Shown here: piece after piece, positions 1 to 63,363 of the stretch
How positions within the stretch are numbered: the first letter of the stretch is position 1
How the letters are laid out: every line of letters starts with the position of its first letter
DNA from: an uncultured Bacteroidales bacterium
Lineage (GTDB): Bacteria; Bacteroidota; Bacteroidia; Bacteroidales; UBA7960
Length of the DNA: 63,363 bases
Reading direction: 5' to 3'
Assembly (NCBI GenBank): GCA_964463915.1
Contig: CAYXEH010000009.1
Location: 1 to 63,363 of the forward strand
Translations under genes and position numbers: made by a program
The notes under the pieces: generated by a model
The model's input: the letters and a program-made list of their open reading frames with translations, nothing else
Databases searched by the model: none
What the model was told of the DNA's origin: nothing

Positions 1-261
1 CAGTCAGTGCGTTATTGATCATTTTAGCCCGTATCAAAAGTAGTGGTAAATTGACATGAACGTGCTTCGGAATGCCAAACGTTTCATATACGTAACCGTT
101 AAAGGCCCAGACAGCCATGAAAAAATATGGTCATGAATTGATGATTGTGATTATTCCCAAAGAATAAGGGGAACATGCCCGGCTTTTGGGGCTGCTGCCG
201 GCACCCGGCTGTTTCGTCAGAAACTATGACGAACAATTAGGGTGGGGGAGCAGCCCTCTTT

Positions 262-1851
262 TTATATTACGCTCAGTATTTGTGAGAAAATGATCATCAG
301 TACCAGGGCAAGGGGATAGACCGTGGCATAGCCCACCGAGGCTGCATCCGATTCGGTTTTGGCGTCCGCAGCAGCCAGTGCAGGGGTGCTGGTCATGCTG
401 CCGGCGACAACCCCCAGAAGTGTGGCGAAATTGATTTTTAGCCCGTAATACCCAATCAGGGCCGTTATGACCATAGGAATGGTTGTGATGACCAAACCGG
501 TGTAAAGCAATGTCCATCCGTATTTCATCAGGGCTTCGGCAATATGGGCCCCTGCGTGTGTGCCGACAGTGGCCAGGAACATCAGCAGTCCGAGTTTACG
601 CAACAGGTTGTTGGCTCCGCCCGACATGGTCCAGATAATCGGTCCTGTTTTTCCGATTTTACTGAGGACCAAAGCAGTAGTCAGCACACCGCCTGTAATC
701 CCCAGAGAGAATTCAAATAAGCCGAATACCGGGAAAGTAATGGCCCCGAAAAGCGTGCCGATAATGATGCCCAGGCTGATGGGCAGAAAGTTCGTTTCAC
801 TAAGCCTTTTTTCATTGTTTCCCAGCAACTTCATCACCTTCTGCATGTTTTCGTTGTCTGAAGCAAGCAGTACTTTGTCTCCGAAACGCAGGGTGGTACT
901 TCCCCTGGGTGAGATATCTATGCCGCTGCGGCGGATGCGGGTGATGGTGGAGTTGTAATAAGCGGTGAGATTGAGCGCATTCAGGCTTTTATTGATCACA
1001 TCCTTGTTGGTAACCAGCACCCAGTTAACCTTATACCCTGCTGCCCTCGGAACAGCCCTGTCGGTATGGGGGCCGATCATCAGCTCCACCTTTTCCAGGG
1101 CCTCTTCCGTACCGACAAACTTAACAATGTCGCCAAGGTAAAGACGGGTATTCTCACCTGGTGTGTAAATCTTATCCCTATGGCGAATACGGCTGATCAC
1201 CGCATGGGTCATGGTTCCGACTTCCAGCTCACGGATGGTTTTGCCATCAATATTTTTATTTTCCACGATAAAATTCCGTTCAAGCACATCCGGGTGTTCT
1301 TCGTGGATCTTGTCCAGGTATTGCTTTTCCTGCTCCTTCATATTGATCCGCAGAAAAACGGGAAGCAGATGGATGATCAGTATGGCCATGATGGCACCTG
1401 CCGGGTAAACGACGCCATAACCGACAGAGGGCAGGGTAGAATCTGATACATCAATGGCCGCTGCCAGGCCGGAGGTGCTTGTAAGGGCCCCGTTAAAAAT
1501 TCCCACCCCCAGATGCGGGTCAAGACCAAACAAATGGCTAAGGGTAAAACTCAACAGGGCAGCGATGCTTACAAGCAAAAAACATACTCCCAGAAACTGC
1601 CTTCCGGTTTTCTTAAACGCATCAAAAAAACCAGGCCCGGCCTGTATGCCAACAGTAAATATAAAAAACATCAGGCCGATGGTTTGAAAGGCCTCAGGCA
1701 CCATGATACCATAGTGACCCATGACAAGGGCTACAAAGACAACCGCTGACAGATCAAGGGAAAACCCCCGAAACTTTATTCCCCCAAGCATAATTCCCAG
1801 TGTAATAATCAGAAACAATGCGAAATAGCCCTCATAAATCAAATCAGCCAT
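262..1851 (-). CDS. AspT/YidE/YbjL-family antiporter with two TrkA-C (RCK_C) domains
   Basis: Duplicated hydrophobic halves (GALTSTSGLAAA, GSMTSTPALAAA, GYATVYP) flanking two soluble TrkA-C-like repeats (ISRIRH, ITRIRRSG). Confidence 0.85.
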   Translation of the reverse strand: MADLIYEGYFALFLIITLGIMLGGIKFRGFSLDLSAVVFVALVMGHYGIMVPEAFQTIGLMFFIFTVGIQAGPGFFDAFKKTGRQFLGVCFLLVSIAALLSFTLSHLFGLDPHLGVGIFNGALTSTSGLAAAIDVSDSTLPSVGYGVVYPAGAIMAILIIHLLPVFLRINMKEQEKQYLDKIHEEHPDVLERNFIVENKNIDGKTIRELEVGTMTHAVISRIRHRDKIYTPGENTRLYLGDIVKFVGTEEALEKVELMIGPHTDRAVPRAAGYKVNWVLVTNKDVINKSLNALNLTAYYNSTITRIRRSGIDISPRGSTTLRFGDKVLLASDNENMQKVMKLLGNNEKRLSETNFLPISLGIIIGTLFGAITFPVFGLFEFSLGITGGVLTTALVLSKIGKTGPIIWTMSGGANNLLRKLGLLMFLATVGTHAGAHIAEALMKYGWTLLYTGLVITTIPMVITALIGYYGLKINFATLLGVVAGSMTSTPALAAADAKTESDAASVGYATVYPLALVLMIIFSQILSVI

Positions 1852-1982
1852 GGATCCGGGAATTGAACAATCAGTTAAAAATCAGGTTGAGCATACGAAA
1901 CTACAAAATTAATGCTTCTTTGGTTTCATGAAATATTCCCGTTGTTATATTTTTACAGGACGATATACGAAGTGATTTGGTG

Positions 1983-3320
1983 ATGAAAGCAAACAGGAAT
2001 CCGGTCGTTGTTTTTTGGTTCAGGCGTGATTTGCGTCTTGAAGATAACAAAGGACTTTACCAGGCCCTTAAGCATGGCCGGAAAGTCCTGCCCCTGTTTA
2101 TTTTTGATGAAGCCATCATTGATTCCCTGCCTGAGGATGACCACCGGGTATCCTTTATTCATCAGTCGTTAACCTCCATCCATGAATCCCTTAAGGAAAA
2201 AGGGGGAGGGATGCTGATAAAAAAAGGAAAGCCCATGGAAATATTCCGGGGTCTGCTGTCAGACTACCCGGTAGAGGCGGTTTACTGTAATATGGATCAT
2301 GAACCCTATGGCAGAGAACGGGATAATGAAGTGGCCGGAATGCTGAAAGTACATGGAATAAGCTTTCACTCTTTCATTGATCATCTGATACTTCACCCGG
2401 GAAAAGTTCTCAAACAGGACGAAACGCCTTATCAGGTGTTTACTCCCTACAGCAATCGCTGGAAGCAAAAACTCAAATCCGGTGACCTGGAATACCATGC
2501 CTCAGAAAAATTGCTGCAGCACATTCTACCGGAGCAATCCTCGCTTATGCCGGAGCAATCCTTGCTCATACCGGATCTCAAAGAACTTGGTTTTAGCCGG
2601 TCTTCATTGAAAGCACCCCCTCCTGATATATCGAAAGACCTGATACGGGCCTATGACCGTCTTCGTGATTTCCCTGCGGCCGATGCCACATCCAGACTGG
2701 GGGTGCATCTGCGGTTTGGTACATTGAGTATTCGCAAACTGGCAAAAACCGCCGCAGCACTTAATGAAGTATTCCTGGAGGAACTGATATGGCGTGAATT
2801 TTATGCCATGATCCTCTGGCATTTTCCCGCCGTGGTGGCCCGCTCATTTAAACCGGCATACGACCGGATTGAATGGCGTAACAATAAAAAGGAGTTTCTT
2901 GCCTGGAAGGAAGGCAAAACAGGTTATCCTATGGTGGATGCCGGCATGCGCCAACTGAATCAGACCGGGTTTATGCATAACAGGCTGCGTATGGTCACCG
3001 CCAGTTTTCTGACCAAACATCTGCTCATTGACTGGCGTTGGGGGGAAGGTTATTTCGCAGAAAAACTATTCGATTATGAACTGTCTTCCAACAATGGAGG
3101 TTGGCAGTGGAGTGCCGGAAGTGGTTGTGATGCCGCCCCGTATTTCCGTATTTTCAATCCTTACAGCCAGCAGAAGAAATTTGACCCGCAGGATGAATTC
3201 GTCAGACAATGGGTTCCCGAAGCAGATTCAGAAGATTACGTCAGGGAAATCGTGGTGCATAAAAAAGCCAGGGAAAGATGCCTGCAGGTCTATAAACGGG
3301 CTCTGAAAAGCAATAAATAA
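1983..3320 (+). CDS. phrB: Deoxyribodipyrimidine photolyase (class I CPD photolyase)
   Basis: WFRRDLRLEDN, TSRLGVHLRFG, ELIWREFY, GFMHNRLRM, NNGGWQW, PYFRIFNP motifs; ATG at 1983 chosen over upstream alternative start. Confidence 0.93.
   Translation: MKANRNPVVVFWFRRDLRLEDNKGLYQALKHGRKVLPLFIFDEAIIDSLPEDDHRVSFIHQSLTSIHESLKEKGGGMLIKKGKPMEIFRGLLSDYPVEAVYCNMDHEPYGRERDNEVAGMLKVHGISFHSFIDHLILHPGKVLKQDETPYQVFTPYSNRWKQKLKSGDLEYHASEKLLQHILPEQSSLMPEQSLLIPDLKELGFSRSSLKAPPPDISKDLIRAYDRLRDFPAADATSRLGVHLRFGTLSIRKLAKTAAALNEVFLEELIWREFYAMILWHFPAVVARSFKPAYDRIEWRNNKKEFLAWKEGKTGYPMVDAGMRQLNQTGFMHNRLRMVTASFLTKHLLIDWRWGEGYFAEKLFDYELSSNNGGWQWSAGSGCDAAPYFRIFNPYSQQKKFDPQDEFVRQWVPEADSEDYVREIVVHKKARERCLQVYKRALKSNK
2529..2575 (+). 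repeat. 21-bp imperfect tandem duplication inside photolyase linker
   Basis: ccggagcaatcctcgcttatg / ccggagcaatccttgctcata / ccgga; encodes PEQSSLM-PEQSLLI. Confidence 0.8.
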
Positions 3321-3336
3321 TAAGAAAGACTGTCCA

Positions 3337-4041
3337 ATGATCGCTGTAACTGATTTTGATTCAATTCCTTTTAGTTGGGTATCAGAGAAATTGAGAGAAG
3401 CAGACTTTTCCAATCTTCCCGGCCAAAGGTCTCAACTGACCATGGCACCTGCTTTGCGCCGTGACGACGTCATCCGTTCAGGGAAGGGGATGAATGCGGT
3501 AAGCAGCGGAGTGCTGATACTGTTGTTTCCCGACAGCAAGGGCCAGGCTTGTACAGTATTTATTCAGCGGCCTGTTTATGATGGGGTGCACAGCGGACAG
3601 ATCGCTTTCCCGGGCGGCAGGAAGGAGAGGCAGGATCCTGATTTGCAATATACTGCCCTCAGGGAAGCAGAAGAAGAGGTGGGCATTAACCCCTCCGACG
3701 TTGAACTTGCCGGTAAGTTATCCGACCTGTATATTCCTCCCAGTAATTACATCGTCAGCCCCTATGTGGGAATGGTTCATTCGGAACCCTCATTTATGCC
3801 TGATCCAAAAGAGGTTGAGCATGTTTTCAATGTTAGAATGGCTTCCTTTTTTAACACAGAGAATATCCGTGAGATACCCATCCGGCAAAGTGGGGGTAAT
3901 TGCCTTCCGACCCCTTGTTTTGATATGAACGGACAGATCATCTGGGGGGCCACTGCGATGATTATGGCTGAATTCTTAGCCTTTATAAAGCCCTTGTTGC
4001 TTGGTTCAATTGATGTCGAATTCAGGCCCTGCCGGGAATAA
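3337..4041 (+). CDS. Nudix hydrolase, CoA pyrophosphatase-like
   Basis: HSGQIAFPGG plus Nudix box ALREAEEEVG, IWGATA. Confidence 0.88.
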   Translation: MIAVTDFDSIPFSWVSEKLREADFSNLPGQRSQLTMAPALRRDDVIRSGKGMNAVSSGVLILLFPDSKGQACTVFIQRPVYDGVHSGQIAFPGGRKERQDPDLQYTALREAEEEVGINPSDVELAGKLSDLYIPPSNYIVSPYVGMVHSEPSFMPDPKEVEHVFNVRMASFFNTENIREIPIRQSGGNCLPTPCFDMNGQIIWGATAMIMAEFLAFIKPLLLGSIDVEFRPCRE

Positions 4042-4137
4042 TCGTTTTTTATCCCGGCCGAATCTTACCTATATTTCGAAATATTTTATATATTTATGGA
4101 TGAATAGTGTCCGGGTATTATTGTATTCAAAACAACG

Positions 4138-5202
4138 ATGTACAAATTTTGCCTTTTTTCATTGTTGTATCTTTTCTTTTCTCAACCTGCCATTAACGGG
4201 CAGAATGAATCCGGTTTTATTGATGATTATCCGTCGGATTATTCCCGGATGTTTGTATACCTCTACAATGAACAAGGAAAAAAGACCGGAACGGTCAGGT
4301 ATGGTCCCGGAGGCAACCAATATGCCAGGGAGGTCTATAATTACAATGATGAAGGACACCGGATACTGGAAGCCGAATATAATGGTGAGGGAGAGATAAA
4401 CCAGCAGACCCGTTTCCTTTACGATGACTATGGCAATCTGATGGAACAAACGACACTTGGTCCGGACAGTGTGTTCGAGTCACGCGAGACCTATGCCTAT
4501 GACCACCGGATGAACCGGACAGAGTGGAAGAGTTATGTGGATAAGGATTCACTGGAATGGAAGCGAATCTATGAATATAACGGGGAAGACCAGAGAATGG
4601 AGGAGCGTCGCTATGACGGAAGCGGAGAACTGGTTCAGAGGTATTTGTTTTCCTATGATGGCAACGGGTATCTGACCGAACAGAATGTGTATGGCCCGCA
4701 AGGGCAAATACAGTGGAGGTACCTTTACCGGCATGATCAACATGGCAACCGGATCGGTGTGTTGTGGTATGATGATGATGACCAGCTGAAATGGATCAGA
4801 AGGTATGTGTATGACGAAAAGGGGAACAGGGTAGAGGAGAGACGCTATGAACCTTCCAGGTCTTTCTTTTTCGGTCGGTGGACCTATCGCCTGATTTACC
4901 GTTTTGTGTTCAGGTATGATGAGGCGGGAAGACAGATCGAAGAATTGGTTTACGATAATTACGATAATCTTTTGTGGCGAAGGAATTACGGGTACACCCG
5001 GGATGGCTATTTGCAGGATTATGTCTGGTACGACAGCCTGGGTAATGTGGAGATGCGGTACCTGATACGGTATAATGATCATGGACAACGAACCGGGTGG
5101 ACATGGTACGATGGCCGCGGAAATGTGGAGTGGCATCGTAACTATCATTACAATGACGAAGGAAAACTCAAGACTGAGCTATGGTACGGTGAGGTGTATT
5201 GA
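4138..5202 (+). CDS. Secreted YD/RHS-like repeat protein (about 12 x 26-aa repeats)
   Basis: N-terminal signal peptide then YxY(D/N)xxGxxxExxxY repeats with 26-aa period; no RHS core or toxin tip. Confidence 0.75.
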   Translation: MYKFCLFSLLYLFFSQPAINGQNESGFIDDYPSDYSRMFVYLYNEQGKKTGTVRYGPGGNQYAREVYNYNDEGHRILEAEYNGEGEINQQTRFLYDDYGNLMEQTTLGPDSVFESRETYAYDHRMNRTEWKSYVDKDSLEWKRIYEYNGEDQRMEERRYDGSGELVQRYLFSYDGNGYLTEQNVYGPQGQIQWRYLYRHDQHGNRIGVLWYDDDDQLKWIRRYVYDEKGNRVEERRYEPSRSFFFGRWTYRLIYRFVFRYDEAGRQIEELVYDNYDNLLWRRNYGYTRDGYLQDYVWYDSLGNVEMRYLIRYNDHGQRTGWTWYDGRGNVEWHRNYHYNDEGKLKTELWYGEVY

Positions 5203-5234
5203 TACAGCTTCCCCCACTATGGGCCCGGACAAAT

Positions 5235-5263
5235 AAAAAAGGGAAGCGTCATGGCTTCCCTTT
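5235..5263. terminator. Intrinsic terminator between convergent YD-repeat gene and rplT
   Basis: aaagggaagc / gcttcccttt stem (5238-5247, 5254-5263) with an A-run giving a U-tract on the minus strand. Confidence 0.8.
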
Positions 5264-5288
5264 CATTGTTCATTGCTTCTTATGATGC

Positions 5289-5633
5289 TTATTTAGCTGA
5301 CTCTACAATGGCTTTAAAGGCATCCGGATGGTTCATGGCCAGATCGGCCAGTACCTTACGGTTGATCTGAATGTTCTTTTCATTCAGTTTGCCTATGAAC
5401 TGGGAGTAATTCATGTCATATTGGCGTACGGCAGCGTTGATACGCTGTATCCAGAGTTTTCTGAACTCCCTCTTTTTATTGCGTCTGTCACGGTAGGCGT
5501 AAGTCAGGCCCTTTTCTCTGGTGTTCTTTGCCACCGTGTAAACATTTTTCCTGGCACCGAAGTAACCTCTGGTCAACTTCAGCAGCTTCTTTCTTTTGTG
5601 CCTTGCGGCAACCTTATTGACTGATCTTGGCAT
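5289..5633 (-). CDS. rplT: 50S ribosomal protein L20
   Basis: MPRSVN...YAYRDRR...[12 protein letters not shown]...NRKVLADLA; follows rpmI. Confidence 0.98.
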
Positions 5634-5723
5634 AATGTGTGATTTTTTCGTTAAGCGCTTTCCGTTGTTTCAGGGAAAGACTTGTGTTGCTTTAACAAAG
5701 GTGAATACTAATCGGAAAAGTGG

Positions 5724-5918
5724 CTACATAGCCAGCATCGCCTTGATGTTTTTCTCATCTGACTTATGAACCAGTGAGGTTTTGGTCAGATTTCTTTTCC
5801 TTTTTTTGCTCTTTTTGGTCAAGATGTGACTCTTGTAAGCATGTTTGCGCTTAATACGTCCGGAAGCGGTAAGAGAAAACCGCTTTTTTGCCCCGGATTT
5901 GGTTTTCATTTTAGGCAT
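5724..5918 (-). CDS. rpmI: 50S ribosomal protein L35
   Basis: [14 protein letters not shown]...HILTKK; canonical infC-rpmI-rplT order. Confidence 0.98.
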
Positions 5919-5954
5919 TATTCAAACAATTTATGATTTATGAAGCATTGAACA

Positions 5955-6521
5955 TTAATTCTTTTTTCCCGACTTTTTGGGAGCGACGAACATAATCATC
6001 CGCTTACCTTCCATTTTTGGCATTTGCTCCACTTTGCCATATTCTTCAATTTCCTGTGCAAAACGAAGCAGTATCATTTCGCCTTTCTCCTTATAAATAA
6101 TGGATCTCCCCTTAAAGAAAACAAAGACTTTCAGTTTAGCGCCTTCTTCAAGAAACTTGATGGCATGTTTCAACTTAAACTGGAAATCATGCTCATCGGT
6201 ATTTGGACCCATCCGGATTTCCTTGACAACAATCTTGGCGGCATTGGCCTTGATCTCTTTTTGTTTCTTTTTTTGTTCGTAAAGGAACTTTTTATAATCC
6301 ATGATCTTGCACACCGGCGGATTGGCTTTCGGTGCAATTTCCACCAGGTCCAGTCCCATATCCTCGGCCATATTCAGGGCATCGCGGACTGGGTGTATGT
6401 CGGATTCCACATTGTCTCCCACCACACGAACCACCGGTGCTGTGATGCGTTCATTGATGCGGTGAGGATCTTCTTTCTTTACGAAACGTCTTCTGCCTCT
6501 TGGTTTAAATGGTGTTGCTAT
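5955..6521 (-). CDS. infC: Translation initiation factor IF-3 with non-canonical ATA start
   Basis: [22 protein letters not shown] motifs; frame stays open upstream of the ORF-track start through HRINERI to ATA at 6521-6519, preceded by AAGGAGGA. Confidence 0.93.
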
Positions 6522-6527
6522 GTTACG

Positions 6528-6535
6528 TCCTCCTT
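6528..6535 (-). promoter_or_regulatory. Shine-Dalgarno AAGGAGGA for infC
   Basis: Plus-strand tcctcctt, 6 nt from the ATA codon. Confidence 0.75.
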
Positions 6536-6559
6536 ACTTTGTTATTAAATTTGGTTAAT

Positions 6560-8497
6560 TCAGGGTTGTATCATTTTCTTCGTTTCTTCTTCCACCAGCT
6601 TTGCAAATGCTTCCACAGAGAATACCCCGAGATCACCTTCCCCGTGTTTGCGTACGGAAATGGTTTCCGAGGCCTCTTCTTTTTCTCCGACTATCAGCAT
6701 GAAGGGGATTTTGCGCGTTTCAGCGTCGCGTATTTTCTTTCCCGTTTTTTCACTGCGCTCGTCAATCAGCGTGCGAATTTCGTAATTATTCAGCAAAGTT
6801 AAAACTTTTTTCGCATAATTTTCGTATTTATCGCTGATAGGCAATATGATAGCCTGATCGGGAGTCAGCCACAGCGGGAAATTGCCGCCGCAATGCTCTA
6901 TCATCACTGCGACAAATCTTTCCATTGAGCCAAATGGTGCACGGTGAATCATTACCGGGCGATGTTTCAGGTTGTCTGGGCCGATGTATTCGAGATCGAA
7001 ACGTTCCGGGAGGTTGTAATCCACCTGTATGGTTCCCAACTGCCACTTACGACCAAGGGCATCGCGTACCATAAAATCCAGCTTGGGGCCGTAGAATGCA
7101 GCCTCTCCTGTCACAATCTCTCCTTTCAGGCCTTTCTCTTCTGTGGCCTCAATGATGGCTTTTTCTGCCCTTTCCCAGTTCTCGTCCGAGCCGATATATT
7201 TTTCTTTATTGTCGGGATCCCTTAGAGATATCTGGGCGCTGTAATCACTGAAATCCAGTGCTTTAAATATGTGAAGCACGATGTCAATGACGGAAATGAA
7301 TTCCTCCTTAACCTGGTCGGGCCTGCAGAATATATGGGCATCATCCTGGGTGAAGCCCCTGACGCGGGTGAGTCCATGTAGTTCCCCGCTCTGTTCATAC
7401 CGGTATACAGTACCAAATTCCGCCAGCCTTACGGGCAGGTCTTTGTATGAGTACTGCTTGTTTTTGTAGATTTCACAGTGATGGGGGCAGTTCATGGGCT
7501 TCAGAAAGAACTCTTCCCCCTCAGATGGTGTGGTGATCGGCCGGAACGAATCCTCTCCGTATTTGTCGTAATGTCCGCTGGTGACATACAGATTTTTGTG
7601 ACCGATATGCGGAGAGATAACCGGCTTATAACCCGCCTGTCGCTGCACCTGCTTGAGGAACTTTTCCAGGTTTTCCCTGAGTTCAGCTCCTTTGGGCAGC
7701 CATAGAGGAAGACCTTGCCCCACTTTGGCGGAAAAAGCAAACAATTCCATCTCGCGGCCAATTTTTCGATGATCTCGTTTTTTTGCTTCTTCAAGCATGT
7801 CCAGGTATTCCTTCAGCATCTTTTGCTTGGGGAAACTGATGCCGTATATTCTGGTCAGCTGTTTCCGGCTTTCGTCACCACGCCAGTAAGCTCCTGCTGT
7901 ATTCAGCAGTTTCACAGCCCTGATGGGCCCGGTGTCAGGAAGGTGAGGTCCGCGGCAAAGGTCGGTAAAATTACCAGAGGTATAAAAACTGATGGTGCCA
8001 TCCTCCAGGTCATTAATCAAATCCACCTTGTATTCATCTCCTTTTTTGGAATAGTACTCCAGCGCCTCCTTCTTTGGAATCTCTTTTCTGACAAAAGGCT
8101 CTTTTCTCCGGGCTATTTCCAGCATTTTATTCTCAATTTTCTCAAAATCATTGCTGGAAATGGACCTGTCGCCAAGATCAATGTCATAATAAAATCCCTG
8201 ATCAATGTCAGGCCCTATGCCGAATTTGGTGCCAGGGTACAGTTCTTCAATGGCTGCCGCCATCAGATGGGCAGACGAGTGCCACATGGTTGCCTTCCCT
8301 TCCTTATCATCAAAAGTATGCAGTTTAATCCGCGCATCTTCCTGGATGGGTCTGTGCAAATCCCGGGTTTCACCATTTACGGAAATGGACAGTACATTGC
8401 GGGCCAGTCCTTCCGATATGCTTTTGGCAATTTCCAGGCCGGTAATACCCGGGTTGAACTCTTTTATGCTTTGATCGGGTAAAGTTATTTTAATCAT
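6560..8497 (-). CDS. thrS: Threonine--tRNA ligase
   Basis: TGS domain, [45 protein letters not shown]. Confidence 0.98.
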
Positions 8498-8531
8498 CTG
8501 AAATCGCTTTTCTGTGTTGTTTTTCAGCCTG

Positions 8532-8539
8532 CAAAGGTA
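8532..8539 (-). promoter_or_regulatory. Bacteroidota -7 promoter element (TACCTTTG) for thrS operon
   Basis: Matches TAnnTTTG about 35 nt upstream of thrS ATG. Confidence 0.6.
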
Positions 8540-8569
8540 AGGAAAATATTGCTTTAAAGAGGGGGTGAT

Positions 8570-9355
8570 TTATTCTGCGCAGATCCGTTTCATCAGTCGC
8601 AGTTTATGGGTATAGGCTTTTTGATCTGCATTAAAAATTCCATGGTGGTCAATCCTGTCAATACGAACTTTTCCATGGGCATGGATGAGCTCTCCCTCGT
8701 TAAGCATAAGTCCAACATGATTGATCTCCCCTTCTTTGTTGTCAAAAAACAACAAATCCCCCGGTTTTGTTTCATGGATCAGGTGAATGCTTTCACCTTC
8801 TTTGGCTTGATCGCGGGAATCGCGCGGAAGCCATATTCCTGCCATTTTAAAAACAACCTGAACAAAGCCGGAGCAATCAATGCCGAAGGCGGAGCGCCCT
8901 CCCCATAAATAGGGTGTATGGAGCAAGCTGCGTGCATAGGCAGAAATCTGTTCGCAGGTTTTTTGTTTATTGCCTGCAGCCAGGTTTCCGTGGTAGCAGT
9001 AGCGGTGTCCTCCGACAACCATTTTGTGGTCTTCACCCGGAAGGAAGGTGCTTCCGGCACTAACCGGGAATTTAATCCGGGTAATGGTGTCTGTCATTGA
9101 TCCCAGATTGTCGGCGGTAACCAGGGAAGGCGTTGTACTGGAAATATCACGGGTGGGCGCTTCAAAAATATGGGCCTGGCTCCCGGATATCCAACCCCTG
9201 TAATGGTCATAATGCATTTCAATGTGCAACCAGCCGTTTTGGGTTCCAAGTATGTCAAAACTTTCTCCAAACAACAGTTGGCTGACCATCTCACTTGTAT
9301 GGTCTGGTTCAGAGCGAAGTGGAATACAGGCAATAAGGCATATACCGGTAGTCAT
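8570..9355 (-). CDS. SH3b + NlpC/P60 (C40) cell-wall peptidase, YkfC-like
   Basis: SQLLFGE...YRGW SH3-like N-terminus; PYLWGG, DCSGF, LPRDS, HVG catalytic motifs. Confidence 0.9.
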   Translation of the reverse strand: MTTGICLIACIPLRSEPDHTSEMVSQLLFGESFDILGTQNGWLHIEMHYDHYRGWISGSQAHIFEAPTRDISSTTPSLVTADNLGSMTDTITRIKFPVSAGSTFLPGEDHKMVVGGHRYCYHGNLAAGNKQKTCEQISAYARSLLHTPYLWGGRSAFGIDCSGFVQVVFKMAGIWLPRDSRDQAKEGESIHLIHETKPGDLLFFDNKEGEINHVGLMLNEGELIHAHGKVRIDRIDHHGIFNADQKAYTHKLRLMKRICAE

Positions 9356-9585
9356 CTGCAGTGGTTTATTTTAAAAAATAAATGTAGGAATTTTTTTTGA
9401 ATGCTTTCGTGCAGTTGTGGTTTCCCTGTGAACCAAATAACGGACTCCTTCAGATAAATTTGTTAAATTCGTTACTTGATGAAAGGGTTCTGTGAACTGA
9501 TTGATCTCTTTTTGTGTTATGATTACGATGAATTATGAGATGATTGAACGGTAACCCACGAAAGTCTACAATTAATAATAAACGG

Positions 9586-11661
9586 ATGATTAAGCTAATT
9601 CATTTTCTTCAGCGGAATTATTCTCATATATACAAAACTATACTTGTTTTAGTGAGTATTGTACTGCTCGTTCAGCTTTTTCCGCGTCAGCCGGGAATTG
9701 AATATGAGTATCAGAGAGCACGTCCATGGATGTATGAAGACCTGATTGCACCTTTTAATTTTGCCGTACTTAAGTCTCCCCGTGAATTTGAACGTGAGAA
9801 AGACGAAGTTGAAGATGACTTCCGGCCTTTTTTTTCCCGGCGCCCGGTTGTAAAAGAATCCATGATGGAGGAGTTTGAGCGCTCCTTTGAAGAAGCCTGG
9901 GAGGAGAAATACCTGGGTACCAGGGAAACATTTAAAGATACCACCAGGGCTGCAGGCAAAGAAATATTGTCACATTTGTATGAACACGGTATTGTATACC
10001 TCGATGAGGAATACCGGGACAAGGGAGATGATTTTAAGATCCGGCTCCTGGAAGACAATATAGCCACAGGAATGCAACTCGGAGATCTTTATACCATTCA
10101 GGAAGCGTTTCTTTATGTGATCGATAAACTTGAGGCAATGGAGGGGCGTATTGACACGGAGTTACTCAGACCCTTGCTGGAGAGCACCCTGAGCCATAAT
10201 GTGTTTTATGATGATGAACTGACCAGCCAGGCCCTCAGCGCTGAAATGGAAAGCATTTCCCGGACAAGAGGGATGGTTCAGGAGGGAGAAAAAATTGTGT
10301 CCAAGGGTGAACTCATTACCGAAGACACCTATCAGATCCTCGAATCATTCAGGGCCGAGTATCAGCGACAGGTTGGGGATGCCTCCATGCTGGCAGTGCT
10401 TTATGCCGGTCAGTTTCTTCTGGTGAGCATCTCCATGATCGTACTGTTGCTGTTTCTTTATTTTTTCAGAAGAGATGTATTTATTGATAACCGGCGTGTG
10501 TTGCTTATCCTTCTTTCAGTCTTACTGATGGTATCCCTGACAAGCTTGGTTATCCGGTATAATGTGGACTATCTTTACCTGGTTCCTGTTGTAATGGTTC
10601 CCGTGATTATCCGGGCATTTTTCGATAACAGGCTTGCCTTGTATGTCCATATCACCACGATTATCATGATTGGTTTTCTGATCCCCAGGAGTTTTGAATT
10701 TGTTTTTCTGCAGTTTCTGGCCGGGATCATCGCCATACTTAGTATGGCCAGCCTCAGGCGACGTTCTCAGCTTTTCGTCACAGTTATTTTGGTCTTTTTT
10801 ACTTATTCGGCCGTATATTTTGGTCTTTCACTGGCTCATACCGGTTCATTTGAAAATCTTGTCTGGCAAGATTTTGTCTATTTTGCAGGTGGTGCCTTCC
10901 TGACGCTGTTTGCTTATCCGCTGATATTTTTATTTGAGCGCTTGTTCAGTATGCCCACTGACTTTTCTCTTCTGGAGCTGGCCGATACGAACAACCAGCT
11001 TTTGCGTAACCTGGGTATGCAGGCCCCGGGAACTTTTCAGCACTCACTCCAGGTAGCCAACCTGTCTGAAGAGGCCATAATTGCAATTGGCGGGAGTAGC
11101 CTGCTAACCAGAACCGGCGCTTTGTACCATGATATTGGAAAAATGAACAACCCTTTATATTTTACGGAAAACCAGACGTCAGGATACAATCCACATGATG
11201 AAATTTCCTACAAAGAAAGTGCTAGAATTATAATTGATCATGTGATTGATGGCATAGAGATGGCCCGCAAAAATAATCTTCCGGAATATGTCATAGATTT
11301 TATCAGGACCCATCACGGAACAACCACTGCACGGTATTTCTATACCATGGAGATGAAGGAGCGTCCCGATGAGGAAATCGACAAGGTCCAGTTTACTTAT
11401 CCGGGGCCTCGTCCTTTCAGCAAAGAAACGGCCGTGGTGATGATGGCAGACTCCGTGGAGGCAGCCTCCAGAAGCCTCGGTAAACCTGATGAGAAGCAGA
11501 TCAACGAACTTGTTGACAATATCATTGATACCCAGGTTAAAGAGAAGCAATTTGATAATGCGGATATTACCCTCAGGGATATCACCACAGTCAAGGGAAT
11601 ATTCAAGCGGATGCTTTTGAACATTTATCACGTGAGGGTTGCTTATCCCTCTTTGGGGTAG
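9586..11661 (+). CDS. 7TM-HD (HDIG) membrane phosphohydrolase, PgpH-like
   Basis: N-terminal TM, extracytoplasmic domain, 7 TM segments, APGTFQHS, YHDIGK, THHGT, MADSVEAASR; ATG 9586 preferred. Confidence 0.88.
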   Translation: MIKLIHFLQRNYSHIYKTILVLVSIVLLVQLFPRQPGIEYEYQRARPWMYEDLIAPFNFAVLKSPREFEREKDEVEDDFRPFFSRRPVVKESMMEEFERSFEEAWEEKYLGTRETFKDTTRAAGKEILSHLYEHGIVYLDEEYRDKGDDFKIRLLEDNIATGMQLGDLYTIQEAFLYVIDKLEAMEGRIDTELLRPLLESTLSHNVFYDDELTSQALSAEMESISRTRGMVQEGEKIVSKGELITEDTYQILESFRAEYQRQVGDASMLAVLYAGQFLLVSISMIVLLLFLYFFRRDVFIDNRRVLLILLSVLLMVSLTSLVIRYNVDYLYLVPVVMVPVIIRAFFDNRLALYVHITTIIMIGFLIPRSFEFVFLQFLAGIIAILSMASLRRRSQLFVTVILVFFTYSAVYFGLSLAHTGSFENLVWQDFVYFAGGAFLTLFAYPLIFLFERLFSMPTDFSLLELADTNNQLLRNLGMQAPGTFQHSLQVANLSEEAIIAIGGSSLLTRTGALYHDIGKMNNPLYFTENQTSGYNPHDEISYKESARIIIDHVIDGIEMARKNNLPEYVIDFIRTHHGTTTARYFYTMEMKERPDEEIDKVQFTYPGPRPFSKETAVVMMADSVEAASRSLGKPDEKQINELVDNIIDTQVKEKQFDNADITLRDITTVKGIFKRMLLNIYHVRVAYPSLG

Positions 11662-12344
11662 GTCTCCAGGTATTTTGCCGTTTCAGTCAGGTAGTCATTG
11701 CTTGCCGGGCCAAGATTAAACATGAGGTCTGCGATACTCAGATTGGGGATAAACCCATGTTTTTCTGTAAATGTTTGCTGATAAAACGGCCAGTGGCTGA
11801 TCAGTGGATATTCCCTGCGGTGGATCTTTGGCGTCAGTTTCTCCCTGAGATCGATCATTCCTTGCGGTTCACGCTCATACGATCTGGTAAGACTGATATC
11901 AGCCGGGATGGAAAGTTCTCCCATGATTGACTGCAAAACCTTCAGGTTGAATTCCCACAAAAATTCCGGAGTGGAGGTTGGCCGGAGGAAAAATGGAGCC
12001 AGAAGATCCTGGTAGTAAATGAAGAAGGGTGAGTTGCGGTAGGCACTGGTGATACTCCGCCAGTGCTTTTTACGCCAGTTTTCATGTGTAGAGACAACTA
12101 CCTCGTTGGTCTGTGAACGATTTCCTGAAGGACATTCCACAGGTATGATCAGGTTGCGGACTCCGTTTGCGGTATAGATGTTGCAACGATTTCGCCAGCT
12201 TTGCCGCTGATAGGTTTCATGCAGCTCAATTACTGCTCTCCCGGCCGAAACCATACAGACCATATATTCCAGGGGCGGGAGATACGCTACCGGCAAAAGA
12301 ACCTGCCGGGCTTCCTGTTTTATGCGTGGAGTTGTGTCACCCAT
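11643..12344 (-). CDS. WbqC-family protein
   Basis: YQRQSWRNRC, SAYRNSPFF, FIPNLSIADLMFNLG; overlaps 3' end of the convergent HD gene by 19 nt. Confidence 0.85.
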   Translation of the reverse strand: MGDTTPRIKQEARQVLLPVAYLPPLEYMVCMVSAGRAVIELHETYQRQSWRNRCNIYTANGVRNLIIPVECPSGNRSQTNEVVVSTHENWRKKHWRSITSAYRNSPFFIYYQDLLAPFFLRPTSTPEFLWEFNLKVLQSIMGELSIPADISLTRSYEREPQGMIDLREKLTPKIHRREYPLISHWPFYQQTFTEKHGFIPNLSIADLMFNLGPASNDYLTETAKYLETYPKEG

Positions 12345-12430
12345 TGTGTTTTATAGAATATAGCCTTATTTTTGTAAATAAGTGATCCTCAAAAATACAC
12401 ATAAGCTTACGACCGACAAACACCCAGGCC

Positions 12431-13945
12431 ATGAAGATACTCAACGCTTCGCAGATCAGAGAACTGGATGCCTATACCATCCGAAATGAGCCCGTTTCAT
12501 CCCTTGACCTGATGGAAAGGGCAGCCGGAAAATGTTATGACTGGATCAGACGTCACTTAAAAAAGAAGCAGGAGGTGAAGATCTTCTGCGGGATGGGAAA
12601 TAACGGCGGAGACGGGCTTGTAATCGGGCGAATGCTTGCCGGGGCAGGATATCATGTACGTATTTTTAAACTTTGTCATACGGATCATCCATCTGAAGAT
12701 TTTTCCACCAATGAAAAAAGGCTGGAGGGAGTGACCAATGCCAGACTAACAGAGGTACGAGAGGAGGATGATTTTCCTGCTTTGTCAGCGAATGACCTCG
12801 TGGTGGATGCCATACTGGGAAGCGGCCTGACCCGGCCGCTGGAGGGTATGCTGGCCAAAGTAGTCCAGCATATCAATGGTTCCGGCGCTGCTGTTGTGGC
12901 CATTGATTTTCCCACAGGTTTGTTTTGTGAGGATAACAGGGACAATGACCCTAAACGGATTATTCAGGCAGATTGTACCCTGAGTTTTCAACTCCCGAAG
13001 CTGGCTTTTATGTTTTCTTCCAATGAAAAATATTTGGGGTCATGGTATTTGATGGATATCGGATTGCACCCTGATGCAATTAAACAGGCAGAAACGAAAT
13101 ACCATTATCTGCAGGCTTCTGATATCAGGTCACTGTATCGGCCTCGTCGTAAGTTTGCGCACAAGGGGCACTTCGGACATGCCTATCTGATGGCCGGGAG
13201 CTATGGAAAGACCGGGGCAGCCGTATTGGCTGCAGAATCAGCACTGCGTAGCGGGGCTGGTTTGCTGACAGTGCAAATCCCCAAATGCGGGTACGAAGTT
13301 TTGCAGGCCAGTGTGCCTGAGGCAATGTGTGTACCGGACGAGCATCCTCATTTCTTATCCGGGATGGGAGACCTGGAAGGGTTCAATGCTGTGGGTGTCG
13401 GGCCGGGCATCGGTACGCATGATCAAACCGCCCGTGCCCTGAAAGTACTAATCCAGAATACCACGGTTCCCATGGTGCTTGATGCCGATGCCCTGAATAT
13501 CCTGGCAGACAATCTTACATGGTGTGGTTTTTTACCCAAGGGATCTGTTTTTACCCCGCATCCGGGGGAATTCGATCGCCTGGCAGGGAAAACCACAGAC
13601 GATCATGACAGGTTGGAGAAAGCCATTGAACTCGCCCATCGTTTCCAGGTGCATATCATCCTGAAAGGAGCCCATACAGTGGTCGTTTCACCGGACGGAA
13701 GGTGCTTTTTCAATTCAACGGGCAACCCAGGAATGGCTACCGGAGGGAGTGGTGATGTGCTGACGGGGATGGTACTGGGATGGCTTGCACAGAATTACTC
13801 TCCATTGCACAGTTGCCTGATGGCCGTTTATCTGCACGGAGGGGCCGGTGACCTGGCAGGGGTACGTAAGGGAGATGAAGGCCTGATTGCCAGTGATATT
13901 ATTGCGAATTTGCCCACGGCCATTAAAACCACCATGAGACAGTAA
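12431..13945 (+). CDS. nnr: Bifunctional NAD(P)H-hydrate epimerase/dehydratase
   Basis: LMERA, CGMGNNGGDG (YjeF_N); HKGHFG, LDADAL, TPHPGEF, ATGGSGDVL (YjeF_C). Confidence 0.93.
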   Translation: MKILNASQIRELDAYTIRNEPVSSLDLMERAAGKCYDWIRRHLKKKQEVKIFCGMGNNGGDGLVIGRMLAGAGYHVRIFKLCHTDHPSEDFSTNEKRLEGVTNARLTEVREEDDFPALSANDLVVDAILGSGLTRPLEGMLAKVVQHINGSGAAVVAIDFPTGLFCEDNRDNDPKRIIQADCTLSFQLPKLAFMFSSNEKYLGSWYLMDIGLHPDAIKQAETKYHYLQASDIRSLYRPRRKFAHKGHFGHAYLMAGSYGKTGAAVLAAESALRSGAGLLTVQIPKCGYEVLQASVPEAMCVPDEHPHFLSGMGDLEGFNAVGVGPGIGTHDQTARALKVLIQNTTVPMVLDADALNILADNLTWCGFLPKGSVFTPHPGEFDRLAGKTTDDHDRLEKAIELAHRFQVHIILKGAHTVVVSPDGRCFFNSTGNPGMATGGSGDVLTGMVLGWLAQNYSPLHSCLMAVYLHGGAGDLAGVRKGDEGLIASDIIANLPTAIKTTMRQ

Positions 13946-14018
13946 ACAAAAGCATTGTTCCTGCTGTTTACTTCCCGACAAACAGATGGTCATTTTTCAG
14001 AATAAATACCAGGAACAT

Positions 14019-16106
14019 ATGGCAAGCAAAACAAATAAAACCAGTAAAAAGGAAGAATCCGTAAAGGAGCCGGCCAAAAAATACACGCTCAAAAACGTTA
14101 AGCACGAACAATTTAAGGAATGGTACCGGTTGATGGCACTGGGGCGTAAACTTGATGAAAAAGCGCCCAATTACCTTAAACAGGCACTGGGGTGGTCTTA
14201 TCATGCGCCCTATGCCGGACACGATGCCATTCAGCTGGCCATTGGACAGGTTTTTGACCGGAAAACCGATCACCTTTTCCCTTACTACCGCGATATGCTG
14301 GTAGCTATATCGGCAGGAATTTCCACAGAAGAAATCCTTCGTAACGGGTTGTCAAAAGCCACTGATGTGGCCAGTGGCGGGCGACATATGTCAAACCATT
14401 TTGCCAAACCGGAATGGAATATTCACAATGTGTCTTCTTCTACGGGAAATCATACGCTGCATGCGGTAGGTGTGGCCCGGGCCATGAAGCGCTACGGACA
14501 TAAAGGAGTGGCCATCAGTTCGCAGGGTGAGTCTTCCGTGTCTGAAGGCTATGTGTATGAAGCCATCAACGGGGCCAGCAATGAAAAATTACCGGTGGTT
14601 TTCGTGTTTCAGGACAACGGATATGGGATCTCAGTGCCCAAAAAAGACCAGACAGCCAACAGGAAGGCGGCTGACAACTTCAGCGGATTCAAAAACCTTC
14701 GAATCATTCACTGTGATGGTAAGGATGTGCTGAGTTCCATGAATGCGATGTGGGAAGCCCGCCGGCATGCCATTGAAGAGGGAGAGCCGGTAATCGTTCA
14801 CGCCAGTGTGGTTCGTATCGGATCCCATTCAAACAGTGACCGGCATGACCTCTACAGGGATGAGGCAGAGTTGCACTGTGTGAGAGCCAATGATCCTGTC
14901 GGAAAGATTCAGCAGTTGCTTGAGGACAATAAAATCATGTCGAAAGAGGAGCAAAAGGAAATTGACAGGGAGGTGGGGAAGATGATCACCGATGCCCATA
15001 AAAAAATCCTGAAAGAACCTGATCCGGATCCCGCATCGATTTATGATCACGTACTCCCGGAGTCTTATAAGCCTGAGAAATATCCCGAAGGGATTCATGA
15101 CGAAAAAGGGGAGAAGAAGAAACTGATCACTGCACTGAATGAAACACTGAAAGCCGAGTTCCGGCACAATCCGGACACCTATATATGGGGTCAGGACGTG
15201 GCATACAAGGAGAAAGGAGGGATATTTAACGTGACCAAGGGGATGCAGCAGGAATTTGGGATCGGGCGTGTGTTTAATGCACCCATTGCTGAAGATTATA
15301 TTGTGGGAACGGCCAATGGAATGACCCGTTTCGATGAGAAAATCCGTGTGGTGATTGAAGGAGCCGAATTTGCTGATTATTTCTGGCCGGCTATGGAGCA
15401 GTATGTGGAAATGACCCATGATTACTGGCGGAGTAACGGACAATTTGCACCGAATGTAACCATCAGGCTTGCCTCAGGAGGATACATCGGGGGAGGCTTG
15501 TATCATTCCCAGACCACAGAAGGCGCATTGGCCACTTTCCCGGGTATAAGGGTTGTATATCCTTCTTTTGCTGATGATGCCGCAGGCCTGTTAAGGACAG
15601 CTATGCGATCCAAAGGCCCCACATTGTTTCTCGAACCCAAGGCCCTTTACAATGCCAAAATGGCTGAAACGATTGTGCCCGATGATTTTGAAGTTCCTTT
15701 TGGCAAAGCAAGGGTAAGAAGAAAGGGCAGTGACCTTAGCATTATTACTTATGGCAATACAACCCACCTGAGCATGCAGGCAGCCGGTAAAATTGCTGAA
15801 GAAACCGGTAAAGAGATTGAAGTCATAGACATACGTTCCCTGATACCACTGGATTCAGAGACCATCCTGGAATCCGTTAAAAAAACCAACCGCGTGCTGG
15901 TGGTTCATGAGGATAAAGTTTTCAGCGGTTTTGGCGGAGAACTTGCCGCGCAAATTACCAGTGAGGGGTTTGAGTACCTGGATGCACCGGTGAAACGTGT
16001 TGGGTCTGCCTTTACACCAGTAGGGTTTCATAAAAACCTTGAGGCTGCCATTTTGCCGTCGATGGGAGGAATTAAAGCCGCGGCCCGTGAGTTGCTGGAA
16101 TACTAG
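14019..16106 (+). CDS. 2-oxoacid (probably 2-oxoisovalerate) dehydrogenase E1, fused alpha/beta
   Basis: PYYRD, GESS...DNGYGIS ThDP region, HSNSD; beta half GQDV, EFADY, YHSQ, FLEPK, IDIRSL; start may be 13986 or 14019. Confidence 0.88.
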   Translation: MASKTNKTSKKEESVKEPAKKYTLKNVKHEQFKEWYRLMALGRKLDEKAPNYLKQALGWSYHAPYAGHDAIQLAIGQVFDRKTDHLFPYYRDMLVAISAGISTEEILRNGLSKATDVASGGRHMSNHFAKPEWNIHNVSSSTGNHTLHAVGVARAMKRYGHKGVAISSQGESSVSEGYVYEAINGASNEKLPVVFVFQDNGYGISVPKKDQTANRKAADNFSGFKNLRIIHCDGKDVLSSMNAMWEARRHAIEEGEPVIVHASVVRIGSHSNSDRHDLYRDEAELHCVRANDPVGKIQQLLEDNKIMSKEEQKEIDREVGKMITDAHKKILKEPDPDPASIYDHVLPESYKPEKYPEGIHDEKGEKKKLITALNETLKAEFRHNPDTYIWGQDVAYKEKGGIFNVTKGMQQEFGIGRVFNAPIAEDYIVGTANGMTRFDEKIRVVIEGAEFADYFWPAMEQYVEMTHDYWRSNGQFAPNVTIRLASGGYIGGGLYHSQTTEGALATFPGIRVVYPSFADDAAGLLRTAMRSKGPTLFLEPKALYNAKMAETIVPDDFEVPFGKARVRRKGSDLSIITYGNTTHLSMQAAGKIAEETGKEIEVIDIRSLIPLDSETILESVKKTNRVLVVHEDKVFSGFGGELAAQITSEGFEYLDAPVKRVGSAFTPVGFHKNLEAAILPSMGGIKAAARELLEY

Positions 16107-16153
16107 TTCCGCATCAATATTCGAGGGCCGGCTGAATTAGCGTTGACACGGCA

Positions 16154-17026
16154 CTAATCCCAGAGGTGAATCGGCCGGCTTTTTTTGTCTTGTTGATTCT
16201 TTTGGATGTCTGGCTGGGTTTCCCTGAAATAAAAAGCATAGTTGATGACATAGATCTCTCCATCCGGGAATAACGGATGATAATCCATGGCCACTCCAAT
16301 AAACCTGAATCCTGGATTCAGTATATTTTTTCTGTGAGTTCTGTCAGCCACATTGTCATTGATAAGCATGTACATCAGGGCATCATGGGGGGAAAAACTG
16401 CCATAGTTGATGTTCTCCCCAATTTGTTGTTCCCATTCACCCTCTCTTTCAATCCTTGCTATCAGGCCACCCTGTCCGTCGTGACCCCTGGTTTCATTCC
16501 GGACCAGGTAATCGGCATGGGATATTGCCGCTTCATGCAAACCCTGCGAGGGAAACAAGATACCAACCGGTTTGGTGTTCAGTAATTCCCAGTAAAGTTC
16601 TGTGGCGGGTTTATTCCCTTCCCCGGTCAGCATAACAAGGTCTCTTCCCGGGTAATGAAATTCGGTACCCTTAAAATAGGTAATATATTCTGTTACATAT
16701 TGCCGTGCAAACATCGCCGGGTCATGCCTTACCAGGTTATGGGCAAGAATCAGGTTCATCTCTTCATCATCCATGTATTGATGCCCGGCGGCAGTATTCA
16801 ATTCACTGACCGGCCATCCGTCAGCCTCCAGCCTGGCGGCATATTCTTCATTGCTCAGATGTCGCTCTGCTACTTTTCGGGTGCTTACCTCCGAGTAGTC
16901 AATTGAAAGGAGAAAGCACATACATGAGGGCAGCAGTAATAAACCAAGGGGGAGAATCAAAAATAAACGGCGAAACTGATTCCTGACATTTGCCGTAGAA
17001 TCAAACTTCCTGGGCAGGGCTTTCAT
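16154..17026 (-). CDS. CAP/SCP-domain exported protein
   Basis: Hydrophobic N-terminus with Cys; HNLVR, HADYL, GH, GENI, HRKNIL, IGVA CAP motifs. Confidence 0.8.
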   Translation of the reverse strand: MKALPRKFDSTANVRNQFRRLFLILPLGLLLLPSCMCFLLSIDYSEVSTRKVAERHLSNEEYAARLEADGWPVSELNTAAGHQYMDDEEMNLILAHNLVRHDPAMFARQYVTEYITYFKGTEFHYPGRDLVMLTGEGNKPATELYWELLNTKPVGILFPSQGLHEAAISHADYLVRNETRGHDGQGGLIARIEREGEWEQQIGENINYGSFSPHDALMYMLINDNVADRTHRKNILNPGFRFIGVAMDYHPLFPDGEIYVINYAFYFRETQPDIQKNQQDKKSRPIHLWD

Positions 17027-17062
17027 TGTTAGTGGCAGAAAATTATAGTTGGAAGTAATTGT

Positions 17063-18736
17063 TTAGTAGGGTGCATATGAGATGATCAGTCTCCATCTTG
17101 CATTATGCAGGCGAATTGTGTCCCAGACAGCCAATCTGACCATTCGGTTACCATTCCCGGGATCCTGGTATACGTAATCTCCCGTACCGCTCGGACTTTC
17201 TGCAATTTCATCGCCCAGTTCAAGTAAGCTTTGCAATTCTTCATACCGGTAGTCTAGGAAAAGCATTTTGCCGGTTCCTTCAAAAGCCTTGTCAAAAATA
17301 ATACGACCTTCCGGTTCCATGATCCAGGGTTCATACTTGGTTTCAGCGATGTAGGGAGTAGCCAGTTCCTCGACCATTACGTCCGGCCTGATAAGCAGGC
17401 TTACTGAACCGTGAAACTTGCCATCACTATCTATAATCGGGTGTTGCAAACTTACTGCATCAAATCCTTCTACAGACAGGAAGGAATTACTGAGCATGGG
17501 AGCCTTGTTTCTTTGCATAAGAAAATAATTCTCCTGGTCTCGGATATTTGCCCCTTCCGAAGGGTGAAATTCAGGCGGCTCCACATATACCAGTACCCCA
17601 TTGGTGTCTATCAGGGCGCATGTCACGATATATGGGTTATCCTCGTATAGCTTACTGAATGTGTCTCTGACCACGTGTTCCGGTGGGATTTGCCCGTTGA
17701 AGGAAGTCACTGCATCGTCCAGTTGCCGGTCCATGCTGTGTAACTCATCAGAAAGGGTTTGCCTGAGGTTCTCCAGGATCTCACTGGCTTCAGGCATATA
17801 ATGATCCTCTGATCTTTCCCCGATCTTCCCCAGTATCACACGCCATTTATTGAAAGGTACCTGGTTGAAAAGAATATGTGTGTTTCTGCCTGCAAAGATA
17901 TAAGAGGTATACCCCTGAGAGTGGGCCATCATTGTTTCAACCGCATGACGCAGAGAAGGGCTGCCTTCTTCAGTAGGATTCATAAAAACAAAATCAGTGC
18001 GCGGATGCAAAACCGTGGTCCCCTCTTCATCAAGCACGTACCATAGATAGTCGTCATCCAGGTTCAGGGCATTGCTGATCAGTTGCTGGAATTCATCAAG
18101 AAAAATGGAAATGGCCACCGCGCCGGTGACTTCTTCACCTTCAAAGACAGGGACCGCCATCAATACGGATTGTTTTCCGGTTGAGCGACTGTAGATCAGT
18201 GATCCATGAATTTCTGCCCCATTGAAGAGTGCATTGAAGTATTCACGGTCAGAAAGATTGAATTTTGTGTAACCCCCATCAACACTGTAATACCCTCCGT
18301 CAGGTTCGATATAGAGTGCGGCTCCGGGAATGGCATTACGCAGTGTCTGCAGTCCCGGCCGGATTTCGGGCCAGATCCCGCTTCTCGTGGCCGGATTTCC
18401 GGCGATCAGTCGCAGGGAGGTTAAAGCATGCTGCAGGTAGCGGTCAATCAATGCAGTAGCCGTTCCCAATGCAGCCCTGGCATCAATATCGTACGTCATT
18501 GACTCATTCTCTGGCCACTGGTCATTATGTGCCGCGGTATCAACTTCTTTTTCCTGGGCCGGGGCATAAAAACCGCTAAAGGTGTCTTTGTGTACTTTAA
18601 TATTATTCTCAGCAGATGAGAATCCTGCATGGGAAAGGGGTGCCCACTGAAAGCAAAAAACCAGCAAGAGACAAACCCTGAAATTTGGAAGTGTGTTTTT
18701 CCGGACCTTTTTGTTGTGTTTTGGTGAATTTTTCAT
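17063..18736 (-). CDS. Exported protein with two Cache-like sensor domains and no output domain
   Basis: Signal peptide; NLSDREYF...SRSTGK...AVPV...LHP (dCache-like) and a second NIRDQE...QHPI...GDY unit; no second TM or kinase/MCP domain. Confidence 0.7.
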   Translation of the reverse strand: MKNSPKHNKKVRKNTLPNFRVCLLLVFCFQWAPLSHAGFSSAENNIKVHKDTFSGFYAPAQEKEVDTAAHNDQWPENESMTYDIDARAALGTATALIDRYLQHALTSLRLIAGNPATRSGIWPEIRPGLQTLRNAIPGAALYIEPDGGYYSVDGGYTKFNLSDREYFNALFNGAEIHGSLIYSRSTGKQSVLMAVPVFEGEEVTGAVAISIFLDEFQQLISNALNLDDDYLWYVLDEEGTTVLHPRTDFVFMNPTEEGSPSLRHAVETMMAHSQGYTSYIFAGRNTHILFNQVPFNKWRVILGKIGERSEDHYMPEASEILENLRQTLSDELHSMDRQLDDAVTSFNGQIPPEHVVRDTFSKLYEDNPYIVTCALIDTNGVLVYVEPPEFHPSEGANIRDQENYFLMQRNKAPMLSNSFLSVEGFDAVSLQHPIIDSDGKFHGSVSLLIRPDVMVEELATPYIAETKYEPWIMEPEGRIIFDKAFEGTGKMLFLDYRYEELQSLLELGDEIAESPSGTGDYVYQDPGNGNRMVRLAVWDTIRLHNARWRLIISYAPY

Positions 18737-18945
18737 GGTGGTACCCTCCTGTCTTTATGTAGATATAAAATGTTGTCTTACAGGGGGAATCCGCCGTTTT
18801 TCTCAAATAATAACACCTAATAAACCAGGTCTTCCCGGGCGGGTATAACCTTATTCCCACCCTAAATTTATTGATAAATCAGGGAATAAACAAGTTAAAA
18901 CACAAAAGAATTGATTTTTCAGTACGCTGGAATGATTGTGTTGCC

Positions 18946-19266
18946 TTAATTAACTGCGCCCAATAATTCAAGGAGTTGCCTTTTGCGTCGCCGGGCTACC
19001 GGCAGTTCATGCCCTCTGATGCGGATTAGCAGACGGTTATTTTTGATTTCCATTTCACGCACCCGCCTGAGGTTTACCAGGTATGAGCGGTGGATGCGAA
19101 AAAATAACCGGTCTGTGAGTGCAGTCTCGATTGTGGAGAGAGGTAAGTCCACAACTTCATTTGAGCCGTTTTTCATTACCAGAATGGTATAGCCGTGAAA
19201 CAAGAAAGCATAGTCAATGTCTTGCTTATCAGTAATCAGTTCTCTTAATTCATCTGGAGTATCCAT
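18946..19266 (-). CDS. Stand-alone LytTR DNA-binding protein
   Basis: FFRIHRSYLVN and LPVARRR; 106 aa, no receiver domain. Confidence 0.82.
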   Translation of the reverse strand: MDTPDELRELITDKQDIDYAFLFHGYTILVMKNGSNEVVDLPLSTIETALTDRLFFRIHRSYLVNLRRVREMEIKNNRLLIRIRGHELPVARRRKRQLLELLGAVN

Positions 19267-19297
19267 GGTTCATTCTTTTAATATATTGACAAAAATA

Positions 19298-19657
19298 TCA
19301 GGATTGCATTTGGATTGATCGGGAGGAGAGAAAATTCTCCAGGGACCTTCTTCTTCTGCGGGCTACCGGCACGATTTCCCTCCCTGATAAAAGGCGGACG
19401 ATGCCCTCAGGGGCATAAGCACTGACGAATGTTTTGTTAATAATATAGTTTCTGTGTGTCCTGAAGAACAGGTCTTCAGGCATTAATTTTTCCAGGCCGT
19501 TCAGGGGAGTGTGGAGTTTCTTAAGTATTTCTTTCCCCATATAAACAACCGATAAGCCGTCGTGGTAATGGACATGTGTGATGTTCACATAAGGAATCAG
19601 CCGCAGGCGTCGGGGTTCCCGAACCCATATTCCGTCTCCGATTGTTTTTGTTTCCAT
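19298..19657 (-). CDS. Stand-alone LytTR DNA-binding protein
   Basis: FFRTHRNYIIN and VPVARRR; 119 aa, no receiver domain. Confidence 0.82.
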   Translation of the reverse strand: METKTIGDGIWVREPRRLRLIPYVNITHVHYHDGLSVVYMGKEILKKLHTPLNGLEKLMPEDLFFRTHRNYIINKTFVSAYAPEGIVRLLSGREIVPVARRRRRSLENFLSSRSIQMQS

Positions 19658-19785
19658 ATCTGTTTTGTTTGTTATGTGTTAATACGTCATAAAAATATAA
19701 CGCTTCGTATAAAAAACAAAACAAAAAAATAGAAAATATTGAGGAAGGGTTCTCAGGTTGAGCTAAGTGGTCAACGGCTTACGGA

Positions 19786-21318
19786 TCAATCTTTGTATTT
19801 ATCCGCAAACTTTTGCCAATCTGTGAATTCACTGGCCTTCATTACACGGGGAACTTTCACCTGTCCGCCTTTGGCTTTGTTTTGTTCAACCCATGCATAG
19901 AATGTGTCAGGGCTGGTCAGTGTGACCTTCACATCTTTAAGGGCTTTTGTCCGGGCCATCGCATAGGCTTTATTTGCCTCTTTCAATGCTATGTCAAGGG
20001 CTTTGGCCAGGTCTTTTTCACTGGCACGGCCTTTGGCTCCGAGATACCAGTGGTGCATATAGTCTTGCCCGGGGCGTACAGCCGCAACTGTAAATTCCGG
20101 AATGCGCAGCCCGAAGGTATCCTCCAGTTGTTTCACAGCGTCATTCATTTGAATAACAGAAAGTTGTGATCCCACCACGTTAAGAAAATGTTTGGTTCGT
20201 CCGGTGATGACAATTTCTGCTTTGTCCTTGTCAGTGAACCGGATGGTATCTCCGATCGTGAAGCGCCAGGAACCGGCAACCGTTGAAATGACCAGTACAT
20301 AGTCTGTATCGTTTTCTACTTCTTCAAGTGACAATGCCCTGGTACCCTGAACAATGCGGCCGTTTTCATCAACATTGTTGCTGGTAAACGGGACAAATTC
20401 AAAATATATTCCACTGTTGGTGGCTAAAGCCATTGCCATATCATTGTTGGGCCTGGACTGGAATGCAAGGAAGCCTTCTGAGGCCAGGTAAGTATCCAGG
20501 TAGGTAAGGGGTTTACCCATTAATGACTCAAACGATTTTTTGTAGGGTCCGAATGCCACCCCCCCTGAGGCGAAGACTTTCAGGTTGGGCCATATTTGAT
20601 GGATATTATCCGCTTTGTTATACTCAATGACCCTTTTCAGCATCAACTCATTCCATGAAGGGATACCGACCATGGCACCAATGTCCCAATTGGGAGCTTC
20701 TTTGGCAATGGCATCAACCCGCTCATCCCAGTCTTTTATTGAAGCGATCTTTTTCCCGGGGCGGTAAAAACGTTCAAACCAGGAAGGAATATTGCCTGCA
20801 GCGATTCCACTGATTTCTCCCTCCAGGTAATGTCCCGATTTTTTCAGGTCTGTGGTGCTGCCGAGCATCATAATCTCTTTTTCAAAAAAACTGGCCGGAA
20901 AATTAAAGTTTGAGGTGGCCAGTATCTGGTAAATGCTGGTTTTTCGAATTGCGTCCAGCATCTCTGCGGTTATGGGAATCCTTTTGCTTTCCTTGCCGGT
21001 GGTACCTGCGCTTAAGGCATAATATTTAACCCTCCCGGGCCAGGTAACATTGGCTGCATCCGTTTCTCTCTGTTTATTCCACCAACGGGAATTCATCGCA
21101 TCGTAATCATGATAAGGAACTGCTTCGGCAAAAGCAGCAGCCAGATTGTCCCGCTTTAGTATATTATTGAATGCATATGTTTGCCCGAATTCTGTGGATG
21201 CTCCCTTTTCCAGTAAATCCTTCAATATGTTTTTTTGTGACTCCACCGGGTCATGATCCGGTAATACGAAATCCGTGATTCCAAGGGCAGCTTTTATGAT
21301 ATTTCCAAGTAAGACCAT
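19786..21318 (-). CDS. GH3-family acyl-adenylate/amido synthetase-like protein
   Basis: SAGTTG, YLASEGF, FEFVP, GDTIRF, ITGRTK, GGQVKVPR. Confidence 0.85.
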   Translation of the reverse strand: MVLLGNIIKAALGITDFVLPDHDPVESQKNILKDLLEKGASTEFGQTYAFNNILKRDNLAAAFAEAVPYHDYDAMNSRWWNKQRETDAANVTWPGRVKYYALSAGTTGKESKRIPITAEMLDAIRKTSIYQILATSNFNFPASFFEKEIMMLGSTTDLKKSGHYLEGEISGIAAGNIPSWFERFYRPGKKIASIKDWDERVDAIAKEAPNWDIGAMVGIPSWNELMLKRVIEYNKADNIHQIWPNLKVFASGGVAFGPYKKSFESLMGKPLTYLDTYLASEGFLAFQSRPNNDMAMALATNSGIYFEFVPFTSNNVDENGRIVQGTRALSLEEVENDTDYVLVISTVAGSWRFTIGDTIRFTDKDKAEIVITGRTKHFLNVVGSQLSVIQMNDAVKQLEDTFGLRIPEFTVAAVRPGQDYMHHWYLGAKGRASEKDLAKALDIALKEANKAYAMARTKALKDVKVTLTSPDTFYAWVEQNKAKGGQVKVPRVMKASEFTDWQKFADKYKD

Positions 21319-21450
21319 TAATAGATTCTGTTAATTAATTAAGTATCTGATAATCAGACTGTTCGATATTTGTATAAGCGTATTATTAAAGATACAACGA
21401 AAATTACTGTCGTCACATACATTTATAATAATTTAATATTTTTCGACTCG

Positions 21451-22491
21451 TCACTTTGCGGTTTTTCTTTTATCTGTAGATAATTGGCCGCAGGCCGCCT
21501 GAATATCTGTTCCCCGTGATTTCCTGATGGTGGTGGTAATTCCCTTCATCTCCAGCGCCTTTTTGAAAGATTGCATTATTTCCTCATCGGGCGATTGCAG
21601 GTCACTCCCCGGTACGGGGTGGAACCGCATCAGGTTGATCCGGCAGGGGATGCGGTGTAACAGGCGCGTCAGGGCCTTAATGTGTTTCGGGCTGTGATTT
21701 AAGTTTTTAAATACGATATATTCAAAGGATACCTTTCGTTGTTTTTCCAGGGGAAATCTTTCTATGGTAGCAATCACCTCTTCCAGCGGATGTATTTTCT
21801 GCATGGGGATCAGTTTACGGCGTTCTTCATCGAAGGGGGAGTGCAGGCTGACAGCCAGGTTGCAGCGGGTGTTTTCCAGGAAGGATTTCATCCCGGGGAC
21901 CAGTCCGATGGTCGAAACGGTTATCCGTCGCGGACTCATTCCATAACCATACGCAGAAGTAAGTATCTCGATGCTCTTCATGAGGGCATCCATGTTGTCA
22001 AATGGTTCTCCCATCCCCATGTAAACGATATTGGTCAACAACCCTGTTTCAGGAAGGCTGTGAACCTGGTTGAGTATTTCGCCGGTTGTCAGCTGGCCCT
22101 GGAGTCCCTGGCGGGCGGTCATGCAAAAACTGCAACCCATCCGGCATCCCACCTGTGATGAAATACAAAGGGTGTGGCGCTCTCCGTCCGGAATGTAAGC
22201 AGATTCAATAAACCCGTTATGTTGATGGGTCGGAAACAGGTATTTTTTTGTTCCGTCCGATCCTGTTTCCACATCCACCGGGGCCCTCCATTCAATACAG
22301 TAATCCCTGGCCAGCTCCTCTCTAATTTTCACAGAGAGGTTCGTCATTTGGTCGATGTGCCGTACGCGCTTTTTGTAGATCCATTCGGCAATCTGCCGGG
22401 CAGTATAGGTTGGCCAGTTGTGCGCGCTGACCAGTGATTGAAGTTCTTCGAGGGTTTTCCCTGTCAGGGATTGCCGGGGTTCTTGTGCCAT
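21451..22491 (-). CDS. rlmN: 23S rRNA (A2503-C2) methyltransferase RlmN
   Basis: CISSQVGCRMGCSFC radical-SAM motif, MGMGEP, AVSLH, DIQAACGQL. Confidence 0.95.
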   Translation of the reverse strand: MAQEPRQSLTGKTLEELQSLVSAHNWPTYTARQIAEWIYKKRVRHIDQMTNLSVKIREELARDYCIEWRAPVDVETGSDGTKKYLFPTHQHNGFIESAYIPDGERHTLCISSQVGCRMGCSFCMTARQGLQGQLTTGEILNQVHSLPETGLLTNIVYMGMGEPFDNMDALMKSIEILTSAYGYGMSPRRITVSTIGLVPGMKSFLENTRCNLAVSLHSPFDEERRKLIPMQKIHPLEEVIATIERFPLEKQRKVSFEYIVFKNLNHSPKHIKALTRLLHRIPCRINLMRFHPVPGSDLQSPDEEIMQSFKKALEMKGITTTIRKSRGTDIQAACGQLSTDKRKTAK

Positions 22492-22518
22492 GGGTTTTTA
22501 CGGGTATTTGCAGGTTTG

Positions 22519-22553
22519 CAAAAGTACGAAAATTATGGATTTTTGTATCTTTG
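22519..22553. promoter_or_regulatory. Back-to-back divergent -7 elements (TACTTTTG minus, 22526-22519; TATCTTTG plus, 22546-22553)
   Basis: Both match TAnnTTTG and sit about 28 nt upstream of the rlmN and 22581 start codons. Confidence 0.6.
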
Positions 22554-22580
22554 CCAGCGTATCCAAATTACTTCAAAACA

Positions 22581-23507
22581 ATGCAACGTAATCTGCATTC
22601 CGTTTTAAAAGCATTTTCCTCCTCTTTGGCCAGGGGGAAGGCTTTTCCATTCATTTGTTTATTTGCCTTTATTACCTTGCAGGGATTTGCCACCCAGGAT
22701 CCTGCCGGGAAGGAGTGCTCTTTTCGAAAGGACGACCGGGGGCAACTGCGTGCCAGTTATTTATCAGATTTGCCTGACCAGCTGACTTACCTGAAAATTG
22801 ATCAGGGTTTTTCCAAAGGGCTTTTGTTTGACCAGAAAATGTCAAATTTATATTATGATGGCCCCGGTGGAATTCTTTCCTTTGCCATTCACCGCCGTTC
22901 AGCCACCCATATTTCCGAATGGCATTTAGCCCGCGCCACATTCCAGTATTCCCGGCCCCACCACGAAAGTACACTGCTTTATAATTTCTCTGGTGGCACA
23001 AGGTTTGTATATCTGCGTCGCCTGGAACCGCGCGGGGCATTCCGTTTCTATGGAGGCGGGCAAGTAGATCTGACAAGTGATTTCCGGGTTATTCCGGCCA
23101 TGGGGAATTCATCTTTGTTTGCCAACGCTATGGGATCCTTGCAACCCAGGGTGGATATTTCTTATGCGTTATTAATGTTTGATCGTGAATGGAACTTTGA
23201 CTTTTCGCTCGCAGCATCCCTGATTGGTTATAATATGGGGTTTCCTGACTATGGAAGCAGTTATCGTATCGGGGATGACGGAGGAATCAGCCTGCAAAAC
23301 TTTGAAAGTTTTCTGACCCATCCGGGAAATACTGCGCAGATCAGTAGCGGCATTTTCTACCGGCATTCTTTTGGCAATGAATACAACCCCAACTGGTGCA
23401 GAATCGGATATAACTGGGATTATTTACGTGTAAATGGAAATCATGACCTACGTTTGTATAATGTACGTCATCAATTGGTTTTGGAATTATACTTTCTGTT
23501 AAATTGA
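22581..23507 (+). CDS. Putative outer-membrane beta-barrel (DUF3316-like) partnered with S41 peptidase
   Basis: Signal-like segment, alternating aromatic beta-strands, C-terminal LELYF; ATG 22581 downstream of promoter; DUF call from memory of this gene pairing. Confidence 0.5.
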   Translation: MQRNLHSVLKAFSSSLARGKAFPFICLFAFITLQGFATQDPAGKECSFRKDDRGQLRASYLSDLPDQLTYLKIDQGFSKGLLFDQKMSNLYYDGPGGILSFAIHRRSATHISEWHLARATFQYSRPHHESTLLYNFSGGTRFVYLRRLEPRGAFRFYGGGQVDLTSDFRVIPAMGNSSLFANAMGSLQPRVDISYALLMFDREWNFDFSLAASLIGYNMGFPDYGSSYRIGDDGGISLQNFESFLTHPGNTAQISSGIFYRHSFGNEYNPNWCRIGYNWDYLRVNGNHDLRLYNVRHQLVLELYFLLN

Positions 23508-23570
23508 TACAGATCCTGTAAAACATTTGAAACCAAATTAAATTGACAGGTCCTTCTGAAAATACCAGGT

Positions 23571-24602
23571 ATGAACAAAAATAAATACATAATAATCGGA
23601 TTGCTGGCAATGCTTCCGTTGTTTCCTTCCTGTGAAAAAGTCTTTATGGAGGAGGAGGCAGGTGATGATCCGCAAGCGATATTTGATGAGGTATGGACAT
23701 TCGCTGACCGGCACTATTCTTTTTTCATGGAGAAGGAGGTAGACTGGGATGCGGTTTATGACCAATACCATGAAAAGGTACGATTTGATATGGGGCCGGT
23801 AGAATTGTTCGACCTTTGTGCAGACATGTTATATGAACTCCGCGACGGGCATGTCAACCTGGTGAGTTCTTTTGACCGTTCCCGTTACTGGGAATGGTAT
23901 CTTGACAGCCCTGAGAATTTTTATTACAGCATCATACAACGGCATTATTTACAAAACAGGCAGCGGTATATCGGTCCCTTGCAGTTCGTGAAGCTTGAGC
24001 AGGATATCTATTACGTGTATTATGGAAGTTTCGCCAACACGGTCAGTGAGAGCAATCTGAATATGCTGATCAATACCCTTAATTCTGCAGGAGGACGCAC
24101 TGGTTTAATCATTGATGTGCGTAACAACGGAGGTGGCAGCCCGGACAATGCCCGTGATATCGCTGCCCGCTTTACCGGCGAGCAGCGTTTTGCAGGAACC
24201 AATTACATTAAAAACGGACCGGGGCACGAGGATTTCCGGGAAGAAGAGGTGCATATTCGTCCCCACGACGGCCCCCGCTTTGACGGGAAAGTGGTGGTGC
24301 TAACCAACCGGAAAAGCTATAGTGCCACTACTTTTTTTGCCCAATACATGAAAGTGCTCCCCAATGTTACCCTGGTGGGTGATACAACCGGTGGGGGTGG
24401 AGGGCTTCCTGCCTTCAGGGATCTTCCTAACGGGTGGATATTGCGCCTCTCCAGCAGCCGTTTCCTGGATCCGGATGGAAACAGCATTGAGGCAGGTGTT
24501 GACCCGCATGTTACACGGCATCTTTCCCCCGAAAGCATTGAGCAGGGGCGGGATGATATCATTGAAGAAGCGCTTGAAATACTCAGACAAACAGGTAATT
24601 AG
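23571..24602 (+). CDS. S41-family peptidase lipoprotein
   Basis: Lipobox FPSC; LRDGHVNL, IDVRNNGGG, SYSAT, GDTTGGG, GVDP. Confidence 0.88.
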   Translation: MNKNKYIIIGLLAMLPLFPSCEKVFMEEEAGDDPQAIFDEVWTFADRHYSFFMEKEVDWDAVYDQYHEKVRFDMGPVELFDLCADMLYELRDGHVNLVSSFDRSRYWEWYLDSPENFYYSIIQRHYLQNRQRYIGPLQFVKLEQDIYYVYYGSFANTVSESNLNMLINTLNSAGGRTGLIIDVRNNGGGSPDNARDIAARFTGEQRFAGTNYIKNGPGHEDFREEEVHIRPHDGPRFDGKVVVLTNRKSYSATTFFAQYMKVLPNVTLVGDTTGGGGGLPAFRDLPNGWILRLSSSRFLDPDGNSIEAGVDPHVTRHLSPESIEQGRDDIIEEALEILRQTGN

Positions 24603-24668
24603 GGAGTGAATTACTGCTTTCCTGTCTCTATAATCAGGCTTTTCCTTGCGCGAAGTAAAAAAAATTAC

Positions 24669-24676
24669 TACTTTTG
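24669..24676 (+). promoter_or_regulatory. -7 promoter element TACTTTTG upstream of porin-opuA unit
   Basis: TAnnTTTG match about 200 nt before the porin ATG. Confidence 0.5.
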
Positions 24677-24873
24677 CATGTTATGTGCCCCACGGGGGTA
24701 TTCTGCTTGTGGTTTCTTTCGGAACCCATTCTGCTCAACAATAGGATAAACCCAAACTATCTGACTTGTTGATTTCTGGAATAGAATCAAATAGAATTGT
24801 TAAATCAAAAGCTTTGAATGAAGAGATTCTTCAGACTCTTACTTATTTTTAGTATTCACCAAATTATTGATTT

Positions 24874-26121
24874 ATGAAATTTTTACGCTTAACAGGATTT
24901 GTAGTATTGATGATGTTGCTGGGTATGGGTTGGTCAACCAACGCTTTTGCCCAGGACGAGGAGGATTTTGTGCAATTTGGCGGTGCTGTCCGCTATAATT
25001 TTGTGAGTCAGCATTACGAAAGTGATGCAATGCCTACCAGTACCTATGCCACCTGGGATACGTGGCGGCTGAATGTTGCAGCCAGGTACAGCGATGTGAC
25101 GCTGAATTTCGAATACCGTTTTTATCCCACTTTCAACACCCACTTTATCAAGGAGGGTTATCTTGGTTATGATTTTTCCGAGAACCTGAACATGCAACTG
25201 GGTGTTACGCAGGTACCTTTTGGTAACCTGACGTATAACTCACATAGCTGGTGGTTCATGAGCGGCTATTATGTCGGGTTGGAGGATGACTTCGATATGG
25301 GTGTTAAATTCAGCTACGATCTCAGTGACCGGCTGAACCTGATGATGGCTTATTTCCGTCAGCAGGAACCCGCGGGACCTGCACATAACACAGCTCCCTA
25401 TGGCGGTCCGGGCGCAGGAACCTATTCCTACAATGTCATTCCTGACCCTGACGGGGTTTTATCAGGAGCACCTGCCCACATTCGCGAAATGAATCAGCTT
25501 AATGTACGTCTTGGTTATGAGATCACCCCGGGCGTAGAGGTCGGTTTTTCTGCCCAGCGTCAGGGCCTTTACAACTCCGTACTGGATGAGATTGATTATG
25601 GGCATGCCCTTGCAGCTCATGGCGCGGCAACTTTCGGTGACTGGAGTGTGAAAGGGCAGTTCATTAATTACGATTACGCAGCCAGAAATGATGACGGTGA
25701 AACAATGGACCGTGTACAGATGGGTGCTTATGGTGATCCCTATTATGGAGATGGCGTGGCTGCAAGGGCCAACATCCTTTCCATGGGCATCGGCAAAGGC
25801 ATCGATGTGGACCTGGGCCCCATTTCCAACATCATGCCTTATGTGGATTACGCACTGATGACCAAAGACGGGCAGATGGAGGTAGACGGCCAGATGTTTG
25901 ATTTTGAAGACAGCCATATGCTGGTTCCCGGTTTCCTGGTCACAGCCGGTAACATCTGGACTTATGTCGATTTTGCCATGGGTAAAAACCATCCCTGGCT
26001 GACCGATAATTTCGGTACAGGAATGGGTGCCGGGCAACTTGACAACCAGGGCAGACCAATTCCCGTAGATGAACAGGACTGGAACCTGCGTTTCAACATC
26101 AATGTTGGATATTATTTCTAG
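24874..26121 (+). CDS. Outer-membrane porin-like beta-barrel linked to betaine ABC transporter
   Basis: Signal peptide AFA-Q, GVTQVPFG, amphipathic strands, terminal RFNINVGYYF. Confidence 0.75.
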   Translation: MKFLRLTGFVVLMMLLGMGWSTNAFAQDEEDFVQFGGAVRYNFVSQHYESDAMPTSTYATWDTWRLNVAARYSDVTLNFEYRFYPTFNTHFIKEGYLGYDFSENLNMQLGVTQVPFGNLTYNSHSWWFMSGYYVGLEDDFDMGVKFSYDLSDRLNLMMAYFRQQEPAGPAHNTAPYGGPGAGTYSYNVIPDPDGVLSGAPAHIREMNQLNVRLGYEITPGVEVGFSAQRQGLYNSVLDEIDYGHALAAHGAATFGDWSVKGQFINYDYAARNDDGETMDRVQMGAYGDPYYGDGVAARANILSMGIGKGIDVDLGPISNIMPYVDYALMTKDGQMEVDGQMFDFEDSHMLVPGFLVTAGNIWTYVDFAMGKNHPWLTDNFGTGMGAGQLDNQGRPIPVDEQDWNLRFNINVGYYF

Positions 26122-26136
26122 AATGAGTATATTTAC

Positions 26137-26169
26137 AAGTGGGGGTTTTAGATGTACCCCCACTTTTTT
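26137..26169 (+). terminator. Intrinsic terminator-like hairpin between porin and opuAC
   Basis: aagtgggggt / acccccactt stem followed by a T-run. Confidence 0.75.
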
Positions 26170-26204
26170 CTAATTTAGAAACAAAACAACAGGAGGAAAA
26201 CCAA

Positions 26205-27077
26205 ATGAAAATTTCAAAGACATTACTTACCAAATCTCTGTCAATTGCAGCTTCGGTTGTTTTTGCTGCAGGATTGCTTTTTAGCATGAGCTCATGCCAA
26301 TCCGGGACTGAAGAAATCAAACTCGGTTACGTGTTGTGGGACTCCGAAATTGCTTCCACACACGTAGTTGCGGCGGTTATTCAGGACGACCTCGGCTACG
26401 AAGTTGACCTGACTTCTGTAGATGCCGGCCCCATGTGGATGGGTGTGGCAAGAGGCGACTTCGATGCAATGGTTGCGGGTTGGCTTCCGGTTACCCATGA
26501 GGCTTACCTTGAAGAAACCAAGGATGATGTAATCAATCTCGGCGCCAATCTCGAGGGTGCACGTCTGGGTCTTGTCGTTCCTGAGTATGTTCCCGTGAAC
26601 AGCATCGAAGAGCTGAATGACCACGTGGATGAATTTGACGGTGAAATCATCGGTATTGATCCTGGTGCAGGGCTGATGGCTGCCACAGAGAGAACCATTG
26701 AAGAATACGATCTGGACTATGAACTGGTATCAGGCTCGGATGCAGCAATGACCGCCGCTTTGGAGCGTGCCATTGATCGTGAGGAATGGATCATCGTTAC
26801 CGGATGGACCCCACACTGGAAATTTGCCGCCCATGACCTGAAATACCTTGAGGATCCTAAAAAGACCCTGGGGGAAGCTGAACACATTGCCACCATCGTG
26901 CATCCTGATTTACAGGAAAAGGCACCTGATGTTTACACTTTCCTGGATAACTTTTACTGGACACCTGAGGAGATGGCTGAAGTAATGATTCTTATTGAAG
27001 AAGGAATGGAACCCATGGAAGCAGCCAGAACCTGGATTGCTGAGAATCGCGACAGGGTAGACCAATGGCTTCCGTAA
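26205..27077 (+). CDS. opuAC: Glycine betaine/proline betaine ABC substrate-binding lipoprotein (OpuAC/ProX)
   Basis: Lipobox SSC; WDSE, WLPVTH, GIDPGAG, GWTPHW, LKYLEDPK; AGGAGG at 26191-26196. Confidence 0.9.
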   Translation: MKISKTLLTKSLSIAASVVFAAGLLFSMSSCQSGTEEIKLGYVLWDSEIASTHVVAAVIQDDLGYEVDLTSVDAGPMWMGVARGDFDAMVAGWLPVTHEAYLEETKDDVINLGANLEGARLGLVVPEYVPVNSIEELNDHVDEFDGEIIGIDPGAGLMAATERTIEEYDLDYELVSGSDAAMTAALERAIDREEWIIVTGWTPHWKFAAHDLKYLEDPKKTLGEAEHIATIVHPDLQEKAPDVYTFLDNFYWTPEEMAEVMILIEEGMEPMEAARTWIAENRDRVDQWLP

Positions 27078-27093
27078 TTTTTTGTAGTTGTTT

Positions 27094-28332
27094 ATGAAAG
27101 AAAAAATTGTTGTCAAAAATCTGACAAAAATTTTTGGCCGCCATCCCGGAAAGGCCCTTGATGCATTAAAAGAAGGAAAAAGCAAAGCAGACATCCTGAA
27201 TGACCACAATCAGGTGGTGGGTGTCTACGATGTGTCCTTTGAAGTACATGAAAAAGAAATTTTTGTGCTCATGGGTCTTTCCGGCAGCGGGAAATCCACA
27301 CTGGAGCGTTTGTTGAACCGTCTTCATGAACCCACCACCGGAGAGATCCTTATTGATGGAACAGATATCACCAAGCTGAATACCAATGATCTTCGGGAAT
27401 TCCGGCGCAAGCATTTTTGCGGGATGGTCTTCCAGAATTTTGGTATTTTGCCCCACCGGACAGTTGCTGAAAATGTAGAGTTCGGCCTGGAACTTCAAGG
27501 CGTGGATAAGGATAAGCGTCGCGAAAAAGCCATGAAGGTGATCGAACAGGTGGGTCTTACCGGTAATGAGCACAGTTATCCGTCCCAACTTTCCGGCGGA
27601 ATGCAGCAACGGGTCGGACTGGCCCGGGGATTATCGGTGGATGCCGGAATTATGTTGATGGATGAAGCTTTCAGTGCGCTTGACCCACTTATCCGGCGGC
27701 AGATGCAGGATGAGTTGCTGGAGCTCCAGGATACAATGCAGAAAACCATCATTTTCGTGACGCATGACCTGGATGAAGCTTTCCGGATCGGCGATCGCAT
27801 TGCCATTATGAAAGATGGCCGTATTGAGCAGATTGGTACGGCAGAAGAGATCATTTCCAAACCGGCGAGCGATTACGTCAGGGCGTTTGTGGAGGACATG
27901 AACCGGGCAGCTGTGCTGACCGCCGGAGCGATCATGCAGCCTACCGTCGAAAGGGCATTTCCCGGCGACGGACCCAGGACGATCCTTCGAAAGATCAGAA
28001 AAAACAACCTGACCGGCATATTAATGACGGATACAAAGCGAAATCTGAAAGGGTACATTCGTGCCCGGGAGCTTGTGGATTATCTGAACAAGCATAAGGA
28101 AGAGGAAAAAGTGCCGTTTGATGACTCCCTGGTACACCAGCCATCTGTGGTGACCCCGGATATGTCTATGACCGAGGTGATGAATATCTATAACAATACA
28201 GAATTCGGACCCCTGGCTGTCGTGGATGAAGACAACAAATTGCAGGGAGTGATTGCAAAAGGCAACATTATTTCGGCCCTCTCAGAACAAGATGACGAAG
28301 CGATTGGTCAGAGCGAGAAAAACGCAGATTAA
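27094..28332 (+). CDS. opuAA: Betaine ABC ATPase with CBS pair (OpuAA/ProV)
   Basis: MGLSGSGKST, LSGGMQQRVGLAR, MDEAFSALDPLIR, C-terminal CBS-like pair. Confidence 0.92.
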   Translation: MKEKIVVKNLTKIFGRHPGKALDALKEGKSKADILNDHNQVVGVYDVSFEVHEKEIFVLMGLSGSGKSTLERLLNRLHEPTTGEILIDGTDITKLNTNDLREFRRKHFCGMVFQNFGILPHRTVAENVEFGLELQGVDKDKRREKAMKVIEQVGLTGNEHSYPSQLSGGMQQRVGLARGLSVDAGIMLMDEAFSALDPLIRRQMQDELLELQDTMQKTIIFVTHDLDEAFRIGDRIAIMKDGRIEQIGTAEEIISKPASDYVRAFVEDMNRAAVLTAGAIMQPTVERAFPGDGPRTILRKIRKNNLTGILMTDTKRNLKGYIRARELVDYLNKHKEEEKVPFDDSLVHQPSVVTPDMSMTEVMNIYNNTEFGPLAVVDEDNKLQGVIAKGNIISALSEQDDEAIGQSEKNAD

Positions 28333-28355
28333 GTATTCTTTAAAGCAAACAATTA

Positions 28356-29192
28356 ATGTTTCCATTTCGTATACCCATTAAAAACTGGGTGTCTGCTGCG
28401 GTAGATTACCTGGTCAGCGAACTCGGACCGGTATTTGACGGCTTCAGTGCCATCATTTATTTTCTGGTAGATAACCTGAAAGACGGGATGTTTTATTTGC
28501 ATCCCATCATCCTGATTTTGCTTATTGCTGCACTGACCTGGAAAATGGCAGGATGGCAAATAAGTATTTTCGCCCTTGTTGGTCTGTTGATTACCGAAAA
28601 CATCGGGTTGTGGGAGCCTTTCGTGGAAACCCTCGCCCTGGTATTAACGGCTGAGATACTGATAATGATCGTCGGTTTACCCCTGGGGATCTATGCTGCC
28701 CGGAGCAACCGATTTAATTCGATTATCAGACCTGTGCTTGACTTTATGCAAACCATGCCGGCTTTTGTTTACCTGATCCCGGCAGTGATGTTTTTCGGGT
28801 TGGGCCTTGTGCCGGGTGTGGTGGCCACCTTTGTGTTCGCCTTGCCACCTTTGATCCGACTAACCAATCTGGGTATCCGGCAGGTGCCCCATGAATTGAT
28901 CGAGGCGGCAGATGCATTCGGGGCCACCCCGATGCAAAAACTGTTGAAGGTTCAGATTCCGGTCGCCAAGCCTACCATCATGGCAGGGGTGAATCAATCG
29001 ATTATGCTGGGTCTTTCAATGGTTGTTATTGCGGCCATGATTGGTGCCGGTGGAGTTGGTACCGATGTGTTACGCGGTATACAGCGCCTGCAGGTCGGAG
29101 AAGGTTTTGAAGCAGGGCTGGTAGTTGTTATACTGGCCATCATCCTTGACCGGCTTACAGCCAGTTTCGGAAAAACCAAACAACCCGGATAA
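28356..29192 (+). CDS. opuAB: Betaine ABC permease (OpuAB/ProW)
   Basis: PVLDFMQTMPAFVYLIP, EAADAFG, MAGVNQ, SMVVIAAMIGAGG. Confidence 0.92.
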   Translation: MFPFRIPIKNWVSAAVDYLVSELGPVFDGFSAIIYFLVDNLKDGMFYLHPIILILLIAALTWKMAGWQISIFALVGLLITENIGLWEPFVETLALVLTAEILIMIVGLPLGIYAARSNRFNSIIRPVLDFMQTMPAFVYLIPAVMFFGLGLVPGVVATFVFALPPLIRLTNLGIRQVPHELIEAADAFGATPMQKLLKVQIPVAKPTIMAGVNQSIMLGLSMVVIAAMIGAGGVGTDVLRGIQRLQVGEGFEAGLVVVILAIILDRLTASFGKTKQPG

Positions 29193-29212
29193 TCCAGGAA
29201 ATCCTTTTCATT

Positions 29213-29248
29213 AAAAGCCCGTTGATCTTTGATTAACGGGCTTTTTTT
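29213..29248. terminator. Bidirectional terminator overlapping the gltS-like stop codon
   Basis: aaaagcccgttgatc / gattaacgggctttt stem with A and T runs on both sides. Confidence 0.75.
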
Positions 29249-30591
29249 CTGGGATTGAGTGTGGTCCAGCCGTTAAGAAAGGAGATCAGTCCAAATGCCA
29301 ATACAATGGCTGCCGCTGCTGCGATAGACCACCAGATGCCCAATCCAATCAGGATAAAGGGCGCAGTGGCTGTGATGAAACCTCCACCCAGAAAGGGCTC
29401 ATAGAGCATTTGCTTGAACCCGAATGCCTGGGCTGTATCAGTTTTGTAATGGGGGTCTACAAGGCGAAGCAGCAACAATCCCATGGCTGTTACCCCGCTT
29501 TGCATCCCATATTCTGTTACCCCGCGTTCCAGCCAGTTGTAGGGGAACATCCGGGGAGCCAGCACGACCAGGCAGAAGAAAAGCCATGCAATACCAGTTA
29601 GCATCAAAATGGCAAAAGGCCAGAAATTAGCAATGAAGAGATCCAGTCTAATGGAGGCAATGGCTGCAACAACCAGAATATCCAGTGAGAGCCCCAGTAT
29701 CCGTTCAAAAGTCAGGCGGTCATAATACTGGCTGACTTTAATTTTGGCTGAAACCGCCTGTACGATCATCCCACCAACCATGGCAAGCGGAAACAAGGGA
29801 AAGCCGCTGAGAATGGGATGTAACTGGCGAACCCCGGCGAGCAACAACCATCCGATCAGAATTGCCATCCCGACAATGGCAAAATGAAACGCCAGCGGCT
29901 CAATGGATTCAGAAGCCACAGTGGCATTGGATGAAGGAAACCGGTCTTTCTCAGGGATCAGGCCTACTTTTTTATAGCGGGGGATGCCTTTGGATTGATC
30001 GAGGTTCACGCAATACCCTCTTCTAATGGCAATATTGATATAAAATACCCCGCCCACTACAGCAGTAATAATCCCGACTGTGGCAGACATCTGTGCCAGG
30101 GCCGATCCTGCCGGGAACCCAAGTTCAGTGAATACCGGCTGCATCCCTGCTGCTGTCCCGTGCCCTCCGGCGAAACCAATTTCAAGGAGTGTGGCAAAAA
30201 TCGGGGGTACGCCAAAAAGTGGTGTCAGCAATAATACGGTAAGAAGCATGGCTACGAGGTATTGGCCACTGCCTACAATCATCCCGAAACAAAGCTGACT
30301 CCCGCCCTGGGTCCACATCGTTCTGACCCCCGGTATCATTACGCCCAAAAACAGTGAGGCGAAAACGATATTGATCAGCAATCCCGGGATGTCCGACCAG
30401 GTGATATACAGGAAATCCGGAAGTACATCAAGAAGGTAAGGGCCGAATAAGAGAGCCAGAAACCCCCCGATAATTGAAGCAGGCAGGAAGATCCGTTGTA
30501 GGAGCCCTACTTTGGCCCGCAAAACCTTTCCTGCCAGCAAAAAGAGTAATAGAATACAAAAACTGAAAAATACGCCCGTTAGTCCTTCCAT
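29233..30591 (-). CDS. Sodium/glutamate symporter (GltS/ESS family)
   Basis: FLPASIIGG, GFAGGHGTAA, highly hydrophobic, YGMQSG...LLRLVDP. Confidence 0.85.
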   Translation of the reverse strand: MEGLTGVFFSFCILLLFLLAGKVLRAKVGLLQRIFLPASIIGGFLALLFGPYLLDVLPDFLYITWSDIPGLLINIVFASLFLGVMIPGVRTMWTQGGSQLCFGMIVGSGQYLVAMLLTVLLLTPLFGVPPIFATLLEIGFAGGHGTAAGMQPVFTELGFPAGSALAQMSATVGIITAVVGGVFYINIAIRRGYCVNLDQSKGIPRYKKVGLIPEKDRFPSSNATVASESIEPLAFHFAIVGMAILIGWLLLAGVRQLHPILSGFPLFPLAMVGGMIVQAVSAKIKVSQYYDRLTFERILGLSLDILVVAAIASIRLDLFIANFWPFAILMLTGIAWLFFCLVVLAPRMFPYNWLERGVTEYGMQSGVTAMGLLLLRLVDPHYKTDTAQAFGFKQMLYEPFLGGGFITATAPFILIGLGIWWSIAAAAAIVLAFGLISFLNGWTTLNPRKKAR

Positions 30592-30731
30592 GATTCAGAT
30601 TGTTTTTTTCAGGCAAAGAAAATGATTTCTGGCAAACAATCCCATTATTCATAAAAATAAAGTGATTCTGCCGAATATATTTCTTGTCTAAATATCAGGT
30701 AGTGAAGAAGTAAATGCCTGGCAAAAATAGC

Positions 30732-30748
30732 TTAACAAATTATTAACA
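30732..30748 (+). promoter_or_regulatory. OmpR/PhoB-type direct-repeat box TTAACA-N5-TTAACA
   Basis: ttaaca-aatta-ttaaca; second half-site starts 38 nt before TACATTTG. Confidence 0.65.
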
Positions 30749-30780
30749 AGTTCATTCATAGGGTTTTGCTTAAACCATTC

Positions 30781-30788
30781 TACATTTG
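30781..30788 (+). promoter_or_regulatory. -7 promoter element TACATTTG
   Basis: TAnnTTTG match ending 48 nt before ATG 30837. Confidence 0.6.
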
Positions 30789-30836
30789 AGAGGTCTAAAT
30801 GACGCATAATTCAAAAAAAATAAAATTGCGTTATTT

Positions 30837-32042
30837 ATGAAAGGTTTACAGATTATTTTAGTATTGTTGCAGTGTGCCGTAATTGGATTATTTATACATC
30901 AGCCCGTTACGGCGTTTGCGAATGAGAATGACACTAACCGGGAAGATAAGGAAATGACCAATGATGAAGAATCCGGGGAGTCGGAAGGAGATAGGGATAG
31001 GAGCAGCGAAAGCTATCCTTTTCTGATAATGGAAATGGGCGGGGAAACTTATTCCAAATATAGCCCTGAAGCCGGTGACGGGATTGGAGGACTCGCTGGC
31101 ATAATGGTTGACCTCGATGGAAACCTCAGTGAGCAGATGACATTTTTTGGAGCGTTGCATTTTGATTCTTCCTTGTGGCATGATTTTTTGAATAAACCTG
31201 CGTACATTCGAAAAGAGAATTCCAATAATGAGATCGGGATGGAGGTTGAAGAATTCTTTATTACCTGGAAGCCGGATATCGCAAATCTTGAATTTACGGC
31301 CGGCCGCATGTTTTCTGTAATTAGCTATGCCAATCAGTTACACATGTCCGATTTTCAGTTTAATATGAAACCACGGATTTTTACTGAATACTGGGGTGAC
31401 AATCACGGGTTGGCATTGGATGGAGGAAGCATAAAATGGCAATATGATGCTGGTCGTACCAGGACTGCTTTTCTGGTAGAGGCAGCCAGAAACGGATACC
31501 AGTCGGAGCATACAATGCTCACCTCTACAGTAGATTTCGCCTTTGATATGGGAAACGTTGATATGGGCCTGAGGGGATTCGGGTATTTTGATCACCAGGC
31601 AAATGATCACCCGTTTTTTAATAATATTCCGGCCAGTGATGCCCCATTTGTTGACGCCGTGGAGCTGAATGACGGACTTGGGATGAATGCCTGGGGAGGA
31701 GGTGCCAATTTCCTTTGGGATAGGCCGGGAGATCGTTCTGTATTCTTTCAAACCGAATGGGTAAACCGGAAATTTGCCAATGATAATTTCTTCGGAGGTT
31801 ATGCTTTTTTAGTGTTGAATCACACAGATAAGATCAGCAGCAGCATTATGTATCAGCAACTCGAGTTGCCGGACTTTGAATCCGGTGCAATCAATGTCAC
31901 TGAAGAGCAGGTTTATACAGTCGGTTTAACTTACCTCCCTGTATATAACCACCGATTGCGCCTGGAATACAATCATTTTACCGACAATTCATTCTATGAC
32001 AATATGCTGCTGGCGAAATGGACCTTTTTTATTGAAATCTGA
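30837..32042 (+). CDS. Outer-membrane beta-barrel/porin, possibly metal-uptake associated
   Basis: Signal peptide, acidic N-terminal extension, EEFF...AGRM...NQLH...P...G..G pattern, terminal beta-strand WTFFIEI. Confidence 0.55.
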   Translation: MKGLQIILVLLQCAVIGLFIHQPVTAFANENDTNREDKEMTNDEESGESEGDRDRSSESYPFLIMEMGGETYSKYSPEAGDGIGGLAGIMVDLDGNLSEQMTFFGALHFDSSLWHDFLNKPAYIRKENSNNEIGMEVEEFFITWKPDIANLEFTAGRMFSVISYANQLHMSDFQFNMKPRIFTEYWGDNHGLALDGGSIKWQYDAGRTRTAFLVEAARNGYQSEHTMLTSTVDFAFDMGNVDMGLRGFGYFDHQANDHPFFNNIPASDAPFVDAVELNDGLGMNAWGGGANFLWDRPGDRSVFFQTEWVNRKFANDNFFGGYAFLVLNHTDKISSSIMYQQLELPDFESGAINVTEEQVYTVGLTYLPVYNHRLRLEYNHFTDNSFYDNMLLAKWTFFIEI

Positions 32043-32053
32043 CAGCAATCCAA

Positions 32054-34318
32054 ATGATGCAATTTATGGACCGAAACACCCTGAAAACATCCAGTACCAA
32101 ATTCTTGTCATATCTGGCTGATAATAGATATGAAGTGCAAAACCTGAGACATGGTAATGCTGAAATAATATCGGGAATACGGATCATAATTTTGCTGCTT
32201 GTCTTTTTATTTACTGTGAACCCGGCAAGGAGCGATGAGGGGATGTGGTTGCTGCCGGTAATAGGTTCCGATAATATGGAGCAGATCCGCCTTCTGGGAG
32301 GCAATATGTCGGCAGAAGATATTTTCAGTAACGAAAAGATCAGCCTCAGTGATGCAGTGGTTAATGTGGGCAATATGGGGTCAGGGTCAGTGGTATCCGC
32401 CGGGGGATTGGTGCTGACCAATCACCATGTTATTTATGATCATATTCAGCGTCTAAGCACTGCGGAGAATGATTACCTCACAGAAGGGTTCTGGGCCTCT
32501 TCTCATGAGGAGGAACTCCCGGCGAAAGGATTGAGTGTGACATTCCTGAAGAAGATCATTGATGTCACCGACCAGGTAAAGGCTGAAATTGCTTCCCGCA
32601 GGGAAAGTGGTGAAAGGGCCTCCATGCTGATGATTGGCAGGAACCTCTCATCTGAATACACAGAAGGTACAAGTTACTCGGGGTTTTTGTCCAATCACTA
32701 CAAGGGAGGGAAATATTACCTATACATTTATGAAGTGTTTGAGGACGTTCGTTTGGTGGGATTTCCCCCTTCTTCCATAGGAAAGTTTGGTGGCGATGAG
32801 GATAATTTCATGTGGCCAAGGCACGCGGGCGATTTTGGTTTTATCCGCGTGTATGCTGACAAAGAAGGACAACCGGCAGATTATTCCCCGGACAATGTGC
32901 CCTATGTGCCTGATCGTTTCCTGGAAATTGATGCGGGAGGAATCGATGAATTGGATTTTTCTATGGTAATTGGTTATCCCGGGGGTTCCCAAAGGTATCT
33001 GACCGCATCCCAGGTGGAAGATCTGATGAAGGTGGAACATCCCGGACGCATAGCGGCCCGTAAACGACGACTTGACATCATCCGGGAGGAAATGCAAGCC
33101 AGTGATGAAGTCAGGATTAAATATGCGTCGAAATATTTCAATGCCACGAATGGATTGCAGCTATCACAAGGACAGTTAGAGCAACTTAAACAGCATAACG
33201 TTCCGGCCATTAAACGCGCCGAAGAAGAAGCATTCATGGCTTGGGTAGAGGATGATTCCGACAGGAGGGAAAAATACGGCAAAGTCCTGCAAACAATCCG
33301 CGAATCTGTTGAGAAAAAGCGTCCCACTGCCTATGCCCATCACTTGTTGAATGAAGCCATGCTGATGGGGACCGAGGTTTATGTGGCGGGCATTCGTGCC
33401 AATGTGTTTTACCGTAATCTGGATGAAGATGTCACCGGGGCGGAGTTTGCCGAGGCTGTTTCCGGATTTTCAGGCAGGCAATCCGGGTTTTACAAGGATT
33501 ATCATCCTCCTGCTGATCGTCGTGTGGTGGCTGCAATGATGGAATTGGTCAGTGAGGAATTGCCCCGGGAACACCAGCCTGACATTATTCATTATGCGGA
33601 TAGTGCATTTGACGGAGATTACCAGGAATTCGCAGCATATATGTTTGAGAACTCTTTCCTGACTTGTCCGGAGCGTTTTGAGCATTTTATCAACCACCCC
33701 CGGTTGAAAGTGATGCAAGACGATCCGGTGATCCGTTATTCAGCCAGTATTTATGATAAGGCCATTGAACTGCGTGACATTAACCGGGAGTTGTCGGAAG
33801 GGGAACGGGCTGGCTCCCGTCTGTATATGGAGGCAATCCGTGAAATGAATACAGATGAATCCATGTACCCGGATGCCAATTTCACCATGCGAATGAGTTA
33901 TGGGAAGGTGATTGGATACAGCCCCCGCGATGCGGTGTTTTATGAACATGAAACAACATTGCGGGGTGTGATGGAAAAGATGGATGCAGAAGACCCTGAT
34001 TTTACTGTTCCGGCTACACTTCAGTCATTATACTCCGGTAAGCGATTTAGCTCCTATGGGGAAAAGGACCGGATGCCGGTAAATTTCATCACGGATAATG
34101 ACATTACGGGAGGAAATTCCGGCAGCCCTGTCATTGGAGCGGACGGACGCCTGAAAGGGGTGGCTTTTGACGGCAACTGGGAATCGCTGGCCGGAGATGT
34201 GGTTTTTCTTCCTGATCTGAACCGGGCCATTCATGCAGACATCCGGTATGTGCTCTTTATCACGGATCAGTTTGCAGGGGCTTCACATATAATGAATGAG
34301 CTGAAAATCATTTATTAA
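32054..34318 (+). CDS. S46 dipeptidyl peptidase (DPP7-type), copy 1
   Basis: DEGMWL, TNHH, HAGDF, DANFTMR, ITGGNSGSP, FDGNWE; true start uncertain (long leader). Confidence 0.92.
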   Translation: MMQFMDRNTLKTSSTKFLSYLADNRYEVQNLRHGNAEIISGIRIIILLLVFLFTVNPARSDEGMWLLPVIGSDNMEQIRLLGGNMSAEDIFSNEKISLSDAVVNVGNMGSGSVVSAGGLVLTNHHVIYDHIQRLSTAENDYLTEGFWASSHEEELPAKGLSVTFLKKIIDVTDQVKAEIASRRESGERASMLMIGRNLSSEYTEGTSYSGFLSNHYKGGKYYLYIYEVFEDVRLVGFPPSSIGKFGGDEDNFMWPRHAGDFGFIRVYADKEGQPADYSPDNVPYVPDRFLEIDAGGIDELDFSMVIGYPGGSQRYLTASQVEDLMKVEHPGRIAARKRRLDIIREEMQASDEVRIKYASKYFNATNGLQLSQGQLEQLKQHNVPAIKRAEEEAFMAWVEDDSDRREKYGKVLQTIRESVEKKRPTAYAHHLLNEAMLMGTEVYVAGIRANVFYRNLDEDVTGAEFAEAVSGFSGRQSGFYKDYHPPADRRVVAAMMELVSEELPREHQPDIIHYADSAFDGDYQEFAAYMFENSFLTCPERFEHFINHPRLKVMQDDPVIRYSASIYDKAIELRDINRELSEGERAGSRLYMEAIREMNTDESMYPDANFTMRMSYGKVIGYSPRDAVFYEHETTLRGVMEKMDAEDPDFTVPATLQSLYSGKRFSSYGEKDRMPVNFITDNDITGGNSGSPVIGADGRLKGVAFDGNWESLAGDVVFLPDLNRAIHADIRYVLFITDQFAGASHIMNELKIIY

Positions 34319-34356
34319 GATAAATCAACAGATTCCCTTAACAAAATCATGCATCC

Positions 34357-36552
34357 ATGAATTATATATTAAGGAGCCGGAACGGATTTTTTGCGTTTAT
34401 TTTCTTTGTGATCTGTTTGTTCGCATTCAAACCAACACTGAAAGCGGACGAGGGCATGTGGTTACTTCCCTATCTCGAAGACCTGATCATGGAAGACATG
34501 GAAGAACTCGGACTAGAACTGTCTGCAGATCAAATCTACGCTGTCAATAATTCCAGTCTGAAAGATGCGGTGGTGATTTTTGGCAGTGGCTGTACCGGTG
34601 AAATTATTTCACCAGAGGGCTTATTGTTGACCAATCATCATTGCGGGGTGGACTTGTTTCAGGCATTAAGTAATACCGAAACCGATTACCTGGAAGAAGG
34701 GTTTTGGGCGATGAGCCAGGAAGAAGAGTTGCAGGTTCCCGGTCTTTCTGTTTCATTTCTGGTACGTGTTGAGGATGTGACTGACAGGGTTTTGTCTGCC
34801 TCCTCCGGTGATATGGATGATGAGGAAAGGAGCCGTGCCATTCGTCAGGAGCGAAGCAGGATTCAGCAGGAAGTTTCTGAGGAAGGTCCTTACAGGGGAT
34901 CGGTGGAACTCTTCAGAGTGGGAGATGTCGGGCAATATCTGCTTTTTGTGTATCAGGATTATGCTGACGTACGGTTGGTTGGCGCACCGCCTAACTCTAT
35001 CGGTCAATTTGGCGGCGATGAAGACAACTGGGAGTGGCCAAATCACAATGCCGACTTTGCCCTGTTTCGTGTATATATGCAATCTGACGGACAACCTTCT
35101 GAATCTTTCAACGAGCAGAATATACCTTATGAGCCGGCTCATTATTTTCCGGTTGCCCTTACCGGCCTGGATGAGGGTGATTTTGTGATGGCCATGGGGT
35201 ATCCGGGCATTACCAGCCGCTACCTGACTTCTTACGAAATTGAAGAAGAAATGGAAGTGGGAAACAAGATTCGTGCGGATATCCGGGGGAAGAGGCAGGA
35301 AATTTGGAAAGAAGCCATGGAAGAAGACGATGAGGTCCGGTTGCAGTATGCATCCAGGTATTTTAATTCCAGCAATTACTGGAAATATTCAATCGGTCAG
35401 AATGAAGCACTCAGGAACCTGGAAGTGATTGATGATGCCCGAAAACTGGAAGATCGTTTCCGTCAATGGGTCAGGGAGGATCCTGAAAGGGAGGAATCGT
35501 ACGGAGAGGCATTAACGCTCATTGAACACAGCATAAATGAGAGAAGAGAACGGGCATACAGTCATCAATTGATTATGGAAGCCCTGATCGGAAGTCAGTG
35601 TTATTTCCCCTATGGACGGCGAATACATACATTATATTCCCGGCTTATTGACGATGAATATGACCGTCATGATCTTGACAGCCGTGTTCAACGCCTTCGG
35701 GAGGCACTTGACAGGTTTTATGACTATCATATGCCTACTGAACGTGCTGTTCTTGAAGAATTGCTGCCTTACGTGATGCAGGAACTTCCAGAGGAGCATC
35801 AACCGGATTATTTCCGTGTTATTGAGGAGGAGTTTGATGGTTCAACGGATAACTTTATTGCATACCTGTTTGAAACCTCTGTAATGACTGACAGAGAACG
35901 AATAGAGGATTTTCTGCGGAATCCCGATGCAGAAAGACTGAAGAATGATCCTGGTTTTCATTTTACCAATTCGGTGTTTGATAAAGCAGTGGAGCTCAGG
36001 CAGCAAAACACGGCGATTACACGTCGTTTTCTGATTCCGGGGAAAAGGCTCTGGTATGAAGCCCTCAATGATATGATTGCCGAAAGGGAGTTGTATCCCG
36101 ATGCCAATTTCACCATGCGACTTACTTATGGGGGCGTAAAAGGTTATGAGTCAAGAGATGCTGTGATTTATGAACCTTTTACAACCCATGAAGGGATTAT
36201 AGAGAAAGTTGCACGCCATCCTGACCTGTATTCTCCTCCCGATGAACATATTGAGTTACTTACTTCAGGAGACTTCGGCCCGTATGGTGTTGATGGTATC
36301 CTCCCGGTTTCTTTCCTTTCAAATCTTGATATTACCGGGGGCAATTCCGGAAGTCCTGTGCTGAACAGTCGCGGGGAACTGGTTGGGATTGCTTATGACG
36401 GCAACTGGGAAGCCATGTCTTCTGATATTGCTTATTCTCCTGATTTTCAAAGGGCCATAAGTGTTGATATTCGTTACGTGCTATTTATGATTGATAAATA
36501 TGCCGGGGCAGGCTACCTGCTGGAGGAAATGGATATTATCGGTGTCAATTAA
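34357..36552 (+). CDS. S46 dipeptidyl peptidase (DPP7-type), copy 2
   Basis: ADEGMWL, GCTG, TNHHC, HNADF, DANFTMR, ITGGNSGSP, YDGNWE. Confidence 0.93.
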   Translation: MNYILRSRNGFFAFIFFVICLFAFKPTLKADEGMWLLPYLEDLIMEDMEELGLELSADQIYAVNNSSLKDAVVIFGSGCTGEIISPEGLLLTNHHCGVDLFQALSNTETDYLEEGFWAMSQEEELQVPGLSVSFLVRVEDVTDRVLSASSGDMDDEERSRAIRQERSRIQQEVSEEGPYRGSVELFRVGDVGQYLLFVYQDYADVRLVGAPPNSIGQFGGDEDNWEWPNHNADFALFRVYMQSDGQPSESFNEQNIPYEPAHYFPVALTGLDEGDFVMAMGYPGITSRYLTSYEIEEEMEVGNKIRADIRGKRQEIWKEAMEEDDEVRLQYASRYFNSSNYWKYSIGQNEALRNLEVIDDARKLEDRFRQWVREDPEREESYGEALTLIEHSINERRERAYSHQLIMEALIGSQCYFPYGRRIHTLYSRLIDDEYDRHDLDSRVQRLREALDRFYDYHMPTERAVLEELLPYVMQELPEEHQPDYFRVIEEEFDGSTDNFIAYLFETSVMTDRERIEDFLRNPDAERLKNDPGFHFTNSVFDKAVELRQQNTAITRRFLIPGKRLWYEALNDMIAERELYPDANFTMRLTYGGVKGYESRDAVIYEPFTTHEGIIEKVARHPDLYSPPDEHIELLTSGDFGPYGVDGILPVSFLSNLDITGGNSGSPVLNSRGELVGIAYDGNWEAMSSDIAYSPDFQRAISVDIRYVLFMIDKYAGAGYLLEEMDIIGVN

Positions 36553-36607
36553 GGAGGTCAGCATGAACCTTGAAGATGCTTTCATCGGTTTGACAGGAAA
36601 ATATTAA
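36542..36607 (+). pseudogene. 3' relic of a second ABC ATPase gene (contains mini-ORF MNLEDAFIGLTGKY, 36563-36607)
   Basis: Translates VSIKEVSMNLEDAFIGLTGKY* versus KSVEEVKMNLEDAFIGLTGKY* at the end of the intact ATPase 38561-39451. Confidence 0.85.
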
Positions 36608-37372
36608 TCCAAACAGGATAAAATAACGTTGCCATGTATAAATCAATTATTTACAAGGAATGGTTAAAGATACGTTGGGCACTGGCCTTATTCCTGGTTG
36701 CCGGTTTGCTGACACTGGTGAATATTTTTCTGAACGTGCGTTACGGTATACGTTTTATGGATGCCCATGAGTTCTGGTACGGGATAATCATCCAGGGCGG
36801 CAACTATGCGGCATCCTTTAAGTATATCCCCTTATTTGCCGGGTTGGGGCTTGCTGTTTCCCAGTATTATCCTGAGATTCTGGATCAGCGGATTAAACTG
36901 ACCTTTCATCTGCCCATCCGGGAAAACAAGGTATTGCTATTGCAGCATGGGTTCGGACTGGTGTGCCTTTTGGCTGTTTACCTGGTTTACGTGGTTATTT
37001 TCATTACCGGCAGTGGGCTCTACTTTCCAGCGGAGGTGACTGTGATGATTGGTCAAACGATTCTGCCCTGGTTTCTTGGCGGGCTGGCCACTTATTCGCT
37101 TGTGGCCCTGATCATGCTCGAGCCCCTTTGGCTTTACCGGGTGTTGTATGCGGTAATCGCCTATGGTCTGGTGTCTCAGTATTATATAGAAGCGGTTCCG
37201 ATGGCTTATACCCGGGTTATGTGGGTATTTGCTTTGTTCTCGGTAGCCACTGTAATTGTTCAATTATTTTCAGGATACAGATTCAGGAAAGGAGAGATGC
37301 ATCATGGTTAAGATAAGCAGGTATGTATTGGTACTGATCGGGATCATTGTTACTGCCATAGCAATTCCGGAG
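36581..37372 (+). repeat. 792-bp direct repeat, copy 1
   Basis: No mismatch found by eye against 39425-40216 (offset 2844); ORF-track translations in three frames are identical. Confidence 0.92.
36634..37311 (+). CDS. ABC transporter membrane subunit (about 6 TM), copy 1
   Basis: YKEWLK...QYYPE...RIKLTFHLP; hydrophobic; adjacent to ABC ATPase. Confidence 0.75.
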   Translation: MYKSIIYKEWLKIRWALALFLVAGLLTLVNIFLNVRYGIRFMDAHEFWYGIIIQGGNYAASFKYIPLFAGLGLAVSQYYPEILDQRIKLTFHLPIRENKVLLLQHGFGLVCLLAVYLVYVVIFITGSGLYFPAEVTVMIGQTILPWFLGGLATYSLVALIMLEPLWLYRVLYAVIAYGLVSQYYIEAVPMAYTRVMWVFALFSVATVIVQLFSGYRFRKGEMHHG

Positions 37373-38542
37373 CTTTACTGGACAATTTTCAGGGGAACCT
37401 ACAGGCTGCCCGGTGTAATGTATAGCCAGGTGATTGATGATTTCATTCTTGCACAACCCGGTGATGAGGGTACAATCTATTCAGATCCCTCCGGCAATAC
37501 ATATACTGTAGACGAGGCGGAGCAGAAGTTGCCGTTATTGTCTCACAGACAACTCTACGCGGATGGTATAATGCCTGATAGTTTAAAAGGTGTTCCTCTT
37601 GATCATGAGACCATCAGTACCCACAGGGCTTCCTACATGTTTAATCCGCGAAACTTTCAGACTCCTTCGCCATTGTTATGGCCATTGCTGGAGTCCAGAA
37701 GTGGTCGGGCCAGTCTTTCTTTACCGGAAGACTTTTTCCGGCTTGATGAGAGCATTGAATTTATTGTGGCAGAAACCAACCAGGTAGACCGGGAAAAGAG
37801 CAGGGTATTTAACCAGGCTCTGCTCCGTGAAGGTTTTGTGTTTCCTGCCGACCTGGTTGCAGGAATCCCCACAGCAAGGAAAAGCCGGGATGATGGTTAC
37901 TTTATTACTGATCACACCGGAGCCCTGTTTCATTTAAAAATGGTCCAGGGAGAACCGTATGTGTCTTCCATTGAGACACCTGATGAGATGGATGTTATTT
38001 TTATCGAATGTGTGGATATGAGTAGCCGAGAATTATTCGCTTATGTGTATACCGCTTCCAATAATGTATTCATGCTGCTGCAGGAGGATTACCGGCTGCA
38101 GCAGTTGCCCATTTCAGAATTTAACTTCCGGGCTGACCGGCTTCGTATCCGTCATGACTTATTCGGCAAAACCATTAGCCACATCAAAGAAGATCGGCTA
38201 TTTGTAAAACGAATCAATAAGTCTTATGAGCAAATTGATCAATATGAAACTTCCTGGTCGGCAAGGCATGAGCGACCTGACTATAGAATGTTCTCATATC
38301 TGTTTCCCTTTGAACTAAGATTGGAAAAACCAGAATCCGAGTATATCGGCTTTTTCCTTCAGTTCACATCCGGTTATTACTGGGGGATTTTCCACATCCT
38401 GCTCCTTGGGATCACTGTATGGTTGATTAAACGAAAGAAGCAGCCTGTCAGGAAACATATCCCTGATTTGGTACTTGTTTTGCTGACAGGACTGTTTGGA
38501 TTTATTGCGGTCCGGGTTTTCCCAAATAGATTTTATGATTAA
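37304..38542 (+). CDS. DUF4857-like membrane-anchored periplasmic protein, paralog 1
   Basis: N-terminal TM, large soluble domain (WPLLES, EDFFR, GYFI.D..G.LFHL), two C-terminal TMs; ATG overlaps permease 3' end. Confidence 0.65.
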   Translation: MVKISRYVLVLIGIIVTAIAIPELYWTIFRGTYRLPGVMYSQVIDDFILAQPGDEGTIYSDPSGNTYTVDEAEQKLPLLSHRQLYADGIMPDSLKGVPLDHETISTHRASYMFNPRNFQTPSPLLWPLLESRSGRASLSLPEDFFRLDESIEFIVAETNQVDREKSRVFNQALLREGFVFPADLVAGIPTARKSRDDGYFITDHTGALFHLKMVQGEPYVSSIETPDEMDVIFIECVDMSSRELFAYVYTASNNVFMLLQEDYRLQQLPISEFNFRADRLRIRHDLFGKTISHIKEDRLFVKRINKSYEQIDQYETSWSARHERPDYRMFSYLFPFELRLEKPESEYIGFFLQFTSGYYWGIFHILLLGITVWLIKRKKQPVRKHIPDLVLVLLTGLFGFIAVRVFPNRFYD

Positions 38543-38560
38543 ATGATCCATTAAAACCTA

Positions 38561-39451
38561 ATGTGTATGTACGCCATTGAATGTAACAACCTGACGCATT
38601 ATTACGGGAAAAAGTTGGTATACGAGAATCTGAGCTTTCGGGTAGAGGAGGGTAAGATTCTTGGGTTGCTTGGAAAAAACGGTTCCGGCAAGTCCACCAC
38701 CATCAATATTATGAATGGATTTCTTCATCCGACATCGGGGGAGTGCCTGATCTACGGGGAGGACTCCCAGCATTTGAGCCCGGCAACAAAAGAAAGAATC
38801 GGATTTCTGATTGAAGGGCATATTCAGTATGCCTTTATGAATGTACACCAGATTGAAAAGTTTTATTCCGGATGTTACCGGCGTTGGAACAGTGATCCAT
38901 ACTGGGAATTGTTGTCTAAGCTCCAGGTCACCCCGACACAGAAAATATCCAGAATGTCCTGCGGCCAGCGTTCACAGGTTGCACTTGGGCTAATTCTTGC
39001 CCAGGATCCCTCCCTGCTGGTGTTGGATGATTTTTCCATGGGTCTGGATCCGGGTTACCGCAGGCTGTTTATTGATTATTTGCGTGAGTACGCCAAAGCC
39101 AACAATAAGACAGTTTTTGTGACTTCGCACATTATTCAGGATATGGAGCGGTTGATTGATGATGTGTTGATCATGGATTATAATCGTATCCTGGCTCAAC
39201 AACCTGTGGAAGAGTTTATGGGGAAATTCCGCCGTTATGATATTGTGCTGGAGAATCCTGATATTCAGTTTCCAAAGACAGAAATCGCTGTCAACGTGGA
39301 ACAGATCCGTGATAAAGTCAGCTTATTCGGTTATATCACACCTGAGGAGGTGAAGGGCTTTATTTCACAGCAGGGGATATCATGTAAGTCAGTTGAGGAG
39401 GTCAAAATGAATCTTGAGGACGCCTTCATCGGTTTGACAGGAAAATATTAA
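38561..39451 (+). CDS. ABC ATP-binding protein (exporter/NatA-like, atypical motifs)
   Basis: Walker A GKNGSGKST, signature MSCGQ, Walker B LVLDDF, D-loop GLDP, H-loop TSH. Confidence 0.9.
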   Translation: MCMYAIECNNLTHYYGKKLVYENLSFRVEEGKILGLLGKNGSGKSTTINIMNGFLHPTSGECLIYGEDSQHLSPATKERIGFLIEGHIQYAFMNVHQIEKFYSGCYRRWNSDPYWELLSKLQVTPTQKISRMSCGQRSQVALGLILAQDPSLLVLDDFSMGLDPGYRRLFIDYLREYAKANNKTVFVTSHIIQDMERLIDDVLIMDYNRILAQQPVEEFMGKFRRYDIVLENPDIQFPKTEIAVNVEQIRDKVSLFGYITPEEVKGFISQQGISCKSVEEVKMNLEDAFIGLTGKY

Positions 39452-40216
39452 TCCAAACAGGATAAAATAACGTTGCCATGTATAAATCAATTATTTACAA
39501 GGAATGGTTAAAGATACGTTGGGCACTGGCCTTATTCCTGGTTGCCGGTTTGCTGACACTGGTGAATATTTTTCTGAACGTGCGTTACGGTATACGTTTT
39601 ATGGATGCCCATGAGTTCTGGTACGGGATAATCATCCAGGGCGGCAACTATGCGGCATCCTTTAAGTATATCCCCTTATTTGCCGGGTTGGGGCTTGCTG
39701 TTTCCCAGTATTATCCTGAGATTCTGGATCAGCGGATTAAACTGACCTTTCATCTGCCCATCCGGGAAAACAAGGTATTGCTATTGCAGCATGGGTTCGG
39801 ACTGGTGTGCCTTTTGGCTGTTTACCTGGTTTACGTGGTTATTTTCATTACCGGCAGTGGGCTCTACTTTCCAGCGGAGGTGACTGTGATGATTGGTCAA
39901 ACGATTCTGCCCTGGTTTCTTGGCGGGCTGGCCACTTATTCGCTTGTGGCCCTGATCATGCTCGAGCCCCTTTGGCTTTACCGGGTGTTGTATGCGGTAA
40001 TCGCCTATGGTCTGGTGTCTCAGTATTATATAGAAGCGGTTCCGATGGCTTATACCCGGGTTATGTGGGTATTTGCTTTGTTCTCGGTAGCCACTGTAAT
40101 TGTTCAATTATTTTCAGGATACAGATTCAGGAAAGGAGAGATGCATCATGGTTAAGATAAGCAGGTATGTATTGGTACTGATCGGGATCATTGTTACTGC
40201 CATAGCAATTCCGGAG
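39425..40216 (+). repeat. 792-bp direct repeat, copy 2
   Basis: Matches 36581-37372. Confidence 0.92.
39478..40155 (+). CDS. ABC transporter membrane subunit, copy 2 (identical to copy 1)
   Basis: Identical 225-aa translation. Confidence 0.75.
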   Translation: MYKSIIYKEWLKIRWALALFLVAGLLTLVNIFLNVRYGIRFMDAHEFWYGIIIQGGNYAASFKYIPLFAGLGLAVSQYYPEILDQRIKLTFHLPIRENKVLLLQHGFGLVCLLAVYLVYVVIFITGSGLYFPAEVTVMIGQTILPWFLGGLATYSLVALIMLEPLWLYRVLYAVIAYGLVSQYYIEAVPMAYTRVMWVFALFSVATVIVQLFSGYRFRKGEMHHG

Positions 40217-41386
40217 ATCTACTGGACAATTTTCAGGGAAGTACCGTCAGCCCCAAATGTGGTCTATAGCCGGATATTGGATGACTTTATGATGGTTCAG
40301 CGTGAGGATGGAGTATTGATAAGAAAAGATGCATCAGGCAATGTGTATACACGCGATGAATTTGAAGAAAGACTACCCATGTTGTTTTTCAGACAGTTAT
40401 ATGCTTCGGGAGATATGCCTGACACAATTAAGGGGGTAGAGATGGATCATGCAACACTTAGTCAGTATTCGTCTAATTTTACCTTTCGCCCGGCAGAGCT
40501 GAATACGCCCCAGCCTCCTTTATGGCCTTTACTTGAAGCAGAAAGTGGAAGGGTAACCCTCTATTTGCCGGAAGACTTTTTTCGCCTCGATGAGCAGATT
40601 GAATTTATTGTGGCAGAAACCAATGAAGTGGATCGTAAAAAAAGCAAAAAATTCAATGATGCCTTAATCAAAGAAGGTTTCCGTTTTCCGGCGCGACTGA
40701 TCGGTGGGTTACCTACCGCTAAAAAAAACAAAGAAGAGGGATATTTCATCAAGGATGACGCGGGTGATCTTTTTCATTTGATGCAAAAAAAGGATAAACC
40801 CTATGTGGCCCGGATCGATATCCCGGATGAAATTAACATTATCCATATTAAATGCGTTGACAAGGTTACGGGTGAATATTATGCATTCCTGTTTACAGAT
40901 AATGATGAGGTATTTTTATTGATGCAGGACGGATATCATTTACAAAAATTGCCGGTTGATAACTACGATCGCCATATTCATCGCCTGAGGGTTCGCGAAG
41001 ACCTGCTTAACAAAACCATCGCTGTCATCGGAGATGACCATCTCGATGTTGTTGTGGTGAACTATGATTATGAAGTCGTAAACAGGTATGAAGATCATTG
41101 GGACCCCCCCCATACACGTTCTGATCATAAACGCTTCAGCTGGTTGTTTCCTTTTCAGCTTAGTCTGCAGATTCCCGAAAGCAACTATGTCACTATGGAT
41201 TTGTTTTGGGGATCCCACTATATGTGGTTGCTAACGCATGTGGCACTCACGGGCCTTGCCATATGGTTGTTGCGGCGAAAAAAGCGGCCGTTAAAAGACA
41301 ATGCAATCGACCTGTTGCTCATTCTAGTGACTGGGATTTATGGGTTTGTTTCCACCCGGATATTTCCCAATAAATTTTACAAATAG
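40148..41386 (+). CDS. DUF4857-like membrane-anchored periplasmic protein, paralog 2
   Basis: Same length (412 aa) and motifs as paralog 1 but diverged after residue 23. Confidence 0.65.
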   Translation: MVKISRYVLVLIGIIVTAIAIPEIYWTIFREVPSAPNVVYSRILDDFMMVQREDGVLIRKDASGNVYTRDEFEERLPMLFFRQLYASGDMPDTIKGVEMDHATLSQYSSNFTFRPAELNTPQPPLWPLLEAESGRVTLYLPEDFFRLDEQIEFIVAETNEVDRKKSKKFNDALIKEGFRFPARLIGGLPTAKKNKEEGYFIKDDAGDLFHLMQKKDKPYVARIDIPDEINIIHIKCVDKVTGEYYAFLFTDNDEVFLLMQDGYHLQKLPVDNYDRHIHRLRVREDLLNKTIAVIGDDHLDVVVVNYDYEVVNRYEDHWDPPHTRSDHKRFSWLFPFQLSLQIPESNYVTMDLFWGSHYMWLLTHVALTGLAIWLLRRKKRPLKDNAIDLLLILVTGIYGFVSTRIFPNKFYK

Positions 41387-41417
41387 CAGATTTGTAATAA
41401 GTTACTGTTGGTTAAGC

Positions 41418-41434
41418 TGTTAACTAGTTGTTAA
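41418..41434 (-). promoter_or_regulatory. TTAACA-N5-TTAACA box (reverse orientation) upstream of the TonB-dependent receptor
   Basis: Plus strand tgttaa-ctagt-tgttaa. Confidence 0.55.
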
Positions 41435-41582
41435 GGGTAAAAGTTTTTGTAGATTTTTTGTCATTTGCTTTGTATATTGGGAAGGTCTTAAAGGAATACC
41501 GGGATCAGTTTAAGAGTATTCCTTATAAAAGCCGACATAGTTAATAGCAATTATTTTTATTGACCAGTAAATAGTGGGTTTA

Positions 41583-44456
41583 ATGCGTAGCAGCTATCTT
41601 TTTACTCTGTTTCTTTTTCTGATGCTGTTCAAAGGAGCAAACGCCCAGGAGCGACACGAAGTCTCCGGGTTGGTCATAGAGACGACCGATAGTATTACCC
41701 TGCCGATGGTGGCTGTGGGTATTAAGGAGTTGGATATATGGGTTGTTTCAGATATGGAAGGGAAGTTTACAATGCGGAATGTGCCGTCCGGTCAATATAC
41801 CGTACAGGCAAGTTGTCTGGGTTTTGAAAGATTTGAACAGCCCATCAATGTTCCGGGGGAACATGAAATTCTGGTTTCAATGAAACCAACCTCTCTTGCG
41901 CTGGATGAAGTTGAAGTTACTGCCAGGGAGGGAGAACGTATAGGCAGTTCTACTGTCATCGGGAGCTCAGCCATTGAACATGTTCAGCCCTCTGACATTT
42001 CTGATATCCTTCAGCTGCTTCCAGGGCAGGTGTCTGCCAATCCGGATCTTTCGAGAGAGAGCCAGCTTTCATTAAGAGACCTGGGTGATCCCAGGTCTAA
42101 CCCAATGGCTGGTCTGGGTACAGGCCTGGTCATTGATGGAGCTCCGGTTATGAACTCTGCCAACCTGCAGGCACCATCCACTTCCACCGTAGGGGCCCTG
42201 GGCAGGCTTGATACAGATTTTGCCTCCACAGCCGGCACAGGGGTGGATGTGCGTGAGTTCATGGTAGATAACATTGAGTCAGTTGAAATTGTCAGGGGTA
42301 TTCCTGGCGCAGAGGAAGGGAATATACTCAGTGGAGTGGTTCGGATTACCACTAAAAAGGGTGAAAGTCCACTGCGTCTCAGGACCAAAGTTGATCCCAA
42401 TATCAAACAGCTCTACATGGGTCGCGGCCTGCGACTTTCTGACAATCTTGGGACCCTGAACCTGGATTTGGATTATGCCCAGACTCAGGCCGATATTCGC
42501 TTTCCTTATCGTACCTATAACCGGCTGAGCGGTAACGTAACCTATAATAACACGATTCTTTCTGATTCCAGACCGCTTACTTATAATTTCTCACTGCGCT
42601 ACGCGAATACAAGCGACGTGAGGGAGAGTGATCCGGACATGCTGGATATAGAGGAATTCTCCTCACAGGAACATAATTTAGATCTTGCCTTGTCCGGCAG
42701 ATGGATCATCAACAGTGCCCTGCTGACCAATATCCGGTATAATTTTTCCGGACGCTATCAGGACCAGCACAGTAAAGATATTCGTCATCGTTCTTTATCG
42801 CAGCCCGAAGTTCGTCCCGTTGCAATGGAACCAGGTGAGTTTGAGTCAGTGTTTTTACCCTCCCGATATGTGGCGGAAGTGAATTATTATGGAAAGCCCT
42901 ACTATTTTAATGCAAATGTAAGTGGGCGGAAAGTGAATCGCTGGGGTGATGTTACCAATACAATCACAGGTGGTTTTTCTTACCGGATTAGTGGCAACAA
43001 TGGACGGGGTCGTATTTATGACATGGATAGTCCGCCCCGGGACGGTTCCAGGCCCAGACCTTTTACCGACATCCCTTCACTGTCGCAACTTGCGATGTTC
43101 ATCGAAGAGGCGGTAATGATGCCATTAGGTGCTACCACACTGGAATTTGAAGCCGGTTTGCGTTTTACCAATATGCAGCCTGAAGGAATGTTAGAATCTG
43201 AGGTAAATACCACTATACTTGACCCGCGTTTGAATCTGAAATATAATATCTTTGAAAAACGAAACGGGTTACTGAAAGATCTCAGTTTAAGGGTTGGCTA
43301 CGGTGTTTTTTCTACAGCGCCAACTCTTTTACACTACTTTCCGGATAAAGCATATACCGACCGGGTAACATTTAACTATTATGATGCCTCGCTTTCCCCG
43401 CCTCATACATTGGTTATTACAAATACGGATGTAATAGAGGATACTCGTAATTATGACCTGGGGCCGGCCAGAAACACCAAATTTGAGACAGGTGTAGATT
43501 TTAAATTGGGTCGCGTTGAGGTGTTGCTTACTGGTTATTTCGAAGAAATGGAAGATGGATTTTCTTTCCACCGTGAATATGGAACTTTTATTTTCGACCG
43601 CTACGAACGCCTGGAGAGAGGTGGCTTATTTCCGGAATACCTTCCGGGGGTAGGAGTTGTTTACAATGATCCTGACACGGGAAATCAAGTGACTGTTCCT
43701 ACCAGGCCGGACACCACCTTTGTTTCCCATTCTTACCCGGAAAATTCAGAGCGCACCGTGAAGCGTGGGATTGAATATAGTATTGATTTCGGAAATGTGC
43801 CCGGATTGAAAACCTCTTTCCAGCTGAATGGGGCATACATGATTGTACAACGTCAGGATATGACAGATTACCTGGAAAGACCAACCACTACATGGGAGGG
43901 GCAGCGGCTTCAACTCGTAGGCTTATTCCCAGGAGGGCAGGGGCAAATCAATGAACGGTTTAATACAAATATCCGTACCACCACTCATATACCCCAATTG
44001 CGTCTGGTTGTTTCTATGACAGCCCAGGTTATTTGGAGAGAGAGCAGGACAAAAATATACGAAGATAAAAACGGAAATCCATGGGTAATGACTGAACAAC
44101 CTACAGATGATCCTTACGGTGACCGTACCCAGCGGAAGTTTGTTTACCCACTGGGGTTTTATGACCCGGCAATGAATTTCCATCCCTGGGAGGATCATAT
44201 GGCCGGGGTGCGACCCTATAATGACCTGATTGATCACCATACCAACCCTGAATTGTTCATCCCTATTGTAGCACCACCGGTTTTTCAGATTAATACAAGG
44301 ATAACCAAGGAAATATCAGATGCAGCTACTCTGTCGTTCTTTGTGAATAACCTGACCAATTACCGGCCATTGCAAAAGCAGCGGGGCCGGACGGGGAGTT
44401 ATACCCGGCGTAACCAATCGATATATTTCGGAGGAGAACTAACAATCACCATTTAA
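41583..44456 (+). CDS. TonB-dependent receptor with N-terminal carboxypeptidase-regulatory-like domain (non-SusC type)
   Basis: Signal peptide ANA-Q, LDEVEVTA TonB-box-like, plug LQLLPG...VIDG...NIESVEIVRG, terminal YFGGELTITI. Confidence 0.9.
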   Translation: MRSSYLFTLFLFLMLFKGANAQERHEVSGLVIETTDSITLPMVAVGIKELDIWVVSDMEGKFTMRNVPSGQYTVQASCLGFERFEQPINVPGEHEILVSMKPTSLALDEVEVTAREGERIGSSTVIGSSAIEHVQPSDISDILQLLPGQVSANPDLSRESQLSLRDLGDPRSNPMAGLGTGLVIDGAPVMNSANLQAPSTSTVGALGRLDTDFASTAGTGVDVREFMVDNIESVEIVRGIPGAEEGNILSGVVRITTKKGESPLRLRTKVDPNIKQLYMGRGLRLSDNLGTLNLDLDYAQTQADIRFPYRTYNRLSGNVTYNNTILSDSRPLTYNFSLRYANTSDVRESDPDMLDIEEFSSQEHNLDLALSGRWIINSALLTNIRYNFSGRYQDQHSKDIRHRSLSQPEVRPVAMEPGEFESVFLPSRYVAEVNYYGKPYYFNANVSGRKVNRWGDVTNTITGGFSYRISGNNGRGRIYDMDSPPRDGSRPRPFTDIPSLSQLAMFIEEAVMMPLGATTLEFEAGLRFTNMQPEGMLESEVNTTILDPRLNLKYNIFEKRNGLLKDLSLRVGYGVFSTAPTLLHYFPDKAYTDRVTFNYYDASLSPPHTLVITNTDVIEDTRNYDLGPARNTKFETGVDFKLGRVEVLLTGYFEEMEDGFSFHREYGTFIFDRYERLERGGLFPEYLPGVGVVYNDPDTGNQVTVPTRPDTTFVSHSYPENSERTVKRGIEYSIDFGNVPGLKTSFQLNGAYMIVQRQDMTDYLERPTTTWEGQRLQLVGLFPGGQGQINERFNTNIRTTTHIPQLRLVVSMTAQVIWRESRTKIYEDKNGNPWVMTEQPTDDPYGDRTQRKFVYPLGFYDPAMNFHPWEDHMAGVRPYNDLIDHHTNPELFIPIVAPPVFQINTRITKEISDAATLSFFVNNLTNYRPLQKQRGRTGSYTRRNQSIYFGGELTITI

Positions 44457-44476
44457 TCATCAAAAACCCAAACACT

Positions 44477-45682
44477 ATGAAGAAATTAGTAATGATTTTC
44501 ACCCTGGCACTCATTTCAGGAGTTATCTTTTACTCCTGTGAAGATGATGGTGCCACGATTTATGATGTCACCGTTCAGGTGAATTTCCCTGAAATGGAAG
44601 GACTGGATATTACGGATTACTCCGGTGTGGATGTCCGTATGACCAACAACCTCACTGGTATTGAATCGGCTGCTGAAACCAATGCCCAGGGCATTGCTGA
44701 ATTCGCGGTTGAAGAAGGCAGTTATGACATTTCTGCCACTTATGCTACGGAAGATTATAACTTTAGTGGCATTGATTCAAACCGTTCCGTGGCCTCAGCA
44801 GAGAGTTTTGAAGTAGACCTCGTGGCGACAGCTGTTGGAGGAGGACTGCTGTATAGTGAAATCTACCATACCGGTTCAGAAAACCCTGAAGGTAAGAATT
44901 ATTCCGGTGACTCTTTTGTTGAGATCTACAATAACAGTGATGAGGTAATCTATCTGGATGGTCTTTGTATAGGCCAATTGGATCATCTTACCTCCAATGA
45001 ATCGCGCTGGCAGGAAGATGGCGAGCTTTATTCGCGGCTCCCAATCACCTGGCAGACCTGGATGATTCCCGGAAATGGAGAAGATTACCCGCTTGAGCCC
45101 CGGGAAAGTGTCGTCATAGCTAAGACAGCAATTAACCACCAGGATGATCCTGCCGGTAATCCACTTTCGCCTGTTGATTTATCTGATGCCGATTTTGAAA
45201 CCTTTATGGATAATGACCGGGGAGATGTGGACAATCCTAATGTAACCAATATGATCCAGGTATACAATGCGGTCAGCCCGATGGTTCCTGACTGGATTTT
45301 GGATACCCGTGGGGCTCCGATGCTTTTGTTCAGGTTACCTACGGGTACCGATTATGAAGCCTTTGTATCAGATCCGGACAATTTCATGCAACGTCTGGAT
45401 GGTGTAGGAAGCTTTGAATATTTGATGGTTGATCCTGAATGGGTGATCGATGCTGTTGAGATTGCAAGACCTGGAGATGTGGTTCATAAAGGACTACCCA
45501 CCAATCTTGATGCAGGTCATGTGATGACAGAAGAAGGAACGGGTGCAGGAACCAGCATTCGCCGTTTGGTTGAAGCCATATTGGACGGAAATGTGATTTA
45601 CAAAGACACCAACAACTCCACTGAAGACTGGATCAGCGACAGAACCCCTAAACCGAATGAGCATCCGGCAAGCGTAGATTAA
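44477..45682 (+). CDS. DUF4876-like surface lipoprotein
   Basis: Lipobox YSC then EDD; SEIYHTG, FVEIYNNSDEVIYLDGL, DLSDADFE, WVIDAVE, DTNNSTED. Confidence 0.72.
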   Translation: MKKLVMIFTLALISGVIFYSCEDDGATIYDVTVQVNFPEMEGLDITDYSGVDVRMTNNLTGIESAAETNAQGIAEFAVEEGSYDISATYATEDYNFSGIDSNRSVASAESFEVDLVATAVGGGLLYSEIYHTGSENPEGKNYSGDSFVEIYNNSDEVIYLDGLCIGQLDHLTSNESRWQEDGELYSRLPITWQTWMIPGNGEDYPLEPRESVVIAKTAINHQDDPAGNPLSPVDLSDADFETFMDNDRGDVDNPNVTNMIQVYNAVSPMVPDWILDTRGAPMLLFRLPTGTDYEAFVSDPDNFMQRLDGVGSFEYLMVDPEWVIDAVEIARPGDVVHKGLPTNLDAGHVMTEEGTGAGTSIRRLVEAILDGNVIYKDTNNSTEDWISDRTPKPNEHPASVD

Positions 45683-45710
45683 AAACATGATTAATTATTA
45701 ATAAAGGATT

Positions 45711-45739
45711 GCAGTGCAGGCATTTAAGGCCTGCACTGC
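45711..45739 (+). other. Intercistronic GC-rich stem-loop (mRNA stabiliser or weak terminator)
   Basis: gcagtgcaggc / gcctgcactgc perfect 11-bp stem, 7-nt loop, no long T-run. Confidence 0.65.
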
Positions 45740-45765
45740 TTATCCCAATCAACTTACTTGTTGGA

Positions 45766-47343
45766 ATGAATACAAAAAAAATCATAGTGGTTATTTTACT
45801 GCTTATTGTTGCTGGACCACTCCCTTTGTGGGCATCCCAGGAAATGGATACGATTTTTTCCAGGAAAACGGCAGATTTTTTTGAACAGATTGATATGATG
45901 AATCCCTGGCATTTGAGTAAAAATCCTGCAGGGTTTGTGTTTTATCCGGCAAATAATATCAATCGCATCCAACTAGGGTATTTCAATAAGAACGATAACC
46001 TCCGATGGGCCCAGGCCCCGGGAAGCACGATCAGTTATACAGCCGAAACAGAGGGGATAAGGAGGATCGGACGTGTTGTTGCCAAAGGAAGTTTTCGTTA
46101 CCAGAATAGTCACTACCGTGACATTCTATTCAATAATACCTCAGTCTTTGATAACCGGAACATTTATACCACCGGCGATACCCTGGGCGGACCACAACGC
46201 AAAGAGGGTTATCTGATGACTGCAGGAGCGGGTCTTGCGCTGAAAGATAACTGGTTCGTCGGACTGGATTTTGACTACAGTACAGGAGTTGGAGCCAAGA
46301 TGCAGGATCCCAGGAATTTGAATGATCAATCCCGCCTGGACATTATTCCGGGAGTCATTTTCCGGCATGGTCAGCTTTTTTTTGGTCTTAGCGGCGGACC
46401 CGTCTGGGAAAGAAACCAGGTGAACATCAAAAATATGCTGGAAGAGCGTCATTCACTGTTCCATATGATGGGTATGGGATATTATAACCTGTCCCGTAAT
46501 ATTAGCAATGAATCATATTTATTTGACAAATTCGGGCTTCATGGATCTGTTCAGTTTGGACTGGAAAAGCCGGGTTTTGGTACTTTTCACACGATTCGTT
46601 ATTCAGGATCTGACATGAAGCGACTGGAGGGAAGCCATTATCGGCTGCTGGCCGGAATTACCCATCGTGATGAGTTGTCCTATAAAGGGAAAATTTTGCT
46701 GGAAAAAGAACGGTATTTGCATCATGTGAACATCAACGCGTCATATCTCCGTTTGAACGGGTCCGAAATCAGTCAGGAAACCTATTCTGTCGGAGAGGGG
46801 CACCTCAGGTGGTTTGAAGTAAGGACCATCAGATGGATCGATGACAAACATATTGTGTATGACATGGATGCCGGATTGAGTTATCAATTGATCCGGCTGG
46901 GCAGGCGTGGCCGTCCTTTCACATACCGCATTGAAGGCGGGGCAGGTTTTCGTAGTTATGAGGCCAATCATTACCCGGTACATCTTTATGGGTCTTATAA
47001 TGTTCAGACTATCACACCCTATTTGGAGTATCGTCATTATTTCCGATTTTTGCACTTTGATTTGGATCCTTCTGTCAGGCTGACCTCAAGACATGCGCTT
47101 TCACAGAATTACCAGGTACAGGATCAGGACCGTTTTAATCCGGAGATCCCGGAAACCGATTTCCGGTACCTCGTCACCGACTACTATAAGGTGGATCTTG
47201 GCGTGAAACTTTCGCGGTCTTTGCGCATAGGAAGGTTGCGGGAGACCTATCTGGACATTACAGGATCTTATTTACACATCCCGGAGTGGCAGGAAAATAA
47301 TTACGATAGGATGTTAGAGGTATCTTTCGGTTTGGTTTTCTAA
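45766..47343 (+). CDS. Outer-membrane beta-barrel (DUF6850-like)
   Basis: Signal peptide, NPW..S.NPAG, KMQDPR, terminal SFGLVF; DUF call from memory of this gene triad. Confidence 0.6.
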   Translation: MNTKKIIVVILLLIVAGPLPLWASQEMDTIFSRKTADFFEQIDMMNPWHLSKNPAGFVFYPANNINRIQLGYFNKNDNLRWAQAPGSTISYTAETEGIRRIGRVVAKGSFRYQNSHYRDILFNNTSVFDNRNIYTTGDTLGGPQRKEGYLMTAGAGLALKDNWFVGLDFDYSTGVGAKMQDPRNLNDQSRLDIIPGVIFRHGQLFFGLSGGPVWERNQVNIKNMLEERHSLFHMMGMGYYNLSRNISNESYLFDKFGLHGSVQFGLEKPGFGTFHTIRYSGSDMKRLEGSHYRLLAGITHRDELSYKGKILLEKERYLHHVNINASYLRLNGSEISQETYSVGEGHLRWFEVRTIRWIDDKHIVYDMDAGLSYQLIRLGRRGRPFTYRIEGGAGFRSYEANHYPVHLYGSYNVQTITPYLEYRHYFRFLHFDLDPSVRLTSRHALSQNYQVQDQDRFNPEIPETDFRYLVTDYYKVDLGVKLSRSLRIGRLRETYLDITGSYLHIPEWQENNYDRMLEVSFGLVF

Positions 47344-47414
47344 GATGTATTGCTGTTTCGCAACTGACTTATCTAATTTGGGTCTTTAACCCCATGCAGC
47401 ATGGCAGGCTGAAT

Positions 47415-48116
47415 CTAATCATGTTTAAGCTCCAGCTTAAATCCGGCACCATGGATATTTATGATGGCAATATTGGGATCTTCCCTGAGTAATTTACGTA
47501 GTTTGGCAATGTGCACATCCATGCTTCGTCCCATAAAATAATCATCCTCGCCCCAGATTGTACGCAAAGCTGTTTCCCGCTTCAGTAATTTGTTCCTGTT
47601 CAGATATAGCAGGCGCAATAACTCAGCCTGTTTGTTTGTCAAAGGAATTTCATTTTCCCCGAGCATCAGTTTTTTTTCTGAATAACTGAATACATACCTG
47701 CCGATATTGAACACATTGTGACTGCTGTCAAGCCCCGAAATATTAATCCTTTTCAGGATTGCTTCAATTCGCAGAACCAACTCTTCGGTGCTGAAAGGTT
47801 TGGTAATGTAATCGTCTGCGCCGTGTTTAAATCCTTTCAGCTTGTCTTCGGTCATGGTCTTGGATGTAAGAAAAATAACGGGAACCAGGCTGTCCAGTTT
47901 GCGGATATCTTCCGATAATTTAAATCCGTCTCTATTGGGGAGCATGATGTCAAGCAGGCAAAGATCAAAATTGTCGCTTTTGAAGGTTTCCAGCCCGCTG
48001 TCCCCATCTTCAATGTGTACCACTTCGTAACCGGACATCTCCAGGAAATCCTTTACAATAAATCCCAGGTTGCGATCATCTTCAACCAGTAAGATCCTTC
48101 CCTTGGTCTTTTTCAT
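47415..48116 (-). CDS. OmpR/PhoB-family response regulator (RprY-like)
   Basis: LLVEDD, LDIMLP..DG, GADDYITKPF, IWGEDDYFMGRSMDVHIAKLRK. Confidence 0.93.
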   Translation of the reverse strand: MKKTKGRILLVEDDRNLGFIVKDFLEMSGYEVVHIEDGDSGLETFKSDNFDLCLLDIMLPNRDGFKLSEDIRKLDSLVPVIFLTSKTMTEDKLKGFKHGADDYITKPFSTEELVLRIEAILKRINISGLDSSHNVFNIGRYVFSYSEKKLMLGENEIPLTNKQAELLRLLYLNRNKLLKRETALRTIWGEDDYFMGRSMDVHIAKLRKLLREDPNIAIINIHGAGFKLELKHD

Positions 48117-48135
48117 AAGAGTTAACAGTATTGGA

Positions 48136-49401
48136 TTAGTTTTTATCGATTGATGGCAGAAAAATACTGAAGGTCGTGCCCTTATTCAGGTCGCTTTCCA
48201 CTTCAATGTTCCCTTGATGGGCATTCACCATTTCTTTTACATAATACAGGCCTAAGCCAAATCCCTTGGCATTATGCAGGTTGCCGGTAGGAACCCTGTA
48301 AAATTTGTCAAAAATATGGGGGATGTATTCTTTTTTGATGCCGATGCCATTGTCCCGGAAAGAGATGACAATGCCATTGTTGGTGTTCTTTGTGCCAATG
48401 GTAACATGCACATCGTTGTTTGAATATTTGGACGCATTGCTGATCAAGTTGGTCACGATGTTGTAAAAATGCATTTCATCAACAAATGCCATCGGGTCTG
48501 TTGCATTGTATTGATACGTCAGGGAGATGCGTTTTTCAAACTGCTCGAGGCATAAAGAATTGATGGCTTCATTGATCAGGTCGTGGATATTCTTATAAGA
48601 AAATTTCAGTTTAAATTCTGTTTTTTGAAGCAAAGCCATTTTCAGAATGTACTCCACCTGGGTCTTCATGCGGTTGTTCTCCTCCTGTATAATTCGGGAA
48701 TAATGCCTGACTCTTTCCTCTGCGGCCTTTGGATCAGATTTTAACAACACCTCAGATGCCAGGGATATGGTGGATAAGGGGGTCTTGAATTCATGCGTCA
48801 TGTTATTGATGAAATCATTTTTGATATCTGCGACCTTTTTCTGTTGCATAAAACGAAAAATTACAAAGTAAAGTAACCAACCGACGGAAATCAGTAAAAT
48901 CGCAGACAAGGTCAGCCAAAACCACATTTCCCGGAGAAGAAACTGCTGTTTGTTTGGAAAAAAGACGCCCAGCTGATAGTTCTCCGTTTGCCATGAAGAA
49001 CAATTTTCATGTGGTTTCAGGGAGATGGTGTTGCTGAAAATCCCCCGGTTTACGTTTTCATCATTGACATTGATCAAACTGTATTCGTAATTCTCAAGCA
49101 AGTCGTAGTTGCGAAAGACATTTTCGAGGGTGACTTCCAGGAAGTCGTAATTAATGACATGTTCCAGGTGGCTTACTTCAGGGTCATAATTCTCACATTC
49201 TGTATTGGTACAGCCCCTGTAGGATTCTGTGGAGGATGCCAGGATATCAACCACCTCATTCAGCGCCAGGGTTACCCGATGGTCGTACTGTTCTTCTGAC
49301 AGGTCAAGGGCATTGGATATCCACCGTAACTGTGAGATACCCAGTCCGCTGAGAACAACCGCAGAAAAGACAATAATCAATATGAACTGTTTCTTGCTCA
49401 C
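48136..49401 (-). CDS. Sensor histidine kinase (RprX-like), GTG start
   Basis: Two TMs, FINNMTHEFKTP H-box, NLISNASKY, DNGIG, FDKFYR, GFGLGL. Confidence 0.93.
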   Translation of the reverse strand: MSKKQFILIIVFSAVVLSGLGISQLRWISNALDLSEEQYDHRVTLALNEVVDILASSTESYRGCTNTECENYDPEVSHLEHVINYDFLEVTLENVFRNYDLLENYEYSLINVNDENVNRGIFSNTISLKPHENCSSWQTENYQLGVFFPNKQQFLLREMWFWLTLSAILLISVGWLLYFVIFRFMQQKKVADIKNDFINNMTHEFKTPLSTISLASEVLLKSDPKAAEERVRHYSRIIQEENNRMKTQVEYILKMALLQKTEFKLKFSYKNIHDLINEAINSLCLEQFEKRISLTYQYNATDPMAFVDEMHFYNIVTNLISNASKYSNNDVHVTIGTKNTNNGIVISFRDNGIGIKKEYIPHIFDKFYRVPTGNLHNAKGFGLGLYYVKEMVNAHQGNIEVESDLNKGTTFSIFLPSIDKN

Positions 49402-49419
49402 CGGAATGAATATATGTAA

Positions 49420-49447
49420 ATAACTGTGGTTTAACGAACAATTAACA
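49420..49447 (+). promoter_or_regulatory. Triple 11-bp-period box ATAACT-N5-TTAACG-N5-TTAACA between kinase and M16 genes
   Basis: Last half-site starts 38 nt before TATTTTTG (49480-49487), same geometry as at 30743/30781. Confidence 0.65.
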
Positions 49448-49589
49448 GCCTGCCTGTTGTGCCGTCGCCGAAATCTGCTTATTTTTGATTATCAAAAAGA
49501 TATGATGCATTAAACCGATGCAAAATAAGGAAATTTGCCTTAACATACAAGCTCAGATTTCGTTAAGTTTTTCTTAAATATTCAGCATT

Positions 49590-52511
49590 ATGAGCCACCA
49601 AACAATGAAAAAAAATTTTGTATTTCTTTTTGTTTTTACTTTGCTGCCAGTTATTCTGCCAGCCCAAAGCTCTTACGAATACGAGAGTTTTCCGGACGAT
49701 CCGCTAGATGCCAGGATTTATACCCTGGATAACGGGTTGAAGGTTTATTTGTCTCCGACGGATGCAGAACCCCGTGTTCAGGCTTATGTAGCCGTTCGCG
49801 TGGGCAGCAAGAACGATCCGGCTGAAACTACGGGGCTGGCCCATTATTTTGAGCACCTGATGTTTAAAGGCACATCCACGTTTGGTACCATCGACTGGGA
49901 GAAGGAAGAACCTTTACTTGATGAGATTGAGGATCTGTTTGAGCTTTACCGGGAAGAAACAGATAAAGAAAAGCGGGCTGAAATTTATGCAAAAATTGAC
50001 AGTATTTCCTATGTGGCATCTACCTATGCCATTCCCAATGAATATGTCCGGTTGATGACCTCCATTGGTTCAAACGGAACCAATGCTGCCACATCCAATG
50101 ATTATACTTTTTATGTGGAAAATGTTCCGGCAAACAGGCTGGAGCACTGGGCCAGAATTCAGGGCGAACGATTCAGCGATCCTGTGATCCGCTTGTTTCA
50201 TACAGAACTGGAAACGGTTTATGAAGAATTGAATATGTCACAGACCAATGACCGGCGTATGACTTTCCAGGCCCTGAATGAAGCACTTTATCCAAATCAT
50301 CCCTACGCAAAACAAACCACATTGGGTGAGCCCGAACACCTGAAAAATCCGTCTATAATCAATATCAAACAGTTTTATGAAGATTATTATGTACCCAATA
50401 ACATGGCCGTTATACTTGCGGGTGATTTTGATCCCGATGAGGCCATACAGATCGTGGATAGGTATTTTGGCCATATGGAGCCTTCTCCTGTTCCGGAGTT
50501 TGACTTTCCGGAAGAAACTCCTTTAACTGAACCGGTGGTTAAGGAAGTGGAAGGGCTTGGTTCTGAGTTTTTGCAGCTGGGGTGGCGATTTAATGGTCCG
50601 TCTTCAGAGCAATTGCCCTACCTGGATCTTATGAGTAATATTTTGGGTAACGGACGTGCCGGCCTGGTTGACCAGAATATTAACAAACCAATGAAAGCAG
50701 GGGGTGTTTCAGCCAAGACAACGACACAGGCGGATTATTCCAGGTTGGAAATGTTTGGCCGCCCAAAAGATGGTCAGACCATGGAAGAAGTAAGGGATTT
50801 ATTGCTTGAACAGGTTGAATTGCTTCAAAGTGGTGATTGGCCCGATTGGATGTTGGAAGCTGCTAAAAACAATATTCGCCTTAACCGGGAGAGGCGCCAC
50901 ACCAGGCTGACCAACAGGGCACGTGATATGGCCATGAGTTTTCTGTATGATGTGCCTTATGAACAGACTGTCGATTATCTAAAACGCCTGGAGGAAATAA
51001 CCAAAGAAGAGGTTGTGGAGTTCGCAAGGGAGCATCTTTCTGTAAATGCTTATGCCGTGGTTTATAAACGACAGGTAGAAGAAATGGATGTGGAATTGGT
51101 TGAGAAGCCCGCTATTACTCCCATACATATCAATCGTAATGCACGCTCTGATTTGCTTATTGAAATGCAGGAAGCGGAAGTAACTCCTATTGAGCCGGTA
51201 TTTCTTGATTACGAGCGTGACCTGGTCAGGACATATCTGCCTAACGGTTCAGAATTTCTGTATGTACACGATGATGAGGAACCCAGATTTCACCTGGCTT
51301 TCAGCTGGGAGAAAGGCAGCAACCATGAACCAATGATGGACCATTTCGGGAGGTATTTTAGCCTGGTTGGAGCGGATGATATGGAAGTGGAGGATGTCGG
51401 CAATGCTTTTTATATTCTGGCCAGCAATTTTAGTATCAGGGTGTCGGGGAACGAAACCCGCATTACCCTTCACGGGTTGACAGAAAATTTTGAACAAAGT
51501 CTGGAATTGCTTGATCGTTTTATCTGGAATGTCCATGCCGACGATAAAGCATTGGCCGACCATCTTGCCAGTGAAAAGCGTAGCCGCAGAAACAGACCTA
51601 CCAGTCAACAGTCGATATTGTCAGCTCTTGAAAACTATGCCACATATGGTCCCCATAACCCCACCACACATACCATGACCAATGAAGAGCTGGATGAGAT
51701 CACTGCGCAGGAACTGGTTGATCTGTTACATGGCCTGTTTGACTATGAACACCAGGTTACATATACCGGCCCGCATAATATGCAGGATGTGATTCGAATG
51801 CTGCAGGTGTACCACCGGGCTTCGGATACACTGAAAGACACTCCAGAAAACTTTTATTTTGAACCTCTGGATACAGAGGAGGAAAAAGTATACTTTGCCC
51901 ATTATGATGCTTCCCAGAGCTACCTGCAAACAATTAGCAAAAGCGATGTGTATGACCCGGAACTTGAACCCTTGGTCAATTTATATAACCGGTATTTTTC
52001 TGGAGGGATGAATGCCATTGTGTTCCAGGAAATGCGGGAGAAGCGTGGATTGGCCTACATGGCGCATTCGAACTTTTCCGGATCTTCCAGGAAAAACGGG
52101 CACTATACAAATACCAGCGTAATTGCTACCCAGAATGACAAGATAATAGAAGCCTTTCATGCTTTTAATGAATTATTCAATGACATGCCATTGACTGAGT
52201 CGACGTTTAAACTGGCACAGGATCGTATTGTTTCCAATATCCGCACCGAACGTTTCGGCGGCGGGCTTATAATAATCAGATATTTGAATGACAGGGAAAT
52301 GGGGTCTTCGGTGGACACACGACGGAGGATTTTTGAGGAAACCCCTCATCTGACTCTTGATGATGTGAAATCTTTTAATCATAAATTCATCAGAAACCGC
52401 CCGAAAACTTACATTGTGCTGGGTAACGAGAAGGCTATTGATTTTGAAGCACTTGAAAGGGAATTCGGCGAAGTGATCCGGCTTACTACGGATGATCTTT
52501 TTCCATACTGA
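49590..52511 (+). CDS. M16 (insulinase/pitrilysin-like) zinc peptidase, exported
   Basis: Signal peptide, GLAHYFEHLMFKG (HxxEH), NAATS.D.T, MREKRGLAY; start 49590 or 49605. Confidence 0.93.
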   Translation: MSHQTMKKNFVFLFVFTLLPVILPAQSSYEYESFPDDPLDARIYTLDNGLKVYLSPTDAEPRVQAYVAVRVGSKNDPAETTGLAHYFEHLMFKGTSTFGTIDWEKEEPLLDEIEDLFELYREETDKEKRAEIYAKIDSISYVASTYAIPNEYVRLMTSIGSNGTNAATSNDYTFYVENVPANRLEHWARIQGERFSDPVIRLFHTELETVYEELNMSQTNDRRMTFQALNEALYPNHPYAKQTTLGEPEHLKNPSIINIKQFYEDYYVPNNMAVILAGDFDPDEAIQIVDRYFGHMEPSPVPEFDFPEETPLTEPVVKEVEGLGSEFLQLGWRFNGPSSEQLPYLDLMSNILGNGRAGLVDQNINKPMKAGGVSAKTTTQADYSRLEMFGRPKDGQTMEEVRDLLLEQVELLQSGDWPDWMLEAAKNNIRLNRERRHTRLTNRARDMAMSFLYDVPYEQTVDYLKRLEEITKEEVVEFAREHLSVNAYAVVYKRQVEEMDVELVEKPAITPIHINRNARSDLLIEMQEAEVTPIEPVFLDYERDLVRTYLPNGSEFLYVHDDEEPRFHLAFSWEKGSNHEPMMDHFGRYFSLVGADDMEVEDVGNAFYILASNFSIRVSGNETRITLHGLTENFEQSLELLDRFIWNVHADDKALADHLASEKRSRRNRPTSQQSILSALENYATYGPHNPTTHTMTNEELDEITAQELVDLLHGLFDYEHQVTYTGPHNMQDVIRMLQVYHRASDTLKDTPENFYFEPLDTEEEKVYFAHYDASQSYLQTISKSDVYDPELEPLVNLYNRYFSGGMNAIVFQEMREKRGLAYMAHSNFSGSSRKNGHYTNTSVIATQNDKIIEAFHAFNELFNDMPLTESTFKLAQDRIVSNIRTERFGGGLIIIRYLNDREMGSSVDTRRRIFEETPHLTLDDVKSFNHKFIRNRPKTYIVLGNEKAIDFEALEREFGEVIRLTTDDLFPY

Positions 52512-52533
52512 TCGGTATGGTTGGTTTGAGTGA

Positions 52534-52568
52534 AAGAGGGCTGTCTCATGTTTTGAGACAGCCCTCTT
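52534..52568. terminator. Perfect 15-bp palindrome between convergent M16 and S9 genes
   Basis: aagagggctgtctca / tgagacagccctctt, 5-nt loop. Confidence 0.7.
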
Positions 52569-52624
52569 CCGATTTACGGAGAAAACTCCGCAACCGGATA
52601 GATCCTGGTTCGGATTTTAATGTG

Positions 52625-54982
52625 TTACAATTCTCCGAACGAATATTCTTCAGGAGGTTCAACTCCTTTAAGATGACGGACAAAATAATCCCAGCGTGCC
52701 CGCATCATATAGGCTTCACCATAATAACCATGCCTTCTGTTCGGAAACATGATCATGTCAAAATCCTTATTTGCTTCAATTAGTGCATTCACTACCAGGT
52801 ATGTGCTGTAAGGCGGTACATTGGTGTCCATGGTCCCATGGGTAATCAGCAACTTACCTTGCAGGTTTTCAGCGAGCAGCTGGTTGGCCTGGTTGTCATA
52901 ATTGGTCGTTTTCTCACCTGTTTCTTCATCCTCATTGGTTTCCAGTAAGCCCTGCCATTTTTCAGCCCAGGAGTCAGTATAGTTCCTGTTGTCATGGTTC
53001 CCGGCACCGGAAACCGCCACATGGAAAAAATCAGGATACTCCAGCAACGCCCTGGTGGAGGCAAAGCCACCGCCAGAGTGTCCGAATATCCCGATCCGGT
53101 CTATATCCATGTATGGGTAACGTTCAACCATTTGTTCGATCATGGTGATATGATCCGGCAGTCCATTGTCTCCCATATTGCCGTAATAGGCATCATGAAA
53201 GGCTTTTGAGCGCCCCGGGGTGCCCATGGCATCCACTTCGACGACAATAAATCCAAGCTCAGCCAATGACTGCTTGTCGGAGCGGGACGCACTGAAGGAA
53301 CGGCTGCCCACACTCCCTGTTTGCGGTCCGGGATAGATATAAACCAGTATGGGATAGGAGGCGGACTCATCAAAATTGGTGGGTTTGTACTTGATGCCCC
53401 ATAGATCCGTTACTCCGTCGCGGGCTTTGACCGTGAACTCAATGGGGGGCTGCCATCCGGTTTCTTTTAATTTGGTGATGTCTGTTTCCTCCAGCATCAT
53501 GACTGTGCCACCGTTTTTGTCAAGGATGTGGGTGATGGGCGGGGTATCCGGGGTAGACCAGGCGTCGGTGAAATATTCACCGGAATCAGACAGGCTGATG
53601 CTATGATTGGCTTTCTCCGGGGTAAGCAGCGTCAGATTTTCTCCGCTCATGTCGATCCGGTAGAAGTATTCATAATAGGGATTGCCTTCTTCGCGGCAGG
53701 AGCCGGTGAAATAGACCTTCCTGTCATTGATGTCGATATGATGTACCGTCATGACATTCCAGTCGCCGCTGGTTATCTGGTGATTCAATTCTCCGCTTTG
53801 CAGGTCATAAAGGTACAGATGCCCCCAGTTGTCACGCTGAGAAAACCAAACTACTTCATCTGTTTCAGGAAACACATGCCAGTTGGAGATCATGTTATGG
53901 CCTGATTCGAAAAAAGTCTCAGTTTCCTCACGGAGTACATCACGCACCTCTCCATTGTCCGGATCAGCGATTCTGAGTTGTGCCACCTTGAAATCCCGGG
54001 ATACAGAAACAAATGAAAGGTAATTGCTATCCTGGCTCCACTTTACATCCAACAGATCGCCCGCCCTGTCAGCAATATGGTCAGTCAGGGTGGACCGTTG
54101 CATGTCCGGGTCCATTTGCAACCTGACCAGGTCGGGTTCATTTCCCAGGTTTATAACCACCCGTTCAATTCTAAATATCAGGCTGTCGCCGGGAAGGGGG
54201 TATTTCCATTTATGCAATGAGCCGTGGCCCACTTCGGTAGTTGCCATGAACATTTCCCTTACGCCGCGTGCATCATGTTGAAATGTGGCGATTCGGCGTG
54301 AGTCGGGTGACCATTTGACAACCGGTTTGTTGCGTCTGGACCATCCGGCATTGTTGGTTCCGTAGCCATAGTCCTCCTCACCGTCAAAAGTTAGTTGGGT
54401 ATGGGTGCCCGTTTCCAGGTCCCGCAACCAGAGATTGTGGTCTTTGATATAAACTGCTTTTGTGCGATCAGGAGACAAAGATTCGTTGTTCAGGCCTGCT
54501 TCGGTGTCTGCAGGTTTGCTTTCAATGCTGTAATCATCCAGCGAACAGGTGTATTCAGTGTTTCTGATATGAAATGTGATGCTATCCATGTCATCCGAAA
54601 AACGGAAGTTTCTGAAAGGGAGGTTCAGCGGTTCCACCTCATCTTCAAGCTCTGAAGAAAGGGCATTGGCCATCCGGAGGTGGTCGAACGCACGCTCTTT
54701 GTTTCCGGTTGCAGGATTGGCCAGAATAAACTCCGTGCCACCTTCTATGGAGTTTCTGTATACCAGTAAGTCACCTTGTTGCCACTGGAATCCGGAGGGG
54801 GCATTGTGCACCAGGGGGGAGGTGTGGGTCGCAAGGAACTTTTCCGCCCGCTGATAGTCTTCTTCAGTTACTTCCTGTGCGAGTAACTCCGGACCCGTCG
54901 CCAGGAAGATGAGGAATGCCGACATGGCCATAACAGCCGCATACAATTTTTTAACGCCATTTTTGTTGATTCTTGTCATCAT
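52625..54982 (-). CDS. S9B dipeptidyl-peptidase IV family protein, exported
   Basis: WSPDS propeller, YPGPQ, GHSGGG nucleophile, HGTMDTNV, RRHG; start moved to MM at 54982/54979 before the signal peptide. Confidence 0.9.
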   Translation of the reverse strand: MMTRINKNGVKKLYAAVMAMSAFLIFLATGPELLAQEVTEEDYQRAEKFLATHTSPLVHNAPSGFQWQQGDLLVYRNSIEGGTEFILANPATGNKERAFDHLRMANALSSELEDEVEPLNLPFRNFRFSDDMDSITFHIRNTEYTCSLDDYSIESKPADTEAGLNNESLSPDRTKAVYIKDHNLWLRDLETGTHTQLTFDGEEDYGYGTNNAGWSRRNKPVVKWSPDSRRIATFQHDARGVREMFMATTEVGHGSLHKWKYPLPGDSLIFRIERVVINLGNEPDLVRLQMDPDMQRSTLTDHIADRAGDLLDVKWSQDSNYLSFVSVSRDFKVAQLRIADPDNGEVRDVLREETETFFESGHNMISNWHVFPETDEVVWFSQRDNWGHLYLYDLQSGELNHQITSGDWNVMTVHHIDINDRKVYFTGSCREEGNPYYEYFYRIDMSGENLTLLTPEKANHSISLSDSGEYFTDAWSTPDTPPITHILDKNGGTVMMLEETDITKLKETGWQPPIEFTVKARDGVTDLWGIKYKPTNFDESASYPILVYIYPGPQTGSVGSRSFSASRSDKQSLAELGFIVVEVDAMGTPGRSKAFHDAYYGNMGDNGLPDHITMIEQMVERYPYMDIDRIGIFGHSGGGFASTRALLEYPDFFHVAVSGAGNHDNRNYTDSWAEKWQGLLETNEDEETGEKTTNYDNQANQLLAENLQGKLLITHGTMDTNVPPYSTYLVVNALIEANKDFDMIMFPNRRHGYYGEAYMMRARWDYFVRHLKGVEPPEEYSFGEL

Positions 54983-55353
54983 TTGTTTAGTTAGTTGTTG
55001 GGTTTTATAAAAAGATATCGATAAATTCGGAATGATAAATTGGCAACTTCCGGCTGTCATCTGTTGATATGGCGATAAAACTACGAAAAAGGGCCAAACT
55101 TACCAAACAGGCATTTTCCCTGATCTGTTTCCGCTGCCATACCTGGTTGCCGGGCAGTACTTGTAATAACGGCTGACCATTCTGTGTTTCTGTGACATTA
55201 TAAACAGGCGGAATGACCCCACCGAGAATCGGGACAGGTACATATCCTGAAAAGCCTCAGGAAACGGGAAGTCTGGTGCAGGATTTTTCATCTGAAATAA
55301 TAAGATTCCGCGGTATATATGAATTAAATCTTCTATATTGTGTTGATTTTCTG

Positions 55354-55361
55354 TAATTTTG
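55354..55361 (+). promoter_or_regulatory. -7 promoter element TAATTTTG for ahcY operon
   Basis: TAnnTTTG match about 60 nt before ahcY ATG. Confidence 0.55.
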
Positions 55362-55422
55362 CGAGTCTTTTTGAGCAAAACAAACACAATAGAACAATAA
55401 AAATACTTAAAACGAATAGATT

Positions 55423-56847
55423 ATGAGTAGCATGGAACGAATTGATGAAAACCTTGCATACAAGGTGAAGGACATTGAGTTGGCTGAATTGGGCCGTAAA
55501 GATATTCGCCTGGCGGAGCATGAAATGCCCGGCCTGATGGAATTAAGAAAGAAATACGGGAAGGAGCAGCCACTGAAAGGAGTAAGAATCACAGGCTCTC
55601 TTCACATGACCACCCAGACCGCTGTGTTGATTGAAACATTGAAAGCCCTTGGTGCCGATGTGCGCTGGGCAAGTTGTAACATTTTTTCTACCCAGGATGA
55701 AGCAGCTGCAGCGATTGCTGTTACCGGCGTTCCCGTGTTTGCCTGGAAAGGGGAGACCCTGGATGAGTATTGGTGGTGCACGGCGCAGGCACTTAGTTTT
55801 CCCGGTGGGAAAGGACCCGAACTTATCGTGGATGACGGTGGAGATGCGACTTTAATGGTGCTGAAGGGACTGCAGGGAGAAAAAGATCCCTCACTGCTTG
55901 ATGCGGAAGCAGAAGCATGGGATGAAATCGCGCTCATAAAACGTTTAAAATTGATCCGGGAACAGGACAAAGACCGGTGGCACCGTGTGGTAAAAGACCT
56001 GAAAGGGGTGTCTGAAGAAACCACTACGGGGGTGCATCGTTTATACCAGCTGGCGAAGGAAGATGCCTTGCCTTTCCCGGCCATCAATGTGAATGATTCG
56101 GTCACCAAATCGAAGTTTGACAACAATTACGGCAACCGTGAATCCCTCATTGATGGGATCAAGCGCGCAACCGATGTGATGATTGCCGGGAAAACAGCTG
56201 TTGTCTGCGGCTTTGGTGGTGTCGGTAAAGGATGCGCCCAGGGTCTGGCTGCGATGGGAGCCAAGGTGGTGATTACGGAAATCGATCCAATCTGCGCCCT
56301 GCAAGCTGCCATGGAAGGGTTTGAAGTGAAAACCATTGAAGAAGTACTTGACCGCGGCGACATATATGTGACAGCCACAGGCAACCGTGACGTAATCACC
56401 GTGGACCATATGCGCAATATGAAAGACAAATCCATTGTCTGCAATATTGGTCATTTTGACAATGAGATCCAGGTAGAGAAACTGGAAATGCAGAAAGATG
56501 TGGAAAAGATTGAGATCAAACCGCAGGTACATGAGTTTGTGTTTGGTGAAGGACATTCCATTATTTTGCTTGCCGAAGGCCGCCTGGTGAACCTGGGCTG
56601 TGCCACCGGACACTCTTCATTTGTCATGAGCAATTCTTTCGCCAACCAGGTGCTGGCCCAGATCGATCTTTGGAAGAACAAGCGTGAGCCCGGGGTGTAT
56701 ATGCTTCCAAAAAAACTGGACGAAGAGGTGGCTCTTGCCCATTTGGATCATTTGGGAGTCAGCCTGACGAAGTTGAATGAGGCACAGTCGAAGTACCTCG
56801 GAATTCCTGTGGAAGGTCCGTATAAATCGCACCATTACAGGTATTAG
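55423..56847 (+). CDS. ahcY: Adenosylhomocysteinase
   Basis: [47 protein letters not shown]. Confidence 0.97.
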
Positions 56848-56890
56848 TATTTCTGACATTTTTGTAGTACCCTTAAACTCAATATAGATC

Positions 56891-58162
56891 ATGGCTTATT
56901 TTTTTACATCGGAGTCTGTTTCAGAAGGACATCCGGATAAAGTAGCCGACCAGATATCAGACGCCGTGCTTGATGCTTTGCTGAAGAATGATCCCGATGC
57001 GAAATGTGCAGCTGAGACTTTTGTAACCACTGGTTTGTGTCTGGTTGGAGGAGAAATAAAAACCAATACCTATGTGGAGGTTCAGGACCTGGCACGGGAA
57101 GTGATCCGCCGGATCGGATATACAAAGCCTGATTATCGCTTTGATGCTGATTCATGCGGAGTGCTGACCACCATTCATGAACAATCTCCAGACATTAACC
57201 GGGGGGTTGACCGCAAAACTGAAGAAGAACAGGGAGCAGGGGATCAGGGGATGATGTTCGGTTTTGCCACCAATCAGACCGAGAACTACATGCCCCTGGC
57301 GCTGGATATTTCCCATCGTTTGGTGAAAGAGCTGGCTCATATCAGGAAAGCGGGCGGGGAAATGCCTTATCTGCGTCCTGATTCAAAGGCTCAGGTCACG
57401 CTTCAATACGATGACAATGATCAGCCCGTGGCCATTGAAGCCATTGTCGTTTCCACACAGCATGATGAATTTGTGAAACCGATCGGAACTGGCGAGGAAG
57501 CCCAGACAAAAGCGGACAGGGAGATGTTGGGACGCCTGGAAACAGACGTGCAGAACATATTGATCCCCAGGGTAAAAGAAACTTATCCAAGGGAAATTCA
57601 GAAGCTCTTTGACGGGGATTACCGTTTGTTCGTTAATCCTACCGGTAAATTTGTGATTGGAGGCCCGCATGGTGATACCGGCCTGACAGGACGTAAAATT
57701 ATTGTGGATACCTATGGCGGATTCGGACGTCACGGCGGTGGTGCTTTTTCCGGTAAAGATGCCTCAAAGGTAGACCGTTCAGCAGCCTATGCAGCAAGGC
57801 ATATGGCCAAGAACATGGTGGCCGCAGGCATTGCCGATGAGGTGGAGATCCAGCTGGCTTACGCCATTGGTGTGGCAGAGCCGGTGGGAGTGTTTGTGAG
57901 CACAAAAAGACCGAAAATCCAGTTATCAGATGAAGAGATCGGTGTAAAAATCAAAAAATTGTTTGATTTGCGCCCGAGTGCCATCATTCAACGCTTCGGT
58001 CTGAAAAATCCCATTTTCGAGGAAACTGCTGCTTACGGACACATGGGTCGAAAGCCCGGAAAAAAAGTCGTATACCTTAACGGCAGCAGGAAAGAAGTGG
58101 AAACTTTTACCTGGGAAAAGCTCGATTATGTAGATGCCATAAAAAAAGAGTTCAACCTCTGA
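56891..58162 (+). CDS. metK: S-adenosylmethionine synthetase
   Basis: [39 protein letters not shown]. Confidence 0.97.
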
Positions 58163-58191
58163 CAGGCCGCTTCCGGTCGTTGAATAGAATT

Positions 58192-58240
58192 CCGCTGCGC
58201 AATGCGTGTACGTGATAATATGGATCGTATTGCGCAGCGG
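58192..58240. other. Intercistronic inverted repeat between metK and kinase
   Basis: ccgctgcgcaatgcg / cgtattgcgcagcgg 15-bp stem (one G-U), 19-nt loop. Confidence 0.6.
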
Positions 58241-58273
58241 GCTGTTTTGTAAATTCAGAATAATGATTTTGTT

Positions 58274-59242
58274 ATGAAGAAAGTTTTGGGTATTGGCAAT
58301 GCATTGATAGATACCCTGGTGAAACTGGAGGATGATCAATTCCTCGAAGAGATGAAGCTTCCCAAGGGCAGTATGCAACTAGTCAGCCAGGATGATATTA
58401 TAGAGATTGAAAGCAAATGTGAAGGCCTTGCGAAATCAATGTCGGGTGGAGGGTCTGCTGCAAATACCATTCACGGGCTTGCAGGCCTGGGTGTTGAAAC
58501 TGCCTTTATCGGAAAGGTCGGAAAAGATGAACTTGGAGATCTTTTTGCTGATGACCTGTACGCCAATAACATCCGTCCTTTCCTGTTGCAGGGAAAAAGC
58601 CACAGCGGACACGCCCTGGCTTTTGTGACTGCTGATTCGGAAAGAACATTTACCACCTACCTGGGGGCTGCCCTTGAGCTATGCCCGGAAGATCTTCAGG
58701 ATCATTTTTTTGAAGGATTTGATTATTTGCATGTAGAAGGCTACTTGTTGCAGAACCATTCGTTGCTGAAGACGATTCTTACACAAGCCCGCAAGAGTGG
58801 CCTGAAAGTCTCCCTGGATCTTGCGAGTTTCAACGTGGTGGAGGAGAATTTAGATGTATTGACAGAATGGGTGCGTGATTACGTGGATATTCTTTTTGCC
58901 AACGAGGAAGAGGCCAAAGCATTTACCGGGAAAGAACCTGAGCAGGCGCTGGAGGAAATGGCAGAAGTGTGTGAAGTGGCTGTGGTAAAAACAGGCAAAA
59001 ATGGATCTTTGGTCAGGGCTGGCAGCGAGGTATACCGGATACCTGCGATTTATGCCCTGGTGTTGGATACAACAGGTGCGGGTGATGCCTATGCAGCCGG
59101 CTTCCTTTACGGGCTGGCCGGTGACCGCCCCCTGGAAGAGTGCGGGCGTATCGCCTCCCTGATGGCCGGAAAGGTCATTGAAGGGATGGGAGCAAAGATC
59201 AGCCTGGACGGATGGGAGGAAATCCGTAAAGAGTTAGCTTAA
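58274..59242 (+). CDS. PfkB-family kinase, adenosine kinase-like
   Basis: GNALID...LPKGSMQL, GGSAANT, ERTFTTYLGA, EGY, FANEEEA, DTTGAGDAYAAG. Confidence 0.82.
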   Translation: MKKVLGIGNALIDTLVKLEDDQFLEEMKLPKGSMQLVSQDDIIEIESKCEGLAKSMSGGGSAANTIHGLAGLGVETAFIGKVGKDELGDLFADDLYANNIRPFLLQGKSHSGHALAFVTADSERTFTTYLGAALELCPEDLQDHFFEGFDYLHVEGYLLQNHSLLKTILTQARKSGLKVSLDLASFNVVEENLDVLTEWVRDYVDILFANEEEAKAFTGKEPEQALEEMAEVCEVAVVKTGKNGSLVRAGSEVYRIPAIYALVLDTTGAGDAYAAGFLYGLAGDRPLEECGRIASLMAGKVIEGMGAKISLDGWEEIRKELA

Positions 59243-59251
59243 ACCAGCCGG

Positions 59252-60061
59252 ATGATGCGGACATTGCTTTTCTTAATGATGGTTTTGATCTCTTTTCCCG
59301 GCAGCGGGGTTCAGGATCCGACTGTCATTTCCCTGTCTCCCTCGGTGACAAAGATGATCTATGAGGTGGAAGGGTCCGCACAATTGCTTGGATATACCAA
59401 TTACTGTGACAGGGTGCTGGCAGATGACAAAGCCATTGTAGCCTCACAGATGAATGTCAATGCAGAGAAAATACTGTCACTGGATCCGGATGTTGTAATA
59501 ACCACCAGCCTGACCGCCGAACGCTCGGTCAGGGCATTGACTGCACTGGGGATAGAGGTCGTTGTACTGGAAATGCCCGGGTCATTCGGGGCCCTGTGTG
59601 ATCAGCTGGTTGATGTAGGGGAGTTGGTCGGAAGAAAGAATGAAGCAAACGGAATTGTCCGGGCCCAGAAAACCCGCCTTGCGCGGTTGCAGCAGAAAGT
59701 CCCTGATGACGAGCACCCCCTGATATTCATGCAGTTGGGGGCCAACCCCCTCTTCTCTGTGGTTCCGGATACCTTTCTGAATGATTATATTGAACTGGCA
59801 GGGGGGGAGAATATTGCTGCCGGGATGACGCATGGCAGTATCACCCGTGAAAGCGTGCTGGCAAAGGATCCGGAGGCGATCTTCATTGTGATGCGGGGAG
59901 CCGCCGGGGAAGAGGAAAAAGCCAACTGGCTGGCCTATCCTGGGCTGTCTGCCGCAGAAAACGGCAAAATCTTTTTGCTCGATGAAGACAATACAGCCAG
60001 CCCCACTCCTGAAATTTTCCTGGATATTCTTGAAGAGATCATTGAACGGATATATTATTAA
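59252..60061 (+). CDS. Helical-backbone ABC substrate-binding protein (BtuF/siderophore type)
   Basis: VISLSPSVT, TNYCD, EKILSLDPDVV, IELAGGENI. Confidence 0.8.
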   Translation: MMRTLLFLMMVLISFPGSGVQDPTVISLSPSVTKMIYEVEGSAQLLGYTNYCDRVLADDKAIVASQMNVNAEKILSLDPDVVITTSLTAERSVRALTALGIEVVVLEMPGSFGALCDQLVDVGELVGRKNEANGIVRAQKTRLARLQQKVPDDEHPLIFMQLGANPLFSVVPDTFLNDYIELAGGENIAAGMTHGSITRESVLAKDPEAIFIVMRGAAGEEEKANWLAYPGLSAAENGKIFLLDEDNTASPTPEIFLDILEEIIERIYY

Positions 60062-60131
60062 TTTTATGATCCGGCTCATGACCCTACGGGTTGCAGGTCC
60101 GGTGACCAAGGTTTAACCATTTAATGATACC

Positions 60132-61172
60132 ATGAACACCCCCTCAGGAAGCGCATCCAGGCAAAAAAAGCTTTTCCGGTGGGGGATATCCCTGCTTTCA
60201 CTGATCGTATTAACAGTGGTGGCCTTTGTGCTGGGGATATCTGCCGGTGAACTGAATATTTCTGTATGGGATATACCACGTATCCTGGCAGAAAAGGAAG
60301 GTGTTGAGTACGTGGTACTGACCCGGATACGGCTGCCCCGTATCATCCTTGCCATAGCGGCCGGCGGAGGTCTCAGCCTCTCGGGAGCTGTGCTTCAGGG
60401 TGTTTACCGAAACCCGCTGGTGGAACCATTTACCCTTGGTATATCTGGGGGAGCAGCTTTGGGGGTCGCATTCGCCATTGTGTTTACCCTACCTGCGGTT
60501 CTTGGTGCTTATGCCCTTCCGGTGGCAGGATTTTCCGGTGCGTTGCTTGCCATTGTTTTTGTATATGTGTTAGGTGCAAGATTCGGGCAGGCCAATGTCA
60601 ATAACATGTTGTTGATCGGGGTCATGGTAAGTTTCGTCTCTTCATCTGTCATGATGTTGATGATGTCGCTTGCCACAGCCCGGAATCTTCACAGCATAAT
60701 TTTCTGGATGATGGGCTCACTCGATGAACCAAACTCCACACTGATCCGGCTTACCCTGGTTGTATCAGTCAGCTCCCTTGTACTCGCCAGCTTTTTTTCC
60801 CGGCCCCTGAACGCTTTACGTCTCGGGGAGGAGAATGCCTGGCACCTGGGGATCAATACAGGATTGACAATCCGGATAATGTTTCTGCTGGCTTCCCTCG
60901 TGGCCGGCGTGTGTGTGGCTTCTACCGGGGTAATAGGCTTTGTAGGGCTGGTGATTCCTCACCTGGTAAGGATACTGGCCGGATCCGATTACCGCATCCT
61001 GCTACCGGCTTCTTTTCTGGGAGGAGGGGTCTTTCTGATCATCTGCGATGCCATTGCACGGACCATTATTGCGCCGAATGAACTGCCTATCGGGGTTATT
61101 ACGGGTATCGCCGGCGGAATTATGTTTATTGTTTTTCTAAGCCGTTCAAAAACAACACTGAAAGTCAATTAA
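60132..61172 (+). CDS. FecCD/BtuC-family permease
   Basis: IRLPRI, RNPLVEP, WMMGS, LGEENAWHLG, GFVGLVIPH, ELPIG. Confidence 0.9.
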   Translation: MNTPSGSASRQKKLFRWGISLLSLIVLTVVAFVLGISAGELNISVWDIPRILAEKEGVEYVVLTRIRLPRIILAIAAGGGLSLSGAVLQGVYRNPLVEPFTLGISGGAALGVAFAIVFTLPAVLGAYALPVAGFSGALLAIVFVYVLGARFGQANVNNMLLIGVMVSFVSSSVMMLMMSLATARNLHSIIFWMMGSLDEPNSTLIRLTLVVSVSSLVLASFFSRPLNALRLGEENAWHLGINTGLTIRIMFLLASLVAGVCVASTGVIGFVGLVIPHLVRILAGSDYRILLPASFLGGGVFLIICDAIARTIIAPNELPIGVITGIAGGIMFIVFLSRSKTTLKVN

Positions 61173-61174
61173 CC

Positions 61175-62026
61175 ATGTCCGGAGTATTAACGGTTCGTGA
61201 TTTTTCCTGCGGGTACAGTGATAAGTTTGTACTCCGCGATGTTAACATCCAGGCTGGCCAGGGTGAAATATCAGGAATTATTGGTCCAAACGGTTCTGGT
61301 AAAACAACGCTTTTCCGGGGAATAACCGGTGAGCTGCAGGCAAAGAGCGGGGAGGTGTTGCTTAACGGCAGGAATATCGGTCAGATGTCTTACAATGAAA
61401 GGGCTCGCTCAATGGCGGTGGTTGCACAACACATCTATGCCACAGATGTGACGGTTGAGGAGTATGTGCTGATGGGAAGGCTTCCACACCGGAAGCAATT
61501 TCAATTGTTCGAAACCAAGGAAGATTATGAGATTGCCCATCATTACATGCAGCTGACCAATGTGTATGGCTTGCGCAATAAATTAATGTCGAAAACCAGC
61601 GGGGGCGAGCAGCAACTGGCCAACATTGCACGGGCCCTGACCCAGCAGCCGGAGCTGTTGCTCCTGGATGAACCCACCTCTCACCTGGATATTACCCACC
61701 AGGTACAGATCCTGAACCTTATCCAGAAGCTGAATGAGGAGATGAAGCTTTCCGTACTGATGATCATTCATGATTTGAACCTGGCCGGAGAATACTGTGA
61801 TTACCTGGTCATGCTGAAAGATGGCCAACCCTTTAAACAAGGATTGCCTGACGAGGTCCTGAATTACCGGGTGATAGAGGAAGGATATAAAACGGTGGTA
61901 GTCGTGCAGCCGAATCCTGTGTCTCATAAACCTGCCGTATTCCTTGTGTCTGATAAAATCCTCAAGGGGAAAAAACAGGAGAACCGGCAGGGAGATAGTC
62001 CGGATCAGTCAGGGGAAAATATCTAA
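61175..62026 (+). CDS. FecE/BtuD-family ABC ATPase
   Basis: GPNGSGKTT, GRLPH, SGGEQQ, LLLDEPTSHLD, HDLNLA. Confidence 0.9.
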   Translation: MSGVLTVRDFSCGYSDKFVLRDVNIQAGQGEISGIIGPNGSGKTTLFRGITGELQAKSGEVLLNGRNIGQMSYNERARSMAVVAQHIYATDVTVEEYVLMGRLPHRKQFQLFETKEDYEIAHHYMQLTNVYGLRNKLMSKTSGGEQQLANIARALTQQPELLLLDEPTSHLDITHQVQILNLIQKLNEEMKLSVLMIIHDLNLAGEYCDYLVMLKDGQPFKQGLPDEVLNYRVIEEGYKTVVVVQPNPVSHKPAVFLVSDKILKGKKQENRQGDSPDQSGENI

Positions 62027-62037
62027 CAGGGGCCTGC

Positions 62038-62538
62038 TCATGGAAATATCTCTGACAGGGTATCGCGAAGGTGCGGAAACATCTTGCAAACATCTTCAGT
62101 TTTAAATAGCTCAAAGTCCCTGAACTCAAATCCGGGTGATACCATGGTGCTGACCAGGGTAAACCCGCTTTTTTCGCTGGGGCGGGCTCCGAAAATCATA
62201 TCCGCGGGCACCGGTAATTGTGGAGATTCACCTTTCTCCGGGTTGAGCCCGAGCCTTTTGACCACATGACTTCCCCTTTCGTCAACCAGGTGCATTTCCA
62301 GTGGCGAACCATAATGAAAAAACCACACTTCATCCGACCTGAGCTTATGCAGTTGGGACACCTGCCCCGCTTTGAGCAGAAAATAGATGGTAGAAGATAG
62401 TTTTCTGTTTCCTTCAAAACCCGGTGGCAAACAGATATTGTCAACTGCAATGGGGTTCTGGTAGATTTCTTTATAATATCCTCCTTCCGGGTGAGGTTCC
62501 ATGCGGAGCTTTTCCACAAAATAGTCGGCTGTCAGCAT
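62038..62538 (-). CDS. Cupin superfamily protein (DUF985/Cupin_5)
   Basis: PHPEGGYY, IYFLL, H..RSDEVW, VSPGFEFRDFEL. Confidence 0.88.
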   Translation of the reverse strand: MLTADYFVEKLRMEPHPEGGYYKEIYQNPIAVDNICLPPGFEGNRKLSSTIYFLLKAGQVSQLHKLRSDEVWFFHYGSPLEMHLVDERGSHVVKRLGLNPEKGESPQLPVPADMIFGARPSEKSGFTLVSTMVSPGFEFRDFELFKTEDVCKMFPHLRDTLSEIFP

Positions 62539-62818
62539 TATTGCATGTTTAGTATCTGCAGGATAAAGGTAAATAAGAATCGACTCCGGTCCAACCGCTG
62601 ATGGTGCTTTTTAATCCTGCGGCATGTAACGAAGTCCGGTGTGTGGAGCTTTCAGAAGGTTTCCGCATTTAGCTACAGTCTATTTTTGATGAGGGTGAAT
62701 TGCTTCACAGTGCAACTTATGACCTTTCGGAACTACTGTAAAAAAACATGCCCGCCGGCAGCGGCCAGCGGACATGAACCAACACAAAACAGACGGGCAT
62801 TTAGCCCCGAAAAAGCTT

Positions 62819-63139
62819 TTATCTGACTGCCAGAGTGATACCAGAGAATTTGAAAGCAATTCTTTCGGGTTTGCGCAACTCAAAGGGCAGTGGTTCTTCA
62901 ATCTCCGGCTTGAAATAAAGAGAGAGGTCCAGGGGTTCATTGGCTGCTTCGAAACGTTTGCGTAAACGGTAGGCTTCTACTGTGAAAGGAACAGCATCCG
63001 GTACAACTTCTGTTTTAACTGGTTGGATGAGGATTTCTCCATTGGGGCCCTTAAAGGTGAGGAATTCCTGGTTTTCCTGGGCAAATACGAAGGAGAAACT
63101 CAGCAACATGGCGGCGGTGATGATCATTCTTGTTTTCAT
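62819..63139 (-). CDS. Small exported hypothetical protein
   Basis: MKT + signal peptide (VFA-Q); two E..(D/E).(V/L)PF motifs. Confidence 0.65.
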   Translation of the reverse strand: MKTRMIITAAMLLSFSFVFAQENQEFLTFKGPNGEILIQPVKTEVVPDAVPFTVEAYRLRKRFEAANEPLDLSLYFKPEIEEPLPFELRKPERIAFKFSGITLAVR

Positions 63140-63363
63140 GACGATGGGGTTTTATCGGTTAATTTTTCAGGTCTCAGTTGAACTCAACCAAATACGAACC
63201 ATATTTGTGCCAATAATTATAACAAGCTGAAAATAAAAAGGTTAGACTGGTTTAAGCCAAAAGGTAAAAACGCAAAAAAGTGTCCGTCAACGAACACTTT
63301 GTATTCGCTAACGGACGCTCTTTCAGTTACCTATGTAAATACTGATACTATATCGTCATTCTG

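Follow-up and report, generated by a model that had tools for sequence, protein, structure and literature searches.

A lineage-specific locus joining a TonB-dependent receptor cassette to a porin and periplasmic peptidases in an uncultured Bacteroidales bacterium

Results

Gene content of the locus

The window is the whole stretch of 63,363 nucleotides that was analysed, from an uncultured Bacteroidales bacterium. The host DNA belongs to salt-lake and microbial-mat Bacteroidales, and it is found in hypersaline-lake and microbial-mat metagenomes. The features of the locus, with positions in the window, are as follows.

30732–30747, +: Box 1, TTAACAAATTATTAAC, in the intergenic region between a divergent GltS-like gene and the porin gene, ~90 nt before the latter
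30837–32042, +: rare OmpF-like porin (barrel401), 401 aa, predicted to be 16-stranded; signal peptide, acidic low-complexity linker
32054–34318, +: S46 dipeptidyl-peptidase a (DPP7-like), periplasmic; Pfam Peptidase_S46, E 4e-214
34357–36552, +: S46 dipeptidyl-peptidase b (DPP7-like); Pfam Peptidase_S46, E 9e-225; 42% identity to a
36544–36608, +: ABC ATPase gene remnant (3'-end), upstream of permease 1 (alignment)
36582–37372, +: perfect direct repeat, copy 1, ~791 nt, holding the permease and the first ~25 DUF4857 codons
36634–37311, +: ABC-2-type permease 1, 225 aa, ~6 TM helices; no Pfam family
37304–38542, +: DUF4857a; Pfam 2e-79
38561–39451, +: ABC ATPase, exporter-like ABC-2 class; Pfam ABC_tran
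39426–40216, +: perfect direct repeat, copy 2 (alignment)
39478–40155, +: ABC-2-type permease 2, 225 aa; no Pfam family
40148–41386, +: DUF4857b; Pfam 1e-83
41419–41435, −: Box 2, TTAACAACTAGTTAAC (minus-strand reading), ~150 nt upstream of the TonB-dependent receptor gene
41574–44456, +: non-SusC TonB-dependent receptor (TBDR), 960 aa; CarbopepD_reg_2 and Plug
44477–45682, +: DUF4876 surface lipoprotein, putative TBDR lid; Pfam 7e-35; lipobox Cys followed by EDD
45709–47343 (ATG start 45766), +: DUF6850 outer-membrane beta-barrel with a C-terminal F; Pfam 7e-62
47415–48116, −: OmpR-family response regulator, RprY-like; Pfam
48136–49401, −: histidine kinase; two TM segments, periplasmic domain of ~130 aa containing Cys
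49431–49446, +: Box 3, TTAACGAACAATTAAC, between the histidine kinase and M16 genes
49590–52511, +: periplasmic M16 metallopeptidase with two M16/M16_C halves (Pfam); signal peptide, HYFEH
52625–54982 (also listed as 52625–55060), −: S9B DPP4-like dipeptidyl-peptidase, DPPIV_N and Peptidase_S9, convergent with the M16 gene

Pfam profile searches bore out all the gene calls of the original prediction, including DUF4857, DUF4876 and DUF6850, and found neither a glycoside hydrolase nor a SusD among the locus genes, as it had stated. The first gene, which had been called simply an outer-membrane barrel, matched no Pfam or NCBIfam family. Its AF2 model (pLDDT 79) has 16 strands and in Foldseek most resembles porins of the OmpF/OmpC/OmpK36 type (E 4e-12, TM 0.55–0.64). 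The porin is rare, with 24 homologues in 5.8 billion proteins; among 401 genomes of the order, 3 carry it.

All four peptidases have a signal peptide and intact catalytic motifs, as had been claimed; the motifs were read by eye from the translations. In the S46 pair the signal peptide is followed by DEGMWL, and TNHH, D and GNSGSP are present, while the S9 enzyme has GHSGGG, D and H. S46a scores 689 bits against the NCBIfam Dpp7 model, under its cut-off of 1200. The M16 peptidase matches generic M16B peptidases (3e-24) better than it does 6b03/6brs (2e-10), which we take to be FusC entries, or PqqL (1e-10). Orthologues of the S9 enzyme with at least 69% identity are found in 6 of 25 genomes of the genus.

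The TBDR is indeed not of the SusC type, scoring 45.8 bits against the SusC model TIGR04056 (cut-off 368). No sequence relative was found among PDB structures at E ≤ 0.01, a set that presumably includes FusA and YddB. DUF4876 matches PDB entry 4q1z, a 'putative lipoprotein' (2e-31). The idea that DUF4876 acts as a lid is put forward in bioRxiv 10.1101/2023.03.17.533168, where AlphaFold-Multimer models of these lids are described as leaving an opening of ~20 Å into the barrel. The Atlas cluster of the gene that follows DUF4876 is named 'DUF6850 family outer membrane beta-barrel protein'.

The ABC-2/DUF4857 module

Between the S46 pair and the receptor trio the original prediction had seen two permease–DUF4857 pairs served by one ATPase. 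This content stands, but the two permeases are identical (225/225 residues) and lie in the perfect repeat, and an additional ATPase remnant lies upstream. Independent assemblies break at the repeat edges. In two related genomes (G023 and G018) a first ATPase and an ECF sigma module are still found at the position of the remnant, which marks their deletion here.

DUF4857a and DUF4857b are 55% identical. The AF2 model of DUF4857b (pLDDT 85) gave only weak propeller-type matches in Foldseek (TM ≤ 0.27), and by homology to it DUF4857a would have an N-terminal TM helix, a beta-rich periplasmic domain and C-terminal helices. A complex model of the permease with DUF4857b scored 0.81 and the best of three controls 0.00. 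Among solved complexes 58 of 80 score this high, against 2 of 110 mismatched pairs; both counts are rough because our own alignments were used in the complex modelling. Contacts agreed between runs to at least 96%, with a partner pLDDT of at least 84, and they take in the N-terminal helix of DUF4857, inside the perfect repeat. The modelling thus supports binding of the permease to DUF4857b.

The dual-specificity ABC module first proposed was rejected as an importer. The best NCBIfam matches of the ATPase are PmtA, GldA, DrrA and NodI, which places it nearest to exporter-type ABC-2 proteins, and an import module of dual specificity has no basis because no solute-binding protein is found at the locus.

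A direct-repeat box at three promoters

The three forward units had been said to share an operator box. The pattern TTAAC-N6-TTAAS has four matches in the 63 kb window at only three sites (30732; 41419/41420; 49431), all of them promoters of the locus. The number expected by chance is 0.19 and none of 100 shuffles reached four, a statistic that is circular since the pattern was derived from the same three sites. The independent test is retention of the box at the corresponding promoters of other species. Orthologous promoters in G018, G023, G002, L030, L115, L116, L124 and L125 retain the 16-nt core between flanks that have diverged. Within the genus, the box persists at these promoters in species with protein identities of only 33–85%. 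Box 1 is identical and in the same position in G023 (L006), L115, L116 and G002 (L007), and Box 3 is identical in G018 and G023. The orientation of the box is constant for each target across species; Box 2 is inverted relative to the TBDR gene in all five species or loci that have it. In 1.7 Mb of loci, only three matches (L067, L088 and L091) fall in loci outside the lineage.

The regulator adjoining these promoters scores 285 bits against NCBIfam RprY, under the equivalog cut-off of 370, and homology of the kinase to its counterpart in G023 spans residues 1–421. This RprXY-like pair of histidine kinase and OmpR-family regulator likely binds TTAACA-N5-TTAACA, which has an 11-bp period. The conserved direct-repeat box at three promoters and the adjoining OmpR-family two-component system support the view that the locus genes are one unit within this lineage. 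Two features of the box count against a single regulon. The TBDR box runs in the opposite orientation to the other two and may therefore act differently, and no box lies upstream of the S9 gene, which may therefore be a mere co-conserved neighbour, as had been suspected from its convergent orientation.

Arrangements within the genus

DUF4876 is present in 5 of 25 genomes of the genus. The S46 type found at the locus occurs in all five of these and in none of the other 20, which have housekeeping S46 types only. At least four layouts place the cassette beside peptidases, porin and RprXY-like system.

Window, G018, G023 and L115: porin–S46a–S46b–ABC–TBDR trio–RR–HK–M16–S9
L116: box–porin–S46a–box–TBDR–DUF4876
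G002: box–S46–TBDR–DUF4876–DUF6850–RR–HK–porin–M16–S9
G012: S46–TBDR–DUF4876

In G002 the end of the S46 gene abuts the start of the TBDR gene, in one operon. The trios of G002 and G012 are merely 33–35% identical to that of the window, and therefore two trio subtypes adjoin S46. Contigs from RNA libraries are only 90–95% alike to the locus and thus come from a relative; they demonstrate presence only.

It might be argued that these genes are mere neighbours, brought together by accident at a rearrangement-prone site by the GltS-like gene, and that the box is unrelated or non-functional. Synteny does break at GltS in genus genomes without the locus, the layout of the ABC region is different in each of three species, and another 13 matches to the box elsewhere in the genome adjoin unrelated genes (5 places checked). 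Against this, orthologous promoters share an unchanged box core despite the divergence of flanks and proteins, the five-of-five against none-of-20 co-occurrence holds, and several layouts are rearranged yet linked. We regard this explanation as very improbable.

Other observations within the genus count against the composite reading. A second TBDR–DUF4876–DUF6850–HEAT locus in the window's own genome (contig C17) has no peptidase, and S46b of G018 has an internal stop. The peptidase-linked cases all come from a single genus or close kin (GltS 83–95% identical) and are few independent events.

The cassette elsewhere in the Bacteroidota

Outside the genus, the ABC-2/DUF4857 genes, TBDR, DUF4876 and DUF6850 form a self-contained cassette that is widespread in Bacteroidota. 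Among 75 such loci (42 of them at least 18 kb long) the TBDR is present in 75, DUF4876 in 74 and DUF6850 in 71, following DUF4876 in all 71. Of the three ABC components, 29 loci have one or more and 23 have the full set. S46, S9 and porin genes are absent from the neighbourhood of all 75, and a single locus has an M16, a distant one. The peptidases are therefore dispensable for the general function of the cassette, and the combination is genus-specific and no property of the system.

The partners of the cassette elsewhere are an ECF sigma factor, FecR, a polyferredoxin-like Fer4_5 membrane protein and a HEAT-repeat protein, with PepSY proteins in B. theta and a Metal_resist/LTXXQ-like sensor in 7 of 14 members, all of these sensor matches being sub-threshold or weak. 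Apart from the HEAT-repeat protein, these partners suggest a metal chelate that is freed by reduction rather than a peptide, which also counts against the composite reading. Homologues of the cassette are induced when iron or haem is scarce: PMC10434189 reports BT3625-33 of B. thetaiotaomicron up 37–128-fold and PG1019-22 of P. gingivalis up 20–214-fold under iron depletion. In 2026 PG1019/20 is still termed an 'uncharacterised transport system' in PMC13096392.

The locus could then hold two functions under one switch, the cassette taking up iron or another metal chelate, as is probable for its relatives, and the porin, S46, M16 and S9 serving ordinary periplasmic peptide nutrition, with no substrate in common. 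This fits the 75 loci in which the cassette is found alone with sigma, FecR, metal-sensor-like and redox partners, as well as its induction by iron limitation. It also fits the relatives of the porin, some of which have only a two-component system alongside (L125, G310) and others an M14 carboxypeptidase but no TBDR (L120, L122, L123). It accords less well with the abutting S46 and TBDR genes of the G002 operon and with the two trio subtypes, 33% identical, that both adjoin S46. Moreover, the polyferredoxin-like and HEAT-repeat proteins are missing here, where the ECF sigma module is also gone from the genome, and these usual redox and HEAT partners are absent exactly where the peptidases occur. 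We consider two separate functions possible, if somewhat unlikely.

Comparison with known systems

BT3625-33 shares DUF4857, an ABC ATPase, DUF4876 and a TBDR with the window locus, and PG1019-22 shares DUF4876 and a TBDR and has hypothetical proteins in addition, as described in PMC10434189. In both, as here, the DUF4876 lipoprotein adjoins a non-SusC TBDR (PMC10434189; bioRxiv 10.1101/2023.03.17.533168). Unlike the window locus, neither has peptidases, a porin or an RprXY-like system, and the B. theta locus instead encodes a pair of PepSY proteins and carries a fimbrillin-family gene. The two DUF4857 paralogues and two identical permeases set the window locus apart from both.

The Fus system of Pectobacterium and YddAB-PqqL of E. 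coli are loci that combine a periplasmic M16 protease with a TonB-dependent receptor and an ABC transporter, according to PMC6793856, which describes protease-associated import for Proteobacteria and in whose main text 'Bacteroidetes' has no occurrences. The original prediction had drawn the Fus analogy, and the logic of receptor, M16 and ABC does match. By sequence, however, the TBDR is no relative of FusA and the M16 is only generically related, being nearer to M16B; the window locus also goes beyond these systems in its lid lipoprotein, second barrel, S46 and S9 exopeptidases and porin. On a Fus-like model, a whole iron or metal protein would be captured and brought in through the TBDR; M16 would cut it and the dipeptidyl-peptidases would trim it, with the DUF4857 ABC importing the cofactor or peptides. 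Such piracy has precedent in the ferredoxin-importing systems described for Proteobacteria (PMC6793856; PMC6071955; PMC6042079). PMC6793856 also suggests that a redox enzyme may free the cofactor where a protease is absent, which parallels peptidases here and PepSY or polyferredoxin elsewhere, and both the opening in the DUF4876 lid models and the presence of the organism's DNA in hypersaline-lake and microbial-mat metagenomes would be compatible with it. The lack of a TBDR relative among solved structures, the M16 scores, the exporter-like ABC-2 class without a binding protein, the absence of a TonB-like FusB gene from the locus and the restriction of the association to one genus all speak against it, and we think it improbable.

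In P. gingivalis, S46 and S9 dipeptidyl-peptidases produce dipeptides in the periplasm once peptides have been taken up. RagAB, in which a barrel with a surface lipoprotein lid carries out TonB-dependent peptide uptake in this asaccharolytic member of the Bacteroidota, is a precedent within the phylum for TonB-dependent peptide import (bioRxiv 10.1101/755678). RagA is of the SusC type and RagB of the SusD type, whereas the window locus has DUF4876 as its lid and a TBDR that falls short of the SusC model. Capnocytophaga Ics had been likened to the present receptor set as a TBDR–lipoprotein–barrel system; the likeness fails, as the secondary source PMC5429918 describes Ics as a PUL-type system of seven genes.

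In its regulation the locus resembles EnvZ/OmpR and RprXY: an OmpR-family regulator lies beside its kinase, the direct repeat has a period of 11 bp, and the target that varies least is an OmpF-like porin. The locus differs from RprXY in the sub-cut-off RprY score, and no RprY binding site was found in the limited literature searched. NosDFY has an ABC-2 permease and ATPase with a periplasm-facing partner and no solute-binding protein, and the ABC genes of the canonical cassette adjoin a NosR/NapH-like Fer4_5 membrane protein. Unlike NosDFY, no NosF, NosY or NosD is among the top NCBIfam matches, and DUF4857 is predicted to be beta-propeller-like and anchored in the membrane at both ends.

Discussion

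The original prediction had pictured an analogue for proteins of a polysaccharide utilisation locus. What survives of this is one co-located, box-linked unit in the lineage; the combination is genus-specific, however, and the ABC is of the exporter-like ABC-2 class. Our preferred reading, to which we give an even chance, is a lineage-specific composite regulon of cassette, porin and peptidases, apparently under one two-component switch. The regulator, likely bound to the box, would control three units: the OmpF-like porin with the two DPP7-type S46 peptidases and the downstream ABC-2/DUF4857 genes; the TBDR with its DUF4876 surface lid and DUF6850 barrel; and the periplasmic M16 peptidase.

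The ligand captured and imported by the lid and TBDR would be peptide-like or bound to a peptide and might carry a metal; the periplasmic M16 would cut it, and S46 and S9 would trim the products to dipeptides. At the inner membrane, the permease and two DUF4857 paralogues may form an ABC-2 complex with periplasmic beta-rich domains that handles cargo on the periplasmic side or exports something. The locus hints at uptake and digestion of a peptide-like nutrient, and in this genus the widespread cassette may have been inserted into, or recruited to, a porin–peptidase cluster.

Gene content of the locus

The source genome is a 2.7 Mb draft in 109 contigs, and the window is one entire contig, C9, of 63,363 bases. 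Each of the gene families originally predicted at 30.7-55.1 kb was confirmed by Pfam: Peptidase_S46 (two), DUF4857 (two), one ABC ATPase, a TonB-dependent receptor (TBDR), DUF4876, DUF6850, a response regulator (RR), a histidine kinase (HK), M16 and DPPIV_N/S9. The original prediction was borne out in every detail of its observation that could be tested. All three DUF families score above their curated Pfam cut-offs, DUF4876 with 121 bits against 27.9, DUF6850 with 211 against 27, and the two DUF4857 genes with 267 and 281 against 25. Each DUF4857 gene is preceded by a gene for a 225-residue membrane protein without a Pfam family, here called the permease. The features are as follows.

30732, box 1, upstream of the porin gene
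30837-32042, forward, predicted porin
32054-36552, forward, S46a and S46b peptidases
up to 41386, forward, ABC-2/DUF4857 region
41419/41420, box 2, upstream of the TBDR gene
41574-47343, forward, TBDR, DUF4876 lipoprotein and DUF6850 barrel (the trio)
47415-49401, reverse, OmpR-type response regulator and histidine kinase
49431, box 3, between the kinase and M16 genes
49590-52511, forward, M16 peptidase
downstream to about 55.1 kb, convergent, DPPIV_N/S9 peptidase

All four peptidases have the signal peptide and catalytic motifs claimed for them, as read from the translations: TNHH, D and GNSGSP in the S46 pair, HYFEH in M16, and GHSGGG, D and H in S9. The S46 pair carries the domain (Pfam E 4e-214 and 9e-225) with its His-Asp-Ser triad, and scores 689 and 717 bits against the NCBIfam Dpp7 model, under the equivalog cut-off of 1200; we take the glycine of their DGNWE motif to be DPP7-like.

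The source organism's DNA was found in two runs of a second study (hypersaline lake, microbial mat), with 87% of the sampled words; its source may be a third run. Immediately before the locus, at 27088-29192, a BPD_transp_1 permease is encoded beside an ABC ATPase that has a CBS domain. Osmoprotectant uptake systems typically show this pairing, which would accord with the saline habitat to which those runs point. Contigs from two salt-lake RNA libraries cover the porin, S46a, ATPase, TBDR, DUF4876, RR and HK genes and the start of M16, which marks presence in RNA libraries and not transcription, its level or co-regulation. No inference can be drawn from the parts left uncovered, namely DUF4857b, the repeated permeases and most of the 5' part of TBDR. 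Since these contigs are 90-95% alike to the window, they come from a relative of the source organism.

The porin and the outer-membrane trio

The first gene of the locus encodes 401 residues and matches no sequence family in Pfam or NCBIfam. Its AF2 model (16 strands, pLDDT 79) finds the OmpF, OmpC and OmpK36 porins as its best Foldseek matches (E 4e-12, TM 0.55-0.64), and the protein is thereby predicted to have the 16-stranded general-diffusion porin fold. The family is rare, with 24 homologues in 5.8 billion proteins and members in 3 of 401 genomes of the order. Relatives also occur in other settings. One directly follows a DUF6850 gene in L124; in L125 and in G310 (L107), a genome of a distant family, the neighbour is the two-component system alone, and in G310 the porin, OmpR-type regulator and kinase form an operon with another TBDR opposite. 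In L120, L122 and L123 the relative adjoins an MsrB gene and a gene for an M14 carboxypeptidase of 977 aa that has a MAM-like domain.

The TBDR has CarbopepD_reg and Plug domains (Pfam). It had been called a non-SusC receptor, and indeed scores 45.8 bits against the TIGR04056 cut-off of 368.25. The predicted absence of SusD and of glycoside hydrolases from the locus was likewise upheld by Pfam, so this is not a SusC/SusD polysaccharide utilisation locus (PUL). The DUF4876 protein begins with a lipoprotein signal, its cysteine followed by EDD, and has a structural-genomics relative in PDB 4q1z (2e-31). Price and Arkin suggest that non-SusC TonB-dependent transporters are lidded by DUF4876 proteins, note an opening of ~20 A in their models and report no fitness phenotype across 519 conditions (bioRxiv 10.1101/2023.03.17.533168). 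The DUF6850 protein ends in phenylalanine, and its Atlas cluster is named outer-membrane beta-barrel.

When the window is compared with G023, a genome of the same genus, amino-acid identity declines from the flanks inward.

Table. Amino-acid identity between the window and G023
Flanking genes: 93-94%
HK, RR, S9, ATPase: 85-90%
S46, M16, porin: 72-78%
DUF4857: about 60%
TBDR and DUF4876: 50-53%
DUF6850: 36%

The trios of G023 and a further congener, G018, are 78/83/64% identical to each other; those of G002 and G012, also of the genus, form a different subtype, 33-35% identical to the window's. Because the identity of the window trio (50/52/36%) lies far under that of the flanks (93%) and the ATPase (85-91%), and metagenome-assembled genomes (MAGs) from outside the genus are as close to it (53%) as the congeners are, the surface parts turn over or are replaced much faster than the rest of the locus. 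The divergence between congeners points to replacement or diversifying selection of these parts.

The ABC-2/DUF4857 module

The two permeases are identical at 225/225 residues, and the DUF4857 pair, 55% identical overall, is nearly identical across the N-terminal helix. The underlying DNA carries a perfect repeat of ~791 nt (36582-37372 = 39426-40216), with the remnant of an ATPase 3' end upstream of the first copy (region from 36544). We rejected an assembly artefact as its cause. In contigs of another study that are at least 99% alike, S46b is joined to permease 1, and DUF4857a-ATPase to permease 2; the contigs break at the repeat edges, with none alone spanning a whole copy. Since independent contigs bridge its junctions the repeat is real and no artefact of this assembly. 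The artefact reading is also opposed by the two DUF4857 copies found in two congeners, in differing layouts: sigma-x-y-z-DUF4857a-ATPase-permease-DUF4857b in G018, and sigma-x-y-z-ATPase-permease-DUF4857a-DUF4857b in G023 and locus L115. The ECF sigma module and the first ATPase are lost from the window. The different layouts of the three congeners, together with the perfect repeat, suggest a tandem duplication, followed by recombination between the DUF4857 5' ends and by deletion of the sigma module.

Among NCBIfam models the ATPase comes nearest to those of exporter-type ABC-2 ATPases (PmtA, GldA, DrrA and NodI). DUF4857b is modelled (pLDDT 85) with an N-terminal transmembrane helix, a beta-rich periplasmic domain and C-terminal helices; a Foldseek search of the PDB gave weak WD40/propeller-type matches (TM <= 0.27), from which the fold assigns no function. 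When the permease and DUF4857b were modelled together, the score was 0.81 and that of the best control 0.00. Of 80 solved complexes 58 reach this mark, as do 2 of 110 mismatched pairs, counts that hold only roughly here since the alignments used were our own. At least 96% of contacts agree between runs, with partner pLDDT of at least 84. The model supports binding of DUF4857b by the permease, and the predicted contact includes the DUF4857 N-terminal helix, which itself lies within the 791-nt repeat.

A conserved candidate operator

A shared operator box had been proposed, and TTAAC-N6-TTAAS occurs in the window only at the three sites listed, ahead of the porin and TBDR genes and between HK and M16. 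This gives 4 matches against 0.19 expected, and none of 100 shuffles reached 4; the pattern was derived from these same sites, so that the real test lies in the promoters of other species.

Table. Occurrence of the 16-nt box core in congeners and fetched loci
G018: TBDR and HK/M16 promoters
G023: TBDR, HK/M16 and porin promoters
G002: upstream of S46-TBDR; upstream of porin
L030: TBDR promoter
L115: porin promoter
L116: porin and TBDR promoters
L124, L125: porin promoters

The flanks of the box vary among species and its orientation is constant for each target: at porin, S46 and M16 promoters the box runs with the gene, at all TBDR promoters against it. The 1.7 Mb of fetched loci hold 24 matches, a number that includes double counts from loci fetched twice, and most are the orthologous promoter sites; only 3 fall in unrelated loci (L067, L088, L091), and one more lies outside the mapped genes (L006, position 19969). 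In the distant G310 locus, no box was found between the porin and the two-component genes. The M16 and kinase genes of G018 are separated by an insertion of 5.5 kb (L003 4321-9625), which encodes a secreted protein of 1383 aa and a repeat protein of 376 aa and has identical copies of box 3 on both sides.

Alignment of the sites gives TTAACRA-N4-TTAACA. As a direct repeat with a period of 11 bp, it has the form usual for sites of OmpR/PhoB-family regulators. The best NCBIfam model of the regulator is RprY, at 285 bits and thus under the equivalog cut-off of 370; with its adjacent kinase we file it as RprY-like, and we infer that it binds the box. No published RprY binding motif was found in PMC3646045 and PMC6032018. 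An extended regulon was not found either: 13 of the 17 matches in the 2.7 Mb genome lie outside the locus, and the 5 places checked among them hold unrelated genes (HisRS/NYN, Yip1, a TBDR, MutS and a kinase).

Two other explanations of the locus were weighed. The genes may be mere neighbours, which seems very unlikely with the box kept at porin, TBDR and M16 promoters of several species. Alternatively, cassette and peptidases may share regulation without sharing a substrate, which we regard as somewhat unlikely.

Distribution within the genus

DUF4857 is present in 3 and DUF4876 in 5 of 25 genomes of the genus. The housekeeping type of S46 is nearly universal among the 25, and S46 genes of the locus type occur in all 5 genomes with DUF4876 and in none of the 20 others. 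G002 has, at the same site flanked by the GltS-like gene, the order S46-TBDR-DUF4876-DUF6850-RR-HK-porin-M16-(MsrB-like)-S9 without the ABC module, the end of S46 abutting the start of TBDR. G012 has S46-TBDR-DUF4876, and the metagenome contig L116 porin-S46a-TBDR-DUF4876. A simple island between conserved flanks was rejected: G016, G017, G008 and G019 are syntenic on the left up to GltS and unrelated on the right.

The S46b orthologue of G018 (C186:24088-26181; L004 4079-6322) has an internal TAA giving two ORFs, and is either a pseudogene or a sequencing error. A second trio stands on contig C17 of the source genome (L009 11477-17218), preceded by a LuxR-type regulator and a kinase and followed by two ~730-aa proteins (L009 9178-11376 and 6852-9059), one a confirmed HEAT-repeat protein; that locus has no peptidases.

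The cassette outside the genus

We examined the best 80 of 216 confirmed DUF4876 relatives, in one-genome-per-species contigs with flanks of +/-10 kb. Seventy-five lie outside the genus, 42 of them at least 18 kb long. In the window and throughout these 80, one strand carries TBDR, lipoprotein and barrel in this order, often with ATPase-permease-DUF4857 beside them.

Table. Components in the 75 non-genus loci (of the best 80 of 216)
TBDR: 75
DUF4876: 74
DUF6850: 71
HEAT-repeat protein (~726 aa): 42
ABC ATPase: 27
DUF4857: 26
Permease: 25
ECF sigma factor: 24
Fer4_5 polyferredoxin-like membrane protein: 23
Amino-acid permease: 16
FecR: 7
All three ABC parts together: 23

No relative of S46, S9 or the porin was found in these 75 loci, and a single, distant M16 in L053, both with tblastn and with phmmer run over every ORF of 90 aa or more. 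The expectation that the genes are conserved together thus stands within the genus, through the locus-type S46, but fails in these 75 loci outside it. On these counts, the canonical cassette is a 12-gene unit without a peptidase.

Its genes are a small ORF, an ECF sigma factor, a Metal_resist-like membrane protein with a conserved cysteine cluster, a small ORF, the Fer4_5 polyferredoxin-like protein, ATPase, permease, DUF4857, TBDR, DUF4876, DUF6850 and the HEAT-repeat protein, as in L031, L021, L025 and about 20 loci like them. Of 14 members of the sigma module's small membrane protein, 7 match Metal_resist and 3 match LTXXQ, weakly or below threshold; the protein retains the cysteine cluster. 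In many Rikenellaceae-type MAGs the canonical cassette adjoins genes for ribosomal proteins S12, S7 and S10 and EF-G-type genes.

According to PMC10434189, BT3625-33 comprises DUF4857, a hypothetical protein, an ABC ATPase, two PepSY, a fimbrillin-family protein, two DUF4876 and a TBDR, and rises 37-128-fold on iron depletion, as PG1019-22 does 20-214-fold. In that paper and PMC13096392, induction of the cassette by iron or haem limitation is described for these two loci only; the latter, from 2026, still calls PG1019/PG1020 an 'uncharacterised transport system' that rises together with haem-uptake genes.

Discussion

Protease-associated import of the Fus type (TBDT, M16 and ABC) is established and has been surveyed in Proteobacteria (PMC6793856). 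The analogy drawn originally holds in this shared logic but not in TBDR family membership: phmmer found 0 matches for the receptor among all PDB chains at E <= 0.01, a comparison of sequence and not of fold, and by it the TBDR is not of the FusA/YddB family of Fus/YddAB-PqqL. The M16 protein, which has a signal peptide and is encoded 5 kb from the TBDR, matches PqqL (6ofs, 1e-10) and 6b03/6brs (2e-10), which we take to be FusC, more weakly than the M16B structure 3amj (3e-24). With no PDB relative of the TBDR and an M16 nearer to M16B than to PqqL or 6b03/6brs, the likeness would be one of logic, not of membership, and a full Fus-like metalloprotein model appears improbable. A secondary source describes Capnocytophaga Ics as a PUL-type seven-gene locus using transferrin (PMC5429918); our locus lacks SusC and SusD. 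TonB-dependent peptide import exists in the phylum in RagAB (bioRxiv 10.1101/755678). We found no earlier description of the combination of porin, peptidases and cassette in the literature searched, supplements aside.

The locus is best read as a genus-specific composite, in which a widespread cassette has come to stand with a porin and periplasmic peptidases under a single conserved operator. We give about even chances to a real functional coupling, in which peptide-like or peptide-bound cargo would first be imported and then trimmed by the peptidases.

A broader and rather doubtful proposal is that the DUF4876-lidded TBDR cassette is the Bacteroidota counterpart of proteobacterial protease-associated import and takes up an iron-bearing peptide or small protein, for which ferredoxin-like proteins would be an obvious source in cyanobacterial mats. 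The metal might be freed in the window's genus by M16 and then S46 and S9, and in other lineages by reduction through PepSY or polyferredoxin partners, with the ABC-2/DUF4857 complex handling cargo at the periplasmic face.

Smaller yields of the analysis are a candidate operator for an RprXY-like system, a rare OmpF-like porin family, a predicted permease-DUF4857 complex and evidence that outer-membrane parts turn over far faster than their flanks. The locus is of value mainly for the lead it gives to what an unexplained and highly induced transport system of the Bacteroidota carries. In B. thetaiotaomicron and P. gingivalis, the genes that iron limitation induces most strongly include the TBDR-DUF4876-DUF6850/DUF4857 cassette. 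In the window's lineage its usual redox and HEAT partners are swapped for peptidases, with both halves behind one conserved operator, and this gives a concrete and testable clue that the cargo is peptide-linked. Should this prove right, protease-associated TonB import would reach beyond the Proteobacteria, in which it has been described so far, into the Bacteroidota with unrelated parts.

Follow-up and report, generated by a model that had tools for sequence, protein, structure and literature searches.

The window analysed here is a stretch of 63,363 nucleotides from an uncultured Bacteroidales bacterium. Between 30.7 and 52.5 kb it contains three groups of genes on the plus strand, together with a two-component kinase-regulator pair on the minus strand. 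The assignments below are from the ORF list and Pfam.

30837..41386, plus strand: unit 1, a 401-aa protein, two S46 peptidases, a 225-aa ORF plus DUF4857, an ABC ATPase, and a second 225-aa ORF plus DUF4857
41574..47343, plus strand: unit 2, a TonB-dependent receptor (TBDR), DUF4876 (putative lid lipoprotein) and DUF6850
47415..48116, minus strand: an OmpR/PhoB-family response regulator (RR), RprY-like paralogue, with Response_reg and Trans_reg_C domains
48136..49401, minus strand: a sensor histidine kinase of 421 aa, with HisKA and HATPase_c domains
49590..52511, plus strand: unit 3, an M16 (insulinase-type) peptidase of 973 aa

The ORFs of unit 1 overlap or are separated by gaps of 11–81 nt. 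Its 401-aa protein, referred to here by its barrel gene, gave no match in the Pfam search, and Pfam analysis of the ORFs revealed no phosphate genes in the cluster. No terminator-like site was found between units 1 and 2 (41386–41574), and unit 2 is a putative separate transcript. A scan of 30500–50400 for sigma-70 promoters and terminators gave a number of matches not above that in shuffled sequences. The predicted structure of the kinase has a mean pLDDT of 72, falling to 41–58 in some blocks of the sensor region. Among RNA libraries only two runs had a share, and a small one (0.08 and 0.05); they are stored as contigs of 90–95% relatives and were set aside because such contigs carry no information on starts, strand or levels.

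The original prediction placed a direct-repeat operator box ahead of each of the three units, and direct reading of the sequence confirms all three. These are boxes A, B and C below; a fourth, more degenerate box (D) was found post hoc.

30732..30748, plus strand: box A, TTAACAAATTATTAACA (TTAACA-aatta-TTAACA), ahead of the unit of the 401-aa protein, the two S46 peptidases and DUF4857-ABC
30781..30788, plus strand: −7 promoter word TACATTTG (Bacteroidota TAnnTTTG word), 38 nt past the start of the second half-site of box A
41418..41434, minus strand: box B, TTAACAACTAGTTAACA (TTAACA-actag-TTAACA on the minus strand), exact
49431..49447, plus strand: box C, TTAACGAACAATTAACA (TTAACG-N5-TTAACA), facing the M16 gene
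49480..49487, plus strand: −7 promoter word TATTTTTG (exact TAnnTTTG), 38 nt past the start of the second half-site of box C
49521..49528, minus strand: −7-like word TTATTTTG (one mismatch), 38 nt past the start of the second half-site of box D; candidate kinase-regulator promoter
49561..49577, minus strand: box D, TTAAGAAAAACTTAACG on the kinase coding strand, two mismatches

The boxes are direct repeats of 6-bp half-sites with a period of 11 bp, in agreement with the form of OmpR/PhoB-type operators (half-sites of about 6 bp, period 10–11 bp). On the coding strand of the TBDR, box B reads TGTTAA-N5-TGTTAA and lies 139 nt before the ORF start at 41574. Together with an upstream ATAACT, the region of box C reads ATAACT-N5-TTAACG-N5-TTAACA (49420–49447, plus strand). 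It adjoins the divergent kinase start as predicted, the GTG at 49401 being separated from ATAACT by 18 nt and from TTAACG by 29 nt. The proposal that ATAACT (49420–49425) is a third half-site has been dropped, as neither of the two closest relatives, G023 and G018, has kept it.

We searched both strands of the 2,697,733-base genome for the exact sequence TTAACA-N5-TTAACA. There are four copies, two of them in this cluster, and none is covered by a listed ORF of at least 100 aa. The number expected is 0.14 if the hexamers are independent, and twelve order-3 Markov genomes gave a mean of 0.25 (range 0–1). Exact boxes are thus 16–28 times above expectation, and the motif is not as frequent in random DNA. 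The same hexamers at 20 other spacers (0–4 and 6–20) occur 0–2 times each, so the enrichment is specific to a spacer of 5. Boxes with one mismatch number 12 at N5 and 5–15 at the other spacers, and are not commoner at N5. The box at 49.4 kb therefore draws its support from geometry and conservation rather than from sequence. The genes near the one-mismatch boxes of the genome are mixed: two TBDR genes, another outer-membrane barrel, a TPR kinase, mutS, EamA and ribosomal protein L1. A wider regulon drawn from these boxes was rejected, and the genes are not counted as targets.

Promoters of the Bacteroidota primary sigma factor have a −7 element TAnnTTTG and a −33 element TTTG about 17–23 nt upstream. 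Among the 16 boxes of the genome with at most one mismatch, two have an exact TAnnTTTG at offset 38; both are in the cluster, against an expectation of 16 × 3.4e-4. The genome contains 23 TTAAS-N6-TTAAS cores. A −7-like word lies at offset 38 in three of them, all in the cluster (boxes A, C and D), and at each other offset from 20 to 69 in 0–2. For boxes A and C, the distance from the end of the box to the exact −7 word is 32 nt, where the promoters are predicted from TAnnTTTG alone. TTTG is absent from both 32-nt spacers at the −33 distance, which would fit a dependence on an activator. The same geometry had been proposed at three sites. It stands at boxes A and C, but not at the TBDR box. 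From box B the candidate −7-like words toward the TBDR lie at 18 or 25 nt in the window, 28 or 48 nt in G023 and 38 nt in G018, so a fixed spacing was rejected for this box. An antisense promoter served by box B was rejected likewise, since the minus strand of none of these three genomes has a −7 word at offset 38.

Box D faces the kinase, with N32 between the box and TTATTTTG. It also lies 13–29 nt ahead of the M16 start codon, and other constraints could conserve that stretch. The proposed autoregulation through the 49.4 kb box has to be revised in its site: it is more likely to act through box D, which had been missed, and box C read backwards is also possible.

Four genomes of the genus sample have the same kinase-regulator pair: that of the window, G023, G018 and G002. 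The boxes have been kept in the other three while the flanking DNA diverged. Box A is present as an identical 17-mer at the same place in all three, and the −7 word is TACATTTG, TATTTTTG and TACTTTTA in G023, G018 and G002, respectively. The arrangement of box, N32 and −7 word ahead of the barrel gene is thus found in 3/3 of the other kinase genomes, in an alignment with a mean column identity of 56%. The stretch from box A to the −7 word contains a further conserved block, TTAAACC(A/T)TTCT, for which no reading accounts. In the spacer ahead of the TBDR, aligned for three genomes, the longest stretch of unchanged columns coincides with box B. Box C and its −7 word show no variation among the M16-side sequences, 4/4 of which agree (the window, G023 and both copies in G018). 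G018 has a duplicate of this box-promoter cassette, and the second copy lies ahead of an S8 subtilase gene that it is predicted to drive. Box D is kept in G023 and, in G018, in the copy next to the kinase; the −7-like word there is GTATTTTG and TTATTTTG, respectively. In the G018 duplicate without the kinase it has become TAAAGT...TTAACG, and the −7-like word is missing at offset 38. The claim that a box marks the barrel/S46/ABC, TBDR and M16 units is borne out as a real conserved cis-element in the four genomes with the kinase-regulator pair.

No box with at most one mismatch was found at seven M16 paralogue loci away from the kinase, one of which has only 181 nt of upstream sequence. A box precedes the barrel-gene homologue in 3/3 other kinase-bearing congeners, but in only 1/4 of those in which no kinase was found. 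The one is G012 (95% complete, no full-length kinase orthologue found), with a box of another spacer and N33; the three without a box are G011, G021 and G024. Genomes with the kinase contain 3–7 exact boxes each. In the 21 congeners without it the mean is 1.0 (21 exact boxes in total), and roughly half of these boxes lie no more than 1.5 kb from the gene of a paralogous kinase. Full-length kinase orthologues are present in 8/40 related genomes. Seven of the eight have a box with no more than one mismatch ahead of the kinase gene, and six families of the order are represented. The box of G031 and that of G034 follow a pth gene on the same strand, and so belong to the kinase operon.

The association extends across the phylum. 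In 80 phylum-wide loci (902,857 bases), 11/13 exact boxes precede the kinase gene by no more than 320 nt. Of 82 regions upstream of related operons, 47 contain GTTAA-N5/6-GTTAA on the coding strand of the kinase and none contains it in the opposite orientation; arrays of 2–4 GTTAA repeats occur upstream of related kinase operons. TAnnTTTG follows at 26–29 nt in 29/36 of the loci that have that word. Since the same type of box lies upstream of related kinase operons across the phylum, it is tied to this family of regulators, and is the predicted operator type of the RprY-like OmpR-family clade. Box B has the orientation of these kinase-operon boxes. The kinase of the window itself departs from the phylum-wide layout: it has GTTAA repeats upstream, but they are 29 nt from the start codon and lack a −7 word at an N27-type distance, so a canonical N27 promoter was rejected. 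Two further kinase-regulator pairs of the clade in this genome, on contigs C20 and C51, each have GTTAA repeats with N27-TAnnTTTG upstream.

The RR has the domains of the OmpR/PhoB family, with PF00072 (receiver) at 3.7e-29 and PF00486 (Trans_reg_C) at 3.7e-16. It contains LLVEDD and LLDIMLP, which we take to be the usual acidic pocket and phospho-acceptor aspartate context of a response regulator. Its best match is the NCBIfam RprY model NF051850, with 285 bits. As this is below the cut-off of 370 it is filed as RprY-like, not as RprY.

RprX/RprY of Bacteroides and Porphyromonas is thus the closest named family, also OmpR-type. RprY of P. gingivalis is described as binding its own promoter (PMC3646045; PMC5706477), matching the operator upstream of related operons here. 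There are differences, in that the RR here falls below the equivalog cut-off and a closer RprY-like copy is on C20. RprY is also described as a repressor of nqrA (PMC6032018), and the available portions of these three papers give no RprY binding motif. Our literature search found no paper with TTAACA or TGTTAA repeats as the site of a Bacteroidota regulator. In this genome the spacer of nqrA contains no box; the best match has three mismatches, and is therefore uninformative as a test of an RprY target.

The half-site letters of ArcA boxes resemble those of the boxes here. ArcA boxes of E. coli are described as two direct repeats 11 bp apart centre to centre, often as 3–5 repeats one or two helical turns apart (PMC3798270), and this array form resembles the GTTAA arrays of the related kinase operons. 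ArcA belongs to another regulator clade and phylum and acts chiefly as a repressor, and its distance to the promoter is variable. Predicted YycF sites of S. epidermidis, as reported in the accessible part of PMC5405149, include TGTTAAGGTAGTGTTAA and other TGTxAx-N5-TGTxAx words. They have the same hexamer-N5-hexamer form; the WalR/YycF regulator of Firmicutes and its cell-wall regulon are unrelated, and the likeness is one of motif class only. Pho boxes bound by PhoB are likewise direct repeats of 11-bp period that abut the promoter, with class-II-like activation.

Other systems resemble the cluster in their targets. HaeSR of P. gingivalis is an OmpR-type pair described as directly controlling gingipains, TonB-dependent receptors and ABC systems, and as self-regulating (PMC3764172). 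The mix of targets is the same as here, the comparison being by description and not by sequence. Its signal is hemin, and the portion of that paper available contained no motif. The TBDR-DUF4876 and DUF4857-ABC loci BT3625-33 and PG1019-22, reported to be induced 21- to 215-fold on iron depletion (PMC10434189), have the domain families of units 1 and 2. DUF4876 has been proposed as the lid of non-SusC TonB-dependent transporters (bioRxiv 10.1101/2023.03.17.533168). The sections available of these two reports name no regulator or operator for the loci. In the present cluster these modules are combined with S46 and M16 peptidases and a kinase-regulator pair.

We consider it probable that the boxes are OmpR/PhoB-type direct-repeat operators, most likely bound by the embedded RR (47415–48116). 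The half-site TTAAC(A), which is (T)GTTAA on the other strand, is repeated every 11 bp, and a head-to-tail dimer of the phosphorylated RR would bind each box. Boxes A and C end 32 nt before TAnnTTTG. This would place the dimer just upstream of the −33 region, where members of the family usually activate, and we infer activation rather than repression from this position alone. Likewise, we infer from sequence the transcript start sites and that the embedded RR rather than a paralogue is the binder. The TBDR unit would be served by a perfect box in the opposite orientation, the one that relatives use for their own operons. The degenerate box D is oriented towards the kinase-regulator operon at the same spacing of 32 nt, and the pair therefore probably controls its own expression.

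The chief reservation is that paralogous regulators of this genome, whose recognition helices are nearly identical, may cross-bind. The RprY-like paralogue on C20 (or the regulator on C51) might mainly or additionally bind the boxes, with the embedded RR sharing them or not using them, and the cluster would then be part of a broader regulon of the clade. The RprY model gives the C20 RR the higher score (340.5 bits, also below 370). This RR is 50% identical to the embedded RR, with a recognition helix that differs at one residue (RSMDVYIAKLRK against RSMDVHIAKLRK), and its operon is preceded by TGTTAA-N4-TGTTAA-N27-TACCTTTG. GTTAA repeats are as frequent in relatives with longer kinases (about 540 aa for the C20 type, against 421 aa here) as in those of the short-kinase type (32/53 against 15/29), and G012 keeps its barrel-gene box where the kinase was not found. 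Yet the boxes lie inside the embedded system's own cluster, and both the barrel-gene box and the number of exact boxes per genome go with the kinase. The C20-type system has a match in all 24 congeners, and therefore does not explain the difference in box count. On balance we regard binding mainly or jointly by a paralogue as unlikely, while giving it real weight. The proposed binding by the embedded RR thus keeps its tie through the family-wide linkage of the box, but shares its candidacy with two paralogues that have GTTAA boxes of their own, one with that single-residue difference in the helix.

Three other explanations carry less weight. It is quite improbable that the boxes are real conserved elements with an unrelated binder or another role, such as an UP-like promoter element, so that the link to the RR is only positional. 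The binder has been assigned from sequence, and the block TTAAACC(A/T)TTCT is not explained. Against this, 6-bp direct repeats of 11-bp period are the signature of OmpR/PhoB tandem dimers as described for ArcA (PMC3798270) and YycF (PMC5405149), and the element travels in strict orientation with the kinase-regulator operons of one clade (47/82 loci). Regulation of the cluster by phosphate, through Pho boxes bound by the PhoB of this genome, is very unlikely. The consensus of PhoP/PhoB-type core sites does resemble TTAACA repeats in 11-bp phase. However, the RR is not PhoB, scoring 176 bits against a cut-off of 270 on the Bacteroidota PhoB model NF053854; the true PhoB is in the pst-pho cluster on contig C42, with 326 bits. 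Moreover, the pstS spacer has the half-sites TGTAAC, TGTAAT and TGTTAC rather than GTTAA, its best match to the box having three mismatches, and the cluster is without phosphate genes. That AT-rich intergenic DNA yields such repeats by chance would agree with the number of one-mismatch boxes at N5, but is hardly credible given the excess of exact boxes, the confinement of the 38-nt geometry to the cluster and the retention of the boxes where the flanks diverge.

A further possibility concerns orientation. In the phylum-wide layout, 27 ± 1 nt separate the end of the GTTAA repeats from TAnnTTTG; in the flipped layout of the cluster, the end of the TTAACA repeats is separated from it by 32 nt (or 43 nt). 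We suggest tentatively, and with some doubt, that one clade may place the same direct-repeat operator in either orientation, and that each of the two may have a characteristic, fixed distance to the −7 element. The spacer between the kinase and M16 genes would then be a mirror pair of flipped modules, in which each transcript would cross the operator of the other. If so, autoregulation and the expression of targets would be coupled in a single interlocked switch of 150 bp.

The predicted switch is itself of an ordinary type, its layout being common to related regulators across the Bacteroidota. The results support the stretch from 30.7 to 52.5 kb as one regulated system. In an uncultured lineage, secreted or periplasmic peptidases (S46 and M16, with S8 in a relative) and TonB-dependent uptake would be tied to one sensor. 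The analysis provides a concrete operator and promoter rule for an RprY-like two-component clade that is widespread in the Bacteroidota, and for which the literature available to us gave no published binding motif. The pattern of GTTAA repeats, N27 and TAnnTTTG should be usable to find such regulons in any Bacteroidota genome.

The original prediction placed three boxes of tandem hexamers, TTAACA-N5-TTAACA or near it, around an embedded OmpR-type response regulator (RR) gene. Reading the sequence found all three where they had been placed, and the predicted gene content agrees with the ORF and Pfam listings. The −7 word is the Bacteroidota promoter word TAnnTTTG.

30732-30748, forward strand: box A, TTAACA-aatta-TTAACA, with −7 word TACATTTG at 30781
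30837-41386: unit 1, encoding a 401-aa protein without a Pfam hit (the barrel gene), two S46 peptidases, and two pairs of a 225-aa ORF and DUF4857 flanking an ABC ATPase
41418-41434, reverse strand: box B, TTAACA-actag-TTAACA, perfect by sequence reading
41574-47343: TonB-dependent receptor (TBDR), DUF4876 and DUF6850
47415-48116, reverse strand: OmpR-type response regulator
48136-49401, reverse strand: histidine kinase
49420-49447, forward strand: ATAACT-N5-TTAACG-N5-TTAACA, the last two half-sites being box C, with −7 word TATTTTTG at 49480
49590-52511: M16 peptidase

At both forward sites the promoter-proximal half-site starts 38 nt before the −7 word, leaving a gap of 32 nt. The fixed geometry claimed for the cluster thus holds at these two sites, but not at box B, which precedes the TBDR without a consistent spacing to a promoter word. 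The claimed third half-site, ATAACT, is not conserved. An exact TATTTTTG lies on the minus strand at 30722-30729, 2 nt from box A and facing a Glt_symporter-like gene (29233-30591), and is not kept in the congener G023. The M16 −7 word falls within a near-perfect palindrome, TTTTTGATTATCAAAAA (49482-49498), which is kept in the congeners G023 and G018 and whose minus strand also gives a −7-like word, TCTTTTTG. Within unit 1 there is a 792-bp exact direct repeat (36581-37372 and 39425-40216, 2844 bp apart) spanning the 225-aa ORF and the 5′ part of the DUF4857 gene. On its 3′ side the copies drop to about 50% identity, and the repeat could come from a recent gene-conversion event or from the assembly. 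Contigs labeled as salt lake metagenome, from two RNA libraries, match many cluster genes (window 30400-50399) at 90-95% identity, so relatives of this organism are present in that source.

We searched both strands of the genome (2,697,733 bases in 109 contigs, the window being contig C9) for these elements. The exact box occurs four times, where independence of the hexamers predicts 0.14, and 12 order-3 Markov genomes contained 0-1 each. At each of 20 other spacers (0-4 and 6-20) there are 0-2 copies of the hexamer pair. Two of the four exact boxes lie within this cluster, and none of the four is covered by an ORF of ≥100 aa in the ORF listings. Allowing one mismatch gives 12 boxes at N5 and 5-15 at other spacers; since N5 is not in excess, sequence alone does not support the box at 49.4 kb. 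Its geometry does. TAnnTTTG occurs 1842 times (3.4e-4 per strand position), and falls at offset 38 from just two of the 16 boxes with at most one mismatch, both in this cluster. When the core was relaxed to TTAAS-N6-TTAAS (23 in the genome) and the −7 word could have one mismatch, there were three matches at offset 38, all in this cluster, and 0-2 at every other offset from 20 to 69. The scan against background that had been proposed as a check thus puts the exact box over expectation (four versus a Markov mean of 0.25) and confines the offset-38 geometry to this cluster. The site is real, and very probably functional.

Full-length kinase orthologues were found in eight of 40 related genomes. 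Three are among the 24 congeners sampled (G023, 86% identity; G018, 80%; G002, 47%) and five among 16 genomes from other families of the order (G033, G031, G040, G034 and G027, 37-41%). The cluster is kept in the three kinase-bearing congeners, rearranged in G002. In all three the promoter of the 401-aa protein gene has the identical 17-mer followed by a partly diverged 32-nt spacer and then TACATTTG, TATTTTTG or TACTTTTA (G023, G018 and G002 respectively), in an alignment with 56% mean column identity. Directly before this −7 word is a block, TTAAACC(A/T)TTCT (30770-30780 in the window), invariant in five genomes: the window's, G023, G018, G002 and a further congener, G012. In the TBDR spacer of three genomes the longest run of invariant columns, GCTGTTAA-N-T-NN-TTGTTAA, is box B. 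Across four sequences box C does not vary, nor does its −7 word. In G002 the box before the S46-TBDR operon lies 43 nt from TATTTTTG, one helical turn more. G018 (locus L002, 4256-9767) has duplicated the box-N32-TATTTTTG cassette. One copy precedes M16. Between M16 and the kinase two genes have been inserted, encoding an S8 subtilase of 1383 aa and a DUF285 protein bearing a type IX secretion tail; the other copy precedes these and is predicted to drive them. Around M16 paralogues elsewhere in seven genomes, none of seven loci (one with only 181 nt upstream) has a box with at most one mismatch.

The third match of the looser-core scan is a fourth box, box D, found post hoc and with two mismatches. 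On the kinase coding strand it reads TTAAGAAAAACTTAACG (49577 down to 49561), then 32 nt, then TTATTTTG (49528 down to 49521). The kinase/M16 spacer therefore holds two mirrored box-N32-promoter modules, pointing outward across each other, and both are kept in G023 and in the kinase-adjacent copy in G018. In the other G018 copy, which precedes M16 and has no neighboring kinase, the module facing M16 is intact, whereas the kinase-facing box has become TAAAGT...TTAACG, with nothing like a −7 word at offset 38. Given this degradation where the kinase is missing, we tentatively predict that the kinase-facing module is the kinase promoter. The assignment is tentative because box D has two mismatches, was found post hoc and, being 13-29 nt ahead of the M16 start codon, may be under other constraints.

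Boxes also accompany the kinase gene beyond the genus. Seven of the eight orthologue-bearing genomes, G027 being the exception, have a box with at most one mismatch upstream of it, and at the level of the order this is on the strand opposite to the kinase gene in every case. Upstream in G031 and G034 are engB, prs, rplY and pth, on the kinase strand, so the box there can be assigned only to the kinase operon. We extended the comparison to a phylum sample of at least 80 loci (902,857 bases), comprising short-kinase orthologues and longer-kinase relatives. Cultured strains are represented in it, among them Chryseobacterium sp. 8AT (L068), Gaoshiqia sediminis (L057) and Perlabentimonas gracilis (L039). 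Among the loci listed, 11 of 13 exact boxes lie ≤320 nt upstream of a kinase gene, at eight loci and in one orientation. Core repeats were counted in the 300 nt upstream of kinase starts set by ORF extension, three of 85 loci being dropped for having <150 nt upstream. Among the loci listed, GTTAA-N5/6-GTTAA is found on the kinase strand at 15 of 29 short-kinase and 32 of 53 other loci, and TTAAC-N5/6-TTAAC on that strand at none of the 82. An exact TAnnTTTG stands between repeats and start codon at 36 of the 49 repeat-bearing loci listed. In 29 of those 36 the distance from the last GTTAA to the first −7 word is 26, 27, 28 or 29 nt (2, 16, 8 and 3 loci respectively); in the remaining seven it is 9, 11, 18, 37, 40, 57 and 65 nt. 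This is a tight phylum-wide layout: two to four (x)GTTAA repeats, about 27 nt, a −7 word, and the kinase-regulator operon. RprY, the named member of the clade, is reported to bind its own promoter (PMC3646045, PMC5706477). Taking this together with the layout, we read the GTTAA repeats as the putative autoregulatory operator of the clade.

Which regulator binds the boxes of the cluster is less clear-cut. Of the NCBIfam models, RprY fits the embedded RR best, with 285 bits (cut-off 370); on the PhoB model the RR scores 176 against 270, and so is not PhoB. The genome encodes three further full-length OmpR-type regulators, on contigs C20, C51 and C42. That on C42 is PhoB (326 bits), within a pst-pho cluster. 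It is unlikely to be the binder, as the pstS spacer there has the words TGTAAC, TGTAAT and TGTTAC, not GTTAA. The C20 and C51 regulators are 50% and 38% identical to the embedded RR, and the former scores 340 bits on the RprY model and lies beside a 543-aa kinase. Exactly two of the 20 genomic GTTAA repeats have the canonical layout (repeats, 27 nt, TAnnTTTG), at C20 17654-17705 and C51 4865-4916, just upstream of both paralogous kinase genes. The C51 box has a divergent gene of the Porph_ging family in front of it as well, together with the gene of a large outer-membrane barrel. The embedded and C20 regulators have recognition helices that differ by one residue. The motif cannot separate these two regulators.

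Position and distribution favor the embedded RR. The cluster that holds the boxes is its own, and the barrel-gene box is found in all three other kinase-bearing congeners, versus one of four kinase-less congeners with upstream sequence (G012; none in G011, G021 or G024). The four kinase-bearing genomes have 4, 7, 3 and 4 exact boxes, and the 21 other congeners 21 in total; the box read backwards, as a control, gives 0, 2, 0 and 0, and 9 in total. Yet around half of those 21 boxes lie ≤1.5 kb from a paralogous kinase gene, pointing to the clade rather than one member, and G012, at 95% completeness, counts as a genuine counter-example unless its assembly has missed the kinase. On balance the embedded RR is the likely binder of these boxes, as predicted originally, although the assignment is not exclusive. 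The observation of a shared box is confirmed, and its interpretation supported in part.

The other two exact boxes of the genome lie on contigs C30 and C41. That at C30 4177-4193 (locus L109) is in the spacer between a gene with NYN and cold-shock domains and hisS-hutH. It is kept in G023, G018 and G020 with varying spacer letters, and an exact box is absent from the equivalent site in at least three of ten more distant congeners (G002, G012 and G017). That at C41 9815-9831 (L110), upstream of a short ORF with a signal peptide and of a TonB-dependent receptor, ends 8 nt before TATTTTTG and so overlaps the −33 region; this different geometry could mean repression. A palindromic pair of one-mismatch boxes at C8 62414-62432 (L117), between genes for a LacI-family regulator and a TonB-dependent receptor, is likelier to be a LacI-type operator than to belong to this system.

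The sequences show two layouts. In the clade-wide one GTTAA repeats read toward the promoter and end 27 ± 1 nt before the −7 word. In that of the cluster the orientation is opposite (TTAACA) and the repeats end 32 nt before it, at the barrel/S46/ABC and M16 promoters and tentatively at that of the kinase. A single box between the barrel and kinase genes of G002 fits both simultaneously: TACTTTTA is 32 nt away on one strand, and TATTTTTA 37 nt away on the opposite one. Box B has the clade-wide orientation, and no terminator was found between unit 1 and box B or the TBDR. As a tandem dimer, the phosphorylated RR would bind immediately before the −33 region and activate. Neither 32-nt spacer has a TTTG at the usual −33 distance, which would fit activator dependence.

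In form the boxes are a putative, ordinary OmpR/PhoB-type operator. ArcA boxes are described with the same hexamer-N5-hexamer form, sometimes with three or four repeats as here (PMC3798270), and so are predicted YycF sites, some of which read TGTTAA-N5-TGTTAA (PMC5405149). A published RprY or HaeR motif was not found in the portions of the literature searched. Loci homologous to TBDR-DUF4876 and DUF4857-ABC in B. thetaiotaomicron and P. gingivalis are reported to be strongly induced on iron depletion (PMC10434189), and P. gingivalis HaeSR to couple proteases, TonB receptors and ABC systems to hemin (PMC3764172). By analogy a metal, heme or peptide cue is a reasonable guess for the signal, and no more. 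What goes beyond a routine regulon call is the fixed layout of RprY-like operons across the phylum, the flipped layout of this cluster, and the mirrored pair in its kinase/M16 spacer.

Follow-up and report, generated by a model that had tools for sequence, protein, structure and literature searches.

Identical permease segments in an otherwise diverged DUF4857 transporter locus of an uncultured Bacteroidales bacterium: a probable case of recent gene conversion

Duplicated genes of prokaryotes may undergo concerted evolution, as in the pair tufA and tufB. Interlocus gene conversion and concerted evolution of such genes are dealt with in PMC6053082. The locus described here resembles known cases of interlocus conversion in that a paralogous stretch is far more alike within the genome than it is to the orthologues, the borders of the tract are sharp and give way to diverged paralogous flanks, and the genes concerned belong to one complex. 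Unlike known cases of concerted evolution, however, only part of the module (a permease gene and 23 codons of its partner) has been homogenised, the adjoining partner genes are still saturated, and one event would suffice.

Two described systems resemble the transporter itself. The NosDFY(L) ABC transporter (PDB 7znq, 7o0y), like the one predicted for our window, combines an ABC-2-type permease, a separate ATPase and a large outer partner, but that partner is of the NosD type, whereas in the window it is a membrane-anchored, partly propeller-like DUF4857 protein (best Z 7.3), and the neighbours are TonB-receptor genes rather than nos genes. In Bacteroides thetaiotaomicron, the cluster BT3625-BT3633 is described in passages of PMC10434189 as encoding DUF4857, a hypothetical protein, an ABC ATPase, DUF4876 and a TonB-dependent receptor, and as being induced 37- to 128-fold under iron depletion, so that this putative counterpart of the system appears to respond to iron starvation. 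Compared by gene content, the cluster differs from the window in also containing PepSY-TM and fimbrillin genes and, according to the same passages, in having two DUF4876 genes where the window has two DUF4857 genes; no duplicated permease is described in those passages.

The window analysed is the 63,363-nt stretch of contig CAYXEH010000009.1 (assembly GCA_964463915.1) from an uncultured Bacteroidales bacterium, and the features needed for the argument are as follows.

34357..36552, + strand, S46 dipeptidyl-peptidase gene, S46b (PF10459, E 8.9e-225)
36553..36607, + strand, ATPase-tail relic of 55 nt, in frame, comprising the last 17 codons and stop of a lost upstream ABC ATPase
36581..37372, + strand, exact repeat copy 1, 792 nt
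36634..37311, + strand, permease gene 1, 225 aa, predicted to have six long helices and a NosY-like ABC-2 fold
37304..38542, + strand, DUF4857 paralogue a (DUFa), 412 aa (PF16149, E 1.6e-79; model pLDDT 89.5)
38567..39451, + strand, ABC ATPase (PF00005), the sole intact one at the locus
39425..40216, + strand, exact repeat copy 2, 792 nt, a single 792-letter contig in public run X1
39478..40155, + strand, permease gene 2, 225 aa, identical to gene 1
40148..41386, + strand, DUF4857 paralogue b (DUFb), 412 aa (PF16149, E 1e-83)
41574..44456, + strand, TonB-dependent receptor, conserved in relatives
44477..45682, + strand, DUF4876 predicted lid lipoprotein, conserved in relatives
45709..47343, + strand, DUF6850, conserved in relatives and closing the downstream partner block (41574..47343)

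Both DUF4857 proteins far exceed the PF16149 cut-off of 25 bits (267.4 and 281.2 bits), and their real ATG codons, at 37304 and 40148, overlap the permease stop. Paralogue a is laid out as an N-terminal membrane helix, a beta-rich outer domain and two C-terminal membrane helices. The start of the ABC ATPase at 38567 was set by alignment with orthologues, the ORF opening at 38561, and its best NCBIfam matches were of the PmtA/GldA/DrrA type, all under their cut-offs. A scan of 36001-41700 for the Bacteroidota -7 promoter motif gave no site.

The permease in the window had 0 Pfam and 0 NCBIfam matches, and hence none to an ABC-2 membrane family of Pfam, while 4 of 48 members of its family matched PF12730 (best E 5.9e-05). 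Its model (pLDDT 85.9) showed six long helices, and the best Foldseek matches were NosY chains (TM 0.56-0.58, probability 0.96-0.98, yet with a weak E of about 0.6), followed by LptF/G, TarG, KpsM and ABCG. Searches of PDB sequences gave 0 matches with the permease family profile and, with the DUF4857 profile, one at E 0.031 that was of no use; fold searches with DUF4857 returned generic beta-propeller pieces alone (Foldseek TM 0.22-0.28; VIA Z up to 7.3). In the predicted complex of the two proteins, the shared N-terminal helix was placed on the permease with an ipSAE score of 0.80, the best control scoring 0.00, and three runs agreed in at least 96% of contacts with a partner pLDDT of at least 84; 116 of 157 solved complexes attained the mark used, compared with 2 of 215 mismatched pairs. 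The model supports, but does not prove, binding between the permease and DUF4857, and a hypothesis for this uncharacterised system would be that DUF4857 is a membrane partner whose N-terminal helix and outer loops attach it to a permease of the NosY-like ABC-2 type.

We compared the window with itself position by position and found that the longest exact run at an offset of 2844 was 792 nt (36581-37372 = 39425-40216), and when the full assembly (2.70 Mb, 109 contigs) was searched at the DNA level, this repeat matched at 100% in exactly two places. From left to right it contains 27 nt of ABC ATPase tail (8 codons and the stop, 39425-39451), a 26-nt spacer, the entire permease ORF and 69 nt equal to exactly 23 codons of the DUF4857 genes, with a GC content of 0.455 like that of its surroundings. 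On the left, homology extends for just 28 nt (36553-36580), with 6 mismatches, and ends at the native stop of the S46 peptidase gene. On the right, paralogous sequence continues for about 1170 nt with differences of about 45-57% per 100 nt; ungapped identity there drops to 0.43-0.58 in each 100 nt, apart from a single protein-conserved island at 0.77. The identity, the content and the divergence on both sides had all been claimed from the sequence alone, and our comparisons bear them out. Inside the tract 0 of 792 sites differ, compared with 6 of 28 to its left and about 48% to its right; chance is excluded as the source of the contrast between the tract and its left neighbour (Fisher p = 9e-10).

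The short left flank is informative about the age of the duplication. Between the first 28 nt of the relic and the living ATPase tail there are 6 differences, whereas the last 27 nt of the relic lie within the exact repeat, and five of the six differences fall at third codon positions of the ATPase frame (p = 0.018), suggesting that this stretch diverged while still a working gene and that the homologous copy is therefore older than the identical tract. Relic and living tail each differ from the L027 orthologue at 10 of the 28 sites (hand count on the alignment) and are thus nearer to each other than either is to orthologues. The proposal that a second ATPase once lay upstream and that a single one survives is upheld by the in-frame relic, the 28 nt being the whole of the evidence for an older ATPase-permease duplicate. 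The C-terminus and stop of S46b, the left flank of the repeat, are orthologous to those of L027, and the point at which this native stop adjoins the relic is a deletion junction. In the related loci L012/L013, a sigma/Spy module sits between S46b and the transporter; in the source genome (G000, 95.9% complete), a Spy-like query found no match and the best ECF sigma hit had 26% identity, so that the module was not found there.

The two pairs of paralogues differ sharply in divergence. DUF4857 a and b share 53% amino acid identity with saturated third positions, and their third-position identity, 0.2-0.53 in 30-codon windows from codon 31 on, equals that of the a/b pairs of the congeneric loci L027 and L026, so that there is no further young tract in DUFa/DUFb. 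In the tree, the a clade (support 92/94) and the b clade (100/99) each hold the copies of three species, which indicates that the a/b split predates the species and confirms, for the DUF4857 pair, the ancient duplication that had been proposed. The permease paralogues, by comparison, are 100% identical to each other but share only 71-72% nucleotide and 73-78% amino acid identity with the L027 and L026 orthologues. The permease duplication may be younger than or as old as that of DUF4857, and the ATPase-permease duplication may have occurred in the common ancestor of the three species or be particular to the source lineage. By our own count, 18 of the 23 shared DUF4857 residues match L027 DUFa, 16 match L027 DUFb and 17 match the b-type copy of G026, a weak hint that the 23 common codons of paralogue b are a-type.

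Gene orders in relatives place the window in a series. The order is ATP-perm-DUFa-DUFb in L027, DUFa-ATP-perm-DUFb in L026 and ATP-perm-DUF in the outgroups L023/L024, and the order in the window is, on this comparison, an intermediate linking those of L027 and L026. Both of these congeners carry the two DUF4857 paralogues with a single permease gene, the source genome alone among the three congeners with the system having two, and the ATPase gene adjoins the permease in 10 of 10 related loci examined. Searches returned three loci among genome contigs with DUFa (one on the same contig as G018) and two loci among metagenome contigs with the permease. Nothing convincing was found when remnants of a lost permease were sought upstream of L027 DUFb and L026 DUFa, and the DUFa-to-ATPase spacers of the window and L026 (24 and 37 nt) are too short to show common descent. 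The three orders of one locus in three congeners document the reshuffling of an operon by duplicate-and-delete steps.

These data are best explained by a recent homogenising event over older homologous sequence, that is, by gene conversion rather than by selection, to which we assign a probability of about 0.62. The conversion put forward by the sequence-only reading remains the best fit to the contrast of 0/792 with 6/28, five of the six differences being at third positions. We infer in what order the events took place, in which direction conversion ran and that conversion, not selection, was the cause, as follows. The locus, whose neighbour is a set of TonB-dependent receptor genes, would encode one ABC-2-type transporter, made up of an ATPase with a NosY-like permease and, as membrane partners, two DUF4857 proteins that diverged anciently. 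In this lineage the ATPase-permease part would have doubled, giving ATPase1-perm1-DUFa-ATPase2-perm2-DUFb, and a deletion running from the S46b stop into ATPase1 would then have removed the sigma/Spy-like regulatory module and ATPase1, leaving its last 17 codons. Recently, in a single non-reciprocal homologous recombination, one unit may have been overwritten with at least 792 nt of the other. The tract runs from within the ATPase tail, via the spacer and the permease, to DUF4857 codon 23, and ends on the right where a/b similarity collapses. Because the 23 codons look a-type, copy 1 is the probable donor at that end, and DUFb would have been given a foreign N-terminal helix. The two permease genes would now yield one protein, as in the single-gene relatives. 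The mechanism is an ordinary one, and the locus may serve as a clean, textbook-style case of gene conversion within a bacterial operon.

The same identity may instead have been maintained by selection, recurrent conversion being favoured so that both DUF4857 partners fit one permease and anchoring helix, a reading we regard as unlikely though the strongest of the alternatives. It gains from the modelled binding of permease and DUF4857, far above the best control, from the modelled contacts of DUFa residues 1-20 with the permease, all of them within the identical tract, and from the closer likeness of relic and living ATPase tail to each other than to orthologues. In addition, the sole contig covering 39556 in public run X3 reads G where the window has A, with no A-bearing contig there; if both copies in X3 carry G, a new substitution would have reached the other copy once the strains had separated, although this depends on contigs retaining balanced variants. 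On the other hand, many modelled contacts (residues 120-159, 340-350 and 405-411) lie beyond the tract, the tract ends at the a/b similarity collapse, where any conversion tract would stop, and one event is enough for the data. The idea of a constant and a variable region fares poorly against the congeners, since in L027 and L026 a single permease already serves DUFa and DUFb alike, and another, identical gene would therefore be redundant and add no new protein.

Related genomes were also to be checked for identical permeases within one genome, and no second near-identical permease was found in any other genome sampled. For example, the genomes G390, G154 and G268, from other families of the order, have the two-module arrangement ATPase-perm-DUF4857-perm-DUF4857 and resemble the window in having one ATPase for two permease/DUF4857 modules and in the tight joining of each DUF start to the preceding permease gene, but the ATPase leads, nothing is homogenised, and identity is 36-39% within the permease pairs and 26-29% within those of DUF4857. 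Identity is thus no requirement of this architecture and, given the congeners with one permease and the other families with diverged modules, selection for identical permeases is not needed. Of the suggestion that the permease and anchoring helix are kept identical so that both subunits can dock, the part concerning the interface is supported, as the modelled contacts use DUF4857 residues 1-20, whereas a need for identity is not. The fullest version would hold that the permease and the first DUF4857 membrane helix are a co-adapted contact unit kept identical by repeated conversion in this lineage, so that two very different outer domains mount on one ATPase-driven ABC-2 core, the a-type helix on DUFb being a functional swap and no accident; we consider this unlikely, but if true it would give an example of a bacterial transporter in which a homogenised core stays constant while a pair of outer modules varies.

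Less probable again is a single recent segmental duplication, whether of the full 2844-nt unit or of the stretch from the ATPase tail through the permease to the 5' end of DUF, with no conversion and no second copy before it. The perfect identity of the tract, its GC content matching the surroundings, and the presence of two permease genes in only one of the three congeners all speak for it; however, a fresh copy would also be identical in the left 28 nt, which are homologous yet carry 6 differences, mostly synonymous in the ATPase frame, and DUFa, which a unit of 2844 nt would have to include, has the a-type genes of L027 and L026 as old orthologues.

The identity was also examined in Logan contigs (k=31) of public runs from two studies, X1 in one and X2, X3 and X4 in the second; these are contigs rather than raw reads and can drop minor variants. 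In X1, the repeat forms one unbranched 792-letter contig with a mean word depth of 21.2, which is 2.6 times, rather than twice, that of three flanking contigs (8.34, 7.77 and 8.15), and a balanced SNP at 41711 is preserved as two 61-letter contigs, so that differences between the copies should have split the 792-letter contig. Both entry junctions are bridged in the second study, the one between S46b and the repeat by X2 record 8 (which ends at 37372) and X4 record 19, the one between the ATPase and the repeat by X3 record 16; exit contigs in X2 and X3 begin at 37343 and 40187. The contigs therefore show two entries into the repeat (S46b and ATPase) and two exits (DUFa and DUFb), with no variant branches inside it in X1 and no missing flanks. 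No public contig spans a complete copy plus both flanks, and the flanking contigs at both junctions on the right share only 30 letters with the repeat, under the 31-letter bridging rule; linkage is therefore deduced from the logic of the graph and from synteny with L026/L027. We read the stretches without cover (39325-40186 in X2 and 36523-37342 in X3) as the repeat having been placed once together with low-depth gaps, rather than as absence; a 5-nt gap within the repeat in X3 (39858-39862), like the 2.6-fold depth in X1, is without explanation. A 2844-nt deletion product or excised circle would contain the same 31-mers as the tandem form, so that deletion or amplification by way of the repeat, though conceivable in principle, would leave no trace in k=31 contigs.

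When a draft genome from a metagenome contains identical repeats, graph-level or read-level checks are called for. That the assembler merged or looped similar copies, or one copy, is very improbable: although the genome is a 109-contig draft from a metagenome-style assembly, no available read spans a whole copy and a repeat that forms one node of a de Bruijn graph is output at both of its places, making the copies identical by construction, the contig graph disfavours such a collapse (the read level lying beyond contig data), as the node in X1 is unbranched while a balanced SNP elsewhere is kept apart, the same node ends recur in the second study, all entries and exits are present, and the perm-DUFa, DUFa-ATP and perm-DUFb adjacencies occur in unbroken contigs of relatives.

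The longest exact run at an offset of 2844 in the window is 792 nt, with copy 1 at 36581-37372 and copy 2 at 39425-40216, and a repeat search reported the same pair; G000, the assembly holding the window (2.70 Mb, 109 contigs, 95.9% complete), has exactly two copies. Each copy comprises the last 8 codons and stop of an ATPase gene, a 26-nt spacer, an entire permease gene and exactly 23 codons of a DUF4857 gene whose ATG overlaps the permease stop. Offset comparison and gene layout thus agree with the sequence-only reading of the repeat and its content. The locus is arranged as follows:

32054-34318, +, S46 peptidase a (S46a)
34357-36552, +, S46 peptidase b (S46b)
36553-36607, +, ATPase-tail relic, 55 nt
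36634-37311, +, permease 1
37304-38542, +, DUF4857-a (DUFa)
38567-39451, +, ABC ATPase
39478-40155, +, permease 2
40148-41386, +, DUF4857-b (DUFb)
41574-44456, +, TonB-dependent receptor (TBDR)
44477-45682, +, DUF4876
45709-47343, +, DUF6850
47415-49401, two-component pair, divergent

The 792-nt repeat is real, and is best explained as a recent gene-conversion tract over an older ATPase-permease duplicate. In such a scenario, the locus, with its two ancient DUF4857 paralogues, would have had its ATPase-permease part duplicated; loss of the DNA between the S46b stop and a point inside the first ATPase gene (ATPase1) would have removed that ATPase and a regulatory sigma/Spy module; and conversion would recently have laid the tract over the older duplicate. 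Gene conversion of duplicated genes is a mechanism of a known kind (PMC6053082).

On the left, homology gives out at 36553, where it abuts the native S46b stop codon; L027, the locus of a congener, has the orthologous stop. The 28 nt outside the tract differ at 6 sites, of which 5 are third codon positions when read in the ATPase frame (p = 0.018), versus 0/792 in the tract (Fisher p = 9e-10). By hand count on the alignment, comparison with the L027 orthologue gives 10/28 differing sites for the relic and 10/28 for the living tail (the 3' end of the only intact ATPase), and comparison of the relic with the living tail gives 6. Because the differences are mostly third-position and the tract has none, the relic appears to be the remnant of a second ATPase gene that diverged under coding constraint, and the perfectly identical tract an overlay younger than that divergence. 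Just before the junction (36541-36560), 7/9 letters are, by reading, common to the S46b end and the homologous place in the living ATPase, a short homology through which the sigma/Spy module and the bulk of ATPase1 may have been deleted.

On the right, mismatches at 37373 and 37375 are followed by a 19-nt identical stretch and a collapse of similarity from 37395. The DUFa and DUFb proteins align with zero gaps at 52.7% identity (55% with the upstream TTG extension); third-position identity between the two genes, 0.2-0.53 across 30-codon windows covering them from codon 31 on, is the same as in the a/b pairs of two congeners. A second young tract at 37700-37800 was rejected, as this island of 0.77 identity is a segment conserved at the protein level. 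A maximum-likelihood tree was built from 10 DUF4857 proteins after removal of residues 1-31. Its a clade (G000, L027 and a second congener locus, L026; support 92/94) and its b clade (the same three and G026, from another genus; 100/99) each hold several species, and the DUF4857 duplication is therefore ancient. The divergence noticed from sequence on both sides of the repeat, and its great age for the DUF4857 pair, are thus borne out. The G000 DUFa branch (0.50) is longer than those of its orthologues (0.17 and 0.30), and the protein retains all 17 invariant residues of a 44-sequence alignment; a database protein, P0121, is a DUFa variant 96% identical.

The 23 residues common to both copies are matched at 18/23 positions in L027 DUFa, 16/23 in L027 DUFb and 17/23 in the b-type copy of G026 (hand count), and positions 4, 8 and 15-17 match a-type only. 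Since they look more a-type than b-type, copy 1 is tentatively put forward as the probable donor at the DUF4857 end of the tract.

The permease query matched 5/61 related genomes including G000, and 2/24 within the genus; DUF4857 (PF16149) matched 4/77 genomes of the family including G000. Gene orders in relatives were:

L027 (single metagenome contig of a G023-like species; in G023 itself the boundary between contigs C2 and C169 falls within DUFa): S46a-S46b-[ECF sigma, two small ORFs, Spy/Metal_resist-like]-ATPase-perm-DUFa-DUFb-TBDR-DUF4876
L026/L012 (G018-like species): S46-[ECF sigma, two small ORFs, Spy/Metal_resist-like]-DUFa-ATPase-perm-DUFb-TBDR-DUF4876
G026: Spy-like-ATPase-perm, contig break, DUFb-type-TBDR
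L023, L024, L016 (outgroups): ATPase-perm-DUF, single copy

The ATPases of the three species (85-87% aa identity), and likewise their permeases (73-78% aa, 71-72% nt), seem to be orthologues whatever their place in the locus. The window order, (ATPase relic)-perm-DUFa-ATPase-perm-DUFb, is the intermediate from which one deletion gives the L027 or the L026 order; the doubled ATPase-permease may either date from the common ancestor and have been kept homogeneous, or have arisen later in the window lineage. Relatives have four genes inserted as a module where the window passes from S46b to the transporter (L012:13025-15064, L013:2775-4736): an ECF sigma factor gene, two family-less small ORFs and a gene for a Metal_resist protein resembling Spy/CpxP. 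The module was not found in G000, where the Spy-like query had no match and the best of 6 ECF matches was 26% identical, which fits a single deletion from the S46b stop into ATPase1; regulation of the locus in G000, with its two-component pair downstream at 47415-49401, may therefore differ from that in relatives.

The sequence-only reading had proposed that conversion keeps the permeases identical so that two different subunits can dock, as in a constant and a variable region. The permease profile matched 50/401 genomes of the order, 8 of which have at least two matches (G000, G390, G154, G268, G190, G207, G294 and G337); the loci looked at were those of G390, G154 and G268, where the copies lie ~1.9 kb apart. 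All three, from other families (L034, L036 and L035, respectively), read ATPase-perm-DUF-perm-DUF and, like the window, have one ATPase with two permease/DUF4857 modules; however, the within-genome identity of their permeases is only 36-39% (26-29% for DUF4857), whereas the window's pair is identical. One ATPase with two modules is thus an established form with diverged permeases, possibly a heterodimeric transporter, and the co-divergence of the pairs suggests that permease plus DUF4857 is the duplicating unit. In addition, L027 and L026 have both DUF4857 paralogues beside a single permease gene. Given these diverged and single permeases, identity is no requirement, and recency would explain it. 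An adaptive role is unlikely, though one hint of ongoing conversion exists: in run X3 the base at 39556 is G, and none of the contigs at that site carries A.

The sequence-only reading had also raised collapse of two similar copies by the assembler. Among 21 public runs listed, 3 hold at least 0.94 of the words, all as k=31 contigs, and four were compared with the window: X1, possibly the source sample, and X2-X4, from a second study. In X1 the repeat is one 792-letter contig, flanked by S46b (depth 8.34, ending 30 letters inside the repeat), DUFa-ATPase (7.77, 37343-39454) and DUFb (8.15, beginning at 40187) contigs; its mean word depth, which does not equal copy number, is 21.2, an unexplained 2.6x rather than 2x the ~8 of each flank. 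A balanced SNP at 41711 survives in X1 as a pair of 61-letter contigs (depths 3.2 and 3.8), and therefore an inter-copy difference should have split the 792-letter contig. In the second study, one X2 contig (record 8) extends from S46b across the entire repeat to exactly 37372, X4 record 19 (36242-36754) bridges the S46b/repeat junction and X3 record 16 (37343-39857) the ATPase/repeat junction. Both right-hand junctions have 30-letter overlaps only, under the 31-letter bridging rule (DUFa contigs begin at 37343 and DUFb contigs at 40187 in X2 and X3 also), and no X1-X4 contig covers one copy with both flanks; the 31-mers of the two-copy form would also arise from a chromosome with the unit deleted together with a 2844-nt circle. 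Nevertheless, with the X1 contig unsplit and the S46b/repeat and ATPase/repeat junctions bridged in the second study, a pure assembly artefact is very improbable. An unexplained 5-nt gap (39858-39862) separates two X3 contigs within the repeat, with no variant arms. X1-X3 differ from the window at 37600, 37622, 38053, 38071, 39037, 41315 and 41711 (X1 reads T at 38053 and 38071, the window C), indicating that close strains coexist. The 820-bp contig carrying a complete permease 88% identical to the window's (P0002), about the size of the repeat node, could be the collapsed repeat of a sister lineage or merely a short contig.

The best NCBIfam rows for the ATPase are PmtA-, GldA- and DrrA-type, all far under cut-offs, and the permease has no match in Pfam or NCBIfam; of its family (489 matches), 4/48 sampled members touch PF12730. 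The permease model (pLDDT 85.9, six long helices) best matches NosY chains of NosDFY (TM 0.56-0.58, prob 0.96-0.98, E about 0.6), followed by other ABC-2-type permeases. The confident DUF4857 model (pLDDT 89.5, pTM 0.82) shows a beta-rich outer domain together with one helix at the N-terminus (2-29) and two at the C-terminus (360-405), and its fold matches only generic propeller pieces. Modelling supports permease-DUFa binding, with ipSAE 0.80 in 3/3 runs (best of 3 controls, 0.00), contact agreement between runs of at least 96% and partner pLDDT of at least 84; the ipSAE mark is reached by 116/157 solved complexes and 2/215 mismatched pairs, counts that are rough because own alignments were used. 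Predicted DUFa contacts are residues 1-20, 120-127, 140-159, 189-190, 340-350 and 405-411. B. thetaiotaomicron BT3625-33 comprises DUF4857, ABC ATPase, DUF4876 and TonB receptor genes and is reported to be induced 37- to 128-fold by iron depletion (PMC10434189), and DUF4876 proteins are predicted to be lids of TonB-dependent transporters (bioRxiv 10.1101/2023.03.17.533168); by analogy, the DUF4857 system probably belongs to an uptake or handling route related to iron.

Upstream, 26139-29192 encodes an OpuA-type glycine-betaine ABC system (OpuAC binding protein, ATPase with CBS domain, permease), in agreement with the saline labels of the runs containing the window stretch. The tandem paralogues S46a and S46b (32054-36552) are ~41% identical, with a common 94-nt stretch at 72% identity (33864-33957 and 36092-36185); contigs from other organisms in these runs align at conserved S46 motifs (36092-36132 and 36376-36417), and L026 has only one S46 gene at the corresponding place.
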